DNA of 64,000 bases from a virus: positions 32,001 through 96,000 of the IMG/VR virus record IMGVR_UViG_3300035696_001556. One strand, given 5' to 3'. A model generated the notes under the pieces. The model did not search any database and had not been told where the DNA came from. It was given only the letters and a program-made list of their open reading frames with translations. Numbering within the stretch: position 1 is the first letter of the stretch; each line of letters begins with the position of its first letter. This document shows positions 1 to 64,000 of this stretch, one piece after another. The translations under genes and the position numbers were made by a program.

Positions 1-2
1 TC

Positions 3-560
3 GTAGAAAACAATCTTTTCAAGCCAGTAGCCAAGAAAAAGGGATTCGAGGAAGAGGATAAGTTTGGCCGCAAGAAACTTCTTTATCCACATCTAAGTTT
101 TTCTCGTTTGGCTGTAAGGGATAACGATGCATTCTTCGACCAGGCCTTCAACATGTATAACAAAGGATCTCTTTCTAGTGACATCATTCTTGACTTGATG
201 AATATTGACGCTAATTCGAATAAGAAGAAATTGGAAGCCGATCTGTTTACGGTCAATGACTCCGCTTTCAACCAATTCTTGCAGGCCTTATACAATGCCG
301 TGGGACCTCTGATGGCTGAGAAATATGATTTGATTGAGAAACTCGGTGATTATCTAGACATACATCCTTTGCCTACGCCTCCTGGAGGTGAAGGTGGCGA
401 AGCTGGCGGGGCAGCTGGAGCCGGAGGACTTCCAGGTATGGGAAGATTTTCGACCGGTGGGCTCAATAAGAGTCAAGTAGCGGTTTTGAACAGACTTATC
501 AGTTCAGCTTTAAAGAACCCGCAGAAACTGGATAAGATAATCAAGTTTCTGAATGGCTAA
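3..560 (+). CDS. 3' part of probable portal protein (runs off the window start)
   Basis: Frame of ORF 108..560 is open back to nt 3 (VENNLFKPVAKKKGFEEEDKFGRKKLLYPHLSFSRLAVRD...). Lies upstream of protease-scaffold-capsid; Pro/Gly-rich tail. Confidence 0.5.
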   Translation, partial: VENNLFKPVAKKKGFEEEDKFGRKKLLYPHLSFSRLAVRDNDAFFDQAFNMYNKGSLSSDIILDLMNIDANSNKKKLEADLFTVNDSAFNQFLQALYNAVGPLMAEKYDLIEKLGDYLDIHPLPTPPGGEGGEAGGAAGAGGLPGMGRFSTGGLNKSQVAVLNRLISSALKNPQKLDKIIKFLNG

Positions 561-569
561 AGGCTAATA

Positions 570-932
570 ATGTTTAAATGTATTTCGCAATACGTGAGGA
601 GCATAGCTGCAGGTCTTTTGGAGGATGATACTCCTTCGGACAGGGATATTAAAGAAAAAAGGAAAGTTAAGGATCCTGCACAAAGGCTCGAGACCATTCA
701 AAACGAACCCGAAGAAAAATCCGAGACAGAAAACGAACCAGAAAAGCAAGCACTTCCGGATATCCAAACGAGAGATGAAAGGACTACCAAAAGGCCCTAT
801 ATAAAACCTCCTAGAAGATTGCCCCCATTTAAATCTGAATGGAAAGGCGAAGATTCCAGGGAAAAACGCAAAGAATATCAGAAGGAATACAGGGCTGAAC
901 ACGGCAGCGGATATTTTAGGAAAACAAAATAA
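570..932 (+). CDS. hypothetical charged protein, possible head-internal protein
   Basis: 120-aa ORF tightly packed in the + strand operon. Confidence 0.6.
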   Translation: MFKCISQYVRSIAAGLLEDDTPSDRDIKEKRKVKDPAQRLETIQNEPEEKSETENEPEKQALPDIQTRDERTTKRPYIKPPRRLPPFKSEWKGEDSREKRKEYQKEYRAEHGSGYFRKTK

Positions 933-942
933 GGAGTCGGTT

Positions 943-1260
943 ATGGGAAAGATACCAAGACCCTTGATTAAGCAGATAGAGAATTTCGATGAGATCATCA
1001 AAGCTCTAAATGGACTTATCGATGGTAAGATAAAGTTAGAGCACTATGATGATAAGTTTCTTGAAACTTTAGCAGATATCCGTAAAAAAGGATTAGAGCT
1101 GAGAGATGAGTTAGAGGTATTTAAGAACAAACTCGGTGTAGCGGTACAGGAAGAGTATGAAGCTGAACCAGAAGACCTAAGTTCAAGATTTGGATCAACA
1201 ACATCGGCAAAGAGTGTAATATCTTCATTTTTAACCAAAACAGTAGAATATAGATCTTAA
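943..1260 (+). CDS. hypothetical protein
   Basis: 105-aa ORF with AAGGAG RBS. Confidence 0.7.
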   Translation: MGKIPRPLIKQIENFDEIIKALNGLIDGKIKLEHYDDKFLETLADIRKKGLELRDELEVFKNKLGVAVQEEYEAEPEDLSSRFGSTTSAKSVISSFLTKTVEYRS

Positions 1261-1275
1261 TAACTTATTAATATT
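1258..1275 (+). promoter_or_regulatory. putative phage late promoter motif (TAATA-N6-TAATA)
   Basis: TAATAACTTATTAATATT; motif recurs about 15 times in intergenic regions. Confidence 0.6.
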
Positions 1276-1339
1276 GTTTCGAACTTTGTAGTATAAGCAC
1301 TTACTGGTGTTTGTGTATTGCTATCAATAAAGGATCACT

Positions 1340-2551
1340 ATGGCTAAAAAAGAAGAAAAGAAATCTGTTAAGCCTTCAGAAAAGAAAATGGTGAACAATA
1401 TCCTTTTGAAACATCCTGAAGTGCTGCACAGCGTTAGAAATCTGTTTAGAAACGAAAATGGTAGGACCATCGTTGAAGACAGAGTACCACGCGGTGATCC
1501 AGACCGTAAAGGCGTGGGACAACCGTTTTGTCAGGCTGATCTAACGGATCCTGATTTACGCAATCTAGCCAAATATGCTTCCGGTATCTTAGACGAACAC
1601 CTTCTCAAATACGACGAAAAAACGGCACACGAAGATGCGCTACATCGTGCTATAAATGAATTAGAGGGTGGAAAGTATGCCGGTAAAGTTAACACAAACA
1701 CTTTTAATTTGATTTTATCCACCATGGAGAAACGCAAGCCTAATCAACCAAGAAAAGCTAGTGATTATTCAGTATATCCAGAAAATACTTCCAATGAAGT
1801 TAAGGAGGATCCGATGTCCAGATCAGAAGAGATTAAAAGTTTAGAGGCAAAACTTGCCGGTCTTAAGAATCAGGAGACTATGGAGAGAATAGCTGATTTT
1901 ATAGTGAAGCAAACTCCTGAAGAGAGAGAAGTACTCAAGGCCATGATCAAAGCCGCTGCAGATCAAAACGATCCAAAGCGTTGGCAGAAGACCATGGATG
2001 CTATCGGCATGAAGGGTACTAAAGGCAAACAGGCTGCTGAAGAGTCCAAGGAAGACAAAGAAAAAGAAGAAAAGGCAGTAGAGAAAGCTACTGGAAAACC
2101 TCATGATGAAAGTGAGCCAGGTCACGAGGAAAAAGAGACAAAGAAGGAAAAAGAAATAGAGGAGAAGGCAGTTGGAGAGGAAGAGGGTCTTCAAAAAAAA
2201 GATAAGGCTAAAGGGGAAGAAAAAGATGCCTCGGCTGTAGTCAAGGAACTTGGAGAAATAGCCGGTGAACTAGAAGCTACAAAAGACTACGATCTCTTCA
2301 AAGTTGCATATCAGCTTGACCAGATTGCAGATGTTCTTGAAGGCAAGAAATCAGCTGCGACCCTGGACAGCGATCAGGATGAAAAATACATGAGGGAAGC
2401 TTTTCAGTGGACTGTATACAAGAAAGAGCCCGATGAAAAGTTTATGACTTCATTTGCGACAGATAAGACTCAAGAGATCTTCAAAGCCTATGAGAAACTA
2501 CCTTATGGGGTCGTAGATACTCCGCAAATGCAGGTTCCTAGTCTCAAGTAA
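1340..2551 (+). CDS. Lys/Glu-rich head-associated (core/scaffold-like) protein
   Basis: 403 aa, low-complexity KE tracts, many K-x-A sites, head module context. Confidence 0.55.
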   Translation: MAKKEEKKSVKPSEKKMVNNILLKHPEVLHSVRNLFRNENGRTIVEDRVPRGDPDRKGVGQPFCQADLTDPDLRNLAKYASGILDEHLLKYDEKTAHEDALHRAINELEGGKYAGKVNTNTFNLILSTMEKRKPNQPRKASDYSVYPENTSNEVKEDPMSRSEEIKSLEAKLAGLKNQETMERIADFIVKQTPEEREVLKAMIKAAADQNDPKRWQKTMDAIGMKGTKGKQAAEESKEDKEKEEKAVEKATGKPHDESEPGHEEKETKKEKEIEEKAVGEEEGLQKKDKAKGEEKDASAVVKELGEIAGELEATKDYDLFKVAYQLDQIADVLEGKKSAATLDSDQDEKYMREAFQWTVYKKEPDEKFMTSFATDKTQEIFKAYEKLPYGVVDTPQMQVPSLK

Positions 2552-2579
2552 TCTTGTAACTGTCGAGAGAGGTATTATC

Positions 2580-3143
2580 ATGCAGAACTATCCTCCGAAT
2601 AAATCTGCCGTAGCGACAACTTTCAAAATTGGTGACCCGGTTAAGTGGGTCATAAGCGAAACGCAGATTTCTCCTTATATCGGAGTAGTGACTGAGATAT
2701 GCCCGAATGTTAACAAACTTTGGATCGAATTCCCTATCGGGGGTAGCCAGCAGCTTTCTCCTGAAGATGTGATACTGGTACCCCCTGAACAAGGGATCCC
2801 CGTGATCCAGAGAGAGACAGGATACAGTAGCTTTGAAAAAGAAAGATCTAAACGTGACTATGGAGCTTTTGGATCCCCAAAGAACATAAAACTTGCCGAA
2901 GAGATCTTGGCAAAAAAGTTCAATATCGATGTAGACACTTATCGTTTCAGTAAAATGGCTGCTTCGATAGCCCGTAAATTTGCTACCGAAGTAGTGGAAA
3001 AAGTGGCCTCGGATATTTTAGGTTGTAAAGAGAGTGGTCTTACGGATATCCAAGCGTACCAAAGTATCTATAAAAGATATGCCTCGAAATGCTCCGATGG
3101 GTTTATAAAGCACGCTATTCAGAAGATCTATGAATTAAAATAA
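2580..3143 (+). CDS. hypothetical head-module protein with SH3/KOW-like N-terminal barrel
   Basis: FKIGDPVKW...YIGVVTEI...LWIEFP pattern; GAGGT RBS. Confidence 0.6.
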   Translation: MQNYPPNKSAVATTFKIGDPVKWVISETQISPYIGVVTEICPNVNKLWIEFPIGGSQQLSPEDVILVPPEQGIPVIQRETGYSSFEKERSKRDYGAFGSPKNIKLAEEILAKKFNIDVDTYRFSKMAASIARKFATEVVEKVASDILGCKESGLTDIQAYQSIYKRYASKCSDGFIKHAIQKIYELK

Positions 3144-3155
3144 GGTGTAATTTTT

Positions 3156-6074
3156 ATGGCAATGTATAGAAACGGATTCCATACTGCTGCTTTGGTAACA
3201 CCTATAGTAGATCCGTTTAAATGGGTAGAACAAAAAGTACCCGCCAGTAGAGTAAAAATAGCTCGTACTGCTATAGCTCATTATGACCCCTTCAGATGGC
3301 TTCTTAGCCATGCCACTATTATAGCCTCTGTTGATGTTGACTCTGCGGATTCCAAAGATAAAAAAAGCAACTATCTTATTAAACCCGAATATTCAGCTTT
3401 TGTAAATAATAATGGAGACTGTTGGGAAAGAGAGCTCCTGAAAGTTACCTACAAAACTTTCTTAGGTGCTGATAATTTTTGTTTTCCTGCTGGTACAAGA
3501 GTTTTGATGTCTGATGGAACATACAAGGCAATTGAACTTATTAAAGAAGGAGACAAAGTAATAAATCGTAAAGGTGAGATAGGAATAGTAACTAAAACTT
3601 TTACACGTGGAACAGAAGATTTAGTAGAACTCTCCGGTACTAATGTTTTATCCAGAAAGATATTTGCTACAGATAATCATCCTTTTTGGGTCTATAGAGC
3701 TCGTAAAACTTGCCCGAAAACAGGGAGGCCTAATCTTTTTGATAAGGACAAAGATTTTTGGCATCTTGATACTTGGAGAGGTTTTTCTGTTGGAGTTCAT
3801 ACAGATAAAGATGAAGAATATCCAAGTGGGTTGACCCCAGATTGGGTTAAAGCTTCCGAGATAGATTCAGATCATGAATTTTTCACCCATCCCATATCTT
3901 CTGTTGAAGTGTCAAACGAAGAAGTTAATATCAATAGAGCTGAATTAATAGGTTGGTTTTTGGCAGAAGGTTCGTATGATCAAAAAAACGTTTCTTCTGA
4001 GGAAGAATCAGGAGTGTCTTTTGCTTTAGGTAATGATGAGATAGATATAGCTAATAGATTATCAGAATTGTTAATTAAAGAGTTTGGAGATAATTTTAGG
4101 GCCGATTGCAAACCTAGAATATATGAAACTCAGTCTGGATCCTATACCCTTACCATAAGTAATAAAAAAGTTGCAGATTATTTTAAAAAATGGTGCGGTA
4201 AGTATGCCTGGGCTAAAAAGCTACCTGAAGAAGCTATGTGGCTTCCTAAAAACTTGCAGGCTGTAATTCTAAAGAATTGTATATGTGGAGATGGCTCTGG
4301 CGCGGTAGTTTCTAGAGGTTATTCTCTAGAAATGAAATCCCAAGCTTTAATACAACAGTTTAATTGGATATCTTGGAGATTAGGGTTACTTCCAACATAT
4401 AGAGAAACAGGTGTGCTCCCACGTTATACGGAATGTGAAATTGTCGACGGTTTTGAAATTTATTTAGATCCAAGTACTGGTAAAAAGTCAAGACCAGGAT
4501 ATTTGTTACGTTTTTCAACCAGAGATTCTAAAAAATTGAATGAAATAGTCGACATTGAAGATCTGTTGATGTCTGATAGACTGTCTAAAAAATATGCGCA
4601 TTCTTTTTATACCGAAGAAGGTAAATGGATCGTATCTAAAATAGACTATACTAAAGCAACAAAGCTTAGATGCACAGTCTATAATATCGAAGTGGAAGGG
4701 GATAACTCGTATGTTGTAGAGGGTGTTATAGTTCATAACTGTGAACACGTACAGATCCCAGAACTATCAAAAGGAAAAGTAATTGATGTTGCTTTAAGAG
4801 AAGTCCCAATAGGTAAAGATGTAAACGGTAAAGATATTAATACTTTGTATGTGGATATCCTTATAGCTACAAACAAAGATCATGTTGATTTAGTAGAAAA
4901 AATAAAAGATGGATCATACAATAGTGTGTCGATGGGTTGTTTAATTGCCTATAGTCAATGTTCCAAATGTGGCAGGATAGCTGCAGACGAAACTAAACTT
5001 TGCAACGACATTAAGTTTTATAAAAAAAATTATTTTTTTGACAAAAACGGAATTAAAAGGATTATAGCAGAGCTGTGCGGTAGGGCAGAAGATCCTGGTA
5101 GTTGTAAATTCATAGATGCATCTTGGGTAAGAAAACCAGCATTCGCAGGTGCAGTCCTTCGCAATTTAGTTGAGCCTTCCCCAGACATTTCCGAGAAGAT
5201 CACAAGATTTGTCAATGTGCCTTCATTTGAACCTCAGCCAGGTATGATTTTGAGAGCGGCTTCGGAAGCAGCTAGCTTGGTAAAAGAAATCAAAGCTCAA
5301 GATGAAAAGCCTCAGCCAGAAAAATCAGATTCTCCTCCAGTTCTTAAAGACCCAGCTGCTAAGGATCCGGCTGCTCCAGCAAAAGATGATACTGATTTCC
5401 CTGCAGGACCTGAGAGCGACACCCCATTGAAATTGGATGAGCCTCCAACAGAAGGTGCATCTCCAGGGACTCCGCCTGCGGAAGGTGCGGCTCCAGGAGC
5501 TCCTCCAGAAGGATCTCCGATGCCTCCGCCCGAGGGAGCACCAGCTGAACCTCAGATCCAAGAGCCTTCTGAAGATGCTACGGTAAAAGAAGTTGAGGAT
5601 ATGATGACGAAACAAATCCTCAACAAGATTAGGAGAAAGTTATTGAAAGATGAAGTACAACAGAAAATTCCTGAGAATGAAAGACCTATGGATAATACAT
5701 CCACAAACTCTACTTTTATCAAAGATGCCAACATTAGGGCAAAGTTAATTAAGTTGGCAAAGGATTCGGGGAATGAAAGATTACTGAACGGAATAATGAT
5801 ATTATCCAATATAAAGGATTGGAATAATTTCAAAAAATATGGTTACACGAAAAATGACGTAATAGGATTGTTGCACTTTGTGGACAAGAACATATCCGCG
5901 AATCCTATAGGGTCAGATGCTGTTATGGCTTTGTCTAGGATAAAAGCGGCAAGTGATGATCCTACAGCTTTTTTTACTGAGATGATTATAGAAACAGGTA
6001 GAAAACCTACAGTAAAAGAAGCTAAAAAGCTAATAAAGTGGGCTAAGATCATATCAAATTTTAAAGATGTCTAA
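3156..6074 (+). CDS. prohead (capsid maturation) protease, intein-containing, Pro-rich C-terminal extension
   Basis: After intein removal reads YKTFLGADNF-CEHVQ...KGKVIDV...SVSMGC...CSKCG...C, with candidate catalytic His and Ser; directly upstream of scaffold and capsid genes. Confidence 0.75.
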   Translation: MAMYRNGFHTAALVTPIVDPFKWVEQKVPASRVKIARTAIAHYDPFRWLLSHATIIASVDVDSADSKDKKSNYLIKPEYSAFVNNNGDCWERELLKVTYKTFLGADNFCFPAGTRVLMSDGTYKAIELIKEGDKVINRKGEIGIVTKTFTRGTEDLVELSGTNVLSRKIFATDNHPFWVYRARKTCPKTGRPNLFDKDKDFWHLDTWRGFSVGVHTDKDEEYPSGLTPDWVKASEIDSDHEFFTHPISSVEVSNEEVNINRAELIGWFLAEGSYDQKNVSSEEESGVSFALGNDEIDIANRLSELLIKEFGDNFRADCKPRIYETQSGSYTLTISNKKVADYFKKWCGKYAWAKKLPEEAMWLPKNLQAVILKNCICGDGSGAVVSRGYSLEMKSQALIQQFNWISWRLGLLPTYRETGVLPRYTECEIVDGFEIYLDPSTGKKSRPGYLLRFSTRDSKKLNEIVDIEDLLMSDRLSKKYAHSFYTEEGKWIVSKIDYTKATKLRCTVYNIEVEGDNSYVVEGVIVHNCEHVQIPELSKGKVIDVALREVPIGKDVNGKDINTLYVDILIATNKDHVDLVEKIKDGSYNSVSMGCLIAYSQCSKCGRIAADETKLCNDIKFYKKNYFFDKNGIKRIIAELCGRAEDPGSCKFIDASWVRKPAFAGAVLRNLVEPSPDISEKITRFVNVPSFEPQPGMILRAASEAASLVKEIKAQDEKPQPEKSDSPPVLKDPAAKDPAAPAKDDTDFPAGPESDTPLKLDEPPTEGASPGTPPAEGAAPGAPPEGSPMPPPEGAPAEPQIQEPSEDATVKEVEDMMTKQILNKIRRKLLKDEVQQKIPENERPMDNTSTNSTFIKDANIRAKLIKLAKDSGNERLLNGIMILSNIKDWNNFKKYGYTKNDVIGLLHFVDKNISANPIGSDAVMALSRIKAASDDPTAFFTEMIIETGRKPTVKEAKKLIKWAKIISNFKDV
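3480..4739 (+). mobile_element. intein (420 aa) with LAGLIDADG homing endonuclease
   Basis: Block A CFPAGT, block B TDNHPF, LAGLIDADG-like LIGWFLAEGS and CICGDGS, C-terminal VYNIEV...VIVHN followed by +1 Cys. Confidence 0.95.
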
Positions 6075-6085
6075 AGAAGATTTTG

Positions 6086-6103
6086 TAATACTCTATTAAT
6101 ATT
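6086..6103 (+). promoter_or_regulatory. putative late promoter motif
   Basis: TAATACTCTATTAATATT upstream of scaffold-decoration-capsid operon. Confidence 0.65.
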
Positions 6104-6166
6104 GATTTTTTAAGTGATTGTAAATTAGTCTTTGATTAGATATAAAAATTTACAGGAGGGTGCTAC

Positions 6167-7279
6167 ATGACGAGAGAACGCCTAACAAAAAGAGCTGCCG
6201 AAGCCATTGGTGACAAGGGCACAGGCATTATGAATGATCCGTATCAGGTTAACAATCCAGAGCACGAAAAGAACGACCCTAATTACAGCGAATATGCTAA
6301 GGGTGATCCTAGTGCTTGGGCCGAAGACGTTGTGACAGATCTTCCGGGTGGACCAAAAGACAAAAGAATTCCAGATCTACACGTTCCTGAGATCACAGCT
6401 AAGATGGCTGCAGAAGCTATTCAGGCTGGGCGTAAACTCGAAGAAAAAGCTGTGAAGTGCATTGTCGCCTCTCAGCGTATCCTTCCTGGAGCAGCCGATC
6501 CTGTTATCGAAAGCCAGGCTGCAGATCTTATGCATCTTCCGGACAACATGGTTGATTCTCTGCTAGGTCGTCAGGAAGAACTTGCAAACACTATCGCAAA
6601 AGCTGCTTCTGATTCTGCCGAGGAATCCAAAGAAGAGAAAAAAGAAGAAGGCGATAAGAAAGAAGAGAAGGATTCTGGAGAGATTCCTGAGGGTTTGAAG
6701 AAATTCCAGGAAGAGAAGAAAGAGGAAGGCAAGAAAGAAGACGATAAGAAAGAGGAGAAGGAAAAGGATTCAGCATCTGAATGCAAAGAAGAGAAGAAGG
6801 ACGAGGATAAGAAAGAAGAGAAGAAGGAAGAAAAAGATGCTGCCATGTCTCCTGAAGAGAAAAAGGCTTGGGGCGAGAAGATGAAGAAACTCAGAGATAA
6901 GAAAGCCGCCGTAGAAGCCGAAATAGCAGAACTTGAAAAGTCTTCAGCTTCAGAGGAAGATAAGAAGGAAGAGAAGAAGGAAGAGGACAAGAAGGAAGAG
7001 AAGGACGCAGGATCAGAGGAAAAGAAGGAAGAGGATAAGAAGGAAGATAAAGAAGCTGTTTGCAAAGAGGAGAAGGCAGAAGAGAAGGCAGAGGAAAAAG
7101 AGAAGGATGCTTCTCAGACTCTTCTCGATGATATCTTCTCAGGCGTTATCGCTTCCGATACCAAGAAAGGCGCAAAAAGCCTTAGTGGTCTGGTAAAGAA
7201 AGAAGCTTCGGAAACAAGTTCAGATCCTCTTAGCGGAGTATGGAGAACTGATCCGGACGTATCAGAATATTTCAAGTAA
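6167..7279 (+). CDS. capsid scaffolding protein
   Basis: 370 aa, long KEEK-rich coiled tracts, between protease and capsid genes, AGGAGG RBS. Confidence 0.7.
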   Translation: MTRERLTKRAAEAIGDKGTGIMNDPYQVNNPEHEKNDPNYSEYAKGDPSAWAEDVVTDLPGGPKDKRIPDLHVPEITAKMAAEAIQAGRKLEEKAVKCIVASQRILPGAADPVIESQAADLMHLPDNMVDSLLGRQEELANTIAKAASDSAEESKEEKKEEGDKKEEKDSGEIPEGLKKFQEEKKEEGKKEDDKKEEKEKDSASECKEEKKDEDKKEEKKEEKDAAMSPEEKKAWGEKMKKLRDKKAAVEAEIAELEKSSASEEDKKEEKKEEDKKEEKDAGSEEKKEEDKKEDKEAVCKEEKAEEKAEEKEKDASQTLLDDIFSGVIASDTKKGAKSLSGLVKKEASETSSDPLSGVWRTDPDVSEYFK

Positions 7280-7353
7280 TCGAGGGATACAGGTTATACC
7301 CGCCAATAAGTTTTGGATAGGGTGAGTTTCACAAATCTTAAGGAGGTTTTACC

Positions 7354-7917
7354 ATGATCGGTGAAGCATCAGGCATAGTCCCAGATAGAGGCATGAACAT
7401 ACTCTACCGTGTGACTTTAAACTCTCTGGGTAAACTGACAGATGCCGGTTTGACTCAGAACAACTACTCCAGCACACAGCAACTAGCAAACACCCGTTTG
7501 AGCACTTCGACTCCGAAGGGTATCCTTGCTGGTAGTGTCGTTGCAGTAGGAACAGTTAGCGGGACCATCGTTGCAGCTACTGGTGGAGTTACGGGTGCAG
7601 ATTCTAATACTCCAGTCGGTATTGCTGAGAACAACGCAGTGGGTTATCCTTATGAGTCCATGTCAGGTGTTGGCTCAGGAAAGGCCCCATATCTTGCAGG
7701 TTCCGGTTCAGTTTTCGCAACAGATCTTTACGAGACCGCAAATGTTAGTGGTTCAGCCTATTCAACCGGATTTGTTTCTGGTTGCTTGGTCTATGCTTCT
7801 GCAAACGGTCTATTGTGCCCGGTCGAGGACACAGGTCGCGGTGGCACGGTTATCGGTGTTTGTTTAACAGCTCCGTCAACAACGGATCCGTTCATGGTCG
7901 TCCAGATGAGGATATAA
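7354..7917 (+). CDS. capsid decoration/cement protein
   Basis: 187 aa, Gly/Thr/Val-rich, ends VYASANGLL...VIGVC as in head cement proteins; just before the capsid gene with near-identical RBS (TTAAGGAGGTTTT). Confidence 0.7.
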   Translation: MIGEASGIVPDRGMNILYRVTLNSLGKLTDAGLTQNNYSSTQQLANTRLSTSTPKGILAGSVVAVGTVSGTIVAATGGVTGADSNTPVGIAENNAVGYPYESMSGVGSGKAPYLAGSGSVFATDLYETANVSGSAYSTGFVSGCLVYASANGLLCPVEDTGRGGTVIGVCLTAPSTTDPFMVVQMRI

Positions 7918-8003
7918 CAGTTAGGGGGTTAACGCCCCCATCTGTTTTACTTTTGGGCACATGAAATTGGGTATTTACAAAAGTTTTTAAGGAGGTTTTT
8001 ACC

Positions 8004-8885
8004 ATGGCAGAGATGATCAGTAACGAAGTCAAGCAGCAATTGATAGGTGATTATATCAAGACAGCTGCTGGACGTGCTAAACTGGCTGCATCCATGATTC
8101 AACCTTTGCGTGCACGTAGAGACTATACCTCAGTAGCGCGTAAGGCTTTCTTGGTTGAGCAGCTTCCTGATGGCGCACTCCCAATCTACGACAAAGACCC
8201 GAACGTAACGGCCTTTGTTATCGGTGAGGAAGGCGAAAACGTTCTTGCGATTATCAAACCACGTAGGGTTATATTCCCGTTGTTTGAAATCGCGTCCAAC
8301 CCTGAAATTCCATTGACACAGGTCAAGGAAAGACGTTTCGATTTGATCGAGCGTGCTCAGGACTTGGCAAAGGCTCAGATTCAGGCCGCTGAAGATGCCA
8401 GAGCTTTTGATGTTATGGATGCAGTGGCCACGGTTGGTTTTGATAACCTTGGTGCAGCCTATACAAATGCTCAGGTCAATGCTACAGCTCCTATCAAGCC
8501 TGCAGATTTTATCGATGCGTTTGCTCGCATTGAGACTCACGATCTACGCGTAGCCCGCATTTTCATGAATGCTTTGGATTACGCCGATGTTCGTAAGTGG
8601 GGTAGGGACGTTCTGGACATCGAGTCTCAGGCCAGTCTGTTGAAGACCGGTTTGATGGCGACTGTTTGGGGCGCACAGCTCATCGTCACTCGTAAGGTAG
8701 ATCCGGGTTATGCCTACGTGTGTGCAGAGCCCGAGTTCTTCGGTCGTATTCCCGTGAGAACCGAACTTACGGTGCTTTCAGCAGATGATCCAAAGGCAAG
8801 ACGTATTGGATTCTCATGCTTTGAGAACCTTGGAATCGGTTGCCACAACCCGCTGGCAGTTACCAGAATCACAATCGCTCGTTAA
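8004..8885 (+). CDS. major capsid protein (HK97 fold)
   Basis: 293 aa; LAASMIQPL, FEIASNPEI, AQIQAAED, AEPEFFGRIPVR, GFSCFENLGIGCHNP resemble from memory the Bxz1-type/encapsulin-like capsid family; strong RBS; terminator follows. Confidence 0.9.
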   Translation: MAEMISNEVKQQLIGDYIKTAAGRAKLAASMIQPLRARRDYTSVARKAFLVEQLPDGALPIYDKDPNVTAFVIGEEGENVLAIIKPRRVIFPLFEIASNPEIPLTQVKERRFDLIERAQDLAKAQIQAAEDARAFDVMDAVATVGFDNLGAAYTNAQVNATAPIKPADFIDAFARIETHDLRVARIFMNALDYADVRKWGRDVLDIESQASLLKTGLMATVWGAQLIVTRKVDPGYAYVCAEPEFFGRIPVRTELTVLSADDPKARRIGFSCFENLGIGCHNPLAVTRITIAR

Positions 8886-8907
8886 GCAATTAACGGACAG
8901 ATTGAAG

Positions 8908-8940
8908 AAGGCTGGAGAGACACTCCGGCCTTTTTTATTT
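8908..8940 (+). terminator. intrinsic terminator after capsid gene
   Basis: AAGGCTGGAG-agaca-CTCCGGCCTT followed by a T tract. Confidence 0.85.
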
Positions 8941-8962
8941 ATTATCTTTATCCAAAAAATTC

Positions 8963-8991
8963 TTGCAAAAAATTAGTATTCATGGTATATT
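8963..8991 (+). promoter_or_regulatory. sigma70-type promoter for nuclease-methyltransferase gene
   Basis: TTGCAA-N17-TATATT with extended -10 TG; AGGAGG RBS downstream. Confidence 0.65.
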
Positions 8992-9009
8992 TAAGATAGG
9001 AGGTATTAT

Positions 9010-11133
9010 ATGCAATATGCTTTTAATAAACTGGATAAAGACAGTCTTTTGAAACTCTATACTGAATTTGGTTTCAGATTAAAAGAGATAGGAGCTATGG
9101 TAGGTATATCTGAAGACGCTGTGATTAAAAGAGTGAAGCTATACGGTATACCGACGATCCCCAGAGATAAAATAAAAGAAAACGTAGATGTCCTTTATAC
9201 AGGTAAAAAGAAAGACAAGAAAAAAGAATTAACAAACGATGAGCTGTTGCGTCTATGCAGGATTGGATATTCAGATGCGGCTATCGGTGAAATGTACAAT
9301 ATGACCGGCGAAGGAATTGCTTATAGAAGAAAAAAGGTGGGTATAGATTTATCCATAAAATTTAATGAAACAAAAGATAATGTAGCCAAATTAAAAGAGA
9401 CCCCAAAAGAAGTTCTTACCTTTGATTATTATAATTTAACTCAAGAAGAGTTTTCAGATAAATATGGTATATCCAAAGCTGTTTGGAGGCCCTATTTGAA
9501 AAGTTTGTGTATCAAAGGAAAAGAGGCCAATAGAATAGATAGTTATCCTCCTTTCAACAAAAGTCAAAGAGATCTTATTATTGGAGGTCTGTTGGGAGAT
9601 GGATCAGTAAGTCAAGGTGTTCGATACTATGAGTCTCATTCTAATAAACAAAGACTGTACATCCTCAAAAAATTCCAAATATTAGAACCATATTCTTCTG
9701 AGATACATCCTTGTGATGAAAATACCGGTTTAAGATTCTTGACTATTCATCATCCAAACTTCATGGAGTTTTATAATGTTTTTTATGAAAAAGGCCTAGA
9801 AGGAAAACTTATACCAGTTGAGTTTATTAAGAATAATTGGTCAGATGAAATTTTAGCATATTGGTTTTTGGATGATGGATACTATGATGACGAAGCCAAT
9901 GAGTTTTTTATAAGTAATCTGTGCCCAAAGATAAATCAGTTAGAGGATTTTTTGAGTTTTTTAAATGAGAGATATGGTTGGAATTTTCATTATTCTTTTT
10001 TTAAAAATATCTATAATATAATATTCTCAAAAGAATATTATAAAGATTTCGTGGATATAGTTCTCAAAGTAGCGACTCCAGATATGTATTACAAGATACC
10101 AGAGAAGTGCCTTACTCCTGTGATGGTTTCATCTGTGCCTTTTGAAGAGGCTTACTCGGTAAAACCTAAATTTTACAGATTAGCTTCCCTTGAGAATAAG
10201 ACTAAAATGGAGATTCTTCTTTTTAACTATTATAGAAAAAGGGGGTTTCCTTACTCTCGGGTAACGCCTAAAAGATTAGATTATCTTTTGAATTGTTTTA
10301 AAGATTTGGAAATTAAAGTAGAAGGCGGTAGGATCGCACACAATGCTTCCGGCATTAAGTTATGCGAAAATTTCTTTCCTAATCTATATGAATGCTACCA
10401 AAAAGGGCACAAGACACCTATAGATCAATGGAATGAAGACGGTAGCCTTCAAAGACTGATTAAAAATAGATTAGAATATGCTGATAGAATATCTGATGCT
10501 TCTGTTCGAACAGGAATAAAACTACTGTTTAACGCCGTCACCAATTTCAAGCCTATTATCGCTAAGTATCTTTATCAGAAGTACGCCAAGAACGGCAAAG
10601 TTTATGATTATAGCTGTGGCTTCGGGTCCAGGATGTTGGCGGCAATGTCTCTGGATATGGAATATGTTGGTTGTGAGCCAAATTTGAAGACTTACGAAAA
10701 TCTTCAAAAGTTTGGCGTATTCTTGGCAGAGAGGACAAAAGGAAGTTTTTTTGTTACTGATAAAGGATCTGAAGAGTTCATATATAAAGAAAGCTATTTT
10801 GATTTAGCTTTTTCTTCCCCTCCTTTTTTTGATTATGAAGTATACTCTCAAGATCCTGGGCAAAGCATAGTTAAATACTCAAACTACGAAGATTGGCTGA
10901 TAGGGTTTTGGAGAAAAGTAATAGAGAACTGTCGTACTATGCTTGTTCCGGGGGGACATTTTGGAGTATGTATAAGTCTTAATCAGCACGAGCATATGAT
11001 TAAAAAAACTATAAAATTTTGTGCTGAAATAGGCTTCATTTTGGTAGAGGAGCTCAGAGCGCCCTACAAGCAGTTATTCTCTAAGAATGAAGATAAATAT
11101 GATTTGATTTTAATCTATAAAAAATCAAACTGA
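9010..11133 (+). CDS. HTH repeats + LAGLIDADG endonuclease + amino-DNA methyltransferase fusion (copy 1)
   Basis: Three HTH-like segments, LIIGGLLGDGS and LAYWFLDDG motifs, then motif I VYDYSCGFGSR and motif IV FSSPPFFDYEVY. Confidence 0.85.
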   Translation: MQYAFNKLDKDSLLKLYTEFGFRLKEIGAMVGISEDAVIKRVKLYGIPTIPRDKIKENVDVLYTGKKKDKKKELTNDELLRLCRIGYSDAAIGEMYNMTGEGIAYRRKKVGIDLSIKFNETKDNVAKLKETPKEVLTFDYYNLTQEEFSDKYGISKAVWRPYLKSLCIKGKEANRIDSYPPFNKSQRDLIIGGLLGDGSVSQGVRYYESHSNKQRLYILKKFQILEPYSSEIHPCDENTGLRFLTIHHPNFMEFYNVFYEKGLEGKLIPVEFIKNNWSDEILAYWFLDDGYYDDEANEFFISNLCPKINQLEDFLSFLNERYGWNFHYSFFKNIYNIIFSKEYYKDFVDIVLKVATPDMYYKIPEKCLTPVMVSSVPFEEAYSVKPKFYRLASLENKTKMEILLFNYYRKRGFPYSRVTPKRLDYLLNCFKDLEIKVEGGRIAHNASGIKLCENFFPNLYECYQKGHKTPIDQWNEDGSLQRLIKNRLEYADRISDASVRTGIKLLFNAVTNFKPIIAKYLYQKYAKNGKVYDYSCGFGSRMLAAMSLDMEYVGCEPNLKTYENLQKFGVFLAERTKGSFFVTDKGSEEFIYKESYFDLAFSSPPFFDYEVYSQDPGQSIVKYSNYEDWLIGFWRKVIENCRTMLVPGGHFGVCISLNQHEHMIKKTIKFCAEIGFILVEELRAPYKQLFSKNEDKYDLILIYKKSN

Positions 11134-11199
11134 TTAATTTTCTCTCAACTCTCCCCCATAATAACCTCATATTATTTTGATCTCTAAAAAGGGGATACT

Positions 11200-11655
11200 A
11201 TGAGGTCAAAATTCATGATTGCCGCTTTCGTTGGCTTTATTTTAAGCCTAGCTTTTGGAGCCATGAATGTACAGAAATATATGGTTCCTACCAAAGAAGA
11301 CCTAGGCGTCTACAAAAACGAAATCCATGAACTATATGACAAACCGGTTTTTACAGTAGGACCAGAAGACAGACTCCTGATCATATTTGAAAGCAGGCAC
11401 TACTATAAAGTCCAAACAACGGACAACAAATCTGGGTGGGTCGAGAAACAGTTTCTGGTTCCCGCAGTCAAAGTTAGAGCCAAACCTCTTGTGTTCGAAG
11501 ATGCCCAAGTTATAGGGTATCTTGATAATCCAGTCCTTCTCTATATCATAGATGCTAACAATGTCAACGCTGATCCTATTAAGTTAGATCGTTCGTTTAA
11601 GTACGAACTCCACCAAAATACCGATATGGAGACCATAGAGCGTCAAGCTAAGTAA
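11200..11655 (+). CDS. secreted/membrane protein with SH3b-like domain
   Basis: N-terminal signal peptide (MRSKFMIAAFVGFILSLAFG); YYKVQTTDNKSGWVEK SH3-type motif. Confidence 0.65.
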   Translation: MRSKFMIAAFVGFILSLAFGAMNVQKYMVPTKEDLGVYKNEIHELYDKPVFTVGPEDRLLIIFESRHYYKVQTTDNKSGWVEKQFLVPAVKVRAKPLVFEDAQVIGYLDNPVLLYIIDANNVNADPIKLDRSFKYELHQNTDMETIERQAK

Positions 11656-11666
11656 CCCGTTCCCCT

Positions 11667-11684
11667 TAATACTCTACTATTATT
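11667..11684 (+). promoter_or_regulatory. putative late promoter motif
   Basis: TAATACTCTACTATTATT. Confidence 0.5.
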
Positions 11685-11721
11685 TCTACCCAAATGTAGC
11701 ATATCCCGCGAAAGGGCTATC

Positions 11722-12414
11722 ATGAGACAGTTGATAACCTCACGTCTCCATATTATTGCCTCAGAAATGAAGGAAAAAGGAGAAACCGACGATCTTTTCA
11801 AAAAGATTAAAGATGAGTACGGTATAACCGTATTGCCAGATAATAAGTGTGAGAATGTAAAGAAACTATATGAAGCTCTTCAGAAGTTACCAGCGCAGTT
11901 AGTAAGAGATTGTAAAATAGATACCATGGATTTCAAGGATCTTGGACCATCGAGAAAATTCTATCCAAATCATGGCAGCTATAAAAAAGGAGTCCTTACC
12001 ATAAATGAGCGCATCTTGAAAGATCGATCCATGGAAGTGGATCCTTCTGGAAAGAAAATGTCTAAATTCGAGCAGACTTATTTTCATGAGTTAGGACATG
12101 GTTTTGACGAGAAGAAGAAGGGTGAATCGAAATGGCTGAGTCTCAAAGATGACTGGACTGAGTTATCCGGATGGTCTGAAAAACCTAAGCCTAGATTTAA
12201 AAGGCTTATAATAAGGGAAGAGGGCACGCCGGAAGTAAAAGGAGAGTGGTATTATTCTCCAGATGCTAAATTCCCGAGGTTCTATGGAAAGAGAAATCCC
12301 TGGGACGATTTTGCCGACAGTTTTTCGTATTACGTAGCGGGTTTGAGAAACTTTTTACCTGAGAATAAAAGAAAATATTTTGATGATCTTCTCAAAGAGT
12401 ACAAGATCAAATGA
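11722..12414 (+). CDS. zincin-type metallopeptidase-like protein
   Basis: TYFHELGHGFD (HExxH) plus downstream YGKRNPWDDFADSFSYY. Confidence 0.7.
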   Translation: MRQLITSRLHIIASEMKEKGETDDLFKKIKDEYGITVLPDNKCENVKKLYEALQKLPAQLVRDCKIDTMDFKDLGPSRKFYPNHGSYKKGVLTINERILKDRSMEVDPSGKKMSKFEQTYFHELGHGFDEKKKGESKWLSLKDDWTELSGWSEKPKPRFKRLIIREEGTPEVKGEWYYSPDAKFPRFYGKRNPWDDFADSFSYYVAGLRNFLPENKRKYFDDLLKEYKIK

Positions 12415-13310
12415 ATACCCTCGATGAAAAAGCAAGGATAGTCCTGCAGCCTGAATCTTTTGAGCACTATATAAAGGCACTCAACTTAGAACCAATAGAA
12501 AAGGTAAAAGAAAGATTCGAGAAGGTAAGGCCTGTCAATGAGATGATCCCGTATATAAACAATGGTCAGCTGGATAAAGATCGAACAAGATTAGAGTTGG
12601 AAACCGGTAAAGTCATAAATAAGAATCAGCCCGGAAAATTTTTGGTAAACATGAATCCAGAGCTTGTGAGAAGAATGTATAAGCCACAAAATGTTATAAA
12701 CTTCTACGAAAAAGAGTTAAAAACTGTCGGTAAGAGTGCAAGCTTAGAATCTCTTAATTGCAAGATAGCAGCTATTACTCTCCTTAATACTATAAAACCT
12801 AAACTCAGAGGATTTTCAAAATATATAGCGGCTCTTGATGAGGCTTCTTGGTATCTCGAGGAGGAGCCCCGAATAAGATCTTCGGAGAGGCTTTATAAAT
12901 TAAGTTCAAAACTTCCCAAGGATAAGTGTGCGAGTCAGATCGAACGCATAAAGACAGTAGCTGCCCAGCTTAATGATCCAGGCTATAAGGATCCAGGTAG
13001 AGTAACAACCAAGGGGCACCAGACTTTAGCCCAGCTTATGATAGAGACAAAAGGGACGGTACAAGAATTTCTTAAGAAAGTTGAAGAGTGGGCTAAACCT
13101 GAGGAGAAAGATACCTATAAGGACAGAATGGTCAAGCAGATTTATAATTTTTTCATCAAGCATATGGAACATCACAAGACGGATACACCTCAGGATATGA
13201 TAAAGGTAAACAAGGAAGCGGATGAGCTCGTTTCAGAGATCATAAAAGCTGCAAGCATATCACAGCAACTTATAGACAAAATTGAAAAATATAAGAGAAC
13301 ATTAAATTAA
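12411..13310 (+). CDS. hypothetical protein, possible head-internal protein
   Basis: 299-aa ORF, ATGA overlap with previous gene. Confidence 0.65.
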   Translation: MNTLDEKARIVLQPESFEHYIKALNLEPIEKVKERFEKVRPVNEMIPYINNGQLDKDRTRLELETGKVINKNQPGKFLVNMNPELVRRMYKPQNVINFYEKELKTVGKSASLESLNCKIAAITLLNTIKPKLRGFSKYIAALDEASWYLEEEPRIRSSERLYKLSSKLPKDKCASQIERIKTVAAQLNDPGYKDPGRVTTKGHQTLAQLMIETKGTVQEFLKKVEEWAKPEEKDTYKDRMVKQIYNFFIKHMEHHKTDTPQDMIKVNKEADELVSEIIKAASISQQLIDKIEKYKRTLN

Positions 13311-13328
13311 GATCAAATAGGAGGCTCT

Positions 13329-13799
13329 ATGAACAAGCTTGTTGGGATGTTCACAGGATCTGGTAAACCTGATGAAAAAATCAGCTCCATGAGAGTGGCA
13401 TCACTTGCTGTGGTGTTTGTAGTCCTTGCCATCTACGTTGCTCAAAACATCATTTCGATGGTACATAACGGAGGGATAGTATCTCTTAGCTGGGAAATGG
13501 TCTCATTGCTAACTGCAGTCCTTGGAGTGAAAGCCTATCAGCACAGAAACGAACTTATTAATGGCAACGGTAGTGGTGGAGATGACGATGACGACGAGAC
13601 TACCACTGCTGTGCGCCCTGAGCCTACTGTGCCAGCAGCGATAGTGGCTCCACCCGGAACACCTGTAGCGATAACACCGGTGCCTTCTAACATAACTAGT
13701 TCTGGATTATCTAATGTGAGTAAAATCGCCGCAGAAGTAGAGAATCCTAAAGTCCTTTCCGCTGTAGAAAAGGTTGCTGAGATGGTGGAGAAGAAGTAA
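13329..13799 (+). CDS. two-TM membrane protein, holin-like
   Basis: SSMRV followed by two hydrophobic helices ending GVKAYQH; AGGAGG RBS. Confidence 0.55.
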   Translation: MNKLVGMFTGSGKPDEKISSMRVASLAVVFVVLAIYVAQNIISMVHNGGIVSLSWEMVSLLTAVLGVKAYQHRNELINGNGSGGDDDDDETTTAVRPEPTVPAAIVAPPGTPVAITPVPSNITSSGLSNVSKIAAEVENPKVLSAVEKVAEMVEKK

Positions 13800-13800
13800 A

Positions 13801-15243
13801 ATGCCACACGCAGGTAAGTTCAAAGTTAAAAAGAACTTCATGTCGAAATGCATGCGTACGACCAAACGTGAGGGTAAAAAACCCGATCAAAGTCTGGCGC
13901 AGTGCCTTTCGATGTGGAGAGAGAAACATAGGGGTAAGGATGCGGCGGATGAGTCTCTTGCTTATAAAGATCCTCACCCAAATTATGTGAAAGATCATGG
14001 AAACTGTCCTATATGTGGAGAACACTATGAGATGACATGCAAATGTCGATTAGGGAATAAAATATGCCCTAATAAACATGGATGGCACACATGTCCAATA
14101 CATAAAAAAGTTTTTATAGGAGATTCACACAGACTAGGTGTATTAAGAGCAGGGTCTAAATGCGTGTGCCCTATAGAAGAAGATAATTCTTTATCTCCTG
14201 AAAAAGATGCTTTCCAGAATTACTATGATCAAGAAGATGGCGGAGATGTAGCTCTACCTAAAGATTTAAAAAGTCGTAAAGATTTAAAAAATCGTAAACA
14301 AAAAGATGCTTCTGTAATAGACAGAGTCGCAGGTAATCTTGAAAAGACAATGGAGCAGGCCGAAAAATCCGATAAGCCTACAGTGTTCCTGGGAGGATCT
14401 TGCAAAGACAATAAGTGGAGAGAAGATCTAAAGGACGAGTTCAAGGACAAGCTCTTTTTTATAGATCCCTACGACCCTGATTGGGACCCCGAAGAAAACA
14501 TTTATAAAGAATTAGAAGCAATAGTTAATGCGGATCATAGTATATTTTATGATAGTGGGGAGGGCTCGGACAAGGAGATGGAGTTCCTAGATAATACAGA
14601 CAGGGATTATGAGGAGTTTGACGATTTAGAGGATTTAAAAGGTTATTTGAATAGGTTGGCAGAACCGGTAACTAAGAAAGCATGCGTTTCGGAAATGCTT
14701 AGGAGAGTAGCAAGACTCCTGGAATCCCATGAAAAATATGGATTTTTGGGAATCAAAGTACCGGATAACATAGCGAATAAGATTAAAGCCGTAGGCAAAG
14801 AAATCCCTGACAATGAGCTTTATCTCGATACCGAAGGTTATGGGTCTTCATCTAAAACAGGCCGAGAAAATGATACTCATATAACTTTAGTGTTCGGTTT
14901 AAGATTTAGTGATCCAGACATATTAAAAGAGGATTTTAAGGGCGTCGAACCTTTTACGGTAACGCTTAATAAAACATCTTTATTTACAGAAAATCCAAAA
15001 TGTGATGTGTTGAAGGTTGGAGTAAATAGCCCTGCTCTTCAGGATCTTCATGAGAAACTTAGAGAGAAATATCATCCTTCAAAAGAAAAAAGTAGTTATA
15101 TACCTCATTGCACAATTTCGTATATGAAAAAAGGTTATGCGGAAAAATATATAGACAAAGATTTCAGTGAATACACATTTAAAGTCAATGAAGTTTTCTT
15201 CTCATATGAAAGTAAAAAGACTACCATTAAACTGGGTAGATAA
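13801..15243 (+). CDS. multidomain protein: Cys/His Zn-binding region + nucleoside 2-deoxyribosyltransferase-like domain + Acb1-like 2H phosphodiesterase
   Basis: ATG at 13801 right after the previous stop; PTVFLGGSC...W...FIDPY motif; 2H motifs HITL (14878) and HCTI (15106). Confidence 0.7.
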   Translation: MPHAGKFKVKKNFMSKCMRTTKREGKKPDQSLAQCLSMWREKHRGKDAADESLAYKDPHPNYVKDHGNCPICGEHYEMTCKCRLGNKICPNKHGWHTCPIHKKVFIGDSHRLGVLRAGSKCVCPIEEDNSLSPEKDAFQNYYDQEDGGDVALPKDLKSRKDLKNRKQKDASVIDRVAGNLEKTMEQAEKSDKPTVFLGGSCKDNKWREDLKDEFKDKLFFIDPYDPDWDPEENIYKELEAIVNADHSIFYDSGEGSDKEMEFLDNTDRDYEEFDDLEDLKGYLNRLAEPVTKKACVSEMLRRVARLLESHEKYGFLGIKVPDNIANKIKAVGKEIPDNELYLDTEGYGSSSKTGRENDTHITLVFGLRFSDPDILKEDFKGVEPFTVTLNKTSLFTENPKCDVLKVGVNSPALQDLHEKLREKYHPSKEKSSYIPHCTISYMKKGYAEKYIDKDFSEYTFKVNEVFFSYESKKTTIKLGR

Positions 15244-15278
15244 TAACCAAATCAAATCCAAATGAAAGGGGTAAGGTT

Positions 15279-16406
15279 ATGGACAAGTACAAAGCGATTC
15301 AAGAGTTCAGAGTAAACTTCAGTAACGATTCGGTTACTGTAAAGCGTGGAACGACCTTTGATTTCGACGGAATGAACATCGAAGTCATGAATTGGGACGG
15401 CGAAATGAAAAAAGGCACTGCCCCGATGCTTAGAAAATGGGTCGGAACATGGTTGGTCCCGGTGAAACCGAAAGAGCCAGGGCTTTCAACATCTGCCACG
15501 GTTACACAAGGGCCTGTTACGCCTGCCCCTGTAGTTCGCACAGCATCTGCTATCGAACGCCAGGAAGTCAACGAACCAGACGAAGCCAAGGTAATCATGC
15601 AGGATGATGACGGTCTTGCAGCGATGATAGATAATTACGAGAAGAGTTCCCATCTGCAGGAGAGGAAGCACGCCACTGTCATCAATGACGATACTTCCAT
15701 AGTGAAACAAGTGAGAAAACTTGCAGGTGACAATCTTACAAAGAATACCTCAACTGTTCAGATCGAGGATTCGGAAGTGGGAAGAAGAACTGTTATCTCC
15801 AGAGAGCAACAGGTTGCCAAGAGCACTTCTTACAATCCGACCTTGGAAGCTTCCGAACCTAAGAAGCAACGCCGGGAAGTTATCTCTGACGGCGAAGGTG
15901 TAGTGGTGAAAAAGACAAGTACACAAGCCGTTTTCAAGAATGAGATCAATGAGTCCGTCAGGGTAACGGAGACAGAAAGCGGAGATACTATCATAGAAGG
16001 CGCGGTAGCAAAAGAAGTTACTTATGAGGCCTCTGATCCAGCGATTGTTACTGGATCGACGACACAGGCACAAACTGTTGGATCTAAAATAGGTTCGAAT
16101 CCTAAGAAGGCTGCAGAAGAAAAAGCCAAAAGATTGAAACAGGTTGGAGCAGTTATCTTGGATAAACAGGAAGGCGTAGTCGTTAAAAAAGTTCGTAAGG
16201 ATGAAGGAGAAAAAACTTCAGCCGAGGGATTTGTAGCCAAGCTCTCTGTTGGAAAAAATGAAGAGAAACGTGGAGAGGTTGAGTTTGGTGGAGATGTAGA
16301 CGGCATCATAGGTGGAGAAGCGACCGTCTCAAGCGGTGGACCTTCCGTCGTAGATGCTTCTGATGCGGGTGTAGATATATCTGATATCTTAGACAACATC
16401 AAATAA
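15279..16406 (+). CDS. hypothetical protein with internal repeats (GVVVKK / VAK)
   Basis: 375-aa ORF with RBS. Confidence 0.65.
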   Translation: MDKYKAIQEFRVNFSNDSVTVKRGTTFDFDGMNIEVMNWDGEMKKGTAPMLRKWVGTWLVPVKPKEPGLSTSATVTQGPVTPAPVVRTASAIERQEVNEPDEAKVIMQDDDGLAAMIDNYEKSSHLQERKHATVINDDTSIVKQVRKLAGDNLTKNTSTVQIEDSEVGRRTVISREQQVAKSTSYNPTLEASEPKKQRREVISDGEGVVVKKTSTQAVFKNEINESVRVTETESGDTIIEGAVAKEVTYEASDPAIVTGSTTQAQTVGSKIGSNPKKAAEEKAKRLKQVGAVILDKQEGVVVKKVRKDEGEKTSAEGFVAKLSVGKNEEKRGEVEFGGDVDGIIGGEATVSSGGPSVVDASDAGVDISDILDNIK

Positions 16407-16417
16407 GTAGGTTTAAA

Positions 16418-18052
16418 TTGACTGTCGCTGCCAGAAATGTTATTAGTCGATATTTCGAAGATGAGCAGGATAGTCTGGATCCTACCATTGATGAATTGGA
16501 TTTTGTCGAATATTTAAAGAAGCAGAATATAGGGTCCCCTTGGAAAGAAAAAGGGGACTCTACTTACAATCCTTATGATTACAAGGATCCTGACAGCAAG
16601 GTAAAAGATACTAAGGAATCAGAGCCTTTCTACAAAGACATCCCTGAAATGCCTTCATTCGGAAGAAAACGTGTCTTTAAAGATGAGATGCCATTAGAAT
16701 ATTGGCTTCGTACGAGAAGACAGGACGATACTCTTCCGGCACAAGAACAAGCACCGGCTATGAGTTTGGATAACAGGTATGCTTCCGTTCAGAATGTTGT
16801 AGCAGAATATTTGATGTCTCAAATACCTATCGTGGCATCTTTTAATGATCTCGAACAGGATAGTCATTCTAGAAAGTTTTATAGGACAGTAGCGTGTCTT
16901 GCTAAAAATGCAGCGACGCTTAATGAGATCGTTGCAAAGCATCACCATAAAAAGCACACAGTTGATTCCTTGGGCGCAGAGAATGTGCATGTTACGTGGA
17001 AAAGATCCAACAGCGCCGAGAACATCAAAAAGGGGTTTGTAGCTTTTACGGCAAGAAGTCCTGATTCTGGTGAGACACACACAGTCTACTTCCAATTTTT
17101 GAAGGATGATGAGGAAGATGTTACCGATCCCGACAAAGTGAAGAGTTATGCCGATATCCCGGTTACGATGGCTTGTACGTGTGAATCTTTTCTGTTTTAC
17201 GGAGCTCAGTGGTATGCTTTACAAGGTATGTACATGTACATGCCTGCATTAAGGAGATCTATACTTCCTCCTGTTCCAGAGACCAGAGTATCGAGAGTAC
17301 AAAGAGGGAAGGGATTAAACTTTAGGGTTTGCAAGCATATCCTGGCTTGTTATGACATAGTCAAGCAGTGGCAGATAAAGACTATCTTCAAAAATTTCAT
17401 GAAGTATACCCCATTGTCGAGGATCGTTAACCCTCAGCAATGGAAACAGTCTTTTGGGATGGATTTCACTTATACAAACATAATGGAATATCTGAAGAAG
17501 CCCTATCCTATCCCGATTGCTATAAAGAATTTCTATAGATATAAACAAGAATCACCAGAAGAAAAAGAGGCTCTGAAGGCTCTTAATGAGTATTTCAAGG
17601 ATAAGTGGTCCAGGAAATCTACAGGGGACAAGCTGGCCGTTCTAAAATCGTACATAAATCACCCAGAAGAGATTTTTTATTTTCTCATGAGAGAAGCAGT
17701 AGAAAAGCACGGGAATATTAATGAGAGACTGGCTAAAGAAGGCATTATCCTTATCTCTAAGACGGTAGATCCTAACTACGCTCAGGTTTTGATTAAAGGA
17801 GATCTTGAAGCTGTTCCTAAAGGTGTTCCTGTAGAGGAAGATGAAGAGAAGGGTGCGATAAAGACTGAAGAGAAAGGGATGCCTATAGTTAAGCCTCCTG
17901 AGGAGAAAGAGCCAGGAAAGAAGCTCTATAAGACTCCTAAGACTAAGAGATTCGAACCTGAAAAGAAAGAACCAGGTAGAGGAAGATTTGATGAGAATGT
18001 AAAGCACGCTCCTAAAGGAGTCAAACCTGTCAAATCTCCTTTAAAGATATAA
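16418..18052 (+). CDS. SWIM-like Zn finger protein
   Basis: CTCESF...VCKHILAC (CxC...CxH); TTG start. Confidence 0.6.
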   Translation: MTVAARNVISRYFEDEQDSLDPTIDELDFVEYLKKQNIGSPWKEKGDSTYNPYDYKDPDSKVKDTKESEPFYKDIPEMPSFGRKRVFKDEMPLEYWLRTRRQDDTLPAQEQAPAMSLDNRYASVQNVVAEYLMSQIPIVASFNDLEQDSHSRKFYRTVACLAKNAATLNEIVAKHHHKKHTVDSLGAENVHVTWKRSNSAENIKKGFVAFTARSPDSGETHTVYFQFLKDDEEDVTDPDKVKSYADIPVTMACTCESFLFYGAQWYALQGMYMYMPALRRSILPPVPETRVSRVQRGKGLNFRVCKHILACYDIVKQWQIKTIFKNFMKYTPLSRIVNPQQWKQSFGMDFTYTNIMEYLKKPYPIPIAIKNFYRYKQESPEEKEALKALNEYFKDKWSRKSTGDKLAVLKSYINHPEEIFYFLMREAVEKHGNINERLAKEGIILISKTVDPNYAQVLIKGDLEAVPKGVPVEEDEEKGAIKTEEKGMPIVKPPEEKEPGKKLYKTPKTKRFEPEKKEPGRGRFDENVKHAPKGVKPVKSPLKI

Positions 18053-18070
18053 AATTTAGATTGAAATATT

Positions 18071-18373
18071 ATGATAAGCTACAGCCTAGAATGGCCTAAT
18101 ATTGATATAAGAGGAGCCGTATTGACTGGTTTTTCTTATATAGAGAACATGGATGAGATTGTTGGTTTTATAACTGCCCGTCCAGAGATAGTCAAGAAAA
18201 TACTCTTTGCTTTCCCAGAAGAATTCAAATGTGATTTCATACCGAGTGGTGGAGTAGGAATACTGCGCACCGCTTATGTATTATATCGATCTCTCAAATG
18301 GAATGAGATACGTTTCGTAAACAGGGAAAAAACTATAGAACTACAAGTTCTTCTTGTAGACAATCAAAGTTAA
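18071..18373 (+). CDS. hypothetical protein
   Basis: 100-aa ORF in operon. Confidence 0.55.
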   Translation: MISYSLEWPNIDIRGAVLTGFSYIENMDEIVGFITARPEIVKKILFAFPEEFKCDFIPSGGVGILRTAYVLYRSLKWNEIRFVNREKTIELQVLLVDNQS

Positions 18374-18384
18374 AAGGAATTTTT

Positions 18385-18558
18385 ATGGAAGAGAACAGCA
18401 CCAGTTCAAAATCTATAATCCAAAGTAAGAATCCTAATATAGTTGTTTTTTGTTGCCCGAAGTGTAAATGTGAATTTGATGTTTTGATAAGTAAAAGTTT
18501 GGAGAAACAAAGCTGTCCTGATTGTTCTTATTCTGGTAAATTTAGGTTAATGAGATAA
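18385..18558 (+). CDS. small Zn-ribbon protein (57 aa, not in ORF track)
   Basis: MEENSTSS...CPKCKCEF...CPDC...; AAGGA RBS. Confidence 0.6.
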   Translation: MEENSTSSKSIIQSKNPNIVVFCCPKCKCEFDVLISKSLEKQSCPDCSYSGKFRLMR

Positions 18559-18577
18559 CATATAAAATGGAGGCGTT

Positions 18578-19012
18578 ATGGTATACGACTATAAGTGTAT
18601 AAAATGCGGGAACGTTGAAGAACAGTACCACGGCATGAACGAGACCCCAGAATTTTTTTGTTCTAAATGTGATAGTCCCATGGAAAGGATATTCACTATT
18701 AATAGAACTGGATTCATTATTCGAGGAGAAGCTCCCAGCAAAGTAGTCAAAGAACAGCGATACAGACAAAAACATAATGCTGATTTGAGTGTAAAGCAGG
18801 TCGAACGTTATGGAACAGGCCCTAAGCCCGTTCCGAATGTGGGTGGGGAAGAGGTAGGCTCCTGGTCCGAAGCTGCCAAATTAGCAAAGGATAAAGGCCT
18901 CAATACATCTTCTTACGAACCCATGATCGCCAAGGAAAAAGCTACAAGTAAAATATCTGGTATAAATGATAGCGCGTGGAAAAAAGTCAAAGAAGCAAAA
19001 GAAAAAGTATAA
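18578..19012 (+). CDS. FmdB-family zinc-ribbon protein
   Basis: YDYKCIKCG...E...H.M....FCSKC...MERI; GGAGG RBS. Confidence 0.75.
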   Translation: MVYDYKCIKCGNVEEQYHGMNETPEFFCSKCDSPMERIFTINRTGFIIRGEAPSKVVKEQRYRQKHNADLSVKQVERYGTGPKPVPNVGGEEVGSWSEAAKLAKDKGLNTSSYEPMIAKEKATSKISGINDSAWKKVKEAKEKV

Positions 19013-19041
19013 GGTAAATCAATGACTTAAGTGCTATTTTT

Positions 19042-19058
19042 GATTATCTATTAATATT
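19042..19058 (+). promoter_or_regulatory. putative late promoter motif
   Basis: GATTATCTATTAATATT. Confidence 0.5.
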
Positions 19059-19065
19059 AATTGCT

Positions 19066-19094
19066 AAGGTGTGTAGTTCATACACACCTTTTTT
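19066..19094 (+). terminator. perfect 10-bp inverted repeat plus T tract (terminator or RHH operator)
   Basis: AAGGTGTGTA-gttca-TACACACCTT-TTTT. Confidence 0.6.
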
Positions 19095-19109
19095 ATTTCT
19101 GAAATACAA

Positions 19110-19283
19110 ATGAAGCGTACAAACATACATCTGACGGAAGATGAGATTAAGAATCTCGACAAGATATCGGAGCGTTCGGAATTGAAAAAAGCTGAACTTA
19201 TCCGAAGAGCCGTTGATGATTTCATTGAGAATTATAAAATTTATGGTTTGACAATAAAAGGTATAACAGGAGTAGTGAGATGA
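19110..19283 (+). CDS. CopG/ribbon-helix-helix DNA-binding protein (57 aa, not in ORF track)
   Basis: MKRTNIHLTEDEIKNLDKISERSELKKAELIRRAVDDFI; stop overlaps the glycosyltransferase ATG (ATGA). Confidence 0.8.
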   Translation: MKRTNIHLTEDEIKNLDKISERSELKKAELIRRAVDDFIENYKIYGLTIKGITGVVR

Positions 19284-22200
19284 CCACAGATAGTAAATTA
19301 CTTAGCCTGAATCTTATCGTAGGCCCCGGTGAAGAAAAGGAATTAAAGCGATGTTTAGAGTCTTGTAAAGGAGACCTCTTCGATGAGATTTGTGTCACGG
19401 TTGCTACTCCAGATCCAAGTGAATCCCTTACGGCTATAGCCCTCGAGTATACCACAAATGTTACCTATTTCAAATGGATAAAGGATTTCTCTGCCGCGAG
19501 AAATTTCAACTTTGCTCAATCACATTGTACACATGTGCTTTGGTTGGATGCAGACGACGTCATCAAGCCTGATAATTATCAAAAGCTTCTAGCGCTGAAA
19601 CCGTCCCTTGCTGGTTTCGATATTATTTTGCTTCCCTATGTCTATGCTCACGATGACAAAGATAACCCTGCAGTAGTTCTACCTAGAGAGCGTATAATCA
19701 AAAATTGTCCAGAGATTTCCTGGCACGATCCTATTCATGAATATTTGAACATGGAACCACAGTTCAAGATGAAAAAAGAAGAGAACATTTTCATAGACCA
19801 TTACAGGACAAAGCCATTTAATCCAAAAAGAAATTTAGACCTTTTAAAAATAGAATATGAGAAGCCTAACTGTTCCGCTAGGATAAAGTTCTATTATGGC
19901 AAAGAACTTGCGGATAACAACGAATGGGATGCAGCTGTTCCAGTCCTTGAGCAATTAATAAATTCCGGAGAGGGCTTCAGGGATAATCTGGTGATAGCAT
20001 GCATAAAATTGTCTAGATACTATCACACAAAGAAAAATTACAATGCTGCGAAAGCCATAGCTCTTAAAGGTATAAGTTTCAGTAACTGCTATGCAGAAAA
20101 CTATCTTCTTTTGGGAGATGTTTATTGGGAACAAAAAGACAGGGATAATGCGACAAAATATTATTTGGAAGCCATGACAAAGAAAGTTGGTACCGCAGGG
20201 ATGTCTCAAGAGGCAGATTATTATAGATTCCTACCGGCATGGAGACTGGCCCAGGTATACCGAGAAATGTATGACTTCAAAAAAGCTTTAAAATACTGCG
20301 ATATAGCGATAGAATGTAAGCCGGATTCGAAGGAGTTGAAAGATTATCGTAATGACCTGGTAAGAAGCTCTTCCGCAGTAAAAACAGATCTTGTTATTAA
20401 AGATGAGGTTGAAAAAGCTTTTGAGGATTTGGCTAAAAAAATGAATCTCCACATGGAAGTTGAAACTAACAACATAGAGTATGCTAAATTGAAGATCAGT
20501 AAAATAATGAAAATGAAAATTGCTTGGATGCTCCCTTCTCTAAATATGGCCGAGCCTTCTACAAGAATAAGAAGAATCAATATACATAAGTATTTTGAAA
20601 AAGTCGGGACAGAAAGTGTCATTGTCGATAATTATAGAGGAAAAAATATATATGAGTTAAGGAATAAAGTAGCTGATTCAGATGTGGTTATTTTTACAAT
20701 ATATGGTTTTGAAGAATTAGAGCTGATGAAATACTTCAAGTCTTTAGGTAAAAAAATAATTTTTGATTTCAATGAGGCTATTTTTGGATATCCACTGCAA
20801 CATGAGTGTTTTAATCAAACCGATGTCGTTGTTACATGTTCAACAGTCCTTGCAGAAATGACCGCCAAAAGCGGATACACTAAACCCATAGCAGTCATAA
20901 AAGATGCTGTGGAAGACACACCAGACAAGCCGTCTGCAGTTTATGAGAATAGATATGAGAAGCCTAAAGCACTTTACATAGGTATGGGAGGTAACAGCTT
21001 TCTCGCTTCGGAATATCTTAAGGATGCAATCGATAGGGCTGGATATGATTTGATAATGATAACTGAATGGGATAATGCTACCAAGAAATGGGACCTTAAT
21101 ACCTGGCCTAAAGATATGTGTGCCTGCGATGTGGTGCTATGCCCTCAAAGGGTGGACGTCCAGCCAGCTAAAAGTAATGTCAAGGTTACAACCGCTATGG
21201 ATCTTGGTATGCCGGTCATAGCTTCTCCTCTCCAAGCATACAAGGAAATTATCAAGGATGGAGAGAATGGGTTTCTGTGTGATAAACAAGAGGAGTGGTA
21301 TAACGCCCTTATTAAACTCAAGGATCCGGAACTCAGAAAAAAAATAGGATTGGCCGGTAAAAACTCTATAGATGAATATTCTTTGGAGAGTATCGCCAAC
21401 AACTGGAGGATGCTGCTGGAAACAGTAGTATATGGACGTGTAAAATCCGTAATAGACAAAGAGGAGATAAAAGAAAGCGAGACACCAGAAAAAGCAAGAG
21501 ATCAAGTAGATATTATAATCACAAACTACAATAATGTCGAGTATCTTAAACTATGTGTCAGTTCTATAATGATGAATACTCTCCACCCATTTAATCTGAT
21601 TATTTCTGATGCAGGTAGTGATAAAGAAACGTGGGATTATCTTAACAGCTTAAAAGGTGTCACCATTTTAGGTAAACAGGGAGAACGTAAAAATTTCTCC
21701 CAGACTTGTAACGCAGGCATAGGTCAATCTACGACCAAATATTTTGTCATAATGAATTCAGACTTGATAGTATCAAAATGCTGGTTAACTCCTCTCGTTG
21801 AGAAAATGAACGGCATTAACAGGTTGGCAGCTTGTGGAGTCCTATCTAATTGTGATAGGGGTTGGTTACATGGGGTGCCTGGAAAACCTACATATCCTAT
21901 GAAGCTTCCTAAAGCAGATATAGAATTAGTACCAGGAATGAAGTATGACCAGATTAAACCGCATCTAGATGAGCTATGTAGTTTCATGCAGGAATCTAAT
22001 AAAAATAATGCTGGAAAATATATAAAACAAGATTGGGTGGCGGCTTATTGCACGATTTTTGCAAAGAGCGCTTTAGAAGAAGTTGGATATTTTGATACTC
22101 AATTCAAAAACGGCTGTGAGGATCTCGATTTGTGCAGAAGATTAAGTAATTGCGGATATGAGATAGGTCAAGCTATAGACTCTTTTGTGTTTCACTTCGG

Positions 22201-24670
22201 AGGTGTCTCTAGAGGAGCCTATCAATCTGAAAATAGAGAGTCTTACGATAAAGAAGATCAAGAGAATCATTTAATGTTTCAGAGGAAGTGGGAAAGACAG
22301 AAAGTTGTAATCTGGACTGGTCCAGCATGGGAACCATGGTCGAAAAAAGAAGTAGATAAAGGGATGGCAGGGTCTGAGACTTGGGCAACTTATTTAGCTG
22401 AAGCTTTTGCTAGAAAAAATTATGAAGTTACTATCTATAATGATATCCCTGGGGATAAGAATGGCTATATTTTGGAGCCCGTAGAGGGACTCAATAATCC
22501 TGTAAAATACAGGGATCATACTAGATTTAATGAGGATATCCAGTTCCAATATGTGGATTATCTGATAAGCTCCAGAAGTCTTGAAGCCATAAAAGCGAAT
22601 GTACATACTCATCACAGATATGTCATGATCCACGATATTTGGATTTCGGGAGACCCTAATTTTGATATCATGTCCTGGAAGATTGATGGATATGCTTACT
22701 TAAGTGAATGGCACAAACAGTTTTTATTGCAGCACCATAAGATACCGGAAAATAAGATGTTTTTAACTGCTAATGGTGAAAATTTTAAAAATTATGAGGA
22801 TGTAGATAGCTATGTTAAAAAGAATCAAGCTGTCTACAGTTCGAGTCCGGACAGAGGACTTTACGAACTTTTAACTGTTTTGCCAGTAATAAGAGAAAGC
22901 GTGCCAGATTTTCAGATAGTTGTAGCATATGGTTTTTATAACTGGGAATCTATGTGCAAAGCTAGAAAAGATGAAAAAGGATTACAAGCTATAGCTACCA
23001 TAAAAAAAGCCATGGAGCAGCCAGGAGTAGTTTACGTGGATCGGATAGATAAAAAGACTTTGGCTAAATACCAGAAAGAATCTAAAGTTTGGTTGTATCC
23101 TACATGGTTTAGCGAAACACAGTGCTGCCTTCCTGGTACAAAAATTGTAACTAATAGTGGTTTAAAAAATATAGAAGATGTTACCTCAGAAGATTGTGTA
23201 TATACACATAAGGCTAATTATAAAAAAGTGTCTAAAGCCATGTCCAGAGAGGCAGATGAAGACATTTATGAGATAAAAGTAGAATATTTAAAAGACCCAT
23301 TAAGAGTAACTGGGGAACATCCTATTTATGTTCTACAAAAAAAGAATATAAAATGTTTGAGAATTAGTCATATGGTATGTACAAAGAGAGGGGATCATTG
23401 TAAAACTGATTTTTGTTATTCTAGCCATTATGGTAAAAAATATTATACACCAGGAGCTTGTAAAAATTTAATAGAGAACAAAAATCCTTGTTGGTTAAAA
23501 TCTTCAGAGTTGCATGAAAAAGATTATTTAATATATCCTATCAACAAACTAAACAAGGAATTGGAAGATTTCTCTAATTTTGTTGTTAGTGATAAGCTAA
23601 TTGATGGGGTTATCCGAACAAATAAAACAAAAAGGGGTAGGCCACACGGTATTGAAAATTTCACGATGAATGAAGACTTTTTGGAACTGTGTGGATGGTA
23701 TGTCTCTGAAGGCTGCTTCGATTCGATATCAAGAATCCATTTTGCCCTCAATAAAAAAGAAGAAAAAGAAGCAGTTTTTATAGAAACCCAACTTCAAAAA
23801 TTGAAGTTAAAAACAAAAAGATACTACGCGAAAGATACTAAATCTTTGAGCGTCTCCACTAGTTCCGTAGTGTTAGGTAGGTTTTTTGTGGATAATTTTG
23901 GTTCAGGTGCTGAAAACAAACATATACCTGAATGGATTAAAAATTTAGGACCACAATACCTTAAATACTTTTTGAAAGGTATACTAAAAGGTGATGGTAG
24001 TAAAAATGTTGGATGTACAGTTATTAACTCTGCTAGTGAAAATTTGATATATGATTTATTTGATATACTTTTGAAATTTAAATGTGTATCTTCTTTGGGT
24101 AATTTTGAAAAACCCAGACTTTATAAAATTAATGGAAAAGTTATGAGAGACTATACAGAAAAGTTAAAAGGGTATAGTCTGTCGTGCTCCATGTCACAAA
24201 ATCCAGAATTATTTAATTTTATTGGTTTTAAGGCTGTTGCGTCAAAAAAAATAAGTATTCACGGATTTTTTGACGAGGACAATGTTTATTTGCCTATTCG
24301 TAAAATATCAAAAAGTAGATATGTAGGTAAAGTCCACAATCTTGAGGTGAAAGAGGATAACTCCTATATTGCCAATGGTGTGACAGTTCATAACTGTATA
24401 ACCGCAACTACAGCTGGTTTGTCAAAATCTGCTATAGTTACTTCTAAATATGCCGGTTTAATTACCACTGTTGGAGATTCTGGCATACTTTTAGAGGGAA
24501 GCAGCACGTCTGCCGAGTATCTCAATAAATTCACTGAAGAAGCCATTAAACTTCTTAAAGACGAAGATTATAGAAGAACATGGGCTGAAAAGGCCTGGAA
24601 TAAGATGCAAATGTATTCTTGGGATAAAATAGCCAATGGATGGATAGAACAATTTAACAAGTTTAAATAA
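19280..24670 (+). CDS. giant multidomain glycosyltransferase (GT2-TPR, GT4-like, GT2, GT4-like), intein-containing
   Basis: DFSAARN...WLDADD...IHEY (SunS/SgtA-like GT2), TPRs, GMPVIASP...DGENGFL, second GT2 (MNSD, EDLDLC, HFGGVS), YSSSPDRGL...YPTWFSET. Confidence 0.9.
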   Translation: MTTDSKLLSLNLIVGPGEEKELKRCLESCKGDLFDEICVTVATPDPSESLTAIALEYTTNVTYFKWIKDFSAARNFNFAQSHCTHVLWLDADDVIKPDNYQKLLALKPSLAGFDIILLPYVYAHDDKDNPAVVLPRERIIKNCPEISWHDPIHEYLNMEPQFKMKKEENIFIDHYRTKPFNPKRNLDLLKIEYEKPNCSARIKFYYGKELADNNEWDAAVPVLEQLINSGEGFRDNLVIACIKLSRYYHTKKNYNAAKAIALKGISFSNCYAENYLLLGDVYWEQKDRDNATKYYLEAMTKKVGTAGMSQEADYYRFLPAWRLAQVYREMYDFKKALKYCDIAIECKPDSKELKDYRNDLVRSSSAVKTDLVIKDEVEKAFEDLAKKMNLHMEVETNNIEYAKLKISKIMKMKIAWMLPSLNMAEPSTRIRRINIHKYFEKVGTESVIVDNYRGKNIYELRNKVADSDVVIFTIYGFEELELMKYFKSLGKKIIFDFNEAIFGYPLQHECFNQTDVVVTCSTVLAEMTAKSGYTKPIAVIKDAVEDTPDKPSAVYENRYEKPKALYIGMGGNSFLASEYLKDAIDRAGYDLIMITEWDNATKKWDLNTWPKDMCACDVVLCPQRVDVQPAKSNVKVTTAMDLGMPVIASPLQAYKEIIKDGENGFLCDKQEEWYNALIKLKDPELRKKIGLAGKNSIDEYSLESIANNWRMLLETVVYGRVKSVIDKEEIKESETPEKARDQVDIIITNYNNVEYLKLCVSSIMMNTLHPFNLIISDAGSDKETWDYLNSLKGVTILGKQGERKNFSQTCNAGIGQSTTKYFVIMNSDLIVSKCWLTPLVEKMNGINRLAACGVLSNCDRGWLHGVPGKPTYPMKLPKADIELVPGMKYDQIKPHLDELCSFMQESNKNNAGKYIKQDWVAAYCTIFAKSALEEVGYFDTQFKNGCEDLDLCRRLSNCGYEIGQAIDSFVFHFGGVSRGAYQSENRESYDKEDQENHLMFQRKWERQKVVIWTGPAWEPWSKKEVDKGMAGSETWATYLAEAFARKNYEVTIYNDIPGDKNGYILEPVEGLNNPVKYRDHTRFNEDIQFQYVDYLISSRSLEAIKANVHTHHRYVMIHDIWISGDPNFDIMSWKIDGYAYLSEWHKQFLLQHHKIPENKMFLTANGENFKNYEDVDSYVKKNQAVYSSSPDRGLYELLTVLPVIRESVPDFQIVVAYGFYNWESMCKARKDEKGLQAIATIKKAMEQPGVVYVDRIDKKTLAKYQKESKVWLYPTWFSETQCCLPGTKIVTNSGLKNIEDVTSEDCVYTHKANYKKVSKAMSREADEDIYEIKVEYLKDPLRVTGEHPIYVLQKKNIKCLRISHMVCTKRGDHCKTDFCYSSHYGKKYYTPGACKNLIENKNPCWLKSSELHEKDYLIYPINKLNKELEDFSNFVVSDKLIDGVIRTNKTKRGRPHGIENFTMNEDFLELCGWYVSEGCFDSISRIHFALNKKEEKEAVFIETQLQKLKLKTKRYYAKDTKSLSVSTSSVVLGRFFVDNFGSGAENKHIPEWIKNLGPQYLKYFLKGILKGDGSKNVGCTVINSASENLIYDLFDILLKFKCVSSLGNFEKPRLYKINGKVMRDYTEKLKGYSLSCSMSQNPELFNFIGFKAVASKKISIHGFFDEDNVYLPIRKISKSRYVGKVHNLEVKEDNSYIANGVTVHNCITATTAGLSKSAIVTSKYAGLITTVGDSGILLEGSSTSAEYLNKFTEEAIKLLKDEDYRRTWAEKAWNKMQMYSWDKIANGWIEQFNKFK
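23123..24394 (+). mobile_element. intein (424 aa) with LAGLIDADG homing endonuclease
   Basis: CCLPGT block A, TGEHP block B, LCGWYVSEG and LKGILKGDGS, VHNLEV...VTVHN followed by +1 Cys. Confidence 0.95.
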
Positions 24671-24719
24671 ACCGTACTTATCTAGCCTTCCTGTTATTAT
24701 CCGCTGTATCTATAGCCCG

Positions 24720-24737
24720 TAATACTTTACTAATATT
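24720..24737 (+). promoter_or_regulatory. putative late promoter motif
   Basis: TAATACTTTACTAATATT. Confidence 0.55.
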
Positions 24738-24782
24738 TTTATTTCTAACAGAACCTATAAACCATTTGATAAAGGACTTCAG

Positions 24783-25196
24783 ATGATTGCTCCTAACGTG
24801 CATATATTTACTAACGCTCTAAAAATGATGGTTTATTGCGATTTCTTTTCATTTTACTCGGTTTATACAGCATACAATCTTTATTATTCATCGAGTTCTA
24901 GTTGGAGTGGAACACTTATCGGTAAATTTCCGAATGTCATAGATCTTCTATATTCAAAAAATCACGTTATGATTCCATTCACCAGGCCAGTCCCAGAAGC
25001 TTCTTCTTATTATCTGAGATTGGTTGGTGTCTTTTCCGGTGGAAGTGAAGATAGTAGCAATCCTGGCGCTATTAAGTATGTGCCAGCGGTATCCGAATCA
25101 CTTCCATTATACAAGCCAGTTCAGATTGAGGGCTTTGATGCAACAGATAATGTCTACAGGCCCGTCCTGGTTGATACCACTGGGAAACTTTTGTAA
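24783..25196 (+). CDS. putative structural protein (FN3/Ig-like)
   Basis: YNLYY...YYLRLVGV beta-strand pattern. Confidence 0.5.
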   Translation: MIAPNVHIFTNALKMMVYCDFFSFYSVYTAYNLYYSSSSSWSGTLIGKFPNVIDLLYSKNHVMIPFTRPVPEASSYYLRLVGVFSGGSEDSSNPGAIKYVPAVSESLPLYKPVQIEGFDATDNVYRPVLVDTTGKLL

Positions 25197-25209
25197 CATT
25201 ATCGCAAGA

Positions 25210-25227
25210 TGATACTCTACTAATATG
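25210..25227 (+). promoter_or_regulatory. putative late promoter motif
   Basis: TGATACTCTACTAATATG. Confidence 0.55.
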
Positions 25228-25274
25228 TGTTGAGTATTATCAGGATTAAACTGAATTTTTAACAGGAGGAAAAA

Positions 25275-25784
25275 ATGAGTGCCCCTTTAGTTAACACATT
25301 GAAGGTTTCCTATCTGGGAACCAATGTCGGAAAGATTTATCTTTCCGACCTGCAAAAGCGTCTTGGACTAGGTGGAGCCCAGGAAGGTGACTGGTACGGT
25401 GGTCAGGACGAGTACATCGTTTGGGGAGAAAAGAAAGTGCTTTTGCTTACTGGTGATGTTATTACCAGTATGACAAACGGTATTATAGCCCACTTCTCTA
25501 ATCCGACCAACACTGAGTGGAATACTTTGAATGGTGCCCCGCTTAGTCTTGATGTTGGCCTTCACACGGTTTACGAGAACCTACCAAGTATTCTGTTCAT
25601 GACCGGAACACTTCTTGGTCCTGCAGGTGGAGCCACAGGGATATGGGGTGGAACAGGCCTTGATTATGCGTGGTCTGATCAGTATCTTTCACAGTTGGCA
25701 ATAGACCAATGGGGTCCTGCAGTGAACGGCCCAACAGGAACTTGGGCAGGTCAAACAGGCTGGTATTACGGGAATGCGATCTAA
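25275..25784 (+). CDS. putative virion protein with x-T-G-rich C-terminus
   Basis: AGGAGG RBS, upstream motif and downstream terminator; MTG, ATG, GTG, PTG, QTG tripeptides. Confidence 0.7.
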   Translation: MSAPLVNTLKVSYLGTNVGKIYLSDLQKRLGLGGAQEGDWYGGQDEYIVWGEKKVLLLTGDVITSMTNGIIAHFSNPTNTEWNTLNGAPLSLDVGLHTVYENLPSILFMTGTLLGPAGGATGIWGGTGLDYAWSDQYLSQLAIDQWGPAVNGPTGTWAGQTGWYYGNAI

Positions 25785-25802
25785 TTGGTGAGTCAATATC
25801 TA

Positions 25803-25840
25803 GAGGCTATCGGAATGTGATAGTTCTGGTAGCCTTTTTT
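25803..25840 (+). terminator. intrinsic terminator
   Basis: AGGCTATCGGAA-loop-TTCTGGTAGCCT followed by a T tract. Confidence 0.75.
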
Positions 25841-25862
25841 GCATATACAATGTAAATAGCAT

Positions 25863-26156
25863 ATGGGGTATAAAATGGGAATCCATGGAGATCTTATACA
25901 GACAGACGAAGGCACGAAGACTTGTGATTTATATCTGGCAGCATTTTTTGTATCGGTGGATTGCCAAGTTCTAAAAACATCACGCGAAGGAAAAAAAGTT
26001 TACTTTTTGTTTGACAAAAACGAAATGATAGAGAAACTGAAAGTCTCTTATTTTACCAGGCAAGCTAAAGTGGACGCATTAACATATGCAGATAATATCA
26101 AATCACTTAAAAGCTTGTGTGCCAGTATAGTACACCAGGATATACCGAGGGCTTAA
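25863..26156 (+). CDS. DUF5659-like small phage protein
   Basis: DLYLAAFF...VYFLF...VDALTY..NIKSLK pattern recalled for this family. Confidence 0.6.
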   Translation: MGYKMGIHGDLIQTDEGTKTCDLYLAAFFVSVDCQVLKTSREGKKVYFLFDKNEMIEKLKVSYFTRQAKVDALTYADNIKSLKSLCASIVHQDIPRA

Positions 26157-26159
26157 TCT

Positions 26160-26423
26160 ATGTTTGATACATATCAAGGGTCAATAGGATCGATATCCCC
26201 GGCCTTTGGTGGATATAGCGTAGATTTTTATATAAACATTGACCGCGATCCAGGGATTACCGGAACTGCCGGATATACTGGGCCTGATTCTTATACAGGT
26301 CCCGGAGCAGCAGGAGTTACGGGTACGGGGTCTTTGGAACTCTGGAAAGTTGCTACAGGCCTCAATCATGGTGCGACAGGAACCTTTACGAACAATAGAT
26401 CCGATGAAGAAATCTATTTTTAA
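26160..26423 (+). CDS. small x-T-G-rich protein
   Basis: 87 aa with GITG, GYTG, SYTG, GVTGTG, VATG, GATG. Confidence 0.65.
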   Translation: MFDTYQGSIGSISPAFGGYSVDFYINIDRDPGITGTAGYTGPDSYTGPGAAGVTGTGSLELWKVATGLNHGATGTFTNNRSDEEIYF

Positions 26424-26435
26424 AGGGTAGAAAAT

Positions 26436-26948
26436 ATGTTACGCGTATCCGCTATAGAGGCCGCTAAGTTAGTTGTAGCGGCTTCATTTGTTTTAAAAGA
26501 CGATGTCAAGTTCGAAGGATTCGATGATGTCGGTGAGACTGAATTGTCTCATACCGTTAATGTTCGCAAAAACGGTGAGATGTCCGAGTACGAACAAGAA
26601 TTCAATCAACTGGATATATGGGCTGATCTGTCTTTGGGATTTACCGGAGAACCGCCAAACAGTTATAGAGTGTTTAATTCCATGATAGTTGACTGGGTCG
26701 ATGAACATGAAGATGAACTTAAAAAAATAATAAATCCAAAGCTTATACCATTTTTGAAAGAAAAATTTCCAGATTTGGATGTGTCGGATCTTAAAGAAGA
26801 TTTTGATGATTATATTTTTGAAGACCAGGTAGATTATGTTGCGGGTATTGATGAAGAGGATGGAAGGCTTCATTTTTGTATTGAGATGGTATTAGACATT
26901 GAGAATGAGGATGATGATAAAAATTTTGATAAAAAAGAGGAATCATAA
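26436..26948 (+). CDS. acidic hypothetical protein (TnpB target gene, replaced 3' end)
   Basis: 170-aa ORF; its C-terminal region is repeated in divergent form at 28197..28331. Confidence 0.75.
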   Translation: MLRVSAIEAAKLVVAASFVLKDDVKFEGFDDVGETELSHTVNVRKNGEMSEYEQEFNQLDIWADLSLGFTGEPPNSYRVFNSMIVDWVDEHEDELKKIINPKLIPFLKEKFPDLDVSDLKEDFDDYIFEDQVDYVAGIDEEDGRLHFCIEMVLDIENEDDDKNFDKKEES

Positions 26949-28197
26949 AAATAATTAATATTATGATAAATCGAGGATATAGAGTAGAAATAAAACCCAA
27001 CAACAAACAAAAGACTTTATTAAATAAGGCTTTTGGCGTGGCTCGCTTTGCCTATAATTGGGGCTTAGCGAGGCGTATAGAACTCTACAAAAATGAAAAG
27101 AAATCTTTGTCTGCTATAGATCAACACAAAGAATTGTGTATTCTTAAAAAAGAACAATTTCCTTGGATGTATGAAGTTTCAAAATGCGTTCCCCAAGAGG
27201 CTTTAATAGACTTAGAGGATGCATATAATAAGTTTTATAAATCTAATAAAAATTTTAGGTATCCTAAATTCAAAACCAAACACAAATCAAAAGATTCTTT
27301 TAGAGTATCTTCTGGAAATTTTTATATAACTGAATCTTCTATAAAGATACCAAAAATAGGACAAATAAAACTAAAAGAAAAGAGATATATACCAACAGCA
27401 GGTATAAAGTATAACTCAATCACAGTATCTAAAGACGCAAATAAATATTTTGTGTCCGTCCAGTGTGAAGTAGAAACCCCAGGTGTTACTGAGAAAAAAG
27501 AAACAGTTCTGGGTATTGATTTGGGGATAAAAACTTTACTTGTTTGCTCAAACGGTGAAATTTTTGATAACCCCAAAACAACCTATAAATATGAGAAAAA
27601 ACTGGCTCATGCCCAGAAAAACTTCAGTAGAACTAAAAAAGGATCTAAAAACAGAACCAAAGCCAATTTGAAAGTTCAAAAAATATACAGAAAAATTAAA
27701 AATAGTCGCATGAATAATCTTCACAGAGCTACCAGTGCCGTGGTGAAAACCAAGCCAAGATACATAGTTCTTGAAGATTTAAATGTAAAGGGTATGACTA
27801 AGAATCATCATTTAGCTAAAGCTGTTTCAGATGGATCTTTTGGGGAAATCTATAGGCAATTTAAATATAAAGCTTTATGGTATGGTTCTGAGATCATTGA
27901 CGCAGATAGATTCTATCCTAGTTCCAAATTATGTAGAAAGTGTGGACAGATTAAGGATGATTTAACCCTAGAGGATAGAGTCTATACCTGTGAGTGTGGC
28001 CATACCGAAGACAGAGATTTAAATGCGTCTATTAATTTAGAGGAATATGGTTTGAATACCCTCAGTTCGAGGGGAATTAAAGCCTGTGGAGAAAGTGTAA
28101 GACTTTTAGATGCTATTGATCTAGAAGCAGTTTCTACGAACCAGGAAGAAAACAATACAACTAATTTAGTTAGTTGTATATAAGTTTTTCAGAACGG
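26817..28197 (+). mobile_element. transposase-less IS607-type TnpB cassette carrying a recoded host-gene 3' end
   Basis: Right end ...TTTTTCAGAACGG; no tnpA; left boundary uncertain, at or upstream of the start of the duplicated segment. Confidence 0.65.
26963..28183 (+). CDS. tnpB: RNA-guided endonuclease TnpB (IS200/IS605/IS607 superfamily)
   Basis: N-terminal HTH (ARFAYNWGL), RuvC-I GIDLG, RuvC-II VLEDL, Zn finger CRKC...CEC, RuvC-III DRDLNAS; D-E-D triad intact. Confidence 0.95.
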   Translation: MINRGYRVEIKPNNKQKTLLNKAFGVARFAYNWGLARRIELYKNEKKSLSAIDQHKELCILKKEQFPWMYEVSKCVPQEALIDLEDAYNKFYKSNKNFRYPKFKTKHKSKDSFRVSSGNFYITESSIKIPKIGQIKLKEKRYIPTAGIKYNSITVSKDANKYFVSVQCEVETPGVTEKKETVLGIDLGIKTLLVCSNGEIFDNPKTTYKYEKKLAHAQKNFSRTKKGSKNRTKANLKVQKIYRKIKNSRMNNLHRATSAVVKTKPRYIVLEDLNVKGMTKNHHLAKAVSDGSFGEIYRQFKYKALWYGSEIIDADRFYPSSKLCRKCGQIKDDLTLEDRVYTCECGHTEDRDLNASINLEEYGLNTLSSRGIKACGESVRLLDAIDLEAVSTNQEENNTTNLVSCI

Positions 28198-28217
28198 AGG
28201 ACCAGGTAGATTATATG
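28056..28217 (+). ncRNA. putative omegaRNA (TnpB guide RNA) overlapping the tnpB 3' end, guide from about 28198
   Basis: GCCTGTGGAG scaffold-like motif, terminal hairpin ATACAACTAA-tttag-TTAGTTGTAT (28155-28179), end motif AACGG; boundaries approximate. Confidence 0.65.
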
Positions 28218-28331
28218 CCTGGCATTGATGACGAGGATAATCGACTTCGTTTCTCTATAGAGTTGGTGTTAGATATCGAGGACGATGAAGTAGCACCAGG
28301 GGATAAAGAAGAGCCAAAAACTAAGGAGTAA
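28197..28331 (+). pseudogene. orphaned 3' end (44 codons) of the 26436 gene
   Basis: EDQVDYMPGIDDEDNRLRFSIELVLDIE vs EDQVDYVAGIDEEDGRLHFCIEMVLDIE (21/28 identical); contains the AAGGAG RBS of the next gene. Confidence 0.85.
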
Positions 28332-28337
28332 AATACA

Positions 28338-29621
28338 ATGAGCTTTATTGGACAGGGATTAACAGGTTTATCTCTTTATGCCAGCGTCACAGGATTAGTT
28401 TCTGGATATACTGGATATGGCGAACACGGTCTTACTGGTTTTTTCTATACTGAAGATGGTTCAGATGTAGGGAATACTGGTCTGTGGCGTATTAAGGGTT
28501 CAAAAGTGGTATCTGGAGACTCCTTTGAAGTTACAGGAGTTTCTGCCGAATATGTCTCTTCGCTTACCATTACTAACGATGGTAATGGATCAGCAACAGG
28601 ACCTAGTGTTGTAATAGATGGTGTGGCAACTCCTATCCTTGCCGTTCCAAATACTAATTATCAGTTTGCGCAATGGCTAGGTATCAGCGGAGCTATGTCC
28701 TTCAGCAGTCCTACAGGAGCTTCTTCCAATGTTACAGTTACTGGTGGAGACGCCACAATAGAAGGTACTTTTAAGTACCTTACATATTCATTGACGATAA
28801 CTAATGATGGTCACGGATCAGCCACAGGTCCTAGTACTGTAAACAGTGGCGTAGCAACCCCTATTCTTGCTGTTCCCAACGCCAACTACAGCTTCGCACA
28901 ATGGTTAGGTATCAGTGGAACTTCAACTTTCAGCAATCCTACTGGTGCTTCTAGTAATGTGACGGTCGTTGGCGGAAATGCCACCATAGAAGCTACCTTC
29001 AATCATAACACATATCTTCTCACAATGGCCAATGACGGAAACGGTACAACCGTTCCGACTACTGAAATAGTCTGGTCTGCTACAGGTATTAATGTTCTCG
29101 GTGTCCCAAATCCTGGTTATAGCTTCAATCAATGGGGGGTCACTGGAGGTGTAGTCCTTAGTGGTGCCACTGGATCTTTTGCTGTTGCAACGCTTACTGG
29201 CAATGCTACAGTAACAGCTACTTTTAGTAACAACACGTACACACTGACTATGGCTAATGATGGAAACGGTACAACTGTTCCATCTGGGGCTACAGGAGTA
29301 TTGTCTCACACACCTTTTAATATTTCTGCAGAACCAAGTGCAGACTATGTATTCAGCAATTGGACAGTTGCAGGGGATGCAGTAGTAGCTTCTCCAACAT
29401 CAGTTGTGACTACAGTACAACTTATAGACAGTAGTGATACAGTTACAGCTCATTTCACATTTTCGCAAGCTCGTGAAGGTCCTAATTTTAATACCAGAGA
29501 TTGGGACAGATCAAAACCAGATTTCTTTCAGGCAAATCCATATGCAGGTCAAATAGCACAGATTTGGGATAATCCAAGAGACGGTGAACGTGTCGCAGAA
29601 GAACGTCAGTATCAAGAGTAA
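28338..29621 (+). CDS. surface/virion protein with four divergent InlB B-repeat-like domains
   Basis: Four ~75-aa repeats LT(I/M)xNDGxG...Y.F..W...ATxxAxF; x-T-G-rich. Confidence 0.75.
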   Translation: MSFIGQGLTGLSLYASVTGLVSGYTGYGEHGLTGFFYTEDGSDVGNTGLWRIKGSKVVSGDSFEVTGVSAEYVSSLTITNDGNGSATGPSVVIDGVATPILAVPNTNYQFAQWLGISGAMSFSSPTGASSNVTVTGGDATIEGTFKYLTYSLTITNDGHGSATGPSTVNSGVATPILAVPNANYSFAQWLGISGTSTFSNPTGASSNVTVVGGNATIEATFNHNTYLLTMANDGNGTTVPTTEIVWSATGINVLGVPNPGYSFNQWGVTGGVVLSGATGSFAVATLTGNATVTATFSNNTYTLTMANDGNGTTVPSGATGVLSHTPFNISAEPSADYVFSNWTVAGDAVVASPTSVVTTVQLIDSSDTVTAHFTFSQAREGPNFNTRDWDRSKPDFFQANPYAGQIAQIWDNPRDGERVAEERQYQE

Positions 29622-29644
29622 GAAAACTTAACAAGGAGGATTTT

Positions 29645-29785
29645 ATGTCTACACCCGCAGATGGCCCAGATGTTTATAAGCCGCATGTAGATATCAATGG
29701 ACCAGCAATAACAACGATACGTAACGAAGTTACCACGAAGAGTGGAACCGTTATGGGTCAAAAAGAAGACTACATGGTCAATTAA
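29645..29785 (+). CDS. small protein (46 aa, not in ORF track)
   Basis: AAGGAGGA RBS; MSTPADGPDVYKPHVDING... Confidence 0.65.
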   Translation: MSTPADGPDVYKPHVDINGPAITTIRNEVTTKSGTVMGQKEDYMVN

Positions 29786-29814
29786 TGAATTAGACCTAAA
29801 TCGTTCTTAAGAAG

Positions 29815-29848
29815 AGCCGAAGGACAGAGATGTCTTTCGGTTTTTTAT
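29815..29848 (+). terminator. intrinsic terminator
   Basis: AGCCGAAGGACA-gaga-TGTCTTTCGGTT followed by a T tract. Confidence 0.85.
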
Positions 29849-29866
29849 TGATAGTCTATTAATAAA
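29849..29866 (+). promoter_or_regulatory. putative late promoter motif
   Basis: TGATAGTCTATTAATAAA immediately after the terminator. Confidence 0.55.
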
Positions 29867-29903
29867 ATACCATATATAAATAAAGAAATCACAAAAAGGG
29901 ATA

Positions 29904-30171
29904 ATGGTGGCTACATATAGGTACAGGAACAGGCGCATGGGGAGCGGCTTCTGGCGGTTCCATGTCAGCAAACGGTGCACCTTTCTCATGTACTGTAAGT
30001 GCTGCAGGTACAATAGCACAATTTACTGTTTATGACTGTAATGGTAATCCAGTCTTTTCTGGAAGTGTTACATTGACAGGATCAGGTGGGGATATTCAAC
30101 TGTCATCTGTCACTTATAATGTAGGTGACACCATAGACATAACAAGTTTAACTTACACGGCACCAAATTAA
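29904..30171 (+). pseudogene. frameshifted, probably internally deleted small virion protein
   Basis: RBS+ATG at 29904 (MVATY) is out of frame with the protein-like body GTGTGAWGAASGG...DITSLTYTAPN, whose frame has a stop at 29902. Confidence 0.55.
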
Positions 30172-30197
30172 AATATGACCCTCCAAGGCGGTGAAGT

Positions 30198-32810
30198 ATG
30201 AAAACATTAGATCCTTCAGGGATTACTGGGCCTAATTTTCCATACCCTCCAACAAATGGTCAGATATTCGTTGATGAGACCGTAATCCCTCCCGTTACAT
30301 ATGTGTTCAATGCATTTAGAGAAGCATGGTATACATTTAGTGTAGAAGAGAATGCATGGATCATAGCGTATCAAGTATATACTTTTACTGGACCTATTGG
30401 CATACAGGGAATAACTGGATCTGATGGAGTTACTGGATCAATTGGAGTTCAGGGTGTCACAGGTTCTGAAGGAATTACAGGGCCTTCTGGATATGGTATA
30501 AGCGGAGTAACAGGTCAAAGTGGAATCACCGGATCAATAGGAATTCAAGGTATAACTGGCCAAAGCGGAATAACAGGATCAGTTGGAATTACAGGAAGTC
30601 AGGGAACGCAAGGAATAACTGGACCTAGTGGAATTACAGGCCCAAGTGGAGTTACAGGATCTACTGCTCCTACAGGAATTCAAGGAATAACTGGACCTAC
30701 AGGAAATCAAGGTATAACTGGATCAAATGGAATAACAGGTTCTGTCGGAATAACTGGATCTATTGGAATAACAGGTTCTGTCGGAGTAACTGGATCTTTT
30801 GGGATAACTGGATCTGGTGGGATAACTGGATCTGGTGGGATAACTGGATCTACTGCTCCTACAGGAATTCAGGGTATAACTGGATTTCAGGGAATTACTG
30901 GAACTGTTGGAATACAAGGTACAACTGGCACAAATGGAGTAACTGGATCAGTAGGGATAACAGGATCGGTAGGAATCACTGGGACTGGTGGAATAACAGG
31001 TTCTACTGCACCTACGGGGATTCAAGGTATAACTGGAAATAAAGGAGTACAAGGGGATACCGGATCTAATGGAATTACTGGTTCTGTTGGAGTTACTGGT
31101 TCTGTTGGAGTTACTGGTTCTGTTGGAGTTACTGGTTCTATTGGAATAACAGGTTCTACTGCACCTACGGGGATTCAAGGTATAACTGGAAATAAAGGAG
31201 TACAAGGGGATACCGGAAATAATGGAGTAACTGGATCTGTTGGAGTGACTGGATCTGTAGGAGTAACAGGTTCAGTAGGAATAACTGGTTCAACTGCACC
31301 TACTGGGGTTCAAGGAATAACTGGACCAACTGGAATACAAGGTATAGCTGGATCTAATGGAGTAACTGGATCAGTTGGATTAACTGGATCAGCTGGGGTT
31401 ACCGGCTCTATAGGAGTAACTGGCTCGATAGCACCTACAGGAATTCAAGGTATAACTGGACCTACTGGAATTCAAGGTATAACTGGAAATAACGGAGTAA
31501 CTGGATCTGTTGGAATTACAGGTTCAACTGCTACTACTGGAATTCAAGGTATAACTGGATTCCAGGGAATTACAGGATCTGTTGGAATACAAGGAATAAC
31601 TGGTCAAAATGGTATTACAGGTTCAGTTGGAGTAACTGGATCAGTTGGAATAACGGGATCTAGTGGAATAACCGGTTCAACAGCACCTACAGGAATTCAA
31701 GGTATAACTGGATTACAAGGAATTACTGGAACAGTTGGAATACAAGGAATAACTGGACAAAATGGAATAACTGGATCAACAGGTATTACAGGATCTGTTG
31801 GAGTCACTGGGTCACTTGGAATAACAGGATCAACTGCTCCGACTGGAGTTCAAGGTATAACTGGTACTAAAGGAATTCAAGGAGATACTGGCCCTAATGG
31901 AGTAACAGGCTCTGTTGGAGTTACCGGGTCAGTCGGAGTTACTGGCTCTGCTGGAATAACAGGTTCAACTGCTCCTACTGGAATTCAAGGTATAACTGGA
32001 TTCCAGGGAATTACCGGAGCAATTGGAATTCAAGGTATAACTGGACAAAATGGAGTAACAGGATCAGTAGGAGTTACAGGTTCAGTTGGAATAACTGGGT
32101 CTAGTGGAATTACCGGATCCACTGCTCCTACTGGAATTCAAGGTATAACTGGATTTCAAGGGATAACTGGTGCTGTTGGAATTCAGGGAATTACAGGAAA
32201 TAATGGAGTAACAGGATCAGTAGGAGTTACAGGCTCTATTGGAATTACTGGTTCTGTTGGTATAACGGGTTCAACCGCTCCTACAGGGATCCAAGGAATT
32301 ACTGGTCCTACTGGAATACAAGGAACAACAGGAAACAACGGAGTTACAGGCTCTGTAGGTATAACAGGCTCTATAGGAATCACAGGGTCTGTAGGGGTAA
32401 CTGGATCAGTTGGAGTTACTGGTTCTACCGCACCTACAGGAATCCAAGGAATTACTGGAAATCAAGGTATAACTGGAGCTTCAGGGCTGGCTGTACCAAG
32501 AGTTACTACTATCTCTTCGGCTTCTACTATAACTCCAAACACTAATACAACCGATGAAATTATGATTACTGCACTAGGAGTGACCGGTTATTTTGCCACA
32601 CCAACAGGTAACCCAAGTGAAGGACAAAGATTATTATTTAATATCTTAGACAACTCATCGGCGCAAGGATTACTGTTCTCTTCTTCCTATATCCCCATGG
32701 GAACGACTTTACCGACAACCACAACCGCTGGTAAATATATGTATTTGGAATTTGTATATAATCGCACACTTACTGATTGGTGCCTGTTAGCTTCAGCGAC
32801 ACAATCTTAA
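30198..32810 (+). CDS. collagen-like fibre protein
   Basis: N-terminal FPYPPTNGQ anchor, about 700 aa of (G-x-T-G-x-x)n, globular C-terminal domain. Confidence 0.9.
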   Translation: MKTLDPSGITGPNFPYPPTNGQIFVDETVIPPVTYVFNAFREAWYTFSVEENAWIIAYQVYTFTGPIGIQGITGSDGVTGSIGVQGVTGSEGITGPSGYGISGVTGQSGITGSIGIQGITGQSGITGSVGITGSQGTQGITGPSGITGPSGVTGSTAPTGIQGITGPTGNQGITGSNGITGSVGITGSIGITGSVGVTGSFGITGSGGITGSGGITGSTAPTGIQGITGFQGITGTVGIQGTTGTNGVTGSVGITGSVGITGTGGITGSTAPTGIQGITGNKGVQGDTGSNGITGSVGVTGSVGVTGSVGVTGSIGITGSTAPTGIQGITGNKGVQGDTGNNGVTGSVGVTGSVGVTGSVGITGSTAPTGVQGITGPTGIQGIAGSNGVTGSVGLTGSAGVTGSIGVTGSIAPTGIQGITGPTGIQGITGNNGVTGSVGITGSTATTGIQGITGFQGITGSVGIQGITGQNGITGSVGVTGSVGITGSSGITGSTAPTGIQGITGLQGITGTVGIQGITGQNGITGSTGITGSVGVTGSLGITGSTAPTGVQGITGTKGIQGDTGPNGVTGSVGVTGSVGVTGSAGITGSTAPTGIQGITGFQGITGAIGIQGITGQNGVTGSVGVTGSVGITGSSGITGSTAPTGIQGITGFQGITGAVGIQGITGNNGVTGSVGVTGSIGITGSVGITGSTAPTGIQGITGPTGIQGTTGNNGVTGSVGITGSIGITGSVGVTGSVGVTGSTAPTGIQGITGNQGITGASGLAVPRVTTISSASTITPNTNTTDEIMITALGVTGYFATPTGNPSEGQRLLFNILDNSSAQGLLFSSSYIPMGTTLPTTTTAGKYMYLEFVYNRTLTDWCLLASATQS
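30390..32480 (+). repeat. collagen-like tandem repeats with ~153-nt higher-order unit
   Basis: GGAATAACTGGA-type repeats; about 13 GSTAPTG-type interruptions. Confidence 0.9.
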
Positions 32811-32822
32811 AGGGAAGATAAT

Positions 32823-33236
32823 ATGGCAGAACTATTAATTAAAGCAATTTCAGCAAATCATTCAGATCCTATTAAGAATGAGCAAGGATGCTATAAGCGT
32901 GGCGACATAGTTGATGTTCGTCCTGATGGATTTGGATGGGGTAATTCAGAAGGACTTCCAAATTTTGTCAGGATCGGGGTCACGGGAGTGGATGCTTCAT
33001 CCATTAAGAATTTCATGGTGTCTCATTATGGCATGACTGGGATCCAGGGAGTGACTGGACTTTTCGAGACCAGACAGGTGGTGCTTAAACGCAGGCTATG
33101 GAATGTTCTTCTTGATGATGCGTCCATGCCCCAGACAATAAAGGACTCCTTGAATAGCACTGGAAGAGTGACAGTCACAAAGGATCAGATACAGGGCTTT
33201 GTGCAGAATAAATCAACATCAGAGACATGGAAATAA
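32823..33236 (+). CDS. fibre-associated hypothetical protein
   Basis: 137 aa; YKRGDIVDVRPDG..WG; contains GVTG and GMTGIQGVTG. Confidence 0.7.
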   Translation: MAELLIKAISANHSDPIKNEQGCYKRGDIVDVRPDGFGWGNSEGLPNFVRIGVTGVDASSIKNFMVSHYGMTGIQGVTGLFETRQVVLKRRLWNVLLDDASMPQTIKDSLNSTGRVTVTKDQIQGFVQNKSTSETWK

Positions 33237-33245
33237 AAGGGAATT

Positions 33246-34208
33246 ATGGCTACCGTCATTACGAAAACCATAAAGCCTTCCGGTGGCGATTATACCAGCC
33301 TCTCTAACTGGGAAGCAGGGGAACAGGCTAATCTGGTAGCTTTAAATGAAATAGCGGTCGCTGAATGTTATTCGATGACTGATACTACAAAAGTTAATAT
33401 AAATGGATGGACTACGGGAGCAAATAATTATATAGAAATCTATACCCCCCTCAGTGAAAGACACAAAGGAGTCTGGGATGATAGTAAGTATATATTATCT
33501 ATTGCTAGTGCTTACAGTTATGGATTAATACTAAATGTTTCAAATATATATATAGAAGGTTTACAGATAAGTATAACGGGAGATTTCTCCTATGAAGGCG
33601 GAATAGGGTGTGAAGATAGTACAGGATTTTACAAAATATCTAAAAACATTATACGAGGAGTTTTGAGTAGTGGGGTAGAATCATGTTTTGCAATATCAAC
33701 AACCAGTGGTGCATACATATGGAACAATATTATATATGGATGGAAAGAAGTGACAGGAAATATTAATGGGGTATTTCTAACAAATGGCCCTGGATATGCT
33801 TATAATAACACAATCGTAAATTGTTTTGATGGTGCATATAATCCTTACGGTGGAGGGATAACACTGGTAAATAATATTTTTTCTTCTTGTACTAACGATG
33901 TAGATGATACTTCATATGCAAGTGTAACAGCTACTTACTGTTCGACTACTAATGACAACACAAAAGGACTAACTCCTTCTGGTACTGGCAACAGGTTTTC
34001 GCAGTCCTTTGCCTTCGTGAATCCAGGCTCTAATAACTATCAACTTGCCCAAAATGATACAGGAGCAAAGGGTTGGGGTGAGACCGATCCGGGATCTGGT
34101 CTCTTCTCCGACGACATCAATGGTCTGACCCGCACAGTTCCTTGGGATATCGGGGCTGAAAAATATGTAGCTCCAGCAGGTTCTCTATGGTTTTTTAATT
34201 GGGGTTAA
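33246..34208 (+). CDS. right-handed beta-helix (pectin-lyase-like) fibre/receptor-binding protein
   Basis: GGDYTSLSNWE start, Asn-ladder IWNNII/AYNNTI/VNNIF, C-terminal WDIGAE. Confidence 0.75.
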   Translation: MATVITKTIKPSGGDYTSLSNWEAGEQANLVALNEIAVAECYSMTDTTKVNINGWTTGANNYIEIYTPLSERHKGVWDDSKYILSIASAYSYGLILNVSNIYIEGLQISITGDFSYEGGIGCEDSTGFYKISKNIIRGVLSSGVESCFAISTTSGAYIWNNIIYGWKEVTGNINGVFLTNGPGYAYNNTIVNCFDGAYNPYGGGITLVNNIFSSCTNDVDDTSYASVTATYCSTTNDNTKGLTPSGTGNRFSQSFAFVNPGSNNYQLAQNDTGAKGWGETDPGSGLFSDDINGLTRTVPWDIGAEKYVAPAGSLWFFNWG

Positions 34209-34211
34209 TCC

Positions 34212-34229
34212 TATTAAACTATTAATACT
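34212..34229 (+). promoter_or_regulatory. putative late promoter motif
   Basis: TATTAAACTATTAATACT. Confidence 0.45.
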
Positions 34230-34252
34230 ATCAGTTATATAGAGGTAATCGT

Positions 34253-35483
34253 ATGGCTTTTCCTTCAAGCCCATCAGACGGCCAAACATATATAAATGAA
34301 TGCTCTAGGGACTGTATTTATTTTTAATGCATCTAGAGGTGTATGGTTAGTAGACTCACAAGGTGCGACTGGAGCTGCTGGTGTAACCGGATCCGCTGGA
34401 GTTAATGGAGCAACTGGTCAAAATGGAATTACAGGTTCGGTTGGTATAACTGGATCTATTGGAGTCACCGGATCTCCAAGCTTTCAAGGTATAACTGGAT
34501 TAAATGGGGTAACCGGAGCTTTTGGGGTCACAGGATCTTCTGGGCCTACTGGTGCAAATGGAGTAACAGGATCAGTAGGAGTAACTGGATCTTTAGGAGT
34601 CACTGGATCTACTGGTCTTCAAGGTATAACTGGATTAAATGGAGTAACTGGGTCTCTAGGAGTAACAGGAGCATTAGGAGTAACTGGATCATTAGGAGTA
34701 ACTGGATCATTTGGGATAACTGGCACACAATATCTTTCTATATATACAGGGGCTAATGGAATAACAGGGGCTAATGGAATAACAGGATCTTTGGGAGTAA
34801 CCGGGTCATTAGGAGTAACAGGGTCCATAGGGATAACAGGTGTCTATGGATCTAATATACAAGTTCTAACATTTGGAACCGTATCTTATACACCAACATC
34901 AGGCACAACTAGAGCACATTTAGATTTGTGGGGAGGTGGAGGAGCTGGAGGAGGATCAACTGGAACGGGATCCGTGGGTGGTGGAGGAGGATCCGGTGGA
35001 TATGCAGCATACTTTTTCACTGGCATGGGATCTGGACCTTATACGGTTGCAGTAGGTGTAGGTGGAACAGGAATAGCTGGAATGCCAGGATGGACAGGTG
35101 GTAATACTACATTTAATACTGGCTCTGTTACAATTACGGCATATGGTGGATCAGGTGCTGGTTGTACTTCTGCTGCAACAAACGTTATAGCTGGAGGAGC
35201 AGGCGGTACAGTATCAACTAATGGAACAGTAAATGGAGCAGGACAACCCGGATTACCGGCTGTTGTAACCGCAACAGGAAATATATATTTGTCTGGTAGT
35301 GGCGGATCGACGTCATTAGGTGGTGGAGGAGTTGGCATAGTTAATTCAGTTGGTTCACCTGGAAATGATGCAGTCGCTAATACAGGGTCAGGTGGTGGCG
35401 GAGCTGGTTTGACTGGAATAGCAGCTCAGCGTGGTGGTAATGGAGCAGCTGGAAGAATAGTTATAACGGAATATAGAGGATGA
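34253..35483 (+). pseudogene. second collagen-like/glycine-rich fibre gene, frameshifted by a 4-nt duplication
   Basis: GAGGT RBS + ATG 34253 MAFPSSPSDGQTYIN; AATGAATG at 34295-34302; deleting one AATG fuses it to ORF 34296..35483. Confidence 0.75.
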
Positions 35484-35487
35484 TTTT

Positions 35488-36930
35488 ATGGCTTTCATGT
35501 GGTATATAAATCCTGAATCGCAAACAGAAGATGGCTTCACTCCAGCCACAGGATATCACAGTTATCTTAATTTGAGTATCAGCAGAACGCTGAGTGATGG
35601 TGATGTTGTAAACTTTGTGAATAACGGTATCATAGACGACAGCTCCAGTGCTCTTTTTGTCATATCCAACAGTATCACACTCCAATCCTGGCCTAGTAAT
35701 ACATCTAAACCTACCTGGAAAACGGCTCAGGAAGTCTCAATAATAGGAACTTCGTCTTTCAGTATGTCTAGCCTTGTCTTGGTTGGAACAACTAATTTTT
35801 TAATAAACGGATATTTAAACAGCCCAGCTGATCCTACCTGTAAGTATGTCTCTATAAATAAGTGCGACTTTTCTCTCAATGCCAGTGTAATAATCTATGG
35901 AATAACCAGCGGATCCATCGTTAATAATATTTTCAGGAACAATACTTCTACACCTTTGCACATAGATAATGTCTCTGGAAGCACAATACCAAATATTGAC
36001 GGTGTAGCAATAAATAACAATACTTTTTATGGCATAATGCCAGTCAGGACTTACTGTATATCTGTAGAAACAGATTTTGATGTAAATAATTTTAAGATTT
36101 TGAATAATATTTACAGTACGGCAAATGGAAGTTTATATTTTTATATTCAGCCAAATGCTTCCGCCACAAATATCCTTATAGACTACGATTTGGATTACAA
36201 TGCTGGAGATATCTATATATCGTATCCGGGCTTTACTAGTATACTTAGCCCGAATAGCATACACAATACTGATCCTCTTTTAACAGACCCAGCTAACGGG
36301 GATTTCACGTTACAGAGTGATAGCCCTTGTATAAATAGAGGTATCGATAACAGCACAGACCCATCCGTACCTACAGACGATTTCATAGGCACACACAGAC
36401 CCAACAGCGTTCATACAGATATCGGTGCGTATGAGTACATTTTCCCGATACCACCGGTACCGCCTCCGCCTTATCCTTCCGTTGCAAGCTTTTATCCTGG
36501 GTATCGTTTGCAGAATGAAGATTTAAATATGAGCTTCTATGCCCAAGGATTGGTGTATCCAGCTGGTTTAACATACTCTTATACGCCATACAGTGTCAGC
36601 TATGAGATAGATTACATAGATGCGTACGGAGATTTTGTACTAATAGGATCTACAAGCAGGATACCACAACTTGTGGTTAAAGGGACTTATAGGCCTAATT
36701 TAATCATAGAGGATAGCTGGACTCCAGGACAATACCAGATTACCTGGAAATATCAGATATCAGGAGATTCGGATTTTCAGTATTATTCGGAGATATTTGA
36801 TGTTGTGGATCTCGGTGTGCATTATGTTCCATTTGAAATAAATGTTTGTAACTTGAATCTACCAGCAATTTTTAATGTGATCCAAGAGACGTCCTACGAC
36901 CTCCCAGGATCGTTTATGATCACTCCTTAG
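35488..36930 (+). CDS. beta-helix virion protein with C-terminal Ig-like domain
   Basis: Asn-ladder repeats, DPLLTDP..GDFTLQSDSPCINRG...DIGAYE, Pro linker, Ig-like tail. Confidence 0.7.
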   Translation: MAFMWYINPESQTEDGFTPATGYHSYLNLSISRTLSDGDVVNFVNNGIIDDSSSALFVISNSITLQSWPSNTSKPTWKTAQEVSIIGTSSFSMSSLVLVGTTNFLINGYLNSPADPTCKYVSINKCDFSLNASVIIYGITSGSIVNNIFRNNTSTPLHIDNVSGSTIPNIDGVAINNNTFYGIMPVRTYCISVETDFDVNNFKILNNIYSTANGSLYFYIQPNASATNILIDYDLDYNAGDIYISYPGFTSILSPNSIHNTDPLLTDPANGDFTLQSDSPCINRGIDNSTDPSVPTDDFIGTHRPNSVHTDIGAYEYIFPIPPVPPPPYPSVASFYPGYRLQNEDLNMSFYAQGLVYPAGLTYSYTPYSVSYEIDYIDAYGDFVLIGSTSRIPQLVVKGTYRPNLIIEDSWTPGQYQITWKYQISGDSDFQYYSEIFDVVDLGVHYVPFEINVCNLNLPAIFNVIQETSYDLPGSFMITP

Positions 36931-37258
36931 CCCAGCAAAGCCTCCAGACGGCTATAACATCGAAGGGGGTGTCTAGATACATAGGAAGCTCTTCTACAGG
37001 GGTCTCATAGAGAAGGAGATATACCATTTGGTATGGATGTATTTCGGAGGAGCCCCCGTTGGCGGTTTTTCCCACTTCTGCGAATTCGTGGATTTTGCTT
37101 CTGATCTTGTCGGGGCCGTCTTTTTTGTAGTTTCTTATAAGATTTATGGTATTTCGTATGGCTGATTCGGCGGTATTAGAGGAAAAAAAACCTGGGATTC
37201 CTAGAAGTTCTAGGTGCCTCAACAGGTCTTCCAGGTCCTCCATCGTATACTCAATCAT
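36920..37258 (-). CDS. hypothetical protein, the only convincing minus-strand gene
   Basis: GGAGG RBS and own sigma70-type promoter; fills a gap between + strand genes. Confidence 0.75.
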   Translation of the reverse strand: MIEYTMEDLEDLLRHLELLGIPGFFSSNTAESAIRNTINLIRNYKKDGPDKIRSKIHEFAEVGKTANGGSSEIHPYQMVYLLLYETPVEELPMYLDTPFDVIAVWRLCWAKE

Positions 37259-37274
37259 AGATACCTCCCACTAT

Positions 37275-37303
37275 AATATACTTTTTTGTAAGGCTCGATC
37301 CAA
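37275..37303 (-). promoter_or_regulatory. sigma70-type promoter
   Basis: TTGGAT-N17-TATATT on the minus strand. Confidence 0.6.
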
Positions 37304-37308
37304 GAAAA

Positions 37309-37326
37309 TAATAAGCTATTCATAAA
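37309..37326 (+). promoter_or_regulatory. putative late promoter motif
   Basis: TAATAAGCTATTCATAAA. Confidence 0.45.
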
Positions 37327-37370
37327 AAATAATCTTAAGGTATATCAGCTCAATTTTATGAGGGGATAAT

Positions 37371-38003
37371 ATGTCGTTGGAAAATCCACTATTCAGACAG
37401 CTGGTCAGGATCATCATAGCAGGAATCCTTGAGACGGGGAAAGACGCTTATAAAATGCTATTTTGGAAGTTTGGCCAAAATATTAAAGAAGCTGCCCGTT
37501 TCATGTGGGAGAACAGAAACAGGGATCCTTTTAAACAAATAGGTGGCGAAGAAGTTCCTATGGCAACTGCTCAAAGTTTATATCAGCTTGTTAAGAGGAT
37601 CGCAACTAATGCATATGATAGCGAAATAGTGAACATGGCAAAAACTTTTGTACTACTGAATAGTAGAACCGCCCAGATGCCAACAGATTTAGGCAAAGAG
37701 CTATATACTTCTTTACAAAACTTACAGAGAACTTTTAGAAATGTCCCACCTATAGTTAGAAATGATTTGATGACACAAAGAGGTAATCTAACGGAGGAAC
37801 AGTTTTATAATACAATAAATATAGCTACCAAAGAAATACAATACGCGCAAGCTTTACATAATAGAGCTTTTCTTGAAAAAGAGGAAAGGCAACCTGGATC
37901 TGCGGCTCCGACTCCGGTATCACCAACTGGTATGCTTTATGGTAAGGAAGCCAGCGTATTCAGGAATTTAAATATAGTTTTGGCTTATATAGACTCCTTA
38001 TAA
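37371..38003 (+). CDS. hypothetical protein, possible head-internal protein
   Basis: 210-aa ORF with RBS; KDA/KEA sites. Confidence 0.65.
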   Translation: MSLENPLFRQLVRIIIAGILETGKDAYKMLFWKFGQNIKEAARFMWENRNRDPFKQIGGEEVPMATAQSLYQLVKRIATNAYDSEIVNMAKTFVLLNSRTAQMPTDLGKELYTSLQNLQRTFRNVPPIVRNDLMTQRGNLTEEQFYNTINIATKEIQYAQALHNRAFLEKEERQPGSAAPTPVSPTGMLYGKEASVFRNLNIVLAYIDSL

Positions 38004-38018
38004 GCAAAGGAAGATGCC

Positions 38019-38915
38019 ATGTCAGTAACTTTTTATCAGGGTCAATCTTTAACGTCCAGTGATTTGAAAATAATAATAAGAGATCCGACAGGAGTCCCTA
38101 TAGATCCTTATTATATCAGATATTCTTTGTTTGATAATACGACCGGTGTACTGGTTTTAATAGGAAATCCAGATCAAATACCAGCTACTACCGGAGTAGG
38201 GCAGTATTATTCCAATGCCGTAATACCTCTGGATGCTAATCTTGGAGATTGGGTCATACAGTGGCATTTTATGCTGACTCCAACTTCTCCTCTCATCGAA
38301 GTAGTTCAAGAATTTACTGTCGTAGATAAGACTATAAATTATGAAGTAGCAACGAGCACAGCCCAAAACACTTTGATGACAAGACTGAGAATAATGCTAA
38401 GGGACAACAATCCGGATAGGAACTACCGTTTTAGACCACCATCAACTGAAAAGTTCATGCAGACTCGGACTCAAGTTTTCGGATACATCTGGGAAGATGA
38501 AGAGCTCTACGAATGTCTTCTTATGGCAGTAGATGAATTGAACTCATCGCCGCCTGTTACCAGTGTAACGTTGGATAATATACCGGATCGCTGGAGAACT
38601 AATATTTTGTTGAGAGCTGCAGCTTTCGCTTGTGATTCTGTTACAGCTAATTGGATAGTAGATGAGTATGGATATACAATAAGCGGAGTGTCTTTGGATT
38701 TGGAAAAATCTTCAAAATATCAAGCCCTCGCAGAAAGTTTTTTAACACAGTGGGATAAATCAAGAGAACTTATCAAAGCTTCCATAAAAATTATCAAAGG
38801 ATTGAGTCAGCCTCGATACGGAATAGGTATATCGAGTGCACTTGGTCCTTACAGTAGACCTGGTACTCAGTCAAGAAGAAATTTTATTTCAGGATTTCGT
38901 GGAGGATGGTCTTAA
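38019..38915 (+). CDS. probable head-tail adaptor (neck) protein with N-terminal Ig-like domain
   Basis: RLRIMLRD...WEDEELY...YTISGVSLDLEKSSKY pattern of adaptor proteins; position in module. Confidence 0.6.
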   Translation: MSVTFYQGQSLTSSDLKIIIRDPTGVPIDPYYIRYSLFDNTTGVLVLIGNPDQIPATTGVGQYYSNAVIPLDANLGDWVIQWHFMLTPTSPLIEVVQEFTVVDKTINYEVATSTAQNTLMTRLRIMLRDNNPDRNYRFRPPSTEKFMQTRTQVFGYIWEDEELYECLLMAVDELNSSPPVTSVTLDNIPDRWRTNILLRAAAFACDSVTANWIVDEYGYTISGVSLDLEKSSKYQALAESFLTQWDKSRELIKASIKIIKGLSQPRYGIGISSALGPYSRPGTQSRRNFISGFRGGWS

Positions 38916-38936
38916 TGGTCCTAGTTAATTTTTCCC

Positions 38937-38965
38937 TTGGATAGTGGTATGCCAAATAGTATATT
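38937..38965 (+). promoter_or_regulatory. sigma70-type promoter for second nuclease-methyltransferase gene
   Basis: TTGGAT-N17-TATATT. Confidence 0.6.
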
Positions 38966-38985
38966 ACTATTAGAAGGGGATCACT

Positions 38986-41271
38986 ATGACGATGCCAAGA
39001 AAAGGTATTACTGCTGATAGGAAGTCTCAGGAGAAACTGGACTTCCTAGTTAATAACTTCAATAGCCATACTCGTCAAGAATTAGCTAATAGTCTCAATG
39101 AATCTCCCCGTTGGGTTAAGAGACAGATTAAACTGCTAAAAGAAAAAGGATTATTAAACAACAAAAGAGATGTTTCAGATGAAATTGTTTGGCCAGAAAA
39201 AATAACTCAAAGAGCCATAGATCTAAGAACAAACAAGTTATCATCTGCTGAGGATATTTCTAAAGTTCTCAAAGAAGAGTTTAATTTTGAAGTCCCCACC
39301 TATACTGTAGAACACCATCTGATAAATAAAATAGGTTGTAAATTTCCGTCCAAAGAAGAATGGCTACATAAACATCTCCCGTATGATTATGCCAAAAAGT
39401 TGATTGAAAAAGGTAATAGAATTTCTGATATTAGTTTTATTTTAAAGAGAGATTTAGGAGTATATGTCTCCGATGATATTATCCTGCTTTATATTAAAAA
39501 AATAGGACTCGTCAGCTTAAGAGAGTATGAGGTTAACAAAATAAATGAAAAAGTTAGTTCTGTAGACAAAAGTTGGATAGAAGATAAAATAAAAGGTAGA
39601 ATAAATATGGTTAATCTGTGCAAAGAAATGGGAGCATCTAAAACGGTAGTAATTAGAAGATTAAAAAAGGAGAATCTTAAAGTCATTGATGATAGAAAAA
39701 TATGGTCAAAAAATTTAGAATATCTGAGAGACTATTTAATTAATCTCCCAAAACCCGACTTTATTATGACCAAAGAAGACATACACCAATGCATACTGGG
39801 ATGGCTTGCAGGAGATGGACACTTAAATAAAGACGGTCGTTTCGTAATTAATCATAGTCTAGCCCAGTTATCTTACTTATATGTTAAAAGACAAGTTTTG
39901 TATAGCAACTATTCTACTGTAACTACAGTACCGGCGCAGCACTATTCAATGGCTAAGGATTCTATATATTTAGGAGGAAAGGAACAGATTGGTATTTCTT
40001 GTTTAGGATTGGTAGATTATTTAAAGTATCTTAATGAAGACGGGTCAAAAAATTTTGAAAAGATTATTTCAGAATTAACAGATCTTGGCTGGGCTTGTTA
40101 TTACATGGACGATGGATCTTTTTTTTCTGGAGGTCTGACTCTGAGTATGAGCGAAAAACGGGCATCTTATTTTGAGAATAAGTATAATTTTGGCGAAATA
40201 ATTAAAACAAGTAAATCCTCTCTTAAAATTAAGAGTATCAATGCAGATTATGTCATTCCATGTATGGATAGTAAGGTACCCTTGTACTCAAACTTAGGAT
40301 CTTTTTGGATGAAGTATTTTCCTGAGATTTTTAATGTAGAGATAAGAAATGATTTTGATTTATGTTTTGTAAATAAATATATAACAGAGAAATCAGAAGG
40401 GCTGCTTAACAGAATAACAGAGTATTATCAAAAAAGAGGGTTTCCTTATTTTAATATTAATGATGATTATCTTAAGAAAGAATATGATAAGTTGAAAAAC
40501 TTAGATACCAAGTATATTTGGAGAGATGAGCACACTGTTAAATATTTAGATGTAGGTAATAGAATATTTAAGAATTTTATGCCACACATGGCGGAAGCCA
40601 GCTACAGAGGTAACTCTCCTTATAGCACTTTTAATGGCTTTTCTTCTTTAAGATCAGCACTTGTATATACACTTAAATCAAATAAAACTATCTTGCCAGA
40701 TTTTTTATTTAATAGTCTTGTATATTTTAATGGGGGAGTAGCAGGTTTTCCTTGTGGTGTCGCCAAGGCGATAGTAGAAAAATATACAGCACCGGGAGAT
40801 TTGGTAGTAGATCCTTGTGCCGGTTGGGGTGGAAGGTTGCTAGGGGCTGCTTCATCATCTAGGTCATATTTTGGATTTGAGCTTTGGGATAAAACAATTA
40901 ATGGTTTAAATTCGATTATAGACTATTATGATTTACAAGACAGAGCACAAGTGATATGTTCAGACTTTGATAGTAGTAAAGCACCTAAATCTTGCAACTT
41001 AATCTTGACATCGCCACCTTATATTGATCTGGAGGTCTATGGTAAAAGCATGAATAAAGAAAAGTGGATGCTACTTATTAATAAGATGTTTTTATATGCA
41101 GAAATGGCTTTGGTTCCCGGTGGTTTTTTTGTACTTAATATCCCCAGATATCTAAAAGAATACCTTCCCAAAACTTCTCTTCTGGAAAAAGAAACCAAGT
41201 ATTGGTTTACTTCTTCAAGAAAAAGAGACCTCTCTAGTGCTGAACTTCTGTTAGTTTGGCAAAAGTTATAA
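38986..41271 (+). CDS. HTH repeats + LAGLIDADG endonuclease + amino-DNA methyltransferase fusion (copy 2)
   Basis: HTH segments, ILGWLAGDGH and YYMDDG, YYQKRGFPY shared with copy 1, VVDPCAGWGGR (motif I), LTSPPYIDLEVY (motif IV). Confidence 0.85.
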   Translation: MTMPRKGITADRKSQEKLDFLVNNFNSHTRQELANSLNESPRWVKRQIKLLKEKGLLNNKRDVSDEIVWPEKITQRAIDLRTNKLSSAEDISKVLKEEFNFEVPTYTVEHHLINKIGCKFPSKEEWLHKHLPYDYAKKLIEKGNRISDISFILKRDLGVYVSDDIILLYIKKIGLVSLREYEVNKINEKVSSVDKSWIEDKIKGRINMVNLCKEMGASKTVVIRRLKKENLKVIDDRKIWSKNLEYLRDYLINLPKPDFIMTKEDIHQCILGWLAGDGHLNKDGRFVINHSLAQLSYLYVKRQVLYSNYSTVTTVPAQHYSMAKDSIYLGGKEQIGISCLGLVDYLKYLNEDGSKNFEKIISELTDLGWACYYMDDGSFFSGGLTLSMSEKRASYFENKYNFGEIIKTSKSSLKIKSINADYVIPCMDSKVPLYSNLGSFWMKYFPEIFNVEIRNDFDLCFVNKYITEKSEGLLNRITEYYQKRGFPYFNINDDYLKKEYDKLKNLDTKYIWRDEHTVKYLDVGNRIFKNFMPHMAEASYRGNSPYSTFNGFSSLRSALVYTLKSNKTILPDFLFNSLVYFNGGVAGFPCGVAKAIVEKYTAPGDLVVDPCAGWGGRLLGAASSSRSYFGFELWDKTINGLNSIIDYYDLQDRAQVICSDFDSSKAPKSCNLILTSPPYIDLEVYGKSMNKEKWMLLINKMFLYAEMALVPGGFFVLNIPRYLKEYLPKTSLLEKETKYWFTSSRKRDLSSAELLLVWQKL

Positions 41272-41320
41272 CCTTCTAATAAAAATCCCTAATTGACAGA
41301 CCTTGTTTTAACGAGGCATT

Positions 41321-41826
41321 ATGGATATACCATGCTTCTATGCTGTTCCTATCGCTAAAGTCCAAGTGGAATTGCGTAGATTCAAATTTTCAATATATGA
41401 TGAATCTAAGAAACTCGTAATAGAGTGCCCTGGTCCAATGGGGTATCATGATGCTGAAATCACTTTAGGAATAAAAGATAAACTGATCCCTCCAAGTTAT
41501 GAGGACTTGATCCCTTGTATCGATCACAAAGATCCTCGTTGGCCTAAAAAATGCGTGTGTGGATATGAGTTTGAAGACAAAGACGAGTGGCAGACTAACG
41601 AACATAGGACATGTGGAACGCCTGGAGGATGGGTGGAGAGAGACCAGAGTATACCTCATTGATAGTTATGACTCCTGGTGGAGAGTGGGCAATTGATATG
41701 CCTTCTATTGACGGAGGTAAGTGGAGCAGGACAGGAACGGTGCCTAAGATAAGTGTGACGCCATCGATACTTATCCCTGACAAATATCATGGATTTCTTA
41801 CTGACGGAACATTGAGAGATTGCTAA
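41321..41826 (+). pseudogene. split gene (two overlapping frames), DUF6527-like C-terminus
   Basis: ORF 41321..41662 looks protein-like to WQTNEHR, then frame 41611..41826 continues MWNAW...VTPSILI...YHGFLTDG. Confidence 0.5.
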
Positions 41827-41827
41827 T

Positions 41828-43195
41828 ATGGAAAAAAACTTCAACAGACCCTTTTTCCCTCTGCCTTATAGAAGTGGAGACGATAGGCCTCCAACTCTTC
41901 CTCTGGCACCTCGTAACGTTAACATAACGAGTCCATTTCTAATTGGGATCGTCGATGTCAGGTGGGATGATCCATCTGTTTATGCTGAAAATAACAGATT
42001 CAATATCCTAGGTGTAAATGTATATAAATCTTATGACTCCTCTGAGGGACCGTTTACAAAAATAAATACTGATCCGATAGGAATATCTTTTTATAGAGAT
42101 CAGACCCAAGAAACCACGGTGACGGAAGATCCTACCCAAGGTGGAAGATTTATAGCTGGAACAACGGCAACAAGGGATTGGATAGCTAAGTCCTACAACA
42201 AACCGATAGTTATACCTGGCACCAATGGTCAGTTAGCGGATAACTGGACTCATGTGATGGTACAGATTAAGAGAACCTCAGCCGATCAGTTCGTAGTGGT
42301 ACCGGCTTTCAAAGTAAAAGGAGAGACTGGAGAAATCTATCTTATAAGTTCACAGGTTTATAATAATACAACGAATAGATTAGAAGAACCTGTTTTGCCT
42401 TATTTAGATCGAGGTGGAGAAATAAGAATAACGTATACTTACATACCTCCTAGCAGTTATATCCAAACAGATTTGCATAGAAGAATTTACTACAAAGTGA
42501 CCACGGTAGGTATAGATGCTAGTTGCGACAGTGGTATCATGGAAACGCCGTTAAACGAAGTAGAAGCTTTTAATCCATATGATATGGAAAAAATAGATTG
42601 GATTTGGGCTGAATCAATAAGAAGAAATAGATGGATACTCGAGCAAGGCGGAGAACGTGTAAAGCTATTTATAAGGAAGTGGTCTGGAGTCAGATGTCCT
42701 TGTTGGAATGAACAGTTTAGACAGTCTAAACAGGACGATCTGCAGTGTTACGGGGTCGGATATATTGGCGGATACCAAGGCCCATTAGATATAATCATCG
42801 CTCCTCCAGAAGGTGAAAAAATAGTAAATCTTTTTGATATTGGATTACGTGTAACCTATGATTGGCCAAGTTGGACCGGCCCCTATCCCTTACTCAGTGA
42901 TCGTGATTTTATTGTGCGTCAAAACAATGATAGATTCTCGCTAGCCCATATCAATCCTCAAGGATCGAGAGGAGCCATATATCAGCAACATTTCCAATTG
43001 CATCAGTTAGAACAAGGAGACATTAGATATCAGGTTCCTATCACTGGTGGAGCTGTAAGCGTGCCTCCAGCCTGGAACGCTTTCAGAGAGCCCAAACCTA
43101 CCGATGCAAGTCCTGTTATTAACGATAAGCCTACAGTCCCTGAACAATATCAATACAAAGGCAGAAGCGTGACTTTCGAAAATATTGTGATGTAA
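41828..43195 (+). CDS. probable neck/head-closure protein with FN3-like N-terminus
   Basis: APRNV...VRWDDP...GVNVYKS; LEQGGERVKLFIRKWSGVRCPC...CYGVGYIGGY. Confidence 0.6.
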   Translation: MEKNFNRPFFPLPYRSGDDRPPTLPLAPRNVNITSPFLIGIVDVRWDDPSVYAENNRFNILGVNVYKSYDSSEGPFTKINTDPIGISFYRDQTQETTVTEDPTQGGRFIAGTTATRDWIAKSYNKPIVIPGTNGQLADNWTHVMVQIKRTSADQFVVVPAFKVKGETGEIYLISSQVYNNTTNRLEEPVLPYLDRGGEIRITYTYIPPSSYIQTDLHRRIYYKVTTVGIDASCDSGIMETPLNEVEAFNPYDMEKIDWIWAESIRRNRWILEQGGERVKLFIRKWSGVRCPCWNEQFRQSKQDDLQCYGVGYIGGYQGPLDIIIAPPEGEKIVNLFDIGLRVTYDWPSWTGPYPLLSDRDFIVRQNNDRFSLAHINPQGSRGAIYQQHFQLHQLEQGDIRYQVPITGGAVSVPPAWNAFREPKPTDASPVINDKPTVPEQYQYKGRSVTFENIVM

Positions 43196-43215
43196 TATAT
43201 ACTTTTTTAAAAGAC

Positions 43216-43233
43216 ACATACTCTATTAATAAA
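43216..43233 (+). promoter_or_regulatory. putative late promoter motif
   Basis: ACATACTCTATTAATAAA. Confidence 0.55.
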
Positions 43234-43288
43234 GGAATCTAAATAAATGATATCTCTCTTCTAATGAAGTCCATAAAGGAGTTCTAAA

Positions 43289-44107
43289 ATGGATCTACAA
43301 GAAACCGCCAAGAAAATTGTAAAAATAGCAGAACAGATAGAAAAAGAAGCGTCGGATAAGTCGATATTAATCTGCTCTGAGTGCACTCACACAGCCTCTT
43401 TGACTCAGATTAATGAGAGACGTGCTAAACTTGCCGGTGATAATTACAGTGTAAAACCAGTTACGATCAACGAAAAAGTTAATTGTCCTGTCTTGGGATG
43501 CCCCGGGATTATGTCTTACTTTCCTACTGATGCAAGTGAAAATTTTTATGTAGAAGAAAAAGTAGCTGCAGAAGGTGAAGGAGCTCCTGGTGGTGGAATA
43601 GAAGATCTCCTTGGCGAATCAACAGAAGTCAAACCGGAAGAAGAAGCTCCTAAAGCACCAAAAGCGCCTAAAATACCCAAAGAAGAAAAGCCAGAAGAGC
43701 CTAAGCCTGAAGATACAACAGGAGATATCGACGTAGATGATTTGTTTGAAGATGTAGAGACCCAAAACGACAACATGCAAGCAGAAAAGGCAGAGAAAGC
43801 GGATACTACTCAGAAGGCAAGAAAAGAAAGAACAGACGAACAGAATAGAATTGATCAAGAAAAAGACGATGAGGGATTAGGTATCCCACCACAGAAAGAG
43901 CCTCTAGCCACTCCTCCAATAAAGACTGAACCAAGCCCAGAAGCTGTTAAAGAACAGCCTAAAGAAAAATTGGATATATTTGAGGAAGAGAAACCTAAGA
44001 AGCCGAAAAAGAAACCGGAAGAAATCATAAAGAAAGACGTTCCTAAATTCAAATCAAAAGAAGCTTCAGATAGATACATAAAGTCTACTTCCCGTTACGC
44101 TGTGTAA
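43289..44107 (+). CDS. Zn-binding N-terminus with charged disordered tail, possible head-internal protein
   Basis: CSEC...CPVLGC; KEASD twice; AAGGAG RBS. Confidence 0.65.
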   Translation: MDLQETAKKIVKIAEQIEKEASDKSILICSECTHTASLTQINERRAKLAGDNYSVKPVTINEKVNCPVLGCPGIMSYFPTDASENFYVEEKVAAEGEGAPGGGIEDLLGESTEVKPEEEAPKAPKAPKIPKEEKPEEPKPEDTTGDIDVDDLFEDVETQNDNMQAEKAEKADTTQKARKERTDEQNRIDQEKDDEGLGIPPQKEPLATPPIKTEPSPEAVKEQPKEKLDIFEEEKPKKPKKKPEEIIKKDVPKFKSKEASDRYIKSTSRYAV

Positions 44108-44157
44108 AAAGAGGGGAATGATTTTCCCCTCTAAATCTATATAAAATAGAGATTGAT

Positions 44158-44772
44158 ATGATTAAAGTAAGATGTGAAGACCCCGAGACTATATCCCTGC
44201 CCGAACTCAACGATTTTATCTACTACAAACAGGTAAAAACATTCTCGGAACAAGATTATAATAAGTGCCTAAGCTTGCAAGCGGCTGTGAGCAAAGGGCG
44301 TGTTATTGTCCTTGAGAGACGTGAAGAGAAAAATTCTAATTATGGGATCCCAATTCCAAGTAATGTCGCTCCAGCAGACACATCTGTTCTGTTTGATTAT
44401 TTAAAAAGTCTTGAATCAAAAATAGATCAATTAAAGACATCCGATGGAAGCACTGCCTTGATAGATCAGCTTAATCAAAAAATAGATGCTTTGGAAAAAA
44501 AACTTCAAGGTCCTGTCCCTCAAGGAGATTCTGGTATAAAAGAAACGGCTAAAAAGCTCGAGGAGATTCTCGGCAAATTTTCTAATATAGCTGGTAAAAG
44601 CGATGTAGAGAAAAAGGAACTAGTATCCGAAATACCAGAAGAGATATACGTGCCCAATGTTAAAGTCGAAGACGGCAATTCTCATATAAGTCTCAAGATG
44701 CGTACGATAGAAAAATCAGATAGTATAAATGAGGCTTCAGAAGCGCTTAGAAAGCTCAAAGACAAAAAGTAA
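44158..44772 (+). CDS. coiled-coil hypothetical protein
   Basis: 204 aa with heptad segments. Confidence 0.65.
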   Translation: MIKVRCEDPETISLPELNDFIYYKQVKTFSEQDYNKCLSLQAAVSKGRVIVLERREEKNSNYGIPIPSNVAPADTSVLFDYLKSLESKIDQLKTSDGSTALIDQLNQKIDALEKKLQGPVPQGDSGIKETAKKLEEILGKFSNIAGKSDVEKKELVSEIPEEIYVPNVKVEDGNSHISLKMRTIEKSDSINEASEALRKLKDKK

Positions 44773-44787
44773 TACTCTATTAATATA
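44770..44787 (+). promoter_or_regulatory. putative late promoter motif
   Basis: TAATACTCTATTAATATA. Confidence 0.6.
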
Positions 44788-44816
44788 TTTATATTAATAT
44801 GATATAGAGGTGACAT

Positions 44817-44963
44817 ATGGTGAAGAAACTAATATATTTCTCTGATAATCAGGTAAAAAGAGTCCAAAAAGATGCAGATGAAAAAGAGATATCATTTACT
44901 GAAATGATAAGAAGATTGTTGGACAGGCATTATGAAGAAGACGAGGATACTAAAAAGAAATAG
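44817..44963 (+). CDS. ribbon-helix-helix protein (48 aa, not in ORF track)
   Basis: MVKKLIYFSDNQVKRVQKDADEKEISFTEMIRRLLDRHY; GAGGTG RBS. Confidence 0.75.
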   Translation: MVKKLIYFSDNQVKRVQKDADEKEISFTEMIRRLLDRHYEEDEDTKKK

Positions 44964-45009
44964 GTAAATAGAGTATTTTTGTTATAAAATCTAAAACAGG
45001 AGTTTGAAT

Positions 45010-46026
45010 ATGGCTCGCGGTTTAGACATCGGAACTTGCAATATTGTTTGTGCTTCGAAGGACCCAAAAAATCCTCAAGCAGAAATTCAAATTAGTTCTA
45101 TAAGGGATGCATTTTTAGATATTGAGGCTGACTCATCCGTTCTAAATCTATTAAAAATGTCTAATGTCTCTTATATTCAAGGAGCAGAAAATATTGTCTA
45201 TGTGATCGGGGAGCCATCGTTAAACCTAGCTAACATGTTTAAACGAGAAGCTCGAAGACCCATGAGTAAGGGGATAATATCCCCCGGAGAGCTGGAGGCA
45301 GAGAAGGTTCTTTCTATTTTAGTCAAGAATATTCTAAAAGAACCAGCAGTTGAAAAAGAAATAGTTTATTTCTCTGTTCCAGCAGCTCCTATAGATCGAG
45401 AGGGCATAAGCGTAACATATCACGAAGCTGTTCTTAAGAAAATAATAGAGAATCTAGGTTATAAGGCTGTGTTTTTAAATGAAGCAGCCGCCATAGTTTA
45501 TTCCAACTGTGAGAAGAGCGGTTTTACCGCACTATCTAGCAGCCTTGGAAGTGGCATGGTAAATACGGCCCTACTTTATAAAACACTAATTGGCATGTCT
45601 TTTTCAACGTCTTCCGCCGGTGATTATATAGACTATAGCGCAGCAAAGGCTACAGGAAGCACAGCAACTAAAATTATGACAATAAAAGAACGAGGATTAG
45701 ATTTACTTGCCCCTGAAATAGGAGATCCCAAACAGATACGAGAACGAGAGGCAATTTGTATATATTATAAGAATCTGATAAAAAGTATAATTGACAGTAT
45801 AAAAAAAGAGTTTAAAAAGAACCAAAGCACAATAGAGCTGCCAGATCAGGTTCCTTGGATTATAGCAGGAGGTAGTTGTCTTGCTAAAAATTTCTTACTT
45901 TTATTTCAACAAGAATTTTCAAAAGTCAAAGACACATTTCCTATTAATATTTCTGAGATTAAGTTGGCGGATGACCCTTTACTGGACATTGCTAAGGGAT
46001 TACTTATCGCTGCTATGAATGACTAA
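45010..46026 (+). CDS. actin-like ATPase (MreB/ParM/MamK superfamily)
   Basis: Phosphate-1 GLDIGT, connect-1 LNEAAA, phosphate-2 LGSGMVN, adenosine IIAGGS; ATG 45010 fits the AGGAG RBS. Confidence 0.85.
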   Translation: MARGLDIGTCNIVCASKDPKNPQAEIQISSIRDAFLDIEADSSVLNLLKMSNVSYIQGAENIVYVIGEPSLNLANMFKREARRPMSKGIISPGELEAEKVLSILVKNILKEPAVEKEIVYFSVPAAPIDREGISVTYHEAVLKKIIENLGYKAVFLNEAAAIVYSNCEKSGFTALSSSLGSGMVNTALLYKTLIGMSFSTSSAGDYIDYSAAKATGSTATKIMTIKERGLDLLAPEIGDPKQIREREAICIYYKNLIKSIIDSIKKEFKKNQSTIELPDQVPWIIAGGSCLAKNFLLLFQQEFSKVKDTFPINISEIKLADDPLLDIAKGLLIAAMND

Positions 46027-47194
46027 ATTTTACTTTAACATGAATAAAATAGACAAAAAAGAGTTTATTGAGAGATCCGAAAAAAAGCACGGAAAGTTTT
46101 ATAGTTATGACTTAGTTAATATTAAAGGAACAAAAATAAAAGTAAAAATAATGTGCCCTAAACATGGATTATTTTATCAAACTCCACAGGAACATATGAA
46201 GGGATGTGGGTGTAAATGTTGTGGGTATGAAAAGATTGGTCTTTCTAATTGTTCATCTAAAGAAGATGTTATATCTCTGTCAAAAAAAGTACATGGGAAT
46301 GATACATTTGACTACAGTTTATTCGAATATAAAGGTATGTTTGTTAAATCTAAGTTTATTTGTAAAATTCATGGAGTTTTTGAACAAACACCTAATAACA
46401 ATATTCACAGCCAAAATGGGTGTGATAAGTGTGGCGGCAGTTTCAAAAATTCTTTGGATAGTTTTATTAGGAAAGCAGAAAAAATTCATGGAAAAAAGTA
46501 TAACTATTCTAAATTTAAATACACAAATATATTTACTCCTTCTATAATAACATGTTTTAAACATGGCGATTTTTCACAAGATCCCAACAACCACCTGTCT
46601 GGAAGAGGGTGCCCTCAATGTGGTATCATACTATCTAGTGATAAAAAAAGATATAGCAAAGAAGAGTTTGTAGAGAAAGCAGTAAAAGCGCATGGATTTA
46701 ATAGATATGATTATTCAACTGCTGTATATAAAAGTTCTAATAAAAAAGTGGCAATAAAGTGTAATAAGTGCTTTAAAGTTTTTATGCAAACTCCTAGTAG
46801 CCATCTCACGGGAACTGGATGTCCTGTCTGTAATGAATCAAGAGGAGAAAAAAGTGTAAGGAATTGGTTGTCGGATAATAATATTTGTTTTATGTCACAG
46901 TATGTTTTTTCTAATTTAGTTGGAAAAAATGGAAATAAATTTAAATTTGATTTCTACATTCCATCTAAGAATATACTAATAGAGTTTGACGGTAGACAGC
47001 ATTTTGAACCGGTTTGTTTCAAAGGAATTTCATTAGAAAAAGCAAAAACAAATTTTAAAAAGGTAACAGGTAATGATGCTCTCAAAAATAAGTACTGTTC
47101 GGATAATAACATACCTCTGTTACGAATAAGCTACAAAAATTTTAAGAAGATCCCGGAAATACTTTCTGAAAACGTTCTAAAAGCCGCAGCATAA
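46019..47194 (+). CDS. free-standing putative homing endonuclease (four Cys/His Zn repeats + Vsr-like nuclease)
   Basis: Four repeats of F...HG..Y.Y...C..HG.F.Q.P..H..G.GC..C, then FDFYIPSKNILIEFDGRQH; AT-rich. Confidence 0.8.
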   Translation: MTKFYFNMNKIDKKEFIERSEKKHGKFYSYDLVNIKGTKIKVKIMCPKHGLFYQTPQEHMKGCGCKCCGYEKIGLSNCSSKEDVISLSKKVHGNDTFDYSLFEYKGMFVKSKFICKIHGVFEQTPNNNIHSQNGCDKCGGSFKNSLDSFIRKAEKIHGKKYNYSKFKYTNIFTPSIITCFKHGDFSQDPNNHLSGRGCPQCGIILSSDKKRYSKEEFVEKAVKAHGFNRYDYSTAVYKSSNKKVAIKCNKCFKVFMQTPSSHLTGTGCPVCNESRGEKSVRNWLSDNNICFMSQYVFSNLVGKNGNKFKFDFYIPSKNILIEFDGRQHFEPVCFKGISLEKAKTNFKKVTGNDALKNKYCSDNNIPLLRISYKNFKKIPEILSENVLKAAA

Positions 47195-47201
47195 CTCCCC
47201 T

Positions 47202-47219
47202 TAATATCCTTCTAATAAT
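47202..47219 (+). promoter_or_regulatory. putative late promoter motif
   Basis: TAATATCCTTCTAATAAT. Confidence 0.45.
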
Positions 47220-47257
47220 TTAAGCTCAACAGATACCTCTATCTTTAAGGAAATTCT

Positions 47258-48742
47258 ATGCCATTGGACTACATGGATAGTCGATTAGTTGCTCCAATAA
47301 AAAAGCGTCTCTTTGACGAAATCCAAAATTCAATAGAAAAACACGCTAATTATAGGGACAAAGTCAAGGTTTTTCATAAGTTCCCCTACAAGGAACGACC
47401 GATGATGGGCGTAGTTGTAAAGAATGCTTCCTCTGCTACGCGTATGAGATTAAGCGCTGACGATTATGCGGCTCAGATGAGTAGCCTTCTAGCTCTAGCA
47501 GGTGCAGAAGGTAAAGACAGCCGTGTTCTAAAATTCGTTTGGGAGGATCAGAACAATGTAACAAAATTTCAAAGGGATGAAGACTTATCTTCTCAAATTA
47601 CCGGAGACCCAGCATATCCAACTATAGGCACAAACAGAGTGTTTACAGTAAATCATAAACCTATAGTAGCTGGTCCTTTCAATACCAAGTTCGCTGATAA
47701 TTTTGCACAGGTTACTTTAAAGTTGAATGGAGAAACTACTTTTGCAGAATATGTAAACGGAGAAAAAGGTATTGTGGTTCTGCCTCTAGCTCCTCCAGTA
47801 GGCTCCAAGTTACATATTTCATATAATTACGGTAATATGACACCACCAGGAAGGTACTATATAGAGGTACTAACTCCGGATCCAGCTCATCCAGATCAAG
47901 GCACACAGTTCGTAATAGATCCTATATATATAGTGGAACACGAGGAACTAATAGCAAGAACTTCTGGGACTGAGACATCTGCTCAGACAGCCAATAAAAA
48001 CCTATTGGCACGCTTTGATGTTCTCTATACCTTGAAGAATAAATTTGCAACTAAGATTTATTTAGAGAGAGGCATTGATTATACCATAACAAGCGCTGGA
48101 GCAATAACTTTCTTGAAGCCTCTTATAACGAATACAAGCCTTTTTATAGATTACAGATGGGTTGGTCCCGAGTTGGGGCCTTTTAATCTCCCAGATGGAG
48201 ATTATGAGTACAATAATTTGGCCTTACCTGGTGTGATTCTAGCTTTTGGAAGTGAAAGGATTCTGGGAGATAAGAACGTCGTTATTGTGTATCCCCAAAG
48301 GGAGCCAGCGGCCAAGGTTTACAGCGGTCACTGGAACATGAACATAGAGATAGAAGTGATTTCAAGAGATACACAGCAGTTACCTGAGCTTGCAGATTAC
48401 ATCATAAATGACATGTGGAGTTACAAAAGACTTGCTCTAATCAATGAAGGTATAACTATGGAGTCGTTCGAGCCCACAGGAGAATCTGAAGACATCTTTG
48501 ATGAAAACACCCAAGACCAATACTACCGTACTACTCTTTCGATGGTACTTCTCAGCGAATGGAAACGGTTCGAGCCGTTCTTGACGTGGATCATGGACTT
48601 TGATGTTCATACATATAATTTCCCTCCAACTACTAAATACTACATAAACGACGAGGGAAAGATATTTGAAAAAGTTACAGCAATTAATAACGAACCCTTT
48701 GAAGTTACCTATCCGCAGATTGGAAGAGTTAGATACTACTAA
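47258..48742 (+). CDS. probable tail completion/terminator protein
   Basis: 494 aa upstream of sheath; C-terminal NIEIEVISRD...ELADYI pattern. Confidence 0.5.
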   Translation: MPLDYMDSRLVAPIKKRLFDEIQNSIEKHANYRDKVKVFHKFPYKERPMMGVVVKNASSATRMRLSADDYAAQMSSLLALAGAEGKDSRVLKFVWEDQNNVTKFQRDEDLSSQITGDPAYPTIGTNRVFTVNHKPIVAGPFNTKFADNFAQVTLKLNGETTFAEYVNGEKGIVVLPLAPPVGSKLHISYNYGNMTPPGRYYIEVLTPDPAHPDQGTQFVIDPIYIVEHEELIARTSGTETSAQTANKNLLARFDVLYTLKNKFATKIYLERGIDYTITSAGAITFLKPLITNTSLFIDYRWVGPELGPFNLPDGDYEYNNLALPGVILAFGSERILGDKNVVIVYPQREPAAKVYSGHWNMNIEIEVISRDTQQLPELADYIINDMWSYKRLALINEGITMESFEPTGESEDIFDENTQDQYYRTTLSMVLLSEWKRFEPFLTWIMDFDVHTYNFPPTTKYYINDEGKIFEKVTAINNEPFEVTYPQIGRVRYY

Positions 48743-48751
48743 GGGGGCGTT

Positions 48752-48769
48752 TGTTAATCTATTAATAAT
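48752..48769 (+). promoter_or_regulatory. putative late promoter motif
   Basis: TGTTAATCTATTAATAAT. Confidence 0.45.
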
Positions 48770-48815
48770 ATTAACTTTTAGACTATCCATATCCATATAA
48801 AAAGAGGAGGATAAC

Positions 48816-49274
48816 ATGCCACTTTATGAATATCGATGCACTTTGTGCAAAAGAGAGTTTGAAGATTTGAGTCCTTCTGACAAGAAAGATGATCCTAGGC
48901 CATGTCCGTCTTGTGGCAAGATTGATGGCATACAGAGAAAAATATCTAATTTTGGTGTCAATACCACCATTACTCCTGGAAAAGACACCATATATAGTCC
49001 TAAAGAGATCGACAAGGCAGTAGGAGATGTTTCTGCCAAAAGATGGGAAGCTTGGGATAAGTACTACGAAGACCGCAGAAAAAAGAGACGTGAAGGCAAG
49101 GATCTCAAAGAAATAATTGTAGACAAAGGTAAGGACGGCAAAGTTGCACCTTTTGAGCATCTTGGGTCACCAAAAGAGCAAGAATTTAGAAGGAATTACT
49201 CTAAAGAGTATAAAGAACAGATTATAGACAAGGGCAAAGATGGCGATGAGACCCCTGTTATAATGAAAGTGTAA
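48816..49274 (+). CDS. FmdB-family zinc-ribbon protein
   Basis: MPLYEYRCTLCKREFE...CPSCG...RKIS. Confidence 0.8.
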   Translation: MPLYEYRCTLCKREFEDLSPSDKKDDPRPCPSCGKIDGIQRKISNFGVNTTITPGKDTIYSPKEIDKAVGDVSAKRWEAWDKYYEDRRKKRREGKDLKEIIVDKGKDGKVAPFEHLGSPKEQEFRRNYSKEYKEQIIDKGKDGDETPVIMKV

Positions 49275-49297
49275 GAAACACAGAACCAGGAAGAAGT

Positions 49298-49315
49298 TAA
49301 TAAAGTATTAATATT
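49298..49315 (+). promoter_or_regulatory. putative late promoter motif for sheath gene
   Basis: TAATAAAGTATTAATATT. Confidence 0.55.
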
Positions 49316-49483
49316 TAAACACATATAAAACATCATAGCCATATAAGATCCTTAGCAAGCACAGGCTGCAATTAATAAACTCTCCAAATAAATGGGGATG
49401 AACCGATCCTTGGCCTGTATTAGATACAAGATAAAATAAACTGATAGAACATTTTTTAAGTTTCGAAATAAAGGAGAGACATA

Positions 49484-52384
49484 ATGGCTATAGGACCTTT
49501 AGAATCATTTGTATTTCCTGGCGTATTCACTCAGACCTTCTCTCAGACTGCCGGTGCATCAGCCGCAGGTAACCCTCGCTTTCCTGCCATTATAGGCGTA
49601 GGCCTAGAACAAATGAGAGTTTCAGCTTTTGAAATGATTCGCGGTTCTTCCGCAGTTGCCGATAATCTTATATTAGATGAGCCGGTTACTGACTGGATAG
49701 GTGGAACACAAGGCACTACGAATAAGTTTACTGTTCAAAATTTCCCTATAGTAACAGGTGATGGTACCGGTACGGTGGCTACGCTTCCTACCGCTGTTAT
49801 CGTTACAGTAAATGGCGATAATGTGGCTGTGAACTCTATAAACGGGCTCACAGGAGAAGTTGATCTCGTAAATGTCCCTCTCATTACAGGTATTGTCAGT
49901 GCAAACTATTACTTTAAGAGAAGGGACACATACGTTCAGAACGAAGTTCTTACTTTTCAGGCCGATGGGACTAGAACAGTTTTCAAAGTAAAAAATGCTC
50001 GTATAGTAAATGGAAATAACGGAGGGCAGTCCGCTACAGATTCAGATATCGGAACACAAGTAAAAATTCTTTATGGTCCAGCAGGTCATCAACAAGTAAT
50101 CACAGTACCAGTTATATTAGTAAAAGTAAATAATGTCGTAGCGACCGTGACATCAATTGACGGTGCCCATGGTACTTTTACTTTAAGTGCAGCTCCAGTG
50201 AATGGCGCTACGGTAATTGTTACCTATTTTACAAGTTTGTGGCAGGATACTTACGATATTCTTCCTGCAGCTGTCGTTGCAGATCTTGTACAAGTTGGTC
50301 TTAGTGCGGATACTTCCGATTATTCCATTGGAAAAGATTGTGTGCTTGCTGGCAATAACCAGATCCACTGGGGTATCTCACAAGTCCTTAGTACAGGTAT
50401 TTATACAGCCGGATCAACTCCATTGATCGATAACGTTACGACTTCTCTCACAGACACTCTTGTTTGTGGTAGGTTGTCTGCTCCAGCTCAAATACTTGTA
50501 GATACCAACGGTAATCCAATTTTAGATACTAACGGTAATGAGATAAATGCTGTTGGAAATACTAGTTTTACTCTAGCTTCACAGCCTGTAGACGGTGGCG
50601 GAACTGGTACAAAAACATCTGATCCAGACAAAATTACAGCATATGTAGGTCCAACATGGCTGGCAGCGCAGTTAGCAGGTCCAGTTACAGTAGTTGGTAT
50701 AGAAGGTCTGACGGTAACTTTAGAGACTGCCCCGACTGGTTCTACTACACCTTCTCTTAACAATTTTGTTTACATTACCTACTATGAAAACTTGATAGTG
50801 GACGATACTTGGACAATTACGAATCAAGTTCCTGGAGCCGCTGGTGTAGGTAGGTATTCCGTAGTTTCACAATTAAATGGAACAGCTTTGGATTTAAACC
50901 AAGCTCCTGGTGGAACAATAGATCCCGTGTATGTGACAGGAACCGTGCAACAAGTTAATCCACTTACAGCCATCGTAGAAACAATAACGGTTACTTTTGA
51001 TGGGGTAGAGGGATTTAATGTAACTGGCACTAAAACAGGAACTGGTCCAACAAATAAAGGATATCTGGGCCAGACTTACATAGATTCCGTAACCGGTTTC
51101 AGAGTAACTTTTAGCAACACTGGATTTACTCCTGCTTCTGGTAAGACAGTTCTTTATTGGGCAGGTTATCCAACTGATCCGACAATAAGTCAGACATGGT
51201 TCAAAGCCGCAACCACTACCACCGAAGCTATACCGGGCATTGCTCTTACAGTCTCAACCACATATGGTGGAGGTACGGATAATACAGGAGATACAGTTAT
51301 CCTTCTTACTATCAATAGAAGCGGTAACGAGCCTGCAAACGGAGATTCCTATTACGTTACTTTTGACAAAGAGAAAACTGATTTTACAACTATAGGCTAT
51401 TACACGGACATGCGCGGTGTTATTACAGATTACGGTCCTCTATCTATCACAAACAAAATTGTAGTCGGTGCAAATCTAGCTTTCATTAACGGAGCTAGAT
51501 CAGTAGCTCTCCTTCAAATTCAGAAGACTACTGGTGGAACAGATGCCCCGGCGCAGTCCTACATGGATGCTATCGACGAATTCAATAATCCTCTTCCTAA
51601 TGGTTTGAGACCTAGTTTCATTCAACCTATGACTACGGATCCTACTGTTCAGGCTTATTTGGCTACTTCTAATGCTACTCAGTCTAGCATCAAGTATCGT
51701 AACGAGAGAACCAGCGTTGTGGGATTCCCGTTCGGAACGACTCCGCAATTGGCTATACAGCAATGTCAGTCCCTTGCTACAGAGAAAATTACGGCTGTTT
51801 ACCCTGAAGCGGCAGTAATAACAATTACTGATGCTTTTGGTAACTCAGTTCAGTATCTCGTTGATGGATCTTTCCTTGCTGTTGCAGTTGCAGGCTTAGA
51901 CTGTTCACCTGCTACAGACATAGCCACACCATTAACTAACAGCAATGTTGTTGGTTTCGACAGGCTATATCGTACGCTGGACGAAGTTACTGCAGCACTT
52001 GTAGCTAACTCGGGTTGCACAGTACTGGAATATGACATACCTAATATCGTCATAAAGATGTATTTGACGACAGATTTGAGTACAGTTCTTACGAGAGATC
52101 CTCGTATCGTTGAAGTGAAGCATTATGTTCAGCAAGGTTTGAGAACTAATCTGAAGCAGTACATTGGCGTAAAGAACTTGCCGACTTATATACCTCAGAT
52201 CACAAGAACAGTGAACGCATACTTCAGCATTCTCCAGAACTCGCAATTGATAACGGCCTTCAAGGGAATCAATGTCGTACAGGATGCTAATGATCCTTCT
52301 ACGGTTGATGTAACGGCTTTCTACAGTCCAGTCTTCCCGTTGAACTGGATCATAGTGACACTTAACTTGAATCAGAGTTTATAA
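49484..52384 (+). CDS. contractile tail sheath protein
   Basis: N-terminal FPGVFT, C-terminal DGSFLAVAVAG...PLT...YSPVFPLNWIIVT; 966 aa. Confidence 0.9.
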   Translation: MAIGPLESFVFPGVFTQTFSQTAGASAAGNPRFPAIIGVGLEQMRVSAFEMIRGSSAVADNLILDEPVTDWIGGTQGTTNKFTVQNFPIVTGDGTGTVATLPTAVIVTVNGDNVAVNSINGLTGEVDLVNVPLITGIVSANYYFKRRDTYVQNEVLTFQADGTRTVFKVKNARIVNGNNGGQSATDSDIGTQVKILYGPAGHQQVITVPVILVKVNNVVATVTSIDGAHGTFTLSAAPVNGATVIVTYFTSLWQDTYDILPAAVVADLVQVGLSADTSDYSIGKDCVLAGNNQIHWGISQVLSTGIYTAGSTPLIDNVTTSLTDTLVCGRLSAPAQILVDTNGNPILDTNGNEINAVGNTSFTLASQPVDGGGTGTKTSDPDKITAYVGPTWLAAQLAGPVTVVGIEGLTVTLETAPTGSTTPSLNNFVYITYYENLIVDDTWTITNQVPGAAGVGRYSVVSQLNGTALDLNQAPGGTIDPVYVTGTVQQVNPLTAIVETITVTFDGVEGFNVTGTKTGTGPTNKGYLGQTYIDSVTGFRVTFSNTGFTPASGKTVLYWAGYPTDPTISQTWFKAATTTTEAIPGIALTVSTTYGGGTDNTGDTVILLTINRSGNEPANGDSYYVTFDKEKTDFTTIGYYTDMRGVITDYGPLSITNKIVVGANLAFINGARSVALLQIQKTTGGTDAPAQSYMDAIDEFNNPLPNGLRPSFIQPMTTDPTVQAYLATSNATQSSIKYRNERTSVVGFPFGTTPQLAIQQCQSLATEKITAVYPEAAVITITDAFGNSVQYLVDGSFLAVAVAGLDCSPATDIATPLTNSNVVGFDRLYRTLDEVTAALVANSGCTVLEYDIPNIVIKMYLTTDLSTVLTRDPRIVEVKHYVQQGLRTNLKQYIGVKNLPTYIPQITRTVNAYFSILQNSQLITAFKGINVVQDANDPSTVDVTAFYSPVFPLNWIIVTLNLNQSL

Positions 52385-52482
52385 AATAAATCCCATGTCA
52401 TTTCAGGCGTGGGACTATGAAATCGGAATCAATAACTTAATATGATCTCCTTAATTAGGGGAGACGAACCTAGGAGCTGATA

Positions 52483-53553
52483 ATGGATAAGATGGCATTA
52501 GCAGACAGATTTGAAGGCTACTCGAGCATTTTTGCTAACGATCACCCAATAGGCGTAGATCTTAAGGCCATGGCTGACACGCTTAGGAAAATGCCTGAAG
52601 AGAAATTCACTAGTATTGTAAACGCTAGCTATAAAGAAGAGAAGAAGGACAAGGACGAGAAAGACAAAGAAGCCTTTGTTATGACTCCTCCGGTTGCTCC
52701 TGGAGCTGGTGCACAGTTAGGTACAAGGCAACCAGTACTTCCTGTTCCGGGTGGGATACATTCTGCATATCCTGGCATGAAGCCGGAAAAAGGAATGATC
52801 ACGCCTCAGCTTATGGAAAGGATCAAGAATGAAGTCAAGCTCTCTCCTGAGCAGGTGAAGAAATTTGAAGCGTTGGCTCTAGGTGAAGCAGCAGAGGTAG
52901 AGGCTGGAGCTGGAATGAAGCCAACGGTAGATCCTTGGACGAAACAAGCAGCAAATCATGTCGCCCAGAATCTTCTGAGAGATGTTCTTGGTATGAATAA
53001 GACTCAGATTGAGGACACTCATCGTCATCAGACTAAGGTTCAGGACCCTGATGGTGACAAGACCCCAGAGCTCAAGCATACAAGGGAACAGGCCGCAGAC
53101 ACAGGAAGAGCTTTGACCCCAGAGCAAGTGCCGAGTGTTAAAGAAAAACTTGATTCACACATATACCCAAAATCGAAAGGTGCCATTGAAGGAGTCACAA
53201 AGAAACTAGCTACTTCGACAGAAGAGACTCCTGAGTCAACTTCTGCAGAGCCTCAGGATATTAAGAAGAAAGAAAAAGAAGAGAAGGATGCTGCAAAAAT
53301 GACACCTGAAGATACTGCAAAGAAGGTAAAGAAAATGGAAGACGAGAAGAAAAAAGAAGAGGCCAAGGCCAAGTCAAGACCAGAGGCTGAAGCAGCTCCA
53401 GCAGAGAAAGAAAAAGAGAAAGCAGGAGCAGAAGCAGAAGCCAATGTCCTTACAGCCGAAGGCATCGAATTCGAAAATGTTATGCAGGACGGTATTGATC
53501 CAAATAGTCCTGAGATTCAGAAGTTGAGTTCTTTGTTTGAAATGAAGAAATAA
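52483..53553 (+). CDS. charged hypothetical protein, possible head-internal protein
   Basis: 356 aa, KE-rich, KEA/KDA/KQA sites. Confidence 0.65.
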   Translation: MDKMALADRFEGYSSIFANDHPIGVDLKAMADTLRKMPEEKFTSIVNASYKEEKKDKDEKDKEAFVMTPPVAPGAGAQLGTRQPVLPVPGGIHSAYPGMKPEKGMITPQLMERIKNEVKLSPEQVKKFEALALGEAAEVEAGAGMKPTVDPWTKQAANHVAQNLLRDVLGMNKTQIEDTHRHQTKVQDPDGDKTPELKHTREQAADTGRALTPEQVPSVKEKLDSHIYPKSKGAIEGVTKKLATSTEETPESTSAEPQDIKKKEKEEKDAAKMTPEDTAKKVKKMEDEKKKEEAKAKSRPEAEAAPAEKEKEKAGAEAEANVLTAEGIEFENVMQDGIDPNSPEIQKLSSLFEMKK

Positions 53554-53572
53554 TTTTTAGAGGAGAATACAA

Positions 53573-54274
53573 ATGCCAGTATCAGCACAGAATACTTACA
53601 CGAATTTGCGCTATGGTGTTTCTCCTGAGACCTTATCGGTAATCAGTGCCAGGAACAGGATGTATGCCGTTCCAGCATGGGCAGGAACTACTAGCACGCC
53701 TGTACAAGTAGGCGTTGTTGCCAGTTTTAACCCATCTGAAGGGCGTACAATCGAGCCTGTAAGAGGTATAGGTTACGGTGATAGGGTAATGGAGTTAGTA
53801 CCTGGTATGACGGATCCTATGACTATGACTGTTACAAGAACAGCGCAATACCTATCTTTGATCATGCAAGTTTTTGGTTATAAAGGTGGCGTAGACGGTA
53901 TTTGCCGTTCTTTGAGACATCACAAGTATCCGTTTGATATCAGGCAGGAACTCATTATAGGAGCTCTGGCCATAGACGCAGATAACGGTAGTGTTACAGC
54001 TCCTAATTCTTCGGCTTGGGTCGTAGCTCCAACAGGCGGTGATCAATCTGTATTTCCTGATGGAAGCACACAAGCGTTGAGTGCCCTTCTTACACTTTTC
54101 GAAGCATGCTGGATGGCCGACTGGTCGGTGACATATGCTTCGGATACGGCACTTGTCCAAGAAGACGCGACCATTAACGTTACAGATATCATTGCAGCCG
54201 AGAATCTGTTTCCGAATGATACGTCTGACTTGTTCGCAGCTGGAGCTATTTCTAGTTTGGTTAAGACGGGTTAA
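53573..54274 (+). CDS. tail tube protein
   Basis: Follows sheath; VRGIGYGD..ELVPG...RSLRHHKYPFDI...FEACWM. Confidence 0.8.
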   Translation: MPVSAQNTYTNLRYGVSPETLSVISARNRMYAVPAWAGTTSTPVQVGVVASFNPSEGRTIEPVRGIGYGDRVMELVPGMTDPMTMTVTRTAQYLSLIMQVFGYKGGVDGICRSLRHHKYPFDIRQELIIGALAIDADNGSVTAPNSSAWVVAPTGGDQSVFPDGSTQALSALLTLFEACWMADWSVTYASDTALVQEDATINVTDIIAAENLFPNDTSDLFAAGAISSLVKTG

Positions 54275-54457
54275 CGGTTCCGGGAATATTCGAGAGCATC
54301 CATCCTCATTCACAATGAGGATTACATATTCATATAAGATTTTATATCTATATCTCAGTAAGATAATAACAGATAATATCCTCAATTTCCTCCTCGGAAT
54401 ATTCCTACATGTCCGTTTACCAATTTTTCATGCATATAACATCAAAAAGGGGTTCTT

Positions 54458-55069
54458 ATGTCTATCAAAGACGTCCTAGCTTCTGTTAAGAGTTCTTTTA
54501 CGTTCAAGAAGGAAGTTAAGATAGCTGGAAACAGTTATGAGCTTTCTGTCCTCAGCATGGAACAGGAAAAGAAAGTCAACGGTTATCTTGACGGCCTGAA
54601 CCAGGAAGACAGTGTCAATTATCTCAATGAACTTAGAAAGTCTTTGCTCTCTGAATCAATAACAGCCATAAACGGAACGACCGTTGATAAGGTTGTTAGT
54701 GATGTCGATATAGAAGGCAAAGAAATAAAAAAAGACAAGGCCATCTTTCTTAAGGAGTTCTTAAGTGATCTTCCTTCCATAGTGATAGCGCAGCTTTTTG
54801 ACGCCTATGTAGATGTCAAAGAGCAGCAAGAGGATATGCTTAAAAAGGAAATGAAGTACGACTGGTTTAAGACTCCGGCTCAGAGGGAAAAGGAACTCGA
54901 GGAAGAAACTAAGAAACAAGAGGAAGAGGCAAAAAAATCAGAAACGGAGACGAAAAAACCAGAGACGGAAGCAGGCAAAGAGCCAGAAGATGTAAAGCTT
55001 ACAAAAGTCACCGAAGTTAAAGAAGAAGAAGCTCCAGAAGTTCCAAAAGTTTCAAAAGCCACAAGATAA
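54458..55069 (+). CDS. probable tail assembly chaperone
   Basis: Between tube and tape measure; acidic; LSESITAING. Confidence 0.6.
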   Translation: MSIKDVLASVKSSFTFKKEVKIAGNSYELSVLSMEQEKKVNGYLDGLNQEDSVNYLNELRKSLLSESITAINGTTVDKVVSDVDIEGKEIKKDKAIFLKEFLSDLPSIVIAQLFDAYVDVKEQQEDMLKKEMKYDWFKTPAQREKELEEETKKQEEEAKKSETETKKPETEAGKEPEDVKLTKVTEVKEEEAPEVPKVSKATR

Positions 55070-55070
55070 A

Positions 55071-56165
55071 ATGAGAGTGGAAAAAGCTTATAGGAATATT
55101 GAAGCTATTATAACGTTCGGCTTTTTGCATAAAGGTCTGCGTTATAAGAACAATATTATTATCTTAAAAACCATAACGGACAAAGAATATCAATTAATAC
55201 CTTTTTATACTACTTATGAGAATCTGGATTCTGTCCTTTATAGGTTGGCTTTTTCTACCTTCATGATTAATGGATACAATTTCTTGGTTGATCGAAATGA
55301 GACTATACCGGAATTGTTTTCATTCTATAACGAACTGTCCACGGTTAGTTTAAACAAGATCATGGATGCCTCCAATAAAGTTTATAACGAGTATATAGAA
55401 TCGTTGGAGTTTTTGGAGGGATTTTGTTATACGGACAGATCTAGAGCTTTGTGGAAGATACTGAGTGGAAAAGATGTTACCACCAAGGGAAGTTATTACG
55501 GGATACAAGGGACGGAAAATCTAGGTTTAAACAGCGCTCAAGAAAGCTGGATAGTCATAAACAGGCAGCTAGATTCAGAAGAAGACTACAATACTCAGTT
55601 TCGTTTGTCATTAATGATAGCAAGCTCGTTCAGCGGCAAAGGGGCACAGAAGATAGAGAATAGCTATGAAGCTCATTTAAAAGAGCTCGAAGAATTAAGA
55701 GCTGATATAGCTAAGTACGGTCACGACAGGAATAGATGGATTAATCAACAGAAAGAAAGAAATGGATGGGGTTACATAGCCAAAACCAGAGAAGATCTGG
55801 TGCGTGAGCTTAACAGGGAAATGTCGGGAGACAAAGATAAGCACGATGCGTATATTGAAAGCTGGATACAGAAGCAAAAAAACCAGGCAGAATTAGCAGA
55901 AAAGGAAGCTGAGAGAAAACGTAAAGAGTTTAGAAACAAACTGAATAACGATATAAACTTCTCGAAGATCGAATACTCAAGAGCAGCTACAGCCGAAGAA
56001 ATAGCAAATTTAGATAAAAAAAGAGTAATTCCAGGTACAGCAAAAGCAACAGATCCTCTGGAAAGAGGCCGTAGATCAGAGGATGTTTTAAAAAAGTTTG
56101 GTAGTACAGTAATTGGCGGCATAACAATGAAACCTGGCGATCAGAGACTTGTGAGACAAGGATAA
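55071..56165 (+). CDS. probable second tail assembly chaperone
   Basis: Position immediately before tape measure. Confidence 0.5.
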   Translation: MRVEKAYRNIEAIITFGFLHKGLRYKNNIIILKTITDKEYQLIPFYTTYENLDSVLYRLAFSTFMINGYNFLVDRNETIPELFSFYNELSTVSLNKIMDASNKVYNEYIESLEFLEGFCYTDRSRALWKILSGKDVTTKGSYYGIQGTENLGLNSAQESWIVINRQLDSEEDYNTQFRLSLMIASSFSGKGAQKIENSYEAHLKELEELRADIAKYGHDRNRWINQQKERNGWGYIAKTREDLVRELNREMSGDKDKHDAYIESWIQKQKNQAELAEKEAERKRKEFRNKLNNDINFSKIEYSRAATAEEIANLDKKRVIPGTAKATDPLERGRRSEDVLKKFGSTVIGGITMKPGDQRLVRQG

Positions 56166-56168
56166 ATT

Positions 56169-59100
56169 ATGCCTAGCATGGATCCAAGAGATCTTCACAA
56201 CATGGTCAACGAATTAGGTGACCTTAATTCGAACTTAAGAGAAATAGTATCCAACATGGGTAAAGTTGGTACTACTTCTAAATCCATGTCTATGTTTTTT
56301 GAGGCCACCAAAAAAGCCACTACTGATATTAATTCTAAGATCCAGAAAGAAACCAAGAATCTTGCCAGGATAACTCTCGCAGAGAAGCTTAGAAAAACCA
56401 CTATTTCAAAACGCGGACAGATGGTTGCGGGTTTGGCCAAGAAGGAGCAAAAGTGGGTTAATAAGCTTTTGAGTCAAAATTTGAGAAGCGAAAAAATACA
56501 GATTCAAGCAAGGATAAAGAATTTCAAGAAAGAAAAAAGAGAAGCGTCAATGGCCTCTAACTGGGCCATGAAGCAAGATCAAAAAGTTTTAAAAACAAGG
56601 ATAAAGGGCGGTAAAGGGATAGCTAAAGAAGAAGTAAAACTATCCAGATTTGCAAGACAGAAAATATCCAAATACGATTACGATCTGGAGCAAAAGAGTG
56701 AACAGGTAAAAAAGAAGACGCACAAAGGAGCTATAGCTGGAGATATAGCCGATATAGGCGGTATATTAGGCAGGCCTTTCAAAGAAAAATCTCTTAATCC
56801 TCTTAGGTGGGTCCAAACGGGATTCAAAACTGGTGGAGCTTTAAAAGAGGCTTCTGAAGGGATGCAGAAGTGGTCTACCGTATTGAAGGGCTCTAAAGGT
56901 GGTAAAAAGAGTACCAAAAAAATAGCAGAGAACATTGGAGATGTACTAGAAGATGCTACCAGTAATATAGGTAAAGTCAAAGCTGGAAAAATTTCTAAAA
57001 AACTGTCTAAAGTAGCTGGCGTAGGTAAGGGAGCTGGTAAAGGTGCTGGAGAATCTTTTGGTAAAGCAGCTCAGGGATTAGGGATGCTAGTTAAAATAGT
57101 TGACGCCCTGTCTATGGCTTTGGGAGTATTAAGTAAAATGAATTGGATTTTTGCGCTCATTTCAGCCATGTCCGCTATAATCTCTACCGGCATAGAGCTG
57201 GATAAGTTTTTCAAGGAGCTTAATAAGACATTTCTTGATATGGCTGGATCGACCTTGGGAACCGGGGATATGGTTAAAAATATGTCAAATTTCAATGATG
57301 CAGTATTCAGTCTAAACAGGAACTTGAAGCTGGGACTTAAACCAGAAGATATCCAGGGGATGTTTAAAGCCATGTCTGGTGCCGGTGTAGTTCCTACTAA
57401 TTTGGATAAACAAGCGGGTGGATATGGTAAAGTAATAGAAATGGTAAGAAAGACAAACATAGATCTTGGTATATCTTTTGAAGAGGCTGGCAAGACGATA
57501 GGCGAGCAGATGATGAATTTGAGAGATACTTTTGATAAATCTAGAAAATCTCTACAAGTTATGGGTTTTGAAGCTACGAAAGCAGGAGTCCAATCCAATA
57601 AGTTTTACGCAGCCATAGAAAATTCAGTGTCGGCACTATCCTTCCTTGGAAACTTCACCAAGCAGGCGTCAGCGTCTTTGACGGCTTTCATGAAACAGAG
57701 CGGATTAAGTTTCAAAGATGCATCAAAAGCTGCAGATGAATATATGCAAGTTTTCGAAAAAATGGATTGGAAACAGATGCAGGTAGCCTTTGCCATGGCG
57801 GGACCAGATCTTATAAAATCCATGGATCAGGCCAGCAAAGAACTTATTGAGGAACCGCTAAATGGTCTCAAGGATAGAATGAAGAGCCTACAAAAACAGC
57901 TTGCTGCAACAACAGAAGAAGGTGCAAGAAAAGATCTCACCAAACAAATGTCAGATCTCGGTGATCAAATAAATGCTTTGGCAATCAGATCAAAAGGATA
58001 TGCCGATGCGTTGAAAGATTACCAGAGAACCGGGGCAGTCGGAAGACTTCAACAATATAGAGATTTGCTTACAGGATCGTTGGCCACTACTATTACATCC
58101 ATAATGCAGAGACAAGGCCTTGGAACAAAAGATTTTGGTGGAGGCAATTATACAGCAATTTTAGAAATGCTCAAAAAAGGTTTAGGTGTTAGCGACACTT
58201 TAATGACGGCAATGACCCAAGAATTTGAAAATTTAGATGTAAATTTTGATACCTTAGGTCAGTCTTTAAATAATGAAAATGTGGTTAAAGCACTTAAAGA
58301 TAATGGAAAAGAGCAAGCTAATAAGTTGGAAACGTTGATTACAAATGCTAAAGCCCATAAGGATGATACAAGATTTTTGGATGAGCTCTATGACGAAACA
58401 AGAGACATGGGAAAAAATCAATTACATATGGGAGATGACGAGGCAACCGCTTTTGCAGGAAGCATAAAGCAACTAGTATCTACTGGTGGCGGAGCAGATG
58501 AAATAGTGTCTTGGTTAAAAGATATGTCCACAGACGAAAATAAAAAGACTAAAAAATTTGACAAGCCAGGACTTCTGCAACAGGGTAAAATAGTACAAAG
58601 CACACACAAAGCAGCACTGGCCTCAGAAGATGGTTTTGAAAAAATGAGTAAGCAGGATATAGACCTCATAGCCAATACGACGTCTATGCCAGACTATCTG
58701 GAAATAGCCAAGCAATCCTTAAAATATATAGCCGCTGAGAAAACTGAGGATATTTTAAAAGGCATAGGCAGAAGCGTTATCAACATAATGAGTGATGTCT
58801 CCATATTAGCTTCTGATAAAAGACAGCAACAACAAGATAAAATAGATAAAATTCTTAATCAAAAAACATTTTTAGGATCAAAATCCGTCAAAGAGCAAGA
58901 AGAGAATATTGCGCAAGAGAAATTTAATTTACAGAAATTAAAACAAACTCAAGCAGAACAAGGTGACAAAGTAGCTCCAGATGTAAAAGCGGGATTACAA
59001 AAAGAAATTGATGCCGCTCAAGCTAACATTAACAAGCTTGAAGCTAAGGCAAAAAAAGATGTTCTTGATGTAGCAAATCAACATATGCCTCTGTTTTTAG

Positions 59101-59594
59101 GAAAAACTGCTACTCAAGACTATCTTAATGCAGCTACAGCAGCAGCGGAAAACGTAGCAGCTACAAAAGAACAAGAGTTGTATCATCCTAAATCTGAAGC
59201 CGCGACCGCAGATGATGTTAAAAAAGCTCTTAATGTAGGTGTTAAGAATACTCCAGCTCCAACTAAAGCGAATGATTTAGATGTCTCTAAGGGTGGGTTA
59301 GCTTTATTGGCAAGAGGAGATAAAGTTTTTAATGAAGCCGCAGCGGGAGTGGCAGGGGCAAAAGGCTCTTTAATAGAGAGTATACTAAGTAAAATGGGTT
59401 TATTTAATACTCCTATGGCTAAAGGTAAAATGGGAAATCAAGCCGGTCAATACGAGATTAACTTGGGTGGTATACATATTAATGGAAATGTAGAAGATCC
59501 TATCGTAGTTAGGCAGGTTGGAGACAAGCTAGTAGATATGGTAAAACAGGTCGTTATAAATTATGACCGCGAAAAGCAGCTTAAGACAGGATAA
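56169..59594 (+). CDS. tape measure protein
   Basis: 1141 aa, helical, Ala/Gly/Lys-rich, hydrophobic segment, position in tail module. Confidence 0.8.
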   Translation: MPSMDPRDLHNMVNELGDLNSNLREIVSNMGKVGTTSKSMSMFFEATKKATTDINSKIQKETKNLARITLAEKLRKTTISKRGQMVAGLAKKEQKWVNKLLSQNLRSEKIQIQARIKNFKKEKREASMASNWAMKQDQKVLKTRIKGGKGIAKEEVKLSRFARQKISKYDYDLEQKSEQVKKKTHKGAIAGDIADIGGILGRPFKEKSLNPLRWVQTGFKTGGALKEASEGMQKWSTVLKGSKGGKKSTKKIAENIGDVLEDATSNIGKVKAGKISKKLSKVAGVGKGAGKGAGESFGKAAQGLGMLVKIVDALSMALGVLSKMNWIFALISAMSAIISTGIELDKFFKELNKTFLDMAGSTLGTGDMVKNMSNFNDAVFSLNRNLKLGLKPEDIQGMFKAMSGAGVVPTNLDKQAGGYGKVIEMVRKTNIDLGISFEEAGKTIGEQMMNLRDTFDKSRKSLQVMGFEATKAGVQSNKFYAAIENSVSALSFLGNFTKQASASLTAFMKQSGLSFKDASKAADEYMQVFEKMDWKQMQVAFAMAGPDLIKSMDQASKELIEEPLNGLKDRMKSLQKQLAATTEEGARKDLTKQMSDLGDQINALAIRSKGYADALKDYQRTGAVGRLQQYRDLLTGSLATTITSIMQRQGLGTKDFGGGNYTAILEMLKKGLGVSDTLMTAMTQEFENLDVNFDTLGQSLNNENVVKALKDNGKEQANKLETLITNAKAHKDDTRFLDELYDETRDMGKNQLHMGDDEATAFAGSIKQLVSTGGGADEIVSWLKDMSTDENKKTKKFDKPGLLQQGKIVQSTHKAALASEDGFEKMSKQDIDLIANTTSMPDYLEIAKQSLKYIAAEKTEDILKGIGRSVINIMSDVSILASDKRQQQQDKIDKILNQKTFLGSKSVKEQEENIAQEKFNLQKLKQTQAEQGDKVAPDVKAGLQKEIDAAQANINKLEAKAKKDVLDVANQHMPLFLGKTATQDYLNAATAAAENVAATKEQELYHPKSEAATADDVKKALNVGVKNTPAPTKANDLDVSKGGLALLARGDKVFNEAAAGVAGAKGSLIESILSKMGLFNTPMAKGKMGNQAGQYEINLGGIHINGNVEDPIVVRQVGDKLVDMVKQVVINYDREKQLKTG

Positions 59595-59596
59595 TT

Positions 59597-60709
59597 ATGC
59601 CAGTATTCACTCCATATCCAGCATCAATGCTCCAAGCATCTTATCCAGATATGTTTAATCCGGATTATTTACCTCCTGTTGAAGTTAAAGCTGATCCCGA
59701 TTCGGTAACTCCAGACCAAGCTCAGGAAGGCGCATATGAAGCATTGTCTTTGGAATCAAATCAAAGTTCGTATCTTTTGACTGTGAATGGTTTGACAGGA
59801 ACAGAAACAGATATACAAAGTATTAATGCAGGAACATTAAATAAATTTGGTTTAGGGCCGCAGACTGTATATACCATAGATCCCAATTCTATAAATGTTC
59901 CATCAGTAAGGGTTAATAATACTTCGGAACCTCCAAGAGAAATGACTAAGATAGAAGACATAACCTCTCCTCTGGATTTGTCAAACTATGAAGTACCTAA
60001 CACTTTGCACAAATATCCAGGTCTTCCTGTCTTTTTCGAAATGATAGACAGCAGCAACACTCCAAAAGGAATTTTTGTAAACAATAATTTTTATGTGGCA
60101 ACGTTAAAGCTGACCCCAAACCCAGAGAATATGATTATCAACTCTTCTAAAAAGATACAGCGTTTTAATACGTTATCAGGCTGGATAGAAGAGCATTGGG
60201 GAGACGAGATAGATACGGTAAGCTTTAGCGGTTCTACGTTTGCTTTGTTTGGATTAGACTATGGATTGACTAGCGAATTCAGGACTCAAACCGATGCATA
60301 TGCCTTTCTTAAGGAGCTGGTTCATCTTTATCAGCTTAATGGTTGCATATACCAGAACGCAGATGATTATGATGGTATTAATACAAATCCTGCAGTAGCG
60401 GAGTTTCTTAATAATAATCCGGATTTTGTGGGTAACCATCCACGAAAAGGTATGGTAAAAGAAAGGCTTTATTTGAGACTTAGCTATGATTATCTAACTC
60501 TTTTGGGAAGATTTGAAACTTTTGATATTATAGAAGACTCTAATAAGCCTTTTAGGTTCACTTATAACATCATCTTCAGGGCTGAAAGAACTTTTTATAC
60601 TTTAGACATGCTTCCAGGTCAAAGTGCGGGGAATCCGTCTGAAACTACATCTCTGCCTCCAAATTTAACCAATCAGCAACCGGGAACAACGGCAGTAATT
60701 CCACAATAG
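59597..60709 (+). CDS. baseplate/tube-initiator protein
   Basis: NPENM...GWIEEHWGDEIDTVSFSGST...F..F.I.ED...PFRFTY. Confidence 0.65.
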   Translation: MPVFTPYPASMLQASYPDMFNPDYLPPVEVKADPDSVTPDQAQEGAYEALSLESNQSSYLLTVNGLTGTETDIQSINAGTLNKFGLGPQTVYTIDPNSINVPSVRVNNTSEPPREMTKIEDITSPLDLSNYEVPNTLHKYPGLPVFFEMIDSSNTPKGIFVNNNFYVATLKLTPNPENMIINSSKKIQRFNTLSGWIEEHWGDEIDTVSFSGSTFALFGLDYGLTSEFRTQTDAYAFLKELVHLYQLNGCIYQNADDYDGINTNPAVAEFLNNNPDFVGNHPRKGMVKERLYLRLSYDYLTLLGRFETFDIIEDSNKPFRFTYNIIFRAERTFYTLDMLPGQSAGNPSETTSLPPNLTNQQPGTTAVIPQ

Positions 60710-60729
60710 GGACAAAATAGGGACAGGAT

Positions 60730-62370
60730 ATGGACGTCATAAAGGCACAAAATACAAGTGGTGTATATACCACTTTGACAGAGACTCGCAACGGTGGGGG
60801 TTTTGTTGTTCTGCCTTCAGCCGTCCCTGTTCCTTCCAATACGGACCAGACAGCGGTAAGACGTGTAACAGAAGTAAATAATTTTGAAATTTCTTTATAT
60901 AATCAACAATCAGATGATGAAGTAATAACTCTAGAATTTTTAATAAATCCCTCGGATGTAACGATAGGTCAGACTTTCGTAGCGCAGGACTCTTATACAA
61001 GAGAAGGGTGGTTATCGACACTATGGGGTAAAGGCCAGCCTACCATTTTGGCAAACGGTTCTACGGGAGCATTTTACTTGAATGGAGTAGGATTAACGGC
61101 GGTTAGTAGAGGACAGACAATGTCCTTCAGGAATTTTATCAGCATTATAGCCATTTTTAAAAATGGCGGTTATTACTATTTAAAAGGGGCTCAGAATAAA
61201 GATCTTTTTGGCGTAGATCGTGGACGGGTGATAAGTGTAATGGATTTGATAAAGATAAACTATGATGGTACAGAATACATAGGATCTTTTAACAACTTTA
61301 CCATAGAGGAGTCGGCAGAGAACCCTTTCAGATTTACGTTCAACTTTGAATTTGTTATTTCTGGTCTTAGAGGAGAAATGGTAGAAGGTCATTTGAAATT
61401 ATGCAAAAACGGTGTATGCAATAACATAGATGGAATACAAATTGAATCTTCGGGAGGTTTTGTATATACAGATATTATAAAAATAGATCCTAATTCTCAA
61501 GACATTAGACCACCTACTAATTTTAGTACAACAGGAGGTAGTGGGATATCATCTCCTGGTAAAACTAATGCTCCTGTGGTTCCAACTGCAGGAAGAATAA
61601 TTATACCAGCTGTTGCTAGAAGAGATGTTTCTGCTTTTACATCCGCTATAACCAACAACCCGGATGTAGAGATTCGTGGAGACCTTAATACAGAGAATGC
61701 TAGGTGTGCTAAAAAAAGTGTTGTTAGGTCATTTTCAGATAATATAGATCTTGATTCTATAGTTTCTAAGGCTGTAGCTACTCCGGGTTTAAATGTCGAT
61801 GCAGCGTCCATGACAACTTATTTACAAACTATTATGTCATTAGAGCAGAGCTCAACCAGCTTCAATAGTTATATGTCCACAGGTCAATCTTTTCCAACAA
61901 GTGGGGCAGGGGCATTAGGACCTACCCAGATAATGCCAAATACATATATCAGTATGCTTCAGAATAATCCTAAATTTATCAGTTATATGAAAAGTCAAGG
62001 ATATACTCCAGCACAGTGTGCAGGAGCTGTAGGGACTCATGCTGAGGGAGATGACTCGTCATATGGGGGTCAAACTTATCCTATTTACAGAGGAGGAATC
62101 CTGTCTACAGATCCTAAATTCAATGTGGCAGCATGCGCTTATTTAGTAGCTACCTATTATTCTAAACCCGTATCTGGTACAAATCCTATGGCAAACAATG
62201 TAGATATTGCAGGAAATACTGTAGTTGTAGCCGTAGCTCATAACGGTGGTCCTAAAACATTTTCAAATGGAAATAATGACTATTCATTGGCTGGTGAAGC
62301 AGCAACGTATGGTGCCACGGCTTATGCCTTGGTTACAACAACATGCTCTGGAAGCAATTTAAGTCCATAA
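60730..62370 (+). CDS. baseplate/tube-initiator paralog fused to lytic transglycosylase-like domain
   Basis: N-terminal half parallels the previous gene; C-terminal IMSLEQS...GALGPTQIMPNT...DPKFNV...AHNGGP. Confidence 0.7.
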   Translation: MDVIKAQNTSGVYTTLTETRNGGGFVVLPSAVPVPSNTDQTAVRRVTEVNNFEISLYNQQSDDEVITLEFLINPSDVTIGQTFVAQDSYTREGWLSTLWGKGQPTILANGSTGAFYLNGVGLTAVSRGQTMSFRNFISIIAIFKNGGYYYLKGAQNKDLFGVDRGRVISVMDLIKINYDGTEYIGSFNNFTIEESAENPFRFTFNFEFVISGLRGEMVEGHLKLCKNGVCNNIDGIQIESSGGFVYTDIIKIDPNSQDIRPPTNFSTTGGSGISSPGKTNAPVVPTAGRIIIPAVARRDVSAFTSAITNNPDVEIRGDLNTENARCAKKSVVRSFSDNIDLDSIVSKAVATPGLNVDAASMTTYLQTIMSLEQSSTSFNSYMSTGQSFPTSGAGALGPTQIMPNTYISMLQNNPKFISYMKSQGYTPAQCAGAVGTHAEGDDSSYGGQTYPIYRGGILSTDPKFNVAACAYLVATYYSKPVSGTNPMANNVDIAGNTVVVAVAHNGGPKTFSNGNNDYSLAGEAATYGATAYALVTTTCSGSNLSP

Positions 62371-62380
62371 ATGGAATACC

Positions 62381-64000
62381 ATGGCCATATTTGATTTAAA
62401 TGATTTTAATTATAGAAGGGTAATAAAACTAGCCCCAGATGCTTTTATTACTATTAACGGAGCTTTTGGAGGAAGAGTTATATCCCCAATAAACAAAGAT
62501 ACGGCACAAACTATAGATATTCAAGGAGGAGTAACTACCATAAACATAAATTCTTCTATAAACCCTCCGGCGTCTGGAAGAGCAACTATACAAATTATAG
62601 CTCCAGAATATACAGGGCTACATACAAGAAGTACAAGTAATAGTAGTGGTTATTGGATTACGTTGCCTAGTGGTGCCAAAGTCCCTTATTTTCTGCCCAT
62701 GCAAGAAGTACAAGTATTCATGAAAGGAAGATTTCTTTATACCGATAACAACCCAGTTTATTATAGAACTTTTTGGGGGTTTATCACCGATATTACAGAA
62801 GACTATAACTCTGGAATAACATCTTTAAGCTTACAGTGCGCTGATATGCTTACATGGTGGAAATATCAGAAACTGACTATCTCTCCGAACGAGTTTACAG
62901 CTGTATTTACTCAGGGTAATGTAGCGGACAATAACTTTCCGACATTGTTTAAATGGAGAAATCCTTGGCAGATAATTACTCAGCTTTTATACGAAACTCA
63001 AATGACTAGTTCGGATGGAAGTTCCACTTATAATTTTGTTTATCCTAAAATATCAAACACAGCAATGCCGCCTTATATGGATAATTTGCCTAATAAAGAT
63101 ATCGGAGTACTTGCATTAAGGATGTCAGAATATTGGCATAATCGTTTTAATTTCTTCGGTCAGAATATGCAAATTGAAATGTTTGGGTTGACCCATAAAA
63201 TAGATAATAAAGGTATAGATACGATACGAGCTACCATAGAGCAAGGTGTAGACATATTGAGTCCCAAATACAATCAGATGGTAGATCCGGACATAAGTTG
63301 GGATTATAATTTGTTGGCTAGGGTACAACCTTTTGGTGATTTTAATACATACGGAATGGGCGCGGAGTCCGTGGAATTGACAAAACTTGAAATAGCTCAA
63401 AAAGTTTGCGAACAGGCGCAGATGGAATTTTATGTCGATTTAAATGGTATAATAGTATTTAAACCTCCTTTCTACAATATGGACGTCACTAAAGGAGATA
63501 TTCCTTACTATGTCGTAGATTCAAAGGATGTTATCAACTACAGCTCATCGTTGAATACGGATAATATCTGTACCTATCTGGAGCTTACGGCTCCCCAACT
63601 TCAGCAAGCGCCTCAGGTAGTTGAACTTATAGGATTTCATATAGATTGGGAGATGATGCTTAGGTATGGGTTGAGATTCCAAAGAAATTACTGCCAATAC
63701 GGTAATGATTCAAAATCATTAAGTATGCTGGCTGCAGCGGAAATGACAAAAATAAATTCTGAAGCTACTAATGGACACGTATCAATACCTTTAAGACCGG
63801 AAATAAGGATGGGATATCCTGTCTACATAGTCCATAAAGATGTCTATTTTTACATATCTGGAATATCCCACAGTTTCAACTTTGGAGCCGCAGCTACGAC
63901 AGATCTTACTTTAACGGCAAAAAGAGATAGAATATATGATTATACAGGAGACTTGACTAAAAATTTATCAATGATTCCAGGAGTGCCGGGGAACATATCC
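62381..64000 (+). CDS. baseplate hub protein (runs off the window end; not in ORF track)
   Basis: ATG 62381 MAIFDLNDF...; same frame at the window end; MEFYVDLNGIIVFKPPFYN and PLRPEIRMGYPVYI...GISHSF. Confidence 0.7.
   Translation, partial: MAIFDLNDFNYRRVIKLAPDAFITINGAFGGRVISPINKDTAQTIDIQGGVTTININSSINPPASGRATIQIIAPEYTGLHTRSTSNSSGYWITLPSGAKVPYFLPMQEVQVFMKGRFLYTDNNPVYYRTFWGFITDITEDYNSGITSLSLQCADMLTWWKYQKLTISPNEFTAVFTQGNVADNNFPTLFKWRNPWQIITQLLYETQMTSSDGSSTYNFVYPKISNTAMPPYMDNLPNKDIGVLALRMSEYWHNRFNFFGQNMQIEMFGLTHKIDNKGIDTIRATIEQGVDILSPKYNQMVDPDISWDYNLLARVQPFGDFNTYGMGAESVELTKLEIAQKVCEQAQMEFYVDLNGIIVFKPPFYNMDVTKGDIPYYVVDSKDVINYSSSLNTDNICTYLELTAPQLQQAPQVVELIGFHIDWEMMLRYGLRFQRNYCQYGNDSKSLSMLAAAEMTKINSEATNGHVSIPLRPEIRMGYPVYIVHKDVYFYISGISHSFNFGAAATTDLTLTAKRDRIYDYTGDLTKNLSMIPGVPGNIS

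Follow-up and report, generated by a model that had tools for sequence, protein, structure and literature searches.

The 707-residue open reading frame located behind the major capsid protein gene of a huge phage (P0001; 9010..11133, + strand) is probably a mobile, free-standing homing-endonuclease gene, in which a LAGLIDADG nuclease and a DNA amino-methyltransferase are joined in one polypeptide. This assessment refers to the mobile nuclease-methylase element and not to the role of the methylase, for which we infer the methylated base, the motif and the purpose of methylation. It follows from the patchy occupancy of a fixed slot, the break of homology at the capsid stop codon, the incongruence between fusion and capsid lineages, and the equally patchy occurrence of a second copy elsewhere. 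The window, i.e., the whole stretch of 64,000 nucleotides analyzed, is part of a 173-kb record fragment, approximately 37% complete.

Locus and architecture of the fusion protein

The gene of the 293-aa major capsid protein (8004..8885, +; PHROG 2522 major head protein, E 3e-53) forms the conserved left flank of a variable slot and is followed by a terminator-like hairpin of 15 pairs and a T run (8903..8937, +). The region preceding the ATG of the fusion gene (8963..9005, +) comprises a promoter-like site, TTGCAA-17 nt-TG-TATATT (8963-8991), and an AGGAGG ribosome-binding site placed six bases 5' of the start codon. The original prediction assigned the gene its own sigma70-like promoter after the capsid terminator; the hairpin and the promoter-like site are indeed present, but the latter is to be read as a consensus match, because such sites are no more frequent in the region than in shuffled sequences (12 observed vs 10.5 expected). 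The AT-rich composition claimed at the same time is readily apparent, with a GC content of 0.337 vs 0.39 for the genome, which places it in the bottom 3% of genome windows of equal size. The variable segment also holds an orphan ORF of 151 aa (11200..11655, +), located 3' of the fusion gene and 5' of the next conserved one; none of the 80 related loci contains a homologue of it, and Pfam gave only weak, sub-cut-off matches to SH3_3 and YpmT. The right flank of the slot is a conserved gene of 230 aa (11722..12414, +), detected by tblastn at 42-74% in 11 loci, where it lies 0.5-4.3 kb 3' of the capsid gene. A megablast search of positions 8000-12500 against GenBank phages returned zero matches.

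The prediction of one 707-aa ORF representing a single gene is confirmed by independent metagenome proteins, more than 60 in number and 703-711 aa long, which align with P0001 from end to end at 45-79% identity. All four motifs named in advance are present, namely GLLGDG (aa 193-198), WFLDDG (aa 285-290), DYSCGFG (aa 533-539) and SPPF (aa 603-606), and Pfam matches were obtained for both the LAGLIDADG and the amino-methyltransferase domains. P0001 is not an intein, as had been stated on the basis of missing splice motifs: Hint and intein Pfam models are absent, the gene has an independent start with its own ribosome-binding site and ATG, and the N-terminus consists of HTH modules. The same Pfam scan detected Hint in the neighboring ORF 3156..6074. 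Regarding an intron-borne origin, the Rfam search found no intron at 7510-12630 of the window (L001), and the capsid ORF is uninterrupted, terminating ahead of the fusion gene; in the relative L017, the same search did detect a group I intron, located in the capsid gene.

Pfam searches and AlphaFold models, which were used to delimit the domains as the original prediction had proposed, resolved HTH, LAGLIDADG and methyltransferase units. About three HTH units had been anticipated, and the model of aa 1-385 (pLDDT 94) contains three helical modules at approximately aa 1-50, 66-112 and 120-178, preceding the LAGLIDADG core (aa 1-178; 9010..9543, +), with weak sequence matches to HTH, Sigma70_r4 and ECF models and matches to PHROG 323, 9759 and 8446. 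The first of these modules is missing in relatives of 800-806 aa. The subsequent monomeric, double-motif LAGLIDADG domain (aa 179-370; 9544..10119, +) carries motif 1, GLLGDG, with Asp197 (9586-9603, +) and motif 2, WFLDDG, with Asp289 (9862-9879, +), and is recognized by the Pfam model LAGLIDADG_2 (PF03161) over aa 188-347 (E 4e-17, over the cut-off). Two LAGLIDADG helices per chain are placed on a duplicated alpha-beta-beta-alpha-beta-beta-alpha core. Across 107 sequences with identities down to 22%, conservation reaches at least 90% for G196, D197, G198, D288 and D289 and is complete for G290. The catalytic acidic residues are intact in 68 of the 69 LAGLIDADG domains encoded in the slot, both fused (27/27) and unfused (41/42).

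In sequence and structure, aa 181-366 match I-SceI and I-WcaI (PF03161) best. I-SceI is matched by sequence with an E value of 1e-4, and Foldseek aligned the N-terminal model with I-WcaI (6x1j, E 6e-11, TMt 0.71) and I-SceI (1r7m, E 2.4e-10, TMt 0.72). These enzymes share with P0001 two LAGLIDADG helices per chain, each motif ending in a catalytic Asp, and the second motif closely resembles the LAYWFMDDG of I-SceI. In contrast to I-SceI and I-WcaI, which comprise about 235 aa without additional domains and reside in mitochondrial group I introns, P0001 is encoded by a free-standing phage gene and bears three HTH modules and a C-terminal methyltransferase of 324 aa. The nuclease is predicted to be an active enzyme of the I-SceI type, with cleavage and the target site presumed. 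WhiA also combines a LAGLIDADG fold with HTH modules and is found among the Foldseek matches (3hyj, E 9e-6; 8dy7). However, WhiA is a conserved chromosomal regulator that has lost the catalytic acidic residues, whereas the P0001 gene is patchy and its acidic residues are present and conserved; a degenerate, WhiA-like LAGLIDADG protein was therefore rejected.

The methyltransferase unit, modeled by AlphaFold with a pLDDT of 96.7, begins with a helical N-terminal subdomain (aa 384-515; 10159..10554, +), which contains the conserved stretches GFPY (aa 412-415) and NFKP (aa 512-515) and in which F34, P35, F134, P136 and A139 (domain numbering) are at least 90% conserved. The Rossmann-fold catalytic half (aa 516-707; 10555..11130, +), identified by Pfam PF01555, profile and BFVD comparisons, harbors motif I, DYSCGFG (10606-10626, +), and motif IV, SPPF (10816-10827, +); in 146 sequences, the D, G and G of the former and the S, P and P of the latter reach a conservation of at least 90%. 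The Pfam model N6_N4_Mtase (PF01555) matches aa 598-706 (E 3.5e-6, over the gathering score) and is matched in 76 of the 146 family members. Profile searches of the PDB gave 2zie (E 7.9e-8), with its two halves aligned in permuted order, and the DNA cytosine-N4 methylase 8s9n (E 1.5e-4), and in BFVD the whole domain matches pithovirus proteins annotated as cytosine-N4 DNA methylases (E 4.9e-19, TMq 0.74). A single-sequence phmmer search of the PDB gave no match below E 0.1 for the methylase half, and NCBIfam offered no usable match for P0001. Collectively, the Rossmann fold and the two motifs assign the unit to the amino-methyltransferase class, and sequence comparison places it nearest to N4-cytosine/N6-adenine DNA methylases, with the order permuted. 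With a motif IV whose first-position Ser is at least 90% conserved and N4-cytosine DNA methylases as nearest annotated relatives, the enzyme is predicted to be active on DNA, most likely with N4-methylcytosine as product. Among solved structures, Foldseek and VIA-align retrieved generic class-I methyltransferases, with Trm11, TrmN and Trm14 first (Z 18-19); these top matches are tRNA m2G enzymes, the structure comparison does not separate DNA from RNA enzymes, and RNA is a formal, less probable alternative as substrate.

In comparison with beta-class methyltransferases (PF01555; TTHA0409 of T. thermophilus, 2zie; M.PvuII), the SPPF/Y and F-x-P ... D-x-x-x-G-x-G regions align, but the order is permuted, motif I preceding motif IV in P0001 and following it in PF01555, and the place of the internal target-recognition domain is taken by the helical subdomain of about 130 aa. 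P0001 is consequently not a member of the beta class proper, lacking its succession of IV-VIII, target-recognition domain and X-I, and the halves of 2zie are swapped relative to it. Type IIG/IIL enzymes (MmeI, BpuSI, Eco57I) resemble P0001 in the series of N-terminal nuclease, helical region and amino-methyltransferase with motif I before IV, and their logic for telling self from non-self is that proposed below for P0001. They are, however, cellular defense genes that use a non-specific PD-(D/E)xK nuclease, a gamma-type methylase and recognition by a C-terminal target-recognition domain, whereas P0001 has a sequence-specific LAGLIDADG nuclease, has no C-terminal recognition domain, and its gene behaves as a mobile phage element. 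With this nuclease and a chain that stops 101 aa past motif IV, without a further C-terminal domain, P0001 was rejected as a Type IIG/IIL enzyme. Stand-alone relatives of 330-350 aa share the helical subdomain with the fused methylase, as exemplified by Vibrio phage 2.058.O, where the relative is annotated as an N4-cytosine methylase and lies among nucleotide-metabolism genes. Since stand-alone methylases with the same helical subdomain exist, the fused enzyme probably has a short specificity of its own.

A patchily occupied slot behind the capsid gene

The patchy presence in relatives, which the original prediction had suggested examining, is evident from the census of the slot. From 282 capsid relatives in IMG/VR, 80 with 75-95% identity were kept, and 58 related loci offered at least 2.5 kb of readable sequence 3' of the capsid gene. 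The LAGLIDADG-methylase fusion is present in 23 of these 58 loci, a LAGLIDADG gene without methylase in 20, a methylase without LAGLIDADG in 2, and neither domain in 13. Blastn homology to relatives always stops at the capsid stop codon (8885) and resumes at 11734, in the next conserved gene. Relatives at 59-69% identity hold the gene at the identical position, and in the empty allele L016 the C-terminal 44 residues of the capsid protein are the same as in the carriers L026, L027 and L038.

The fusion and capsid lineages are incongruent. By capsid protein, the window is nearest to L009 and L011 (86-88%), the fusions of which share just 26-27% identity with P0001, and the fusion closest to P0001 (L002, 71%) accompanies a capsid protein of 81% identity; overall, the correlation between LAGLIDADG/methylase identity and capsid identity is positive but weak (Spearman 0.35). 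The slot is occupied alternately by four or more deeply divergent fusion lineages (21-71% identity) and by unrelated nuclease genes of the LAGLIDADG, RRXRR or TnpB type, and tandem arrays of LAGLIDADG genes occur in L042, L047 and L062. Since the related phages differ by 25-35% in DNA, these comings and goings are old, and no recent homing event was caught among the compared genomes, all of which are at least 25% diverged in DNA. The insertion bounds are resolved to the interval from the capsid stop codon to the next conserved gene, because the closest genome pair shares about 87% identity in the capsid gene. A comparison of capsid C-terminal regions between carrier and empty alleles gave no target or immunity site, the tails being near identical and the DNA too diverged for a footprint. 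The original designation as a homing nuclease is thus sustained by the patchy fixed slot, the break at the stop codon, the incongruence of lineages and the nearly universal retention of the acidic residues.

A second copy is located in the same window (38986..41271, +) and encodes a 761-aa paralogue, P0002, with the same order of HTH, LAGLIDADG and methylase. Its motifs are GWLAGDG and YYMDDG in the LAGLIDADG domain and PCAGWGG and TSPPY (LTSPPY) in the methylase, and it is 23% identical to copy 1 over the LAGLIDADG-to-methylase span. The slot of copy 2 is flanked by conserved genes at 38019..38915 and 41828..43195; of 33 related loci, only 2 carry a copy-2-like fusion, the empty form showing a gap of about 0.4-0.9 kb. 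Copy 2 is thus as patchy as copy 1, at another slot. It was recovered by tblastn, a thresholded genome search of the record having returned copy 1 alone, and tblastn revealed no third copy in the 173-kb record.

The intergenic, patchy position beside a conserved gene, the possession of own expression signals (here, for the promoter, a consensus match) and the presence of extra DNA-binding modules are shared with the seg and mob genes of T4-like phages. The enzymes of the latter are of the GIY-YIG or HNH type with no DNA-modification domain, whereas P0001 combines LAGLIDADG with a methyltransferase. The self-immunity of seg and mob genes relies on sequence differences at the target.

The fusion family and the coupling of its halves

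The same fusion was found in at least 140 metagenome protein clusters with 21-79% identity, mostly on contigs of huge phages, and a linker of about 12 aa separates the LAGLIDADG domain from the methylase. The identities of the two domains co-vary across the family, with a Mantel r of 0.87 that was reached by none of 500 permutations. The predicted interface between them is a weak pass: its score of 0.57 exceeds that of the best control (0.22) and lies above a mark attained by 58 out of 80 solved complexes and by 2 out of 110 mismatched pairs, yet among the passes scores of 0.60 or below were obtained for only 7 of the 80 solved complexes and for both mismatches. The interface runs have at least 52% of their contacts in common, with partner pLDDT values of at least 83.

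The HTH-LAGLIDADG chassis also occurs with other DNA-modifying partners. In L005 (8232-10190) and L035 (9407-11527), it is fused to Mom (PF25680, over the cut-off), whereas ParB_N, GNAT and a second methylase are the partners in L010, P0114 and L044, respectively. These sequences newly reveal one nuclease chassis with interchangeable Mom-like, ParB_N, GNAT or second methylase domains. Mom of phage Mu, which modifies DNA at an exocyclic amino group, belongs to the same family as the partner in L005 and L035; in Mu, however, it is a stand-alone, tightly regulated gene without nuclease fusion. Conversely, nine clusters of 403-432 aa (P0070-P0078) consist of HTH modules and a LAGLIDADG domain with intact acidic residues, the Rossmann half being gone, and the same composition is found in loci L052, L053 and L059.

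Possible roles of the methyltransferase

In a mixed infection, the nuclease, assisted by the three HTH DNA-binding modules, would cut gene-less relatives at the 3' end of the conserved capsid gene or close by, and recombinational repair would then copy the whole cassette into the slot just past the capsid stop codon, while the methyltransferase, as part of the same polypeptide, would modify the carrier DNA. In the reading that we prefer, though with slightly less than even confidence, methylation would mark the intact target of the carrier, so that self DNA escapes the nuclease and unmarked rivals are cut, an arrangement that follows restriction-modification logic with a homing nuclease and corresponds to the self-protection proposed in the original prediction. 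A stronger version, which seems rather unlikely, regards the protein as a one-chain selfish element of the restriction-modification type, whose modification domain (methyltransferase, Mom-like, ParB_N or GNAT) spares its own target while the unmarked capsid locus of co-infecting rivals is cut; such cutting would both spread the gene and harm the rival. Self-protection is perhaps not obligatory, because lineages without the Rossmann half retain the nuclease motifs (P0070-P0078, L052, L053 and L059), and 20 loci hold methylase-free LAGLIDADG genes in the same slot.

The persistence of such nuclease-only derivatives and neighbors is also consistent with the main alternative, a homing endonuclease that carries independent cargo, a reading that deserves consideration even if we lean against it. 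The methylase would then be an orphan anti-restriction enzyme with its own short motif and no control over the nuclease, fused to it only so that the selfish and the useful gene never part, and it would shield the phage genome from host restriction. Stand-alone methylase relatives are indeed common in phages, e.g., in Vibrio phage 2.058.O, forms with two methylases or with methylase and GNAT resemble accumulated cargo, and Mom, the partner in the sister fusions, provides a broad anti-restriction modification in phage Mu. Cargo would not, however, have to share a chain with the nuclease, and the fusion, with its linker of about 12 aa, is nonetheless maintained in at least 140 clusters, down to 21% identity, the two domains co-diverge, and the weak pass points to a defined interface between them. 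The tightness of the fusion could equally suit a methyltransferase that is targeted by the HTH modules and a non-cutting LAGLIDADG domain, which would bind a long site as in WhiA and serve, for example, regulation near the capsid operon; the methylase half without a C-terminal target-recognition domain after motif VIII and the structural match to WhiA 3hyj would fit such a role. This targeting, the second option of the original prediction, is nevertheless judged very improbable: the nuclease residues lost in WhiA are at least 90% conserved across the family and intact in every fused slot copy, a regulator is not expected to be patchy or to be swapped for LAGLIDADG, RRXRR or TnpB genes, and recognition can be served by the helical subdomain, which is retained in stand-alone methylases.

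Mobility itself could be questioned if an old fusion had been fixed in the late operon of the clade, lost in some lineages and immobile now. The identical position of the gene in relatives with 59-69% identity, the divergence of at least 25% between all compared genomes, among which no recent transfer was seen, and the positive, weak correlation with capsid identity are compatible with such a domesticated, vertically inherited gene. This alternative is improbable given that deeply different fusion lineages and unrelated nuclease genes alternate in the slot, that the capsid-nearest relatives bear the most distant fusions, and that tandem LAGLIDADG arrays and a low GC content of the fusion gene are observed.

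Neither homing endonucleases nor orphan phage methylases are unusual on their own, but in the limited collection of literature searched, the conserved single-chain union of the two is undescribed, and no description of a LAGLIDADG-Mom fusion was found. If methylation governs the nuclease, as in the preferred reading, the family would represent a new solution to the self-immunity of free-standing homing genes, in which the target stays unchanged; it would link homing endonucleases to restriction-modification systems and provide a source of long-site nucleases that are switched off by a cognate methylase. Should the stronger version hold, P0001 would be the first LAGLIDADG-based enzyme of the restriction-modification type. 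If the methylase is cargo only, the family would still illustrate the transport of anti-restriction functions between huge phages by selfish nucleases.

Apart from the fusion gene, selfish elements are densely clustered in the capsid region of this clade, where they include tandem LAGLIDADG genes, TnpB, inteins and a group I intron, and this hotspot is useful for the study of competition among them.

Fold and conservation of the two halves

The fusion gene (P0001; 9010..11133, plus strand) is a single open frame of 707 codons, with AGGAGG six bases 5' of its ATG. It is immediately preceded by the major head protein gene (8004..8885, 293 aa; PHROG 2522, E 3e-53), and the interval between the two contains a terminator-like hairpin of 15 pairs (8903-8937) and a promoter-like site (8963-8991). 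As promoter-like matches around the gene are not enriched over shuffled sequence, this site is a mere consensus match. At 0.337 (genome, 0.39), the GC content of the gene is among the lowest 3% for genome windows of this size. The window covers bases 32001-96000 of the source IMG/VR record, which comprises 173,494 bases at a CheckV completeness of 37% and is accordingly part of a huge-phage genome of roughly 0.45 Mb.

The N-terminal half matches LAGLIDADG_2 (Pfam) at aa 188-347 (E 4e-17). In the AlphaFold model of aa 1-385, built from 107 homologues (pLDDT 94.1, pTM 0.75), a double alpha-beta-beta-alpha-beta-beta-alpha core is preceded by three helical HTH modules (about aa 1-50, 66-112 and 120-178). 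The top solved-structure match to this model is I-WcaI (6x1j; E 6e-11, TMt 0.71), followed by I-SceI (1r7m; E 2.4e-10, TMt 0.72), which is also recovered by sequence search alone (E 1e-4); WhiA, I-DmoI and intein endonucleases give far weaker structural matches. The four motifs named in the original prediction are all present (GLLGDG, aa 193-198; WFLDDG, 285-290; DYSCGFG, 533-539; SPPF, 603-606), and the acidic catalytic positions are retained as it had stated: D197 and D289, like G196, G198 and D288, are at least 90% conserved in the 107 sequences (down to 22% identity), and G290 is invariant. Predicted fold, motifs and catalytic residues all place the nuclease half in the I-SceI-like LAGLIDADG family. 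An intein reading is rejected, as no Hint or intein model matches P0001 and the same Pfam scan does find Hint in ORF 3156..6074. An intron-borne gene is likewise rejected, no group I intron being found around the P0001 gene, as is a WhiA-like degenerate protein, since P0001, unlike WhiA, keeps its catalytic residues.

The C-terminal half matches N6_N4_Mtase (Pfam) at aa 598-706, above the gathering score (E 3.5e-6). The model of aa 380-707, from 146 homologues (pLDDT 96.7, pTM 0.93), consists of a helical subdomain (aa 384-515) and a Rossmann domain (aa 516-707). PF01555 is the top Pfam family in 76 of the 146 members, and the family profile matches the Thermus modification methylase 2zie (E 7.9e-8) with the two halves aligned in swapped order; the match to the DNA cytosine-N4 methyltransferase 8s9n is weaker. 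This profile evidence relates the methylase half, an amino-methyltransferase, to the PF01555 DNA methylases in circularly permuted form; owing to the permutation, motif I precedes motif IV, the reverse of the order by which PF01555 is recognized. The D-x-x-x-G-x-G of motif I and the Ser-Pro-Pro of motif IV are at least 90% conserved; in amino-methyltransferases, SPP(Y/F) suggests an N4-cytosine rather than an N6-adenine enzyme. Over the whole domain, the structural matches (TMq 0.74-0.83) come from viruses, and several of them are pithovirus proteins with a cytosine-N4 DNA methyltransferase annotation; N4-cytosine methylase is also the annotation of a 330-aa stand-alone relative from Vibrio phage 2.058.O. 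Solved structures alone do not lead beyond generic class-I methyltransferases, tRNA m2G enzymes ranking first; DNA is the likely substrate on the basis of sequence kinship and annotation.

The predicted single-chain fusion is confirmed by the uninterrupted frame and by its relatives. A word-indexed search yields 97 proteins of comparable length; over 60 of these (703-711 or 800-880 aa) align with P0001 end to end at 45-79% identity, and they lie on contigs of up to 474 kb. In the exhaustive search, 4,782 representatives pass a threshold of E <= 1e-3, and 209 pass E <= 1e-30. Scanning 234 collected proteins with custom profiles of the HTH, LAGLIDADG and methylase parts assigns the complete three-part architecture to 108, LAGLIDADG-methylase to 36 and the methylase profile only to 72, the last group including stand-alone proteins of 330-350 aa and fusions to HNH, TnsA-like nucleases or homing-endonuclease-associated repeats. 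By these searches, the LAGLIDADG-methyltransferase fusion is a widespread family and not a one-off, and no description of it was found in the literature searched. The window also carries a second, deeply diverged copy (P0002; 38986..41271, 761 aa), with 23% identity to P0001 from the LAGLIDADG to the methylase part; no third copy was found in the 173,494 bases.

Occupancy of the slot behind the capsid gene

In two relatives, whose orthologues are 69% and 59% identical, the fusion gene occupies the identical position after the capsid gene, and the downstream genes differ. With the capsid protein as probe, 80 related loci (capsid identity 75-95%) were fetched, and the slot, the variable segment between the capsid stop codon (8885) and the next conserved gene (11722..12414), was scanned with the three profiles. 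Among the 58 loci with at least 2.5 kb readable, the slot holds a LAGLIDADG-methylase fusion in 23, one or more LAGLIDADG genes without methylase in 20, a methylase with another N-terminal part in 2 and neither domain in 13. Acidic residues occupy both catalytic positions in 68 of 69 LAGLIDADG domains of the slot, fused or unfused. Tandem arrays of three or four LAGLIDADG genes occur in L042, L047 and L062, and two consecutive fusions in L011 and L057. The 151-aa orphan ORF adjoining the fusion gene (11200-11655) has no homologue in any of the 80 loci.

DNA homology always ends at the capsid stop codon and restarts at the next conserved gene (window 11734 onward); in the empty allele L016, the C-terminal 44 capsid residues are identical to those of the carriers L026, L027 and L038. 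The fusion and capsid lineages are incongruent in these sequence comparisons: the capsids of L009 and L011, nearest to the window's in this comparison, are 86-88% identical to it and their fusions 26-27% identical to P0001, and the nearest fusion (L002, 71%) is accompanied by a capsid protein of 81%. Copy 2 is patchy in the same way: its slot contains a P0002-like gene in only 2 of 33 related loci, and in others the flanking genes lie 0.4-0.9 kb apart. Taken together, patchy site-specific presence, breakpoints, incongruence and kept acidic residues are the hallmarks of a putative free-standing homing-endonuclease gene. Since all compared genomes differ by 25-35% in DNA, the insertion and loss events are old, and a fresh junction is absent among them.

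The capsids closest to the window's (L005 and L006, 94-95%) are followed by a different cassette, an IS605 OrfB/TnpB gene (371 aa) and then a 652-aa HTH-LAGLIDADG_2-Mom protein (L005:7113-10190; the same in L006), in which the Mom-family domain PF25680 scores 32.7 bits vs a cut-off of 27.1. A second, independent LAGLIDADG-Mom fusion is found at L035:9407-11527 (39.7 bits), a LAGLIDADG-ParB_N fusion at L010:6887-8644, and an 1106-aa HTH-LAGLIDADG protein with two consecutive methylase domains in the same post-capsid slot at L044:3561-6878; in the homologous cluster P0114, a GNAT domain follows the methylase. A single nuclease chassis (HTH plus LAGLIDADG) has thus been joined repeatedly to DNA-modifying enzymes in this phage clade, which points to DNA as the likely substrate of the C-terminal half and suggests that the nuclease-modification pairing is selected and not accidental.

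Further occupants are RRXRR (PF14239) and DUF7487 proteins of 638-700 aa (L056:2656-4755, L059:9272-11185), which add another nuclease-like family to this hotspot. The major capsid gene of L017 is split at 2954-3261 by a group I intron (Rfam RF00028, 61 bits, E 7e-14); the capsid proteins of L017 and the window share 93% identity.

Role of the fused methylase

From what is observed (domain architecture, folds, catalytic motifs conserved in each half, patchy presence at a fixed site and incongruent phylogeny), the cassette is probably a mobile element whose homing nuclease is fused to an active DNA methylase. In co-infecting relatives devoid of the cassette, the LAGLIDADG domain, helped by the HTH modules, would cut a long site located at or close to the conserved capsid-gene 3' end; repair templated by the carrier would copy the gene into the slot, and the methylase would modify the carrier's own DNA. 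The gene would behave as do the free-standing homing genes of T4-like phages, except that its nuclease belongs to another family and a modification domain has been added. The protein's likeness to Type IIG single-chain R-M enzymes is confined to the logic: it has neither the PD-(D/E)xK nuclease nor the C-terminal recognition domain that define them.

The original prediction had proposed a homing nuclease that also serves as a weapon, its own genome being protected by methylation. The mobile homing-nuclease part of that reading is well supported by the patchy slot, the break at the capsid stop codon and the incongruence; that the methylase marks the carrier's intact target so that the nuclease spares it, as in R-M logic, is a tentative proposal, though the favored one among the roles considered. 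Coupling of the halves is favored by a tight fusion that persists over deep divergence, by the variety of modification domains on one chassis and by co-divergence of the two domains, whose pairwise identities co-vary (Mantel r 0.87, reached by 0 of 500 permutations), with a weak correlation for distant pairs (Spearman 0.20). The predicted LAGLIDADG-methylase interface is a weak pass (0.57 vs 0.22 for the best control): 58 of the 80 solved complexes clear the mark, as do 2 of the 110 mismatches, but among the passing scores of 0.60 or less are only 7 of the 80 complexes and both of those mismatches. The runs share at least 52% of contacts, with partner pLDDT of at least 83.

Obligatory coupling is opposed by the many methylase-free LAGLIDADG genes in the same slot, by the stand-alone methylases of the family and by a truncated lineage of 403-444 aa (the nine clusters P0070-P0078, 403-432 aa, with L052, L053 and L059). 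These HTH-LAGLIDADG proteins lack the Rossmann half, yet keep 55-100 residues from the start of the methylase's helical subdomain, along with intact nuclease acidic residues. An anti-restriction cargo independent of the nuclease would agree with such separability, less so with the co-divergence, and we consider it somewhat less likely than the marking of self; a role in targeting, the other option originally put forward, or any further function appears unlikely. In L059 and L052, another LAGLIDADG gene begins exactly where the truncated gene stops, suggesting that one homing gene was inserted into another.

Other elements in the window

Upstream of the capsid gene, the 972-aa ORF 3156-6074 contains an intein of about 420 aa (about 3478-4742; Hint, Intein_splicing and LAGLIDADG_3 matches). 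Its C-terminal part matches the PHROG head-maturation protease, and the protein measures about 529 aa in relatives; L005 and L006 are devoid of this insert and have a different 1.2-kb insert elsewhere in the gene (L005 1718-2958). ORF 19280-24670, a 1796-aa multi-glycosyltransferase/TPR protein, has an Intein_splicing match at aa 1309-1705, which would be the second intein of the window. The phage genome also contains a low-GC IS605 OrfB/TnpB-type gene (26963-28183, 406 aa, GC 0.328; PF01385, PF07282, PF12323). Of all ORFs in the window, 46019-47194 (391 aa) has the lowest GC (0.299); it combines a treble-clef zinc finger (DUF4379) with DUF723 and is possibly one more selfish nuclease-like gene. 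The adjoining ORF 45004-46026 encodes a Volactin-family protein (E 1.5e-57).

Follow-up and report, generated by a model that had tools for sequence, protein, structure and literature searches.

To our knowledge, mycobacteriophages are the only phages with well-documented glycosylated particles, and their logic differs from the one considered here. In Clostridioides difficile, sgtA adjoins bclA3, the gene of the collagen-like exosporium glycoprotein BclA3. SgtA, which is built from a GT-A domain and TPR repeats, adds β-O-GlcNAc to Thr of GPT repeats in vitro and accepts short synthetic GPT peptides (PMC7157674). GmaR of Listeria monocytogenes is a TPR-containing O-GlcNAc transferase for flagellin (PMC9638930). 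Among viruses, Mimivirus L230 hydroxylates Lys and glucosylates hydroxylysine on collagen-like proteins (PMC4691112). In mycobacteriophages, as far as the account in PMC12619734 extends, virion glycans are carried by the C-termini of capsid and tail-tube subunits (Freeman et al., 2023, cited therein). A (GPT)10 triple helix forms only with galactosylated Thr (PMC11923368). Our literature search found no published description of a phage glycosylation system that combines a G-x-T-G motif with a four-domain enzyme, as proposed below.

The window, meaning the whole 64,000-nucleotide stretch of DNA analysed, which belongs to a huge uncultured phage, contains an open reading frame (ORF; 19280–24670, + strand) that the initial annotation had described as a 1796-aa four-domain glycosyltransferase (GT). 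Pfam domain matches show both the ORF and its architecture to be real. GT2 and TPR occupy residues 1–~390, the C-terminal half of a GT-B/GT1 domain residues 608–706, and a second GT2 domain residues 743–973; a GT4 domain, interrupted by a 424-aa intein, begins at residue 1031. The spliced chain has 1372 aa. The parts are as follows.

19280..20479, + strand: module 1, GT2 and TPR (residues 1–400; GT2 catalytic part ~8–175, TPR/helical-repeat part ~182–387)
20480..21484, + strand: module 2, a divergent GT-B domain (GT1/GT4-like; residues 401–735) without the canonical EX7E motif
21485..22309, + strand: module 3, a second GT2 (GT-A) domain (residues 736–1010)
22310..23122, + strand: N-extein of module 4, a GT4-type GT-B domain (residues 1011–1281) that ends after the invariant Glu of the EX7E-like motif (…SETQ)
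23123..24394, + strand: intein, 424 aa (residues 1282–1705), within the EX7E-like active-site motif of module 4
24395..24670, + strand: C-extein of module 4 (residues 1706–1796), alignable to the last 90 residues of homologues that have no intein

Searching with a single protein revealed no loci related to that of the enzyme, and an alignment was required. The enzyme is conserved in more than 100 huge-phage proteins at 45–72% identity, and catalytic-type residues are invariant in all four domains across an alignment of 14 homologues. Module 2 matches Pfam Glyco_trans_1_4 and Glycos_transf_1 at 608–706, finds weak PDB matches among TreT, PglA-like and BshA-like GT-B enzymes, and shares many invariant residues with the 14 homologues; a stand-alone paralogue occurs in one relative (G008). 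Module 3 matches PF00535 at 745–869, the source of most of the protein's E-value of 3.5e-26. Its PDB matches are chondroitin synthase, GalT1, a TagF-associated GT2 and SpsA, and N826-x-D828 and E947-D948-x-D950 are invariant in the 14 homologues. Module 4 matches Pfam Glyco_transf_4, and in homologue P0001, which has no intein, NCBIfam GT4 models match the C-terminal part.

The intein begins with Cys1282 and ends with His1704-Asn1705, followed by Cys1706; it matches Pfam Intein_splicing (PF14890, E 4.9e-11). It splits a conserved motif of its host protein that reads SETF, then CITAVEAG, in the consensus of aligned intein-free homologues. P0001 and most other homologues lack the insert, P0018 has one at the identical site, and other longer homologues probably do as well. 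The first Glu of the interrupted EX7E motif (E1279) is invariant. Most homologues also have the second Glu, which is replaced by Thr here and by Thr or Ala in a few of the closely related proteins. The intein must be spliced out for module 4 to function.

Module 1 resembles enzymes that act on proteins and peptides. It has Pfam GT2 matches, with TPR_8 above cut-off and several weaker TPR families at 186–353, and its DxD motif (D90-A-D92-D93) is invariant in alignments of 14 and of 13 homologues. The AF2 model (pLDDT 91) has a Rossmann-like GT-A fold with helices at 182–387. By sequence, the best PDB matches are GmaR (1e-10) and SunS (1e-9). In Foldseek, the top six are all SunS/ThuS entries (E 3e-17 to 6e-14) that align with ~385 of 400 columns, whereas generic GT-A enzymes score 5e-9 or worse. 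SunS transfers glucose. Lower-ranking fold matches include TarP, TarS and RmlT. The proposal that the first domain is a protein-type GT2-TPR enzyme is thus supported, at the level of sequence and of the predicted fold.

Glucosylation of DNA is the classical role of phage GTs (PMC12619734, PMC4691112), and the enzyme might accordingly modify phage DNA, for example at hydroxymethylated bases, as a protection against restriction. We consider this very improbable: none of the sequence, profile or fold searches run revealed similarity to DNA glycosyltransferases, the TPR-bearing module 1 is of a protein-acceptor type, and the gene lies in a structural context rather than one of nucleotide metabolism.

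Gene neighbourhoods link module 1 to collagen-like proteins with Thr in the third triplet position. Among the best 80 bacterial homologues, almost all from Bacillota and mostly from Clostridia and Bacilli, 50 lie no more than 8 kb from a collagen run, and in all 50 linked collagens Thr occupies the Y position of 46–100% of triplets. In viruses, a module 1 match was found in 13 of 46 records with a (GxT)6 repeat, compared with 1 of 40 (GxP)6 controls (p about 1e-3). Enzyme and collagen genes lie 1.6–6.5 kb apart in 7 of 9 phage records, G097 has a second paralogue at a distance of 1.6 kb from a collagen gene, and in the window the fibre genes begin 5.5 kb downstream of the enzyme. A module 1 homologue is missing from the other 33 of the 46 viral records, 4 of the 8 near-complete records among them, so Gly-x-Thr collagen does not require the enzyme. 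From the architecture described for SgtA (PMC7157674) and the clostridial homologues beside Gly-x-Thr collagens, we infer that module 1 is SgtA-like.

Downstream of the enzyme, six genes carry the motif G-x-T-G.

25275..25784, + strand: conserved non-collagen protein, 169 aa, just downstream of the GT gene, with fixed G-x-T-G sites in its C-terminal half
26160..26423, + strand: conserved non-collagen protein, 87 aa, with two to four G-x-T-G sites
28338..29621, + strand: 427-aa protein with four InlB B-repeat (Flg_new_2) domains (Pfam PF18998, E 9e-31)
30198..32810, + strand: collagen-like fibre 1, 870 aa, with G-[IV]-T-G-S-x hexads and a globular C-terminal end (Pfam Collagen, E 9.5e-95)
32823..33236, + strand: non-collagen protein, 137 aa, between the fibres, with GVTG and GMTGIQGVTG
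34253..35483, + strand: collagen-like fibre 2, whose C-terminal domain is rich in glycine (Pfam Gly_rich_2 and Collagen; PHROG tail-fibre families)

Long uninterrupted Gly-X-Y repeats, as recognised by PF01391, are found in both fibres. Fibre 1 matches in 13 stretches and has no Pro-rich triplets; the collagen ORF of fibre 2, starting at 34296, scores 30.5 bits (cut-off 27.2). A start at 34253 would be out of frame with this ORF. The short frame that it opens encodes a fibre-type N-terminus, and joining the two requires a +1 shift near 34295–34299. A strict (GxT)5 DNA pattern missed the collagens of this clade because their repeat is the hexad G-x-T-G-S-x, and it was replaced by (GxTGxx)2GxTG.

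For each ORF, the number of G-x-T-G motifs was compared with the expectation from shuffled sequences. All six products were enriched (p<0.001 each): fibre 1 with 100 motifs against 11.3 expected, fibre 2 (ORF 34296) with 29 against 5.0, 25275 with 4 against 0.37, 26160 with 4 against 0.33, 28338 with 7 against 0.91 and 32823 with 3 against 0.11. The enrichment noticed earlier in the fibres and in these four non-collagen proteins is therefore borne out, but the products concerned make up roughly half, not most, of the block's ORFs. The excess is specific to Thr, with GxSG, GxPG, GxDG and GxKG at 0.7–1.4 times expectation and GxAG at 1.8–1.9 times in this genome. Codon use at the Thr and Gly of the motif equals the genome average, which points to a signal at the protein level rather than a DNA word.

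The motif is concentrated in few proteins: in each GT-bearing genome, 12–15 ORFs hold more than 90% of all occurrences. Per-ORF shuffles gave no excess for the capsid protein 8004 (0 motifs), the sheath 49484 (2 against 1.1 expected) or ORFs 33246 and 35488, and the motif was not over-represented in beta-helix proteins. The globular fibre ends, listed as enriched in the initial annotation, also show no excess (fibre 1, 1 against 0.08, p=0.07; fibre 2, 4 against 2.67, p=0.27). Neither does the 7354 protein (1 against 0.40, p=0.34); the L003 and L007 homologues do not conserve its AATGGVTG. The sugar coat over the entire virion that had been envisaged is therefore not supported.

Relatives were compared with respect to the enzyme. 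When capsid relatives with records of 100 kb or more are considered, GxTGxx repeats occur in 7 of 7 GT-bearing and 0 of 5 GT-less records, a contrast that amounts to one phylogenetic split. Two GT-less genomes analysed in full, G001 and G002, share ~28 orthologues with the present genome, had no GT2 or GT1 match, and showed motif ratios of 1.07 and 0.91. Equal enrichment in GT-less relatives, named beforehand as an outcome that would count against a glycosylation system, was thus not observed: none of the five has a GxT collagen, and G001 and G002 lack the scattered motif. Enzyme and motif co-occur.

The joint loss of enzyme and collagens in GT-less relatives argues against the idea that the enzyme targets a non-phage acceptor, such as an envelope polymer of the infected host or the host's proteins, with fibre Thr being only a structural choice for a proline-poor collagen. 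Phage GTs that alter host surfaces are well known (PMC4691112), modules 2–4 are no less similar to polysaccharide and teichoic-acid enzymes than to anything else, TarP, TarS and RmlT appear among the lower fold matches of module 1, and many GxT-collagen phages do without the enzyme. Against these points, protein and peptide enzymes lead the relatives of module 1 by 8 orders of magnitude in E-value, and in both bacteria and phages there is tight linkage between its homologues and GxT collagen genes. The gene also belongs to the structural module, with capsid genes on one side and tail genes on the other. No transmembrane segment was found in the enzyme, which is predicted to be soluble. On balance, we regard a host target as improbable. 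A membrane polysaccharide synthase was likewise given low odds, as the enzyme has no membrane segment.

Selection on G-x-T-G outside collagen is seen in the small proteins adjoining the enzyme, where the motif holds fixed positions. The 25275 family (120 homologues) averages 2.14 motifs against 0.25 expected, with one site present in 118 of 120 members and another in 94 of 120; G, T and G are kept while x varies. The 26160 family (57 homologues) averages 2.53 against 0.19, and two sites are each present in 53 of 57. Both genes are syntenic in relatives and directly follow the enzyme gene across the clade. For the 25275 family, AF2 yielded a model of low quality (pLDDT 43), and an ESM Atlas search with the 25275 protein gave no lead. 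In 28338, the first gene of a variable fibre cassette, the N-terminal 60 aa hold 4 motifs against 0.30 expected (p<2e-4) and the remainder 3 against 0.58 (p=0.02). For 32823, no homologue was found in the fetched loci of relatives; its equation with their ~100-aa G-x-T-G ORF was rejected, as the two have no detectable homology.

These sites may have a different meaning if the enzyme modifies only long collagen repeats, as SgtA does with BclA3, and isolated G-x-T-G words serve structure or assembly, for example by nucleating, capping or docking onto fibres. Gly is 1.5–1.8-fold enriched at positions −8, −5, +4 and +7 around non-collagen TG, a periodicity of three which implies that some apparently isolated motifs are short collagen-register runs and could be structural. 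GMTGIQGVTG of 32823 and GITGTAGYTG of 26160 each comprise three triplets in register. Avoidance of G-x-T-G in non-target proteins, sought as a signature of a sequon, was not found, the rest of the proteome standing at 1.1–1.5 times expectation, and the experimental precedent is all on collagen repeats (PMC7157674). However, the majority of the conserved sites, with consensus GDTGG and GATGYYYG, are lone words without further Gly register. The genome-wide excess also persists at 3.45-fold when runs of at least three GXY triplets are masked; masking runs of at least two strips almost every G-x-T-G by construction, and this flawed control was disregarded. The position of the 25275 and 26160 families directly behind the enzyme gene argues in the same direction, and the acceptance of short synthetic peptides by SgtA indicates that a long helix is not needed (PMC7157674). 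We consider a restriction to collagen unlikely, though it deserves some weight.

Taken together, the likeness of module 1 to protein GTs and the occurrence of G-x-T-G in the fibres and a few small neighbours suggest that the phage probably sugar-coats its own fibres. The enzyme would be a self-contained protein O-glycosylation enzyme of a huge-phage clade. After the intein has spliced out, the TPR domain of the SgtA-like GT2-TPR module would bind unfolded or exposed Gly-x-Thr-Gly segments, and the module, as an inverting GT-A enzyme, would place the first sugar on Thr. The GT-B, GT2 and GT4 domains would then add up to three further sugars. The main acceptors would be the Pro-poor G-x-T-G-S-x fibres, in which sugars on Thr may in addition make the triple helix more stable; the 25275 and 26160 families, 28338 and 32823, with their isolated motifs, may be secondary acceptors. 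We infer the attachment of a sugar, its kind, the order of the domains and the use of isolated motifs as acceptors. We put the chances as about even that Thr in G-x-T-G is primed by module 1, with the remaining domains lengthening the glycan, and that this takes place chiefly on fibres rather than over the entire virion. More tentatively, and with the balance somewhat against it, G-x-T-G may be a portable four-residue O-glycosylation sequon shared by fibres and, at fixed single positions, by unrelated small virion-associated proteins, on which one four-domain enzyme, an SgtA-like primer with three extenders, builds a defined oligosaccharide independently of host machinery.

If this is true, sequon and enzyme would give a bacterial virus a complete and autonomous system for glycosylating proteins, and some of the largest known phages would sugar-coat their fibres with an enzyme of their own. 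This would matter for how they recognise hosts, how stable their particles are and how well these resist proteases or grazers. The fibres would also offer a natural test of whether Thr glycosylation replaces hydroxyproline in prokaryotic and viral triple helices, the question raised in PMC11923368. A short sequon and a soluble single-chain enzyme could serve glyco-engineering, and a GT2-TPR gene accompanied by an excess of G-x-T-G could mark candidate glycosylated fibres in metagenomic phage genomes.

The proposed system shares with mycobacteriophages, as described in PMC12619734, the use of phage GTs on the phage's own virion proteins. It differs from that description in enzyme architecture, in motif and in location: capsid and sheath lack a motif excess here, the candidates being fibres and small accessory proteins, and no Ser/Thr-rich C-terminal tails of the mycobacteriophage type were seen on capsid 8004 or the sheath. 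Mimivirus L230 is likewise a virus-encoded multi-domain enzyme acting on the virus's own collagen-like fibre proteins, whereas here the target is probably Thr, no hydroxylase would be involved and the hosts are bacteria. GmaR and SunS/ThuS (PDB 7msn, 7msp, 7msk) combine GT2 and helical repeats as module 1 does and have protein or peptide acceptors. Those acceptors are flagellin Ser/Thr for GmaR and, for the peptide S-glycosyltransferases SunS and ThuS, a Cys of a bacteriocin precursor; none of the three is fused to further transferases, and identity to module 1 is 16–20%. In SgtA, as in module 1, a GT-A domain is directly followed by TPR repeats, and the GT gene lies near a Gly-x-Thr collagen-like gene, an arrangement that recurs in the 50 of 80 bacterial loci. 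Unlike SgtA, module 1 is the first of four GT domains in one intein-interrupted chain, the phage repeats are G-[IV]-T-G-S-x instead of GPT, and the phage motif also occupies conserved single sites in non-collagen proteins.

The window covers positions 32001-96000 of an IMG/VR contig of 173,494 bp. CheckV puts this parent record at 37% completeness, which implies a huge phage of several hundred kilobases. Nearly all genes of the window lie on the plus strand, and the positions of the capsid and tail sheath genes place the flagged block within the structural module:

8004-8885: capsid gene
19280-24670, plus strand: glycosyltransferase (GT) ORF, 1796 aa, with GT2, TPR, GT-B, GT4 and intein matches
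23123-24394: intein in the GT (residues 1282-1705), delimited by alignment with 13 homologues
49484-52384: tail sheath gene

In the enzyme, GT2 and TPR matches (residues 1 to ~390; module 1) are followed by the C-terminal half of a GT-B (GT1/GT4) domain (608-706), a strong GT2 match (743-973) and a GT4 match from residue 1031. The intein, which starts with Cys and ends in His-Asn followed by Cys, interrupts an EX7E-like motif of the last domain (consensus of intein-free homologues, SETF/CITAVEAG). In one aligned homologue, P0018, an intein occupies the same position, and intein-type Pfam matches also occur in several further homologues of greater length. Over its full length, the extein is 45-72% identical to more than 100 metagenomic proteins of ~1375 aa, many of them on contigs of 200-470 kb, and catalytic-type residues are invariant across all four domains of the homologue alignment. 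A search of the enzyme for hydrophobic segments found none (highest 19-residue Kyte-Doolittle mean, 1.54). Self-splicing or homing elements are abundant in the window (3156-6074, 9010-11133, 38986-41271, 23123-24394), among them the GT intein, a 972-aa head-module protein with intein-like PHROG matches and two LAGLIDADG-methyltransferase genes.

Expected G-x-T-G frequencies were derived by shuffling every ORF across the whole contig. The initial annotation had proposed T-G enrichment in proteins unrelated to collagen, and an excess beyond composition is indeed found in the non-collagen ORFs 25275, 26160, 28338 and 32823 (named by start position). It is massive in the collagen ORFs of fibres 1 and 2 (30198 and 34296), as had been proposed, while the globular ends of both fibres, also thought to be enriched, show nothing significant. 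The excess is restricted to Thr, its sites use ordinary codons, and it still reaches 3.45x after masking runs of at least three GXY triplets. Capsid, sheath, 33246 and 35488 yielded no significant excess; nor did the decoration protein 7354, previously listed as motif-enriched, whose site is not conserved. The excess is therefore not virion-wide, and the idea of an entirely sugar-coated virion is not borne out. In each GT-bearing genome, 12-15 ORFs carry more than 90% of G-x-T-G.

Around the non-collagen TG sites, Gly is enriched 3.1x at -2 and 1.5-1.8x at -8, -5, +4 and +7; the latter indicates that some sites belong to short runs in collagen register, although most stand as single words. The main rival explanation is that only long repeats are acceptors and isolated G-x-T-G is structural. 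The sites recur in homologues of the small proteins. The 25275 family (120 homologues of ~143 aa) averages 2.14 G-x-T-G against 0.25 expected, with one site in 118 and another in 94 members; G, T and G are kept, x is free and G-x-S-G is nearly absent. The 26160 family (57 homologues) averages 2.53 against 0.19, with two sites, each in 53 members. In relatives, the motif also occurs in a ~100-aa and a ~810-aa ORF a few kilobases downstream of the enzyme.

Relatives keep the order zinc-ribbon protein, GT, 25275 family, DUF5659, 26160 family, acidic protein, N-terminal part of 35488, and 38019. The zinc-ribbon gene (18578-19012, 144 aa), directly upstream of the GT, is kept in 13 related loci. 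Positions 26963-35483 (TnpB, 28338, fibre 1, 32823, 33246, fibre 2) are missing at the corresponding position in relatives and form a variable fibre cassette. The TnpB gene (IS605 OrfB/Cas12f-like TNB, 26963-28183) lies exactly where the conserved post-GT block meets the variable 28338-35483. Immediately before fibre 1, an unlisted 69-aa ORF (29962-30171) gives a weak match to an Ig-like family (Big_1). At the start of fibre 2 (34253-34330) the frame appears lost. An N-terminus of fibre type, MAFPSSPSDGQTYIN… (fibre 1 has FPYPPTNGQIFV), is read in a short frame that opens at 34253, and the collagen ORF begins at 34296 in the +1 frame, right behind a TAA. Candidate causes are an indel from assembly, a genuine frameshift and a programmed one.

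Relatives with a capsid 75-95% identical fall into two groups. The enzyme is absent from G001 (complete, 447,761 bp) and G002 (379,936 bp) in a search with a positive control; searches of both genomes for GT2/GT1 and for collagen ORFs also gave no match. Equal enrichment in GT-less relatives, which would have spoken against a link to the enzyme, was not seen: G-x-T-G ratios are 1.07 (G001) and 0.91 (G002), against 6.0-7.2 (2.5-3.9 with collagen masked) in three GT-bearing genomes, although this is a single evolutionary contrast, since the GT-less genomes share only ~28 orthologues with the present phage. When records of 100 kb or more are compared, (GxTGxx)2GxTG repeats occur in 7/7 GT-bearing and 0/5 GT-less ones (p=0.0013). 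Two of the GT-bearing genomes hold additional small GT2 genes in clusters of six to seven (G007, 27.7-35.5 kb; G006, 358-360 and 437-454 kb).

By sequence, two solved enzymes come closest to module 1: GmaR (E 1e-10), which is the O-GlcNAc transferase of Listeria flagellin, and SunS (1e-9), a peptide S-glycosyltransferase. The AF2 model of module 1 (pLDDT 91) matches SunS and ThuS over ~385 of 400 columns (E 3e-17 to 6e-14), with generic GT-A enzymes as the next tier, from 5e-9. The best 80 bacterial homologues (28-34% identity over residues 8-350) are nearly all from Bacillota, chiefly Clostridia and Bacilli. A collagen run of at least eight triplets lies within 8 kb in 50 of these 80 loci, mostly a few hundred bases away, and in all 50 Thr occupies 46-100% of Y positions. 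C. difficile SgtA (358 aa), whose gene immediately precedes bclA3, comprises a GT-A domain (1-260) and four TPRs and transfers beta-O-GlcNAc in vitro onto Thr of GPT collagen peptides (PMC7157674). The bacterial loci thus repeat the sgtA-bclA3 arrangement on a family scale; together with SgtA's published description, they are the basis for likening it to module 1.

The module 1 profile also matches 13 of 46 viral records containing a (GxT)6 pattern, several matches being stand-alone proteins of 353-359 aa, against one real and one TPR-only match in 40 (GxP)6 control records (p about 1e-3). Enzyme and collagen lie 1.6-6.5 kb apart in 7/9 records. The profile found no such enzyme in the other 33 of the 46 (GxT)6 records; GxT collagen is therefore not dependent on the enzyme. 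In G097 (IMG/VR 3300028840_006907, complete, 469,617 bp), the region 243724-248886 holds a second GT2-TPR paralogue (877-aa frame), which precedes a long GxT collagen gene by 1.6 kb; near the capsid gene, the module 1 match falls within an open frame of 697 aa, which suggests that the four-domain enzyme is split there. In a close module 1 homologue of G094 (IMG/VR 3300034091_000548, 6936-7991, E 1e-86), a single TGA and a single TAG stand in frame; the gene could be broken or use another genetic code.

The best-supported reading is an SgtA-like primer fused to three extending transferases. Module 1 would recognise G-x-T-G via its TPR domain and prime, and the fused transferases would extend the glycan, in the cytoplasm and before assembly, on the fibres and a few small proteins. 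Host envelope polymers or DNA are less likely targets, given the kinship of module 1 and the gene linkage. As (GPT)10 folds only if galactosylated (PMC11923368), Thr glycosylation could stabilise the proline-poor fibre helices too. Our literature search found no paper that connects an enzyme of this kind with huge phages or with the collagen-like fibres of phages. Known phage virion glycosylation concerns mycobacteriophage capsid and tail-tube C-termini (as summarised in PMC12619734), and Mimivirus L230 glucosylates hydroxylysine of viral collagen-like proteins (PMC4691112).

Follow-up and report, generated by a model that had tools for sequence, protein, structure and literature searches.

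The window analysed here, 64,000 nt long, is part of a 173,494-bp phage-like contig that is present in two peat metagenome runs and carries a major head protein in the genome at 8004. In it, an intact IS607-type tnpB (26963..28183, plus strand) is flanked by two versions, now diverged, of the final ~43 codons of another gene, which we call the host gene (26436..26948, plus strand). The host gene is kept in a family of large phages, and its 170-aa product has 190 homologs and no assigned function: Pfam gave no significant match, NCBIfam, PHROGs and fold searches gave no match, and ESM Atlas, VIA-align (best Z 4.2) and BFVD gave none that was usable for function. Across the body of the protein, 107-109 of 125 residues are identical to those of the homologs P0002-P0005. 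The stop codon of the host gene and the start of tnpB are 14 nt apart. Beyond the second gene end comes a gene with Flg_new_2 repeats (28338..29621, plus strand), which sits directly 3′ of the host gene in four naive relatives (L003-L006), that is, phages whose allele lacks the cassette. Elsewhere in the window, a 1796-aa glycosyltransferase (19280-24670) contains an intein-like insert at about aa 1290-1705 that starts with C-L-P and ends with H-N before C; in L003, L007 and L012 the homologous protein has 1370-1377 aa.

The duplicated gene end appears as a direct repeat of 26820-26911 at 28197-28288, 75% identical across 92 nt in a self-BLAST of the genome (E 4e-9). Up to the stop, the downstream copy comprises 44 codons and the resident stretch 42, and the two tails are identical at 21 of 28 amino acids with eight synonymous codon differences. 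Because a second assembly (L254) is identical to the window locus over 5,039 nt, and contigs from two peat DNA runs cover both junctions without differences, the locus is no assembly artefact. Among 77 distinct related elements, that of the window alone has its guide region copied upstream (its protein score is 113, against 56 for the next best and a median of 33). Since 0 of the 76 others carry a spare gene tail, this is not a trait of the TnpB clade. Candidate duplications in the relatives L208, L193, L167, L122, L236 and L103 were rejected as chance, microhomology or a downstream paralog; in L122, a 17/20 guide copy after ATGG lies about 1.8 kb beyond the right end, in a paralogous stretch.

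The TnpB protein (406 aa) has the Pfam domain set HTH, OrfB and TNB (PF12323/PF01385/PF07282), with RuvC residues D186, E271 and D352 and four zinc-finger cysteines intact. It scores above the cut-off of NF040570 and below those of the NCBIfam models IS607_TnpB (241 bits, cut-off 350) and IS200_TnpB (340, cut-off 425). Compared with 70%-identical sister proteins, the gene shows no excess in rate (pS 0.7, pN 0.18); among named phages we found only distant relatives, at 46% or less. A predicted omega-RNA scaffold (28058..28197, plus strand) overlaps the 3′ end of tnpB, has a fold z of -3.6 and shows two-sided changes at 17 of 38 consensus pairs across seven relatives; an Rfam search of the region found nothing near the gathering score. 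The scaffold ends in the IS607-type right end GAACGG (28192-28197). This right end, GTTTTTCAGAACGG, terminates at 28197 and is common to relatives, mostly as GAACGG, with C at -3 in the window element. Because the relatives share it and diverge immediately past 28197, the guide is predicted to start at 28198 (28198..28217, plus strand). It matches the resident copy of the gene end at 17 of 20 positions, with mismatches at 2, 18 and 20. By its domains and the structured 3′ RNA, the window protein appears to be a TnpB/omega-RNA nuclease, and RNA-guided cleavage is predicted. The initial annotation had described an intact tnpB without tnpA 14 nt after the gene, a second version of the gene's end directly after 28197, and the same counts for residues, codons and guide mismatches, and each of these was reproduced.

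Guides of other kinds occur among the related elements. Those of L183 and L218 are tRNA 3′ halves (T arm and acceptor), with no matching 5′ half evident upstream, and at L255:1990-2180 the guide region resembles an HNH endonuclease gene in its 3′ portion and the sequence before tnpB is unrelated, so that this too is apparently a one-ended insertion. Outside the window, the genome itself has two more tnpB genes (G000:C1 5305-6501 and 12790-13944). The one at 12790-13944 interrupts a small ORF and has palindromic ends that are also found at both contig ends (67-124 and 173138-173196).

No tnpA was found in the 173,494-bp genome (tblastn best E 0.24); an IS607 serine recombinase is present in some of the close relatives, L165 among them. 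The left end of the clade consists of GGG, five bases and AAC[AT]G, and no such terminal left end lies within 1.2 kb upstream of tnpB. Because both tnpA and a terminal left end are absent, the cassette cannot excise. The same state, tnpB without tnpA and without a recognisable left end, is found in 45 of 69 viral or metagenome relatives. The absence of a left end applies to the terminal part only, as about 43 nt directly before tnpB (26919..26961, plus strand) may be an inner left-end remnant. Against two of nine related left ends this region ranks first of 130, while the other seven show no resemblance, and in a left-end profile run over the genome the stretch before tnpB falls outside the top 25 matches. 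The same region contains a promoter-like site, TTGATA (26926-26931) and AATAAT (26950-26955) spaced by 18 nt and with no ribosome binding site, that ends 7 nt before the tnpB ATG and is unique among 99 plus-strand ORFs (1/99). Both signals are weak: the DNA here is AT-rich, and the region overall is no richer in promoter-like sites than shuffled sequence. No group I intron family was found at the locus, where only 14 nt lie between stop codon and tnpB. Six phage-borne IS607 relatives (L165, L173, L183, L199, L205 and L206) carry, after the left end and ahead of tnpA, a conserved ORF of only ~55-60 aa, and L069 and L070 have a different small ORF whose product looks like a ribbon-helix-helix protein.

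Origins of the two gene ends

The downstream tail (28197..28331, plus strand) is, to judge from the sequences of its relatives, the native one. It is an open frame of 44 codons whose ending, of the type V-S/A/E-P-G/D-D/E-K, is confined to the five homologs closest to the gene body, and at four loci (L003-L006) a host gene with this type of tail runs straight into the same next gene. As the initial annotation anticipated, the nearest tnpB-free alleles continue into the tail found after 28197, and the displaced tail serves the next gene by holding its ribosome binding site, AAGGAG (28323-28328). Compared with the three nearest naive alleles, the displaced tail has pN of 0.08-0.09 and pS of 0.7-1.0. 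Because its frame is intact and its amino acids have diverged from those alleles no further than L003 has from L005/L006 (pN 0.075), it was displaced or refreshed recently. The tail is also translatable from Met135 as a 38-aa peptide (28215-28331), which a gene caller reported in L254.

The resident tail (26817..26948, plus strand), with a 5′ border no further downstream than codon 128, leans toward an origin in another phage lineage. It has Phe128 in common with the homolog P0014, and Cys148 and the loss of Pro136 in common with P0013 and P0014, two proteins whose bodies are identical to that of the window at only 83-86 of 125 positions. In tail trees it groups with this pair (support 93/72 and 80/83), although the AU test does not reject the alternative (p 0.21). 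Sites informative for the near clade run 27:2 in its favor up to codon 125 and 3:4 after it (Fisher p 0.008, post hoc). G+C content is 0.33 in both the resident tail and tnpB, compared with 0.43 in the displaced tail and 0.44 in the next gene. The host gene probably combines a native body (about codons 1-127) with a tail of foreign origin. A structure model places a well-predicted strand at residues 144-154 (pLDDT about 90 over 141-150). Since this predicted strand belongs to the tail that the replacement supplies, the protein would probably not survive truncation at codon 128.

In their divergence the two tails look like ordinary functional alleles (pS 0.72, pN 0.15), which agrees with the earlier view that they are two diverged alleles and no target-site duplication. 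With 72% of synonymous sites different, they had diverged as working alleles long before they met. The idea that the cassette carries a recoded 3′ end found no support in this comparison: Phe128 is also found in P0014, the loci of P0014 and P0013 have no tnpB, omega-RNA or second tail, and the apparent recoding is better read as capture of an allele that was already immune.

The target motif and its loss in the resident allele

In this family the TAM corresponds to the target of the transposase (PMC10690162, PMC11061315), so we read the target motif from the left ends of relatives, anchored on their inner left-end motif. The inner motif is preceded by GG in 23 of 113 upstream matches versus 20 of 348 background matches, and among the GG-preceded matches a G stands at -3 in 20 of 23 versus 7 of 20. 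Position -4 varies in the 23 left-end matches (G 10, A 9, T 3, C 1). When the flanks of L199 are rejoined, the reading frame is restored only if all three G remain in the target. Together these observations suggest a clade target motif of about nGGG. Known TAMs include TGGG for the TnpB of the Clostridium botulinum IStron, in which G at -3 is required most strictly (PMC10690162), and, for certain other IS607 TnpBs, GAGGG (PMC11061315). The TGGG TAM put forward by the initial annotation fits a motif that ends in GGG.

Naive alleles carry this motif directly ahead of the guide match. Trp128 is present in 119 of 120 homologs, with Phe in the window, and Glu129 in all 120; TGGG precedes the guide match in 23 of 23 distinct Trp alleles for which DNA is available. 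Because Trp has a single codon and every Glu codon starts with G, the protein sequence dictates TGGG, which cannot be lost silently. In the resident allele the same position (26817..26820, plus strand) reads TTTG, from Phe128 and the first base of Glu129, and the adjacent target copy (26821..26840, plus strand) has a seed mismatch at guide position 2. The earlier reading of the naive allele as I-W-E-D with TGGG, and of the resident copy as having lost both the TAM and a seed base, is borne out by these sequences; naive homologs do not carry Phe at this site as a rule. A different change is seen in the P0013 allele (L012:5385-5405), sister to the Phe128 allele P0014: it keeps Trp128 and has Thr in place of the near-invariant Val132, which also breaks the guide match.

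How many naive alleles would be cut depends on the seed. The allele of L001 matches the guide at 20 of 20 positions behind TGGG. Guide positions 1-13 are matched by only 4 of the 23 naive alleles, all in distant phages (44-56% protein identity), and these perfect-seed alleles share no more than 52-62 of 92 nt with either tail. In the nearest naive alleles four or five guide positions are mismatched, including 2 and/or 5. In the ISFba1 TnpB, single mismatches at positions 1-13 impair activity (PMC11061315), and because most naive alleles mismatch in this poorly tolerant stretch, only part of the population would be cut. GGG sites with a 5-nt seed in the phage's own genome gave no match above 8/20. 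A 12/12 seed match at G000:117498 was rejected as a target, as it follows CCGG rather than GGG and lies in another reading frame. In L001, 180 nt after the host-gene homolog with the perfect target, there is an unrelated tnpB (L001:5474-6830) with palindromic ends of the type at G000 12790-13944; with 30% identity and different ends, we rejected it as a relative of the window tnpB.

RNA-guided homing and its alternatives

The right end of the element is joined to the TG-GG site in the W128-E129 codons of the host gene. We think it probable that this one-ended IS607-family derivative acts as an RNA-guided homing cassette between co-infecting phages. It would have arisen when an IS607 element inserted into the host gene and recombination followed with a phage bearing a natural Phe128 allele, the only kind that the TnpB would not cut. 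The displaced old tail after the right end would template the guide, while the tail of a second allele, free of the GGG motif, completes the host gene and would make it uncuttable. IS607-family TnpBs take their guide from the right flank and cut about 16-22 nt into the target (PMC11061315). In a mixed infection, TnpB and its omega-RNA would cut seed-matching naive phages at GGG plus guide, near codons 134-136. The left broken end would be resected past the TAM and pair with the donor gene body, while the right end would pair with the displaced tail. Repair would then copy tail, tnpB and omega-RNA, convert Trp128 to Phe and leave a whole, immune gene, and it would also keep the displaced tail fresh. 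The start of the guide, fixed by the conservation of the right end in relatives, supports this scheme, and a TnpA-independent TnpB drive has been demonstrated for plasmids (PMC11870625, as summarised in PMC13565253). By its sequence the cassette appears homing-competent; homing itself is predicted.

Several observations count against homing. All known carriers are one haplotype, the window genome and the identical L254. The junction pattern identified no second carrier in viral contigs (the one match, in L253, fell by chance within an unrelated gene), the cassette is missing from all 33 host-gene loci, and no joints were seen in two DNA sequencing runs. The absence of spare tails from the 76 related elements, the seed mismatches of the nearest naive alleles and the AU test point the same way. 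The single haplotype, the missing spare tails and the seed mismatches would also fit a static scar, a possible but less probable history in which an IS607 element disrupted the gene and one recombination with a Phe128 phage restored it while removing the left end and tnpA. TnpB would then explain only the immunity of the rescuing allele, and the cassette would be vertically inherited and bound to decay. Such a single rescue would leave the same picture as homing where one haplotype is known, elements without tnpA and a recognisable left end are common in the clade, and a recent event would explain the undecayed displaced tail equally well. Yet nuclease and scaffold show no decay, a promoter-like site stands just before tnpB, and this origin yields exactly the structure that homing needs.

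It is improbable that the TnpB merely cuts related co-infecting phages and so excludes their markers, with flanks too diverged for copying. The low identity of the perfect-seed alleles to either tail, and their occurrence in distant phages, would suit such competition, but some close allele with exactly this seed must have given rise to the displaced tail, which means that recipients able to be copied into existed and may be unsampled. Ordinary transposition with target duplication, or a local duplication later recoded in place, is very unlikely and largely refuted: a direct repeat does flank an IS-like gene with a weak left-end-like remnant, but IS607 insertion does not duplicate the target (PMC13565253), between the tails 72% of synonymous sites differ and pN is low, a terminal left end and tnpA are missing (the initial annotation had named this pair as the mark of ordinary transposition), and Phe128, Cys148 and the loss of Pro136 are common with a tnpB-free lineage.

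Relation to known elements

The window cassette resembles IS607-family TnpB systems, such as the C. botulinum IStron (PMC10690162) and ISFba1 (PDB 8IAZ-type, PMC11061315), in its TnpB domains, a GG right end with C at -3, a G-rich target motif and a guide taken from the right flank. Lacking TnpA, a terminal left end and a group I intron, it is a member of neither the IS607 transposons nor the IStrons, and its gene is kept whole by a second tail instead of splicing. Closest in layout are the mobile-ORF gene hybrids of fungal mitochondria (Allomyces macrogynus atp6; Glomus atp6, atp9, cox2 and nad3; PMC3630166, PMC4019555), which have the same order of gene body, second C-terminus in frame (foreign in the hybrids, probably so here), endonuclease ORF and displaced native C-terminus. 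Their nucleases are LAGLIDADG or GIY-YIG proteins that read DNA directly, whereas here the nuclease is a TnpB, in a phage, that would be programmed by the displaced tail.

Free-standing endonucleases of phage T4, such as SegF, spread by break repair in mixed infections (intronless homing; PMC2988022), as we propose for the window cassette. They too are free-standing nucleases whose own allele is protected by differences, and as in such systems, empty alleles with the target exist here and the resident allele differs at the recognition site. Unlike the cassette, the T4 systems are protein-guided and intergenic, cut far from the gene and have no duplicated gene end. The IS605 TnpB gene drive in plasmids cuts the empty allele and biases inheritance without TnpA, which is what we propose by analogy; there the insertion itself splits the TAM from the target, and neither a replacement gene part nor an immune allele is involved (PMC11870625). 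A literature search, in which subscription papers were thinly covered, turned up no account of a TnpB that carries a replacement gene tail.

It seems to us an evenly balanced question whether the locus exemplifies a recurring class not described before: RNA-guided homing cassettes in conserved phage genes, free of transposase and intron, with the severed gene end as guide, an immune replacement end, and a TAM (W-E) that cannot be silently lost. The locus offers a nuclease and a predicted guide, along with a perfect target (L001) and an immune allele that both occur naturally, which make TnpB homing between phages directly testable. If the proposal is true, it would add to splicing and excision a third means by which an RNA-guided selfish element can persist in a conserved gene, and it would help to explain why tnpB genes without a transposase are so common in large phages (45 of the 69 viral or metagenome relatives).
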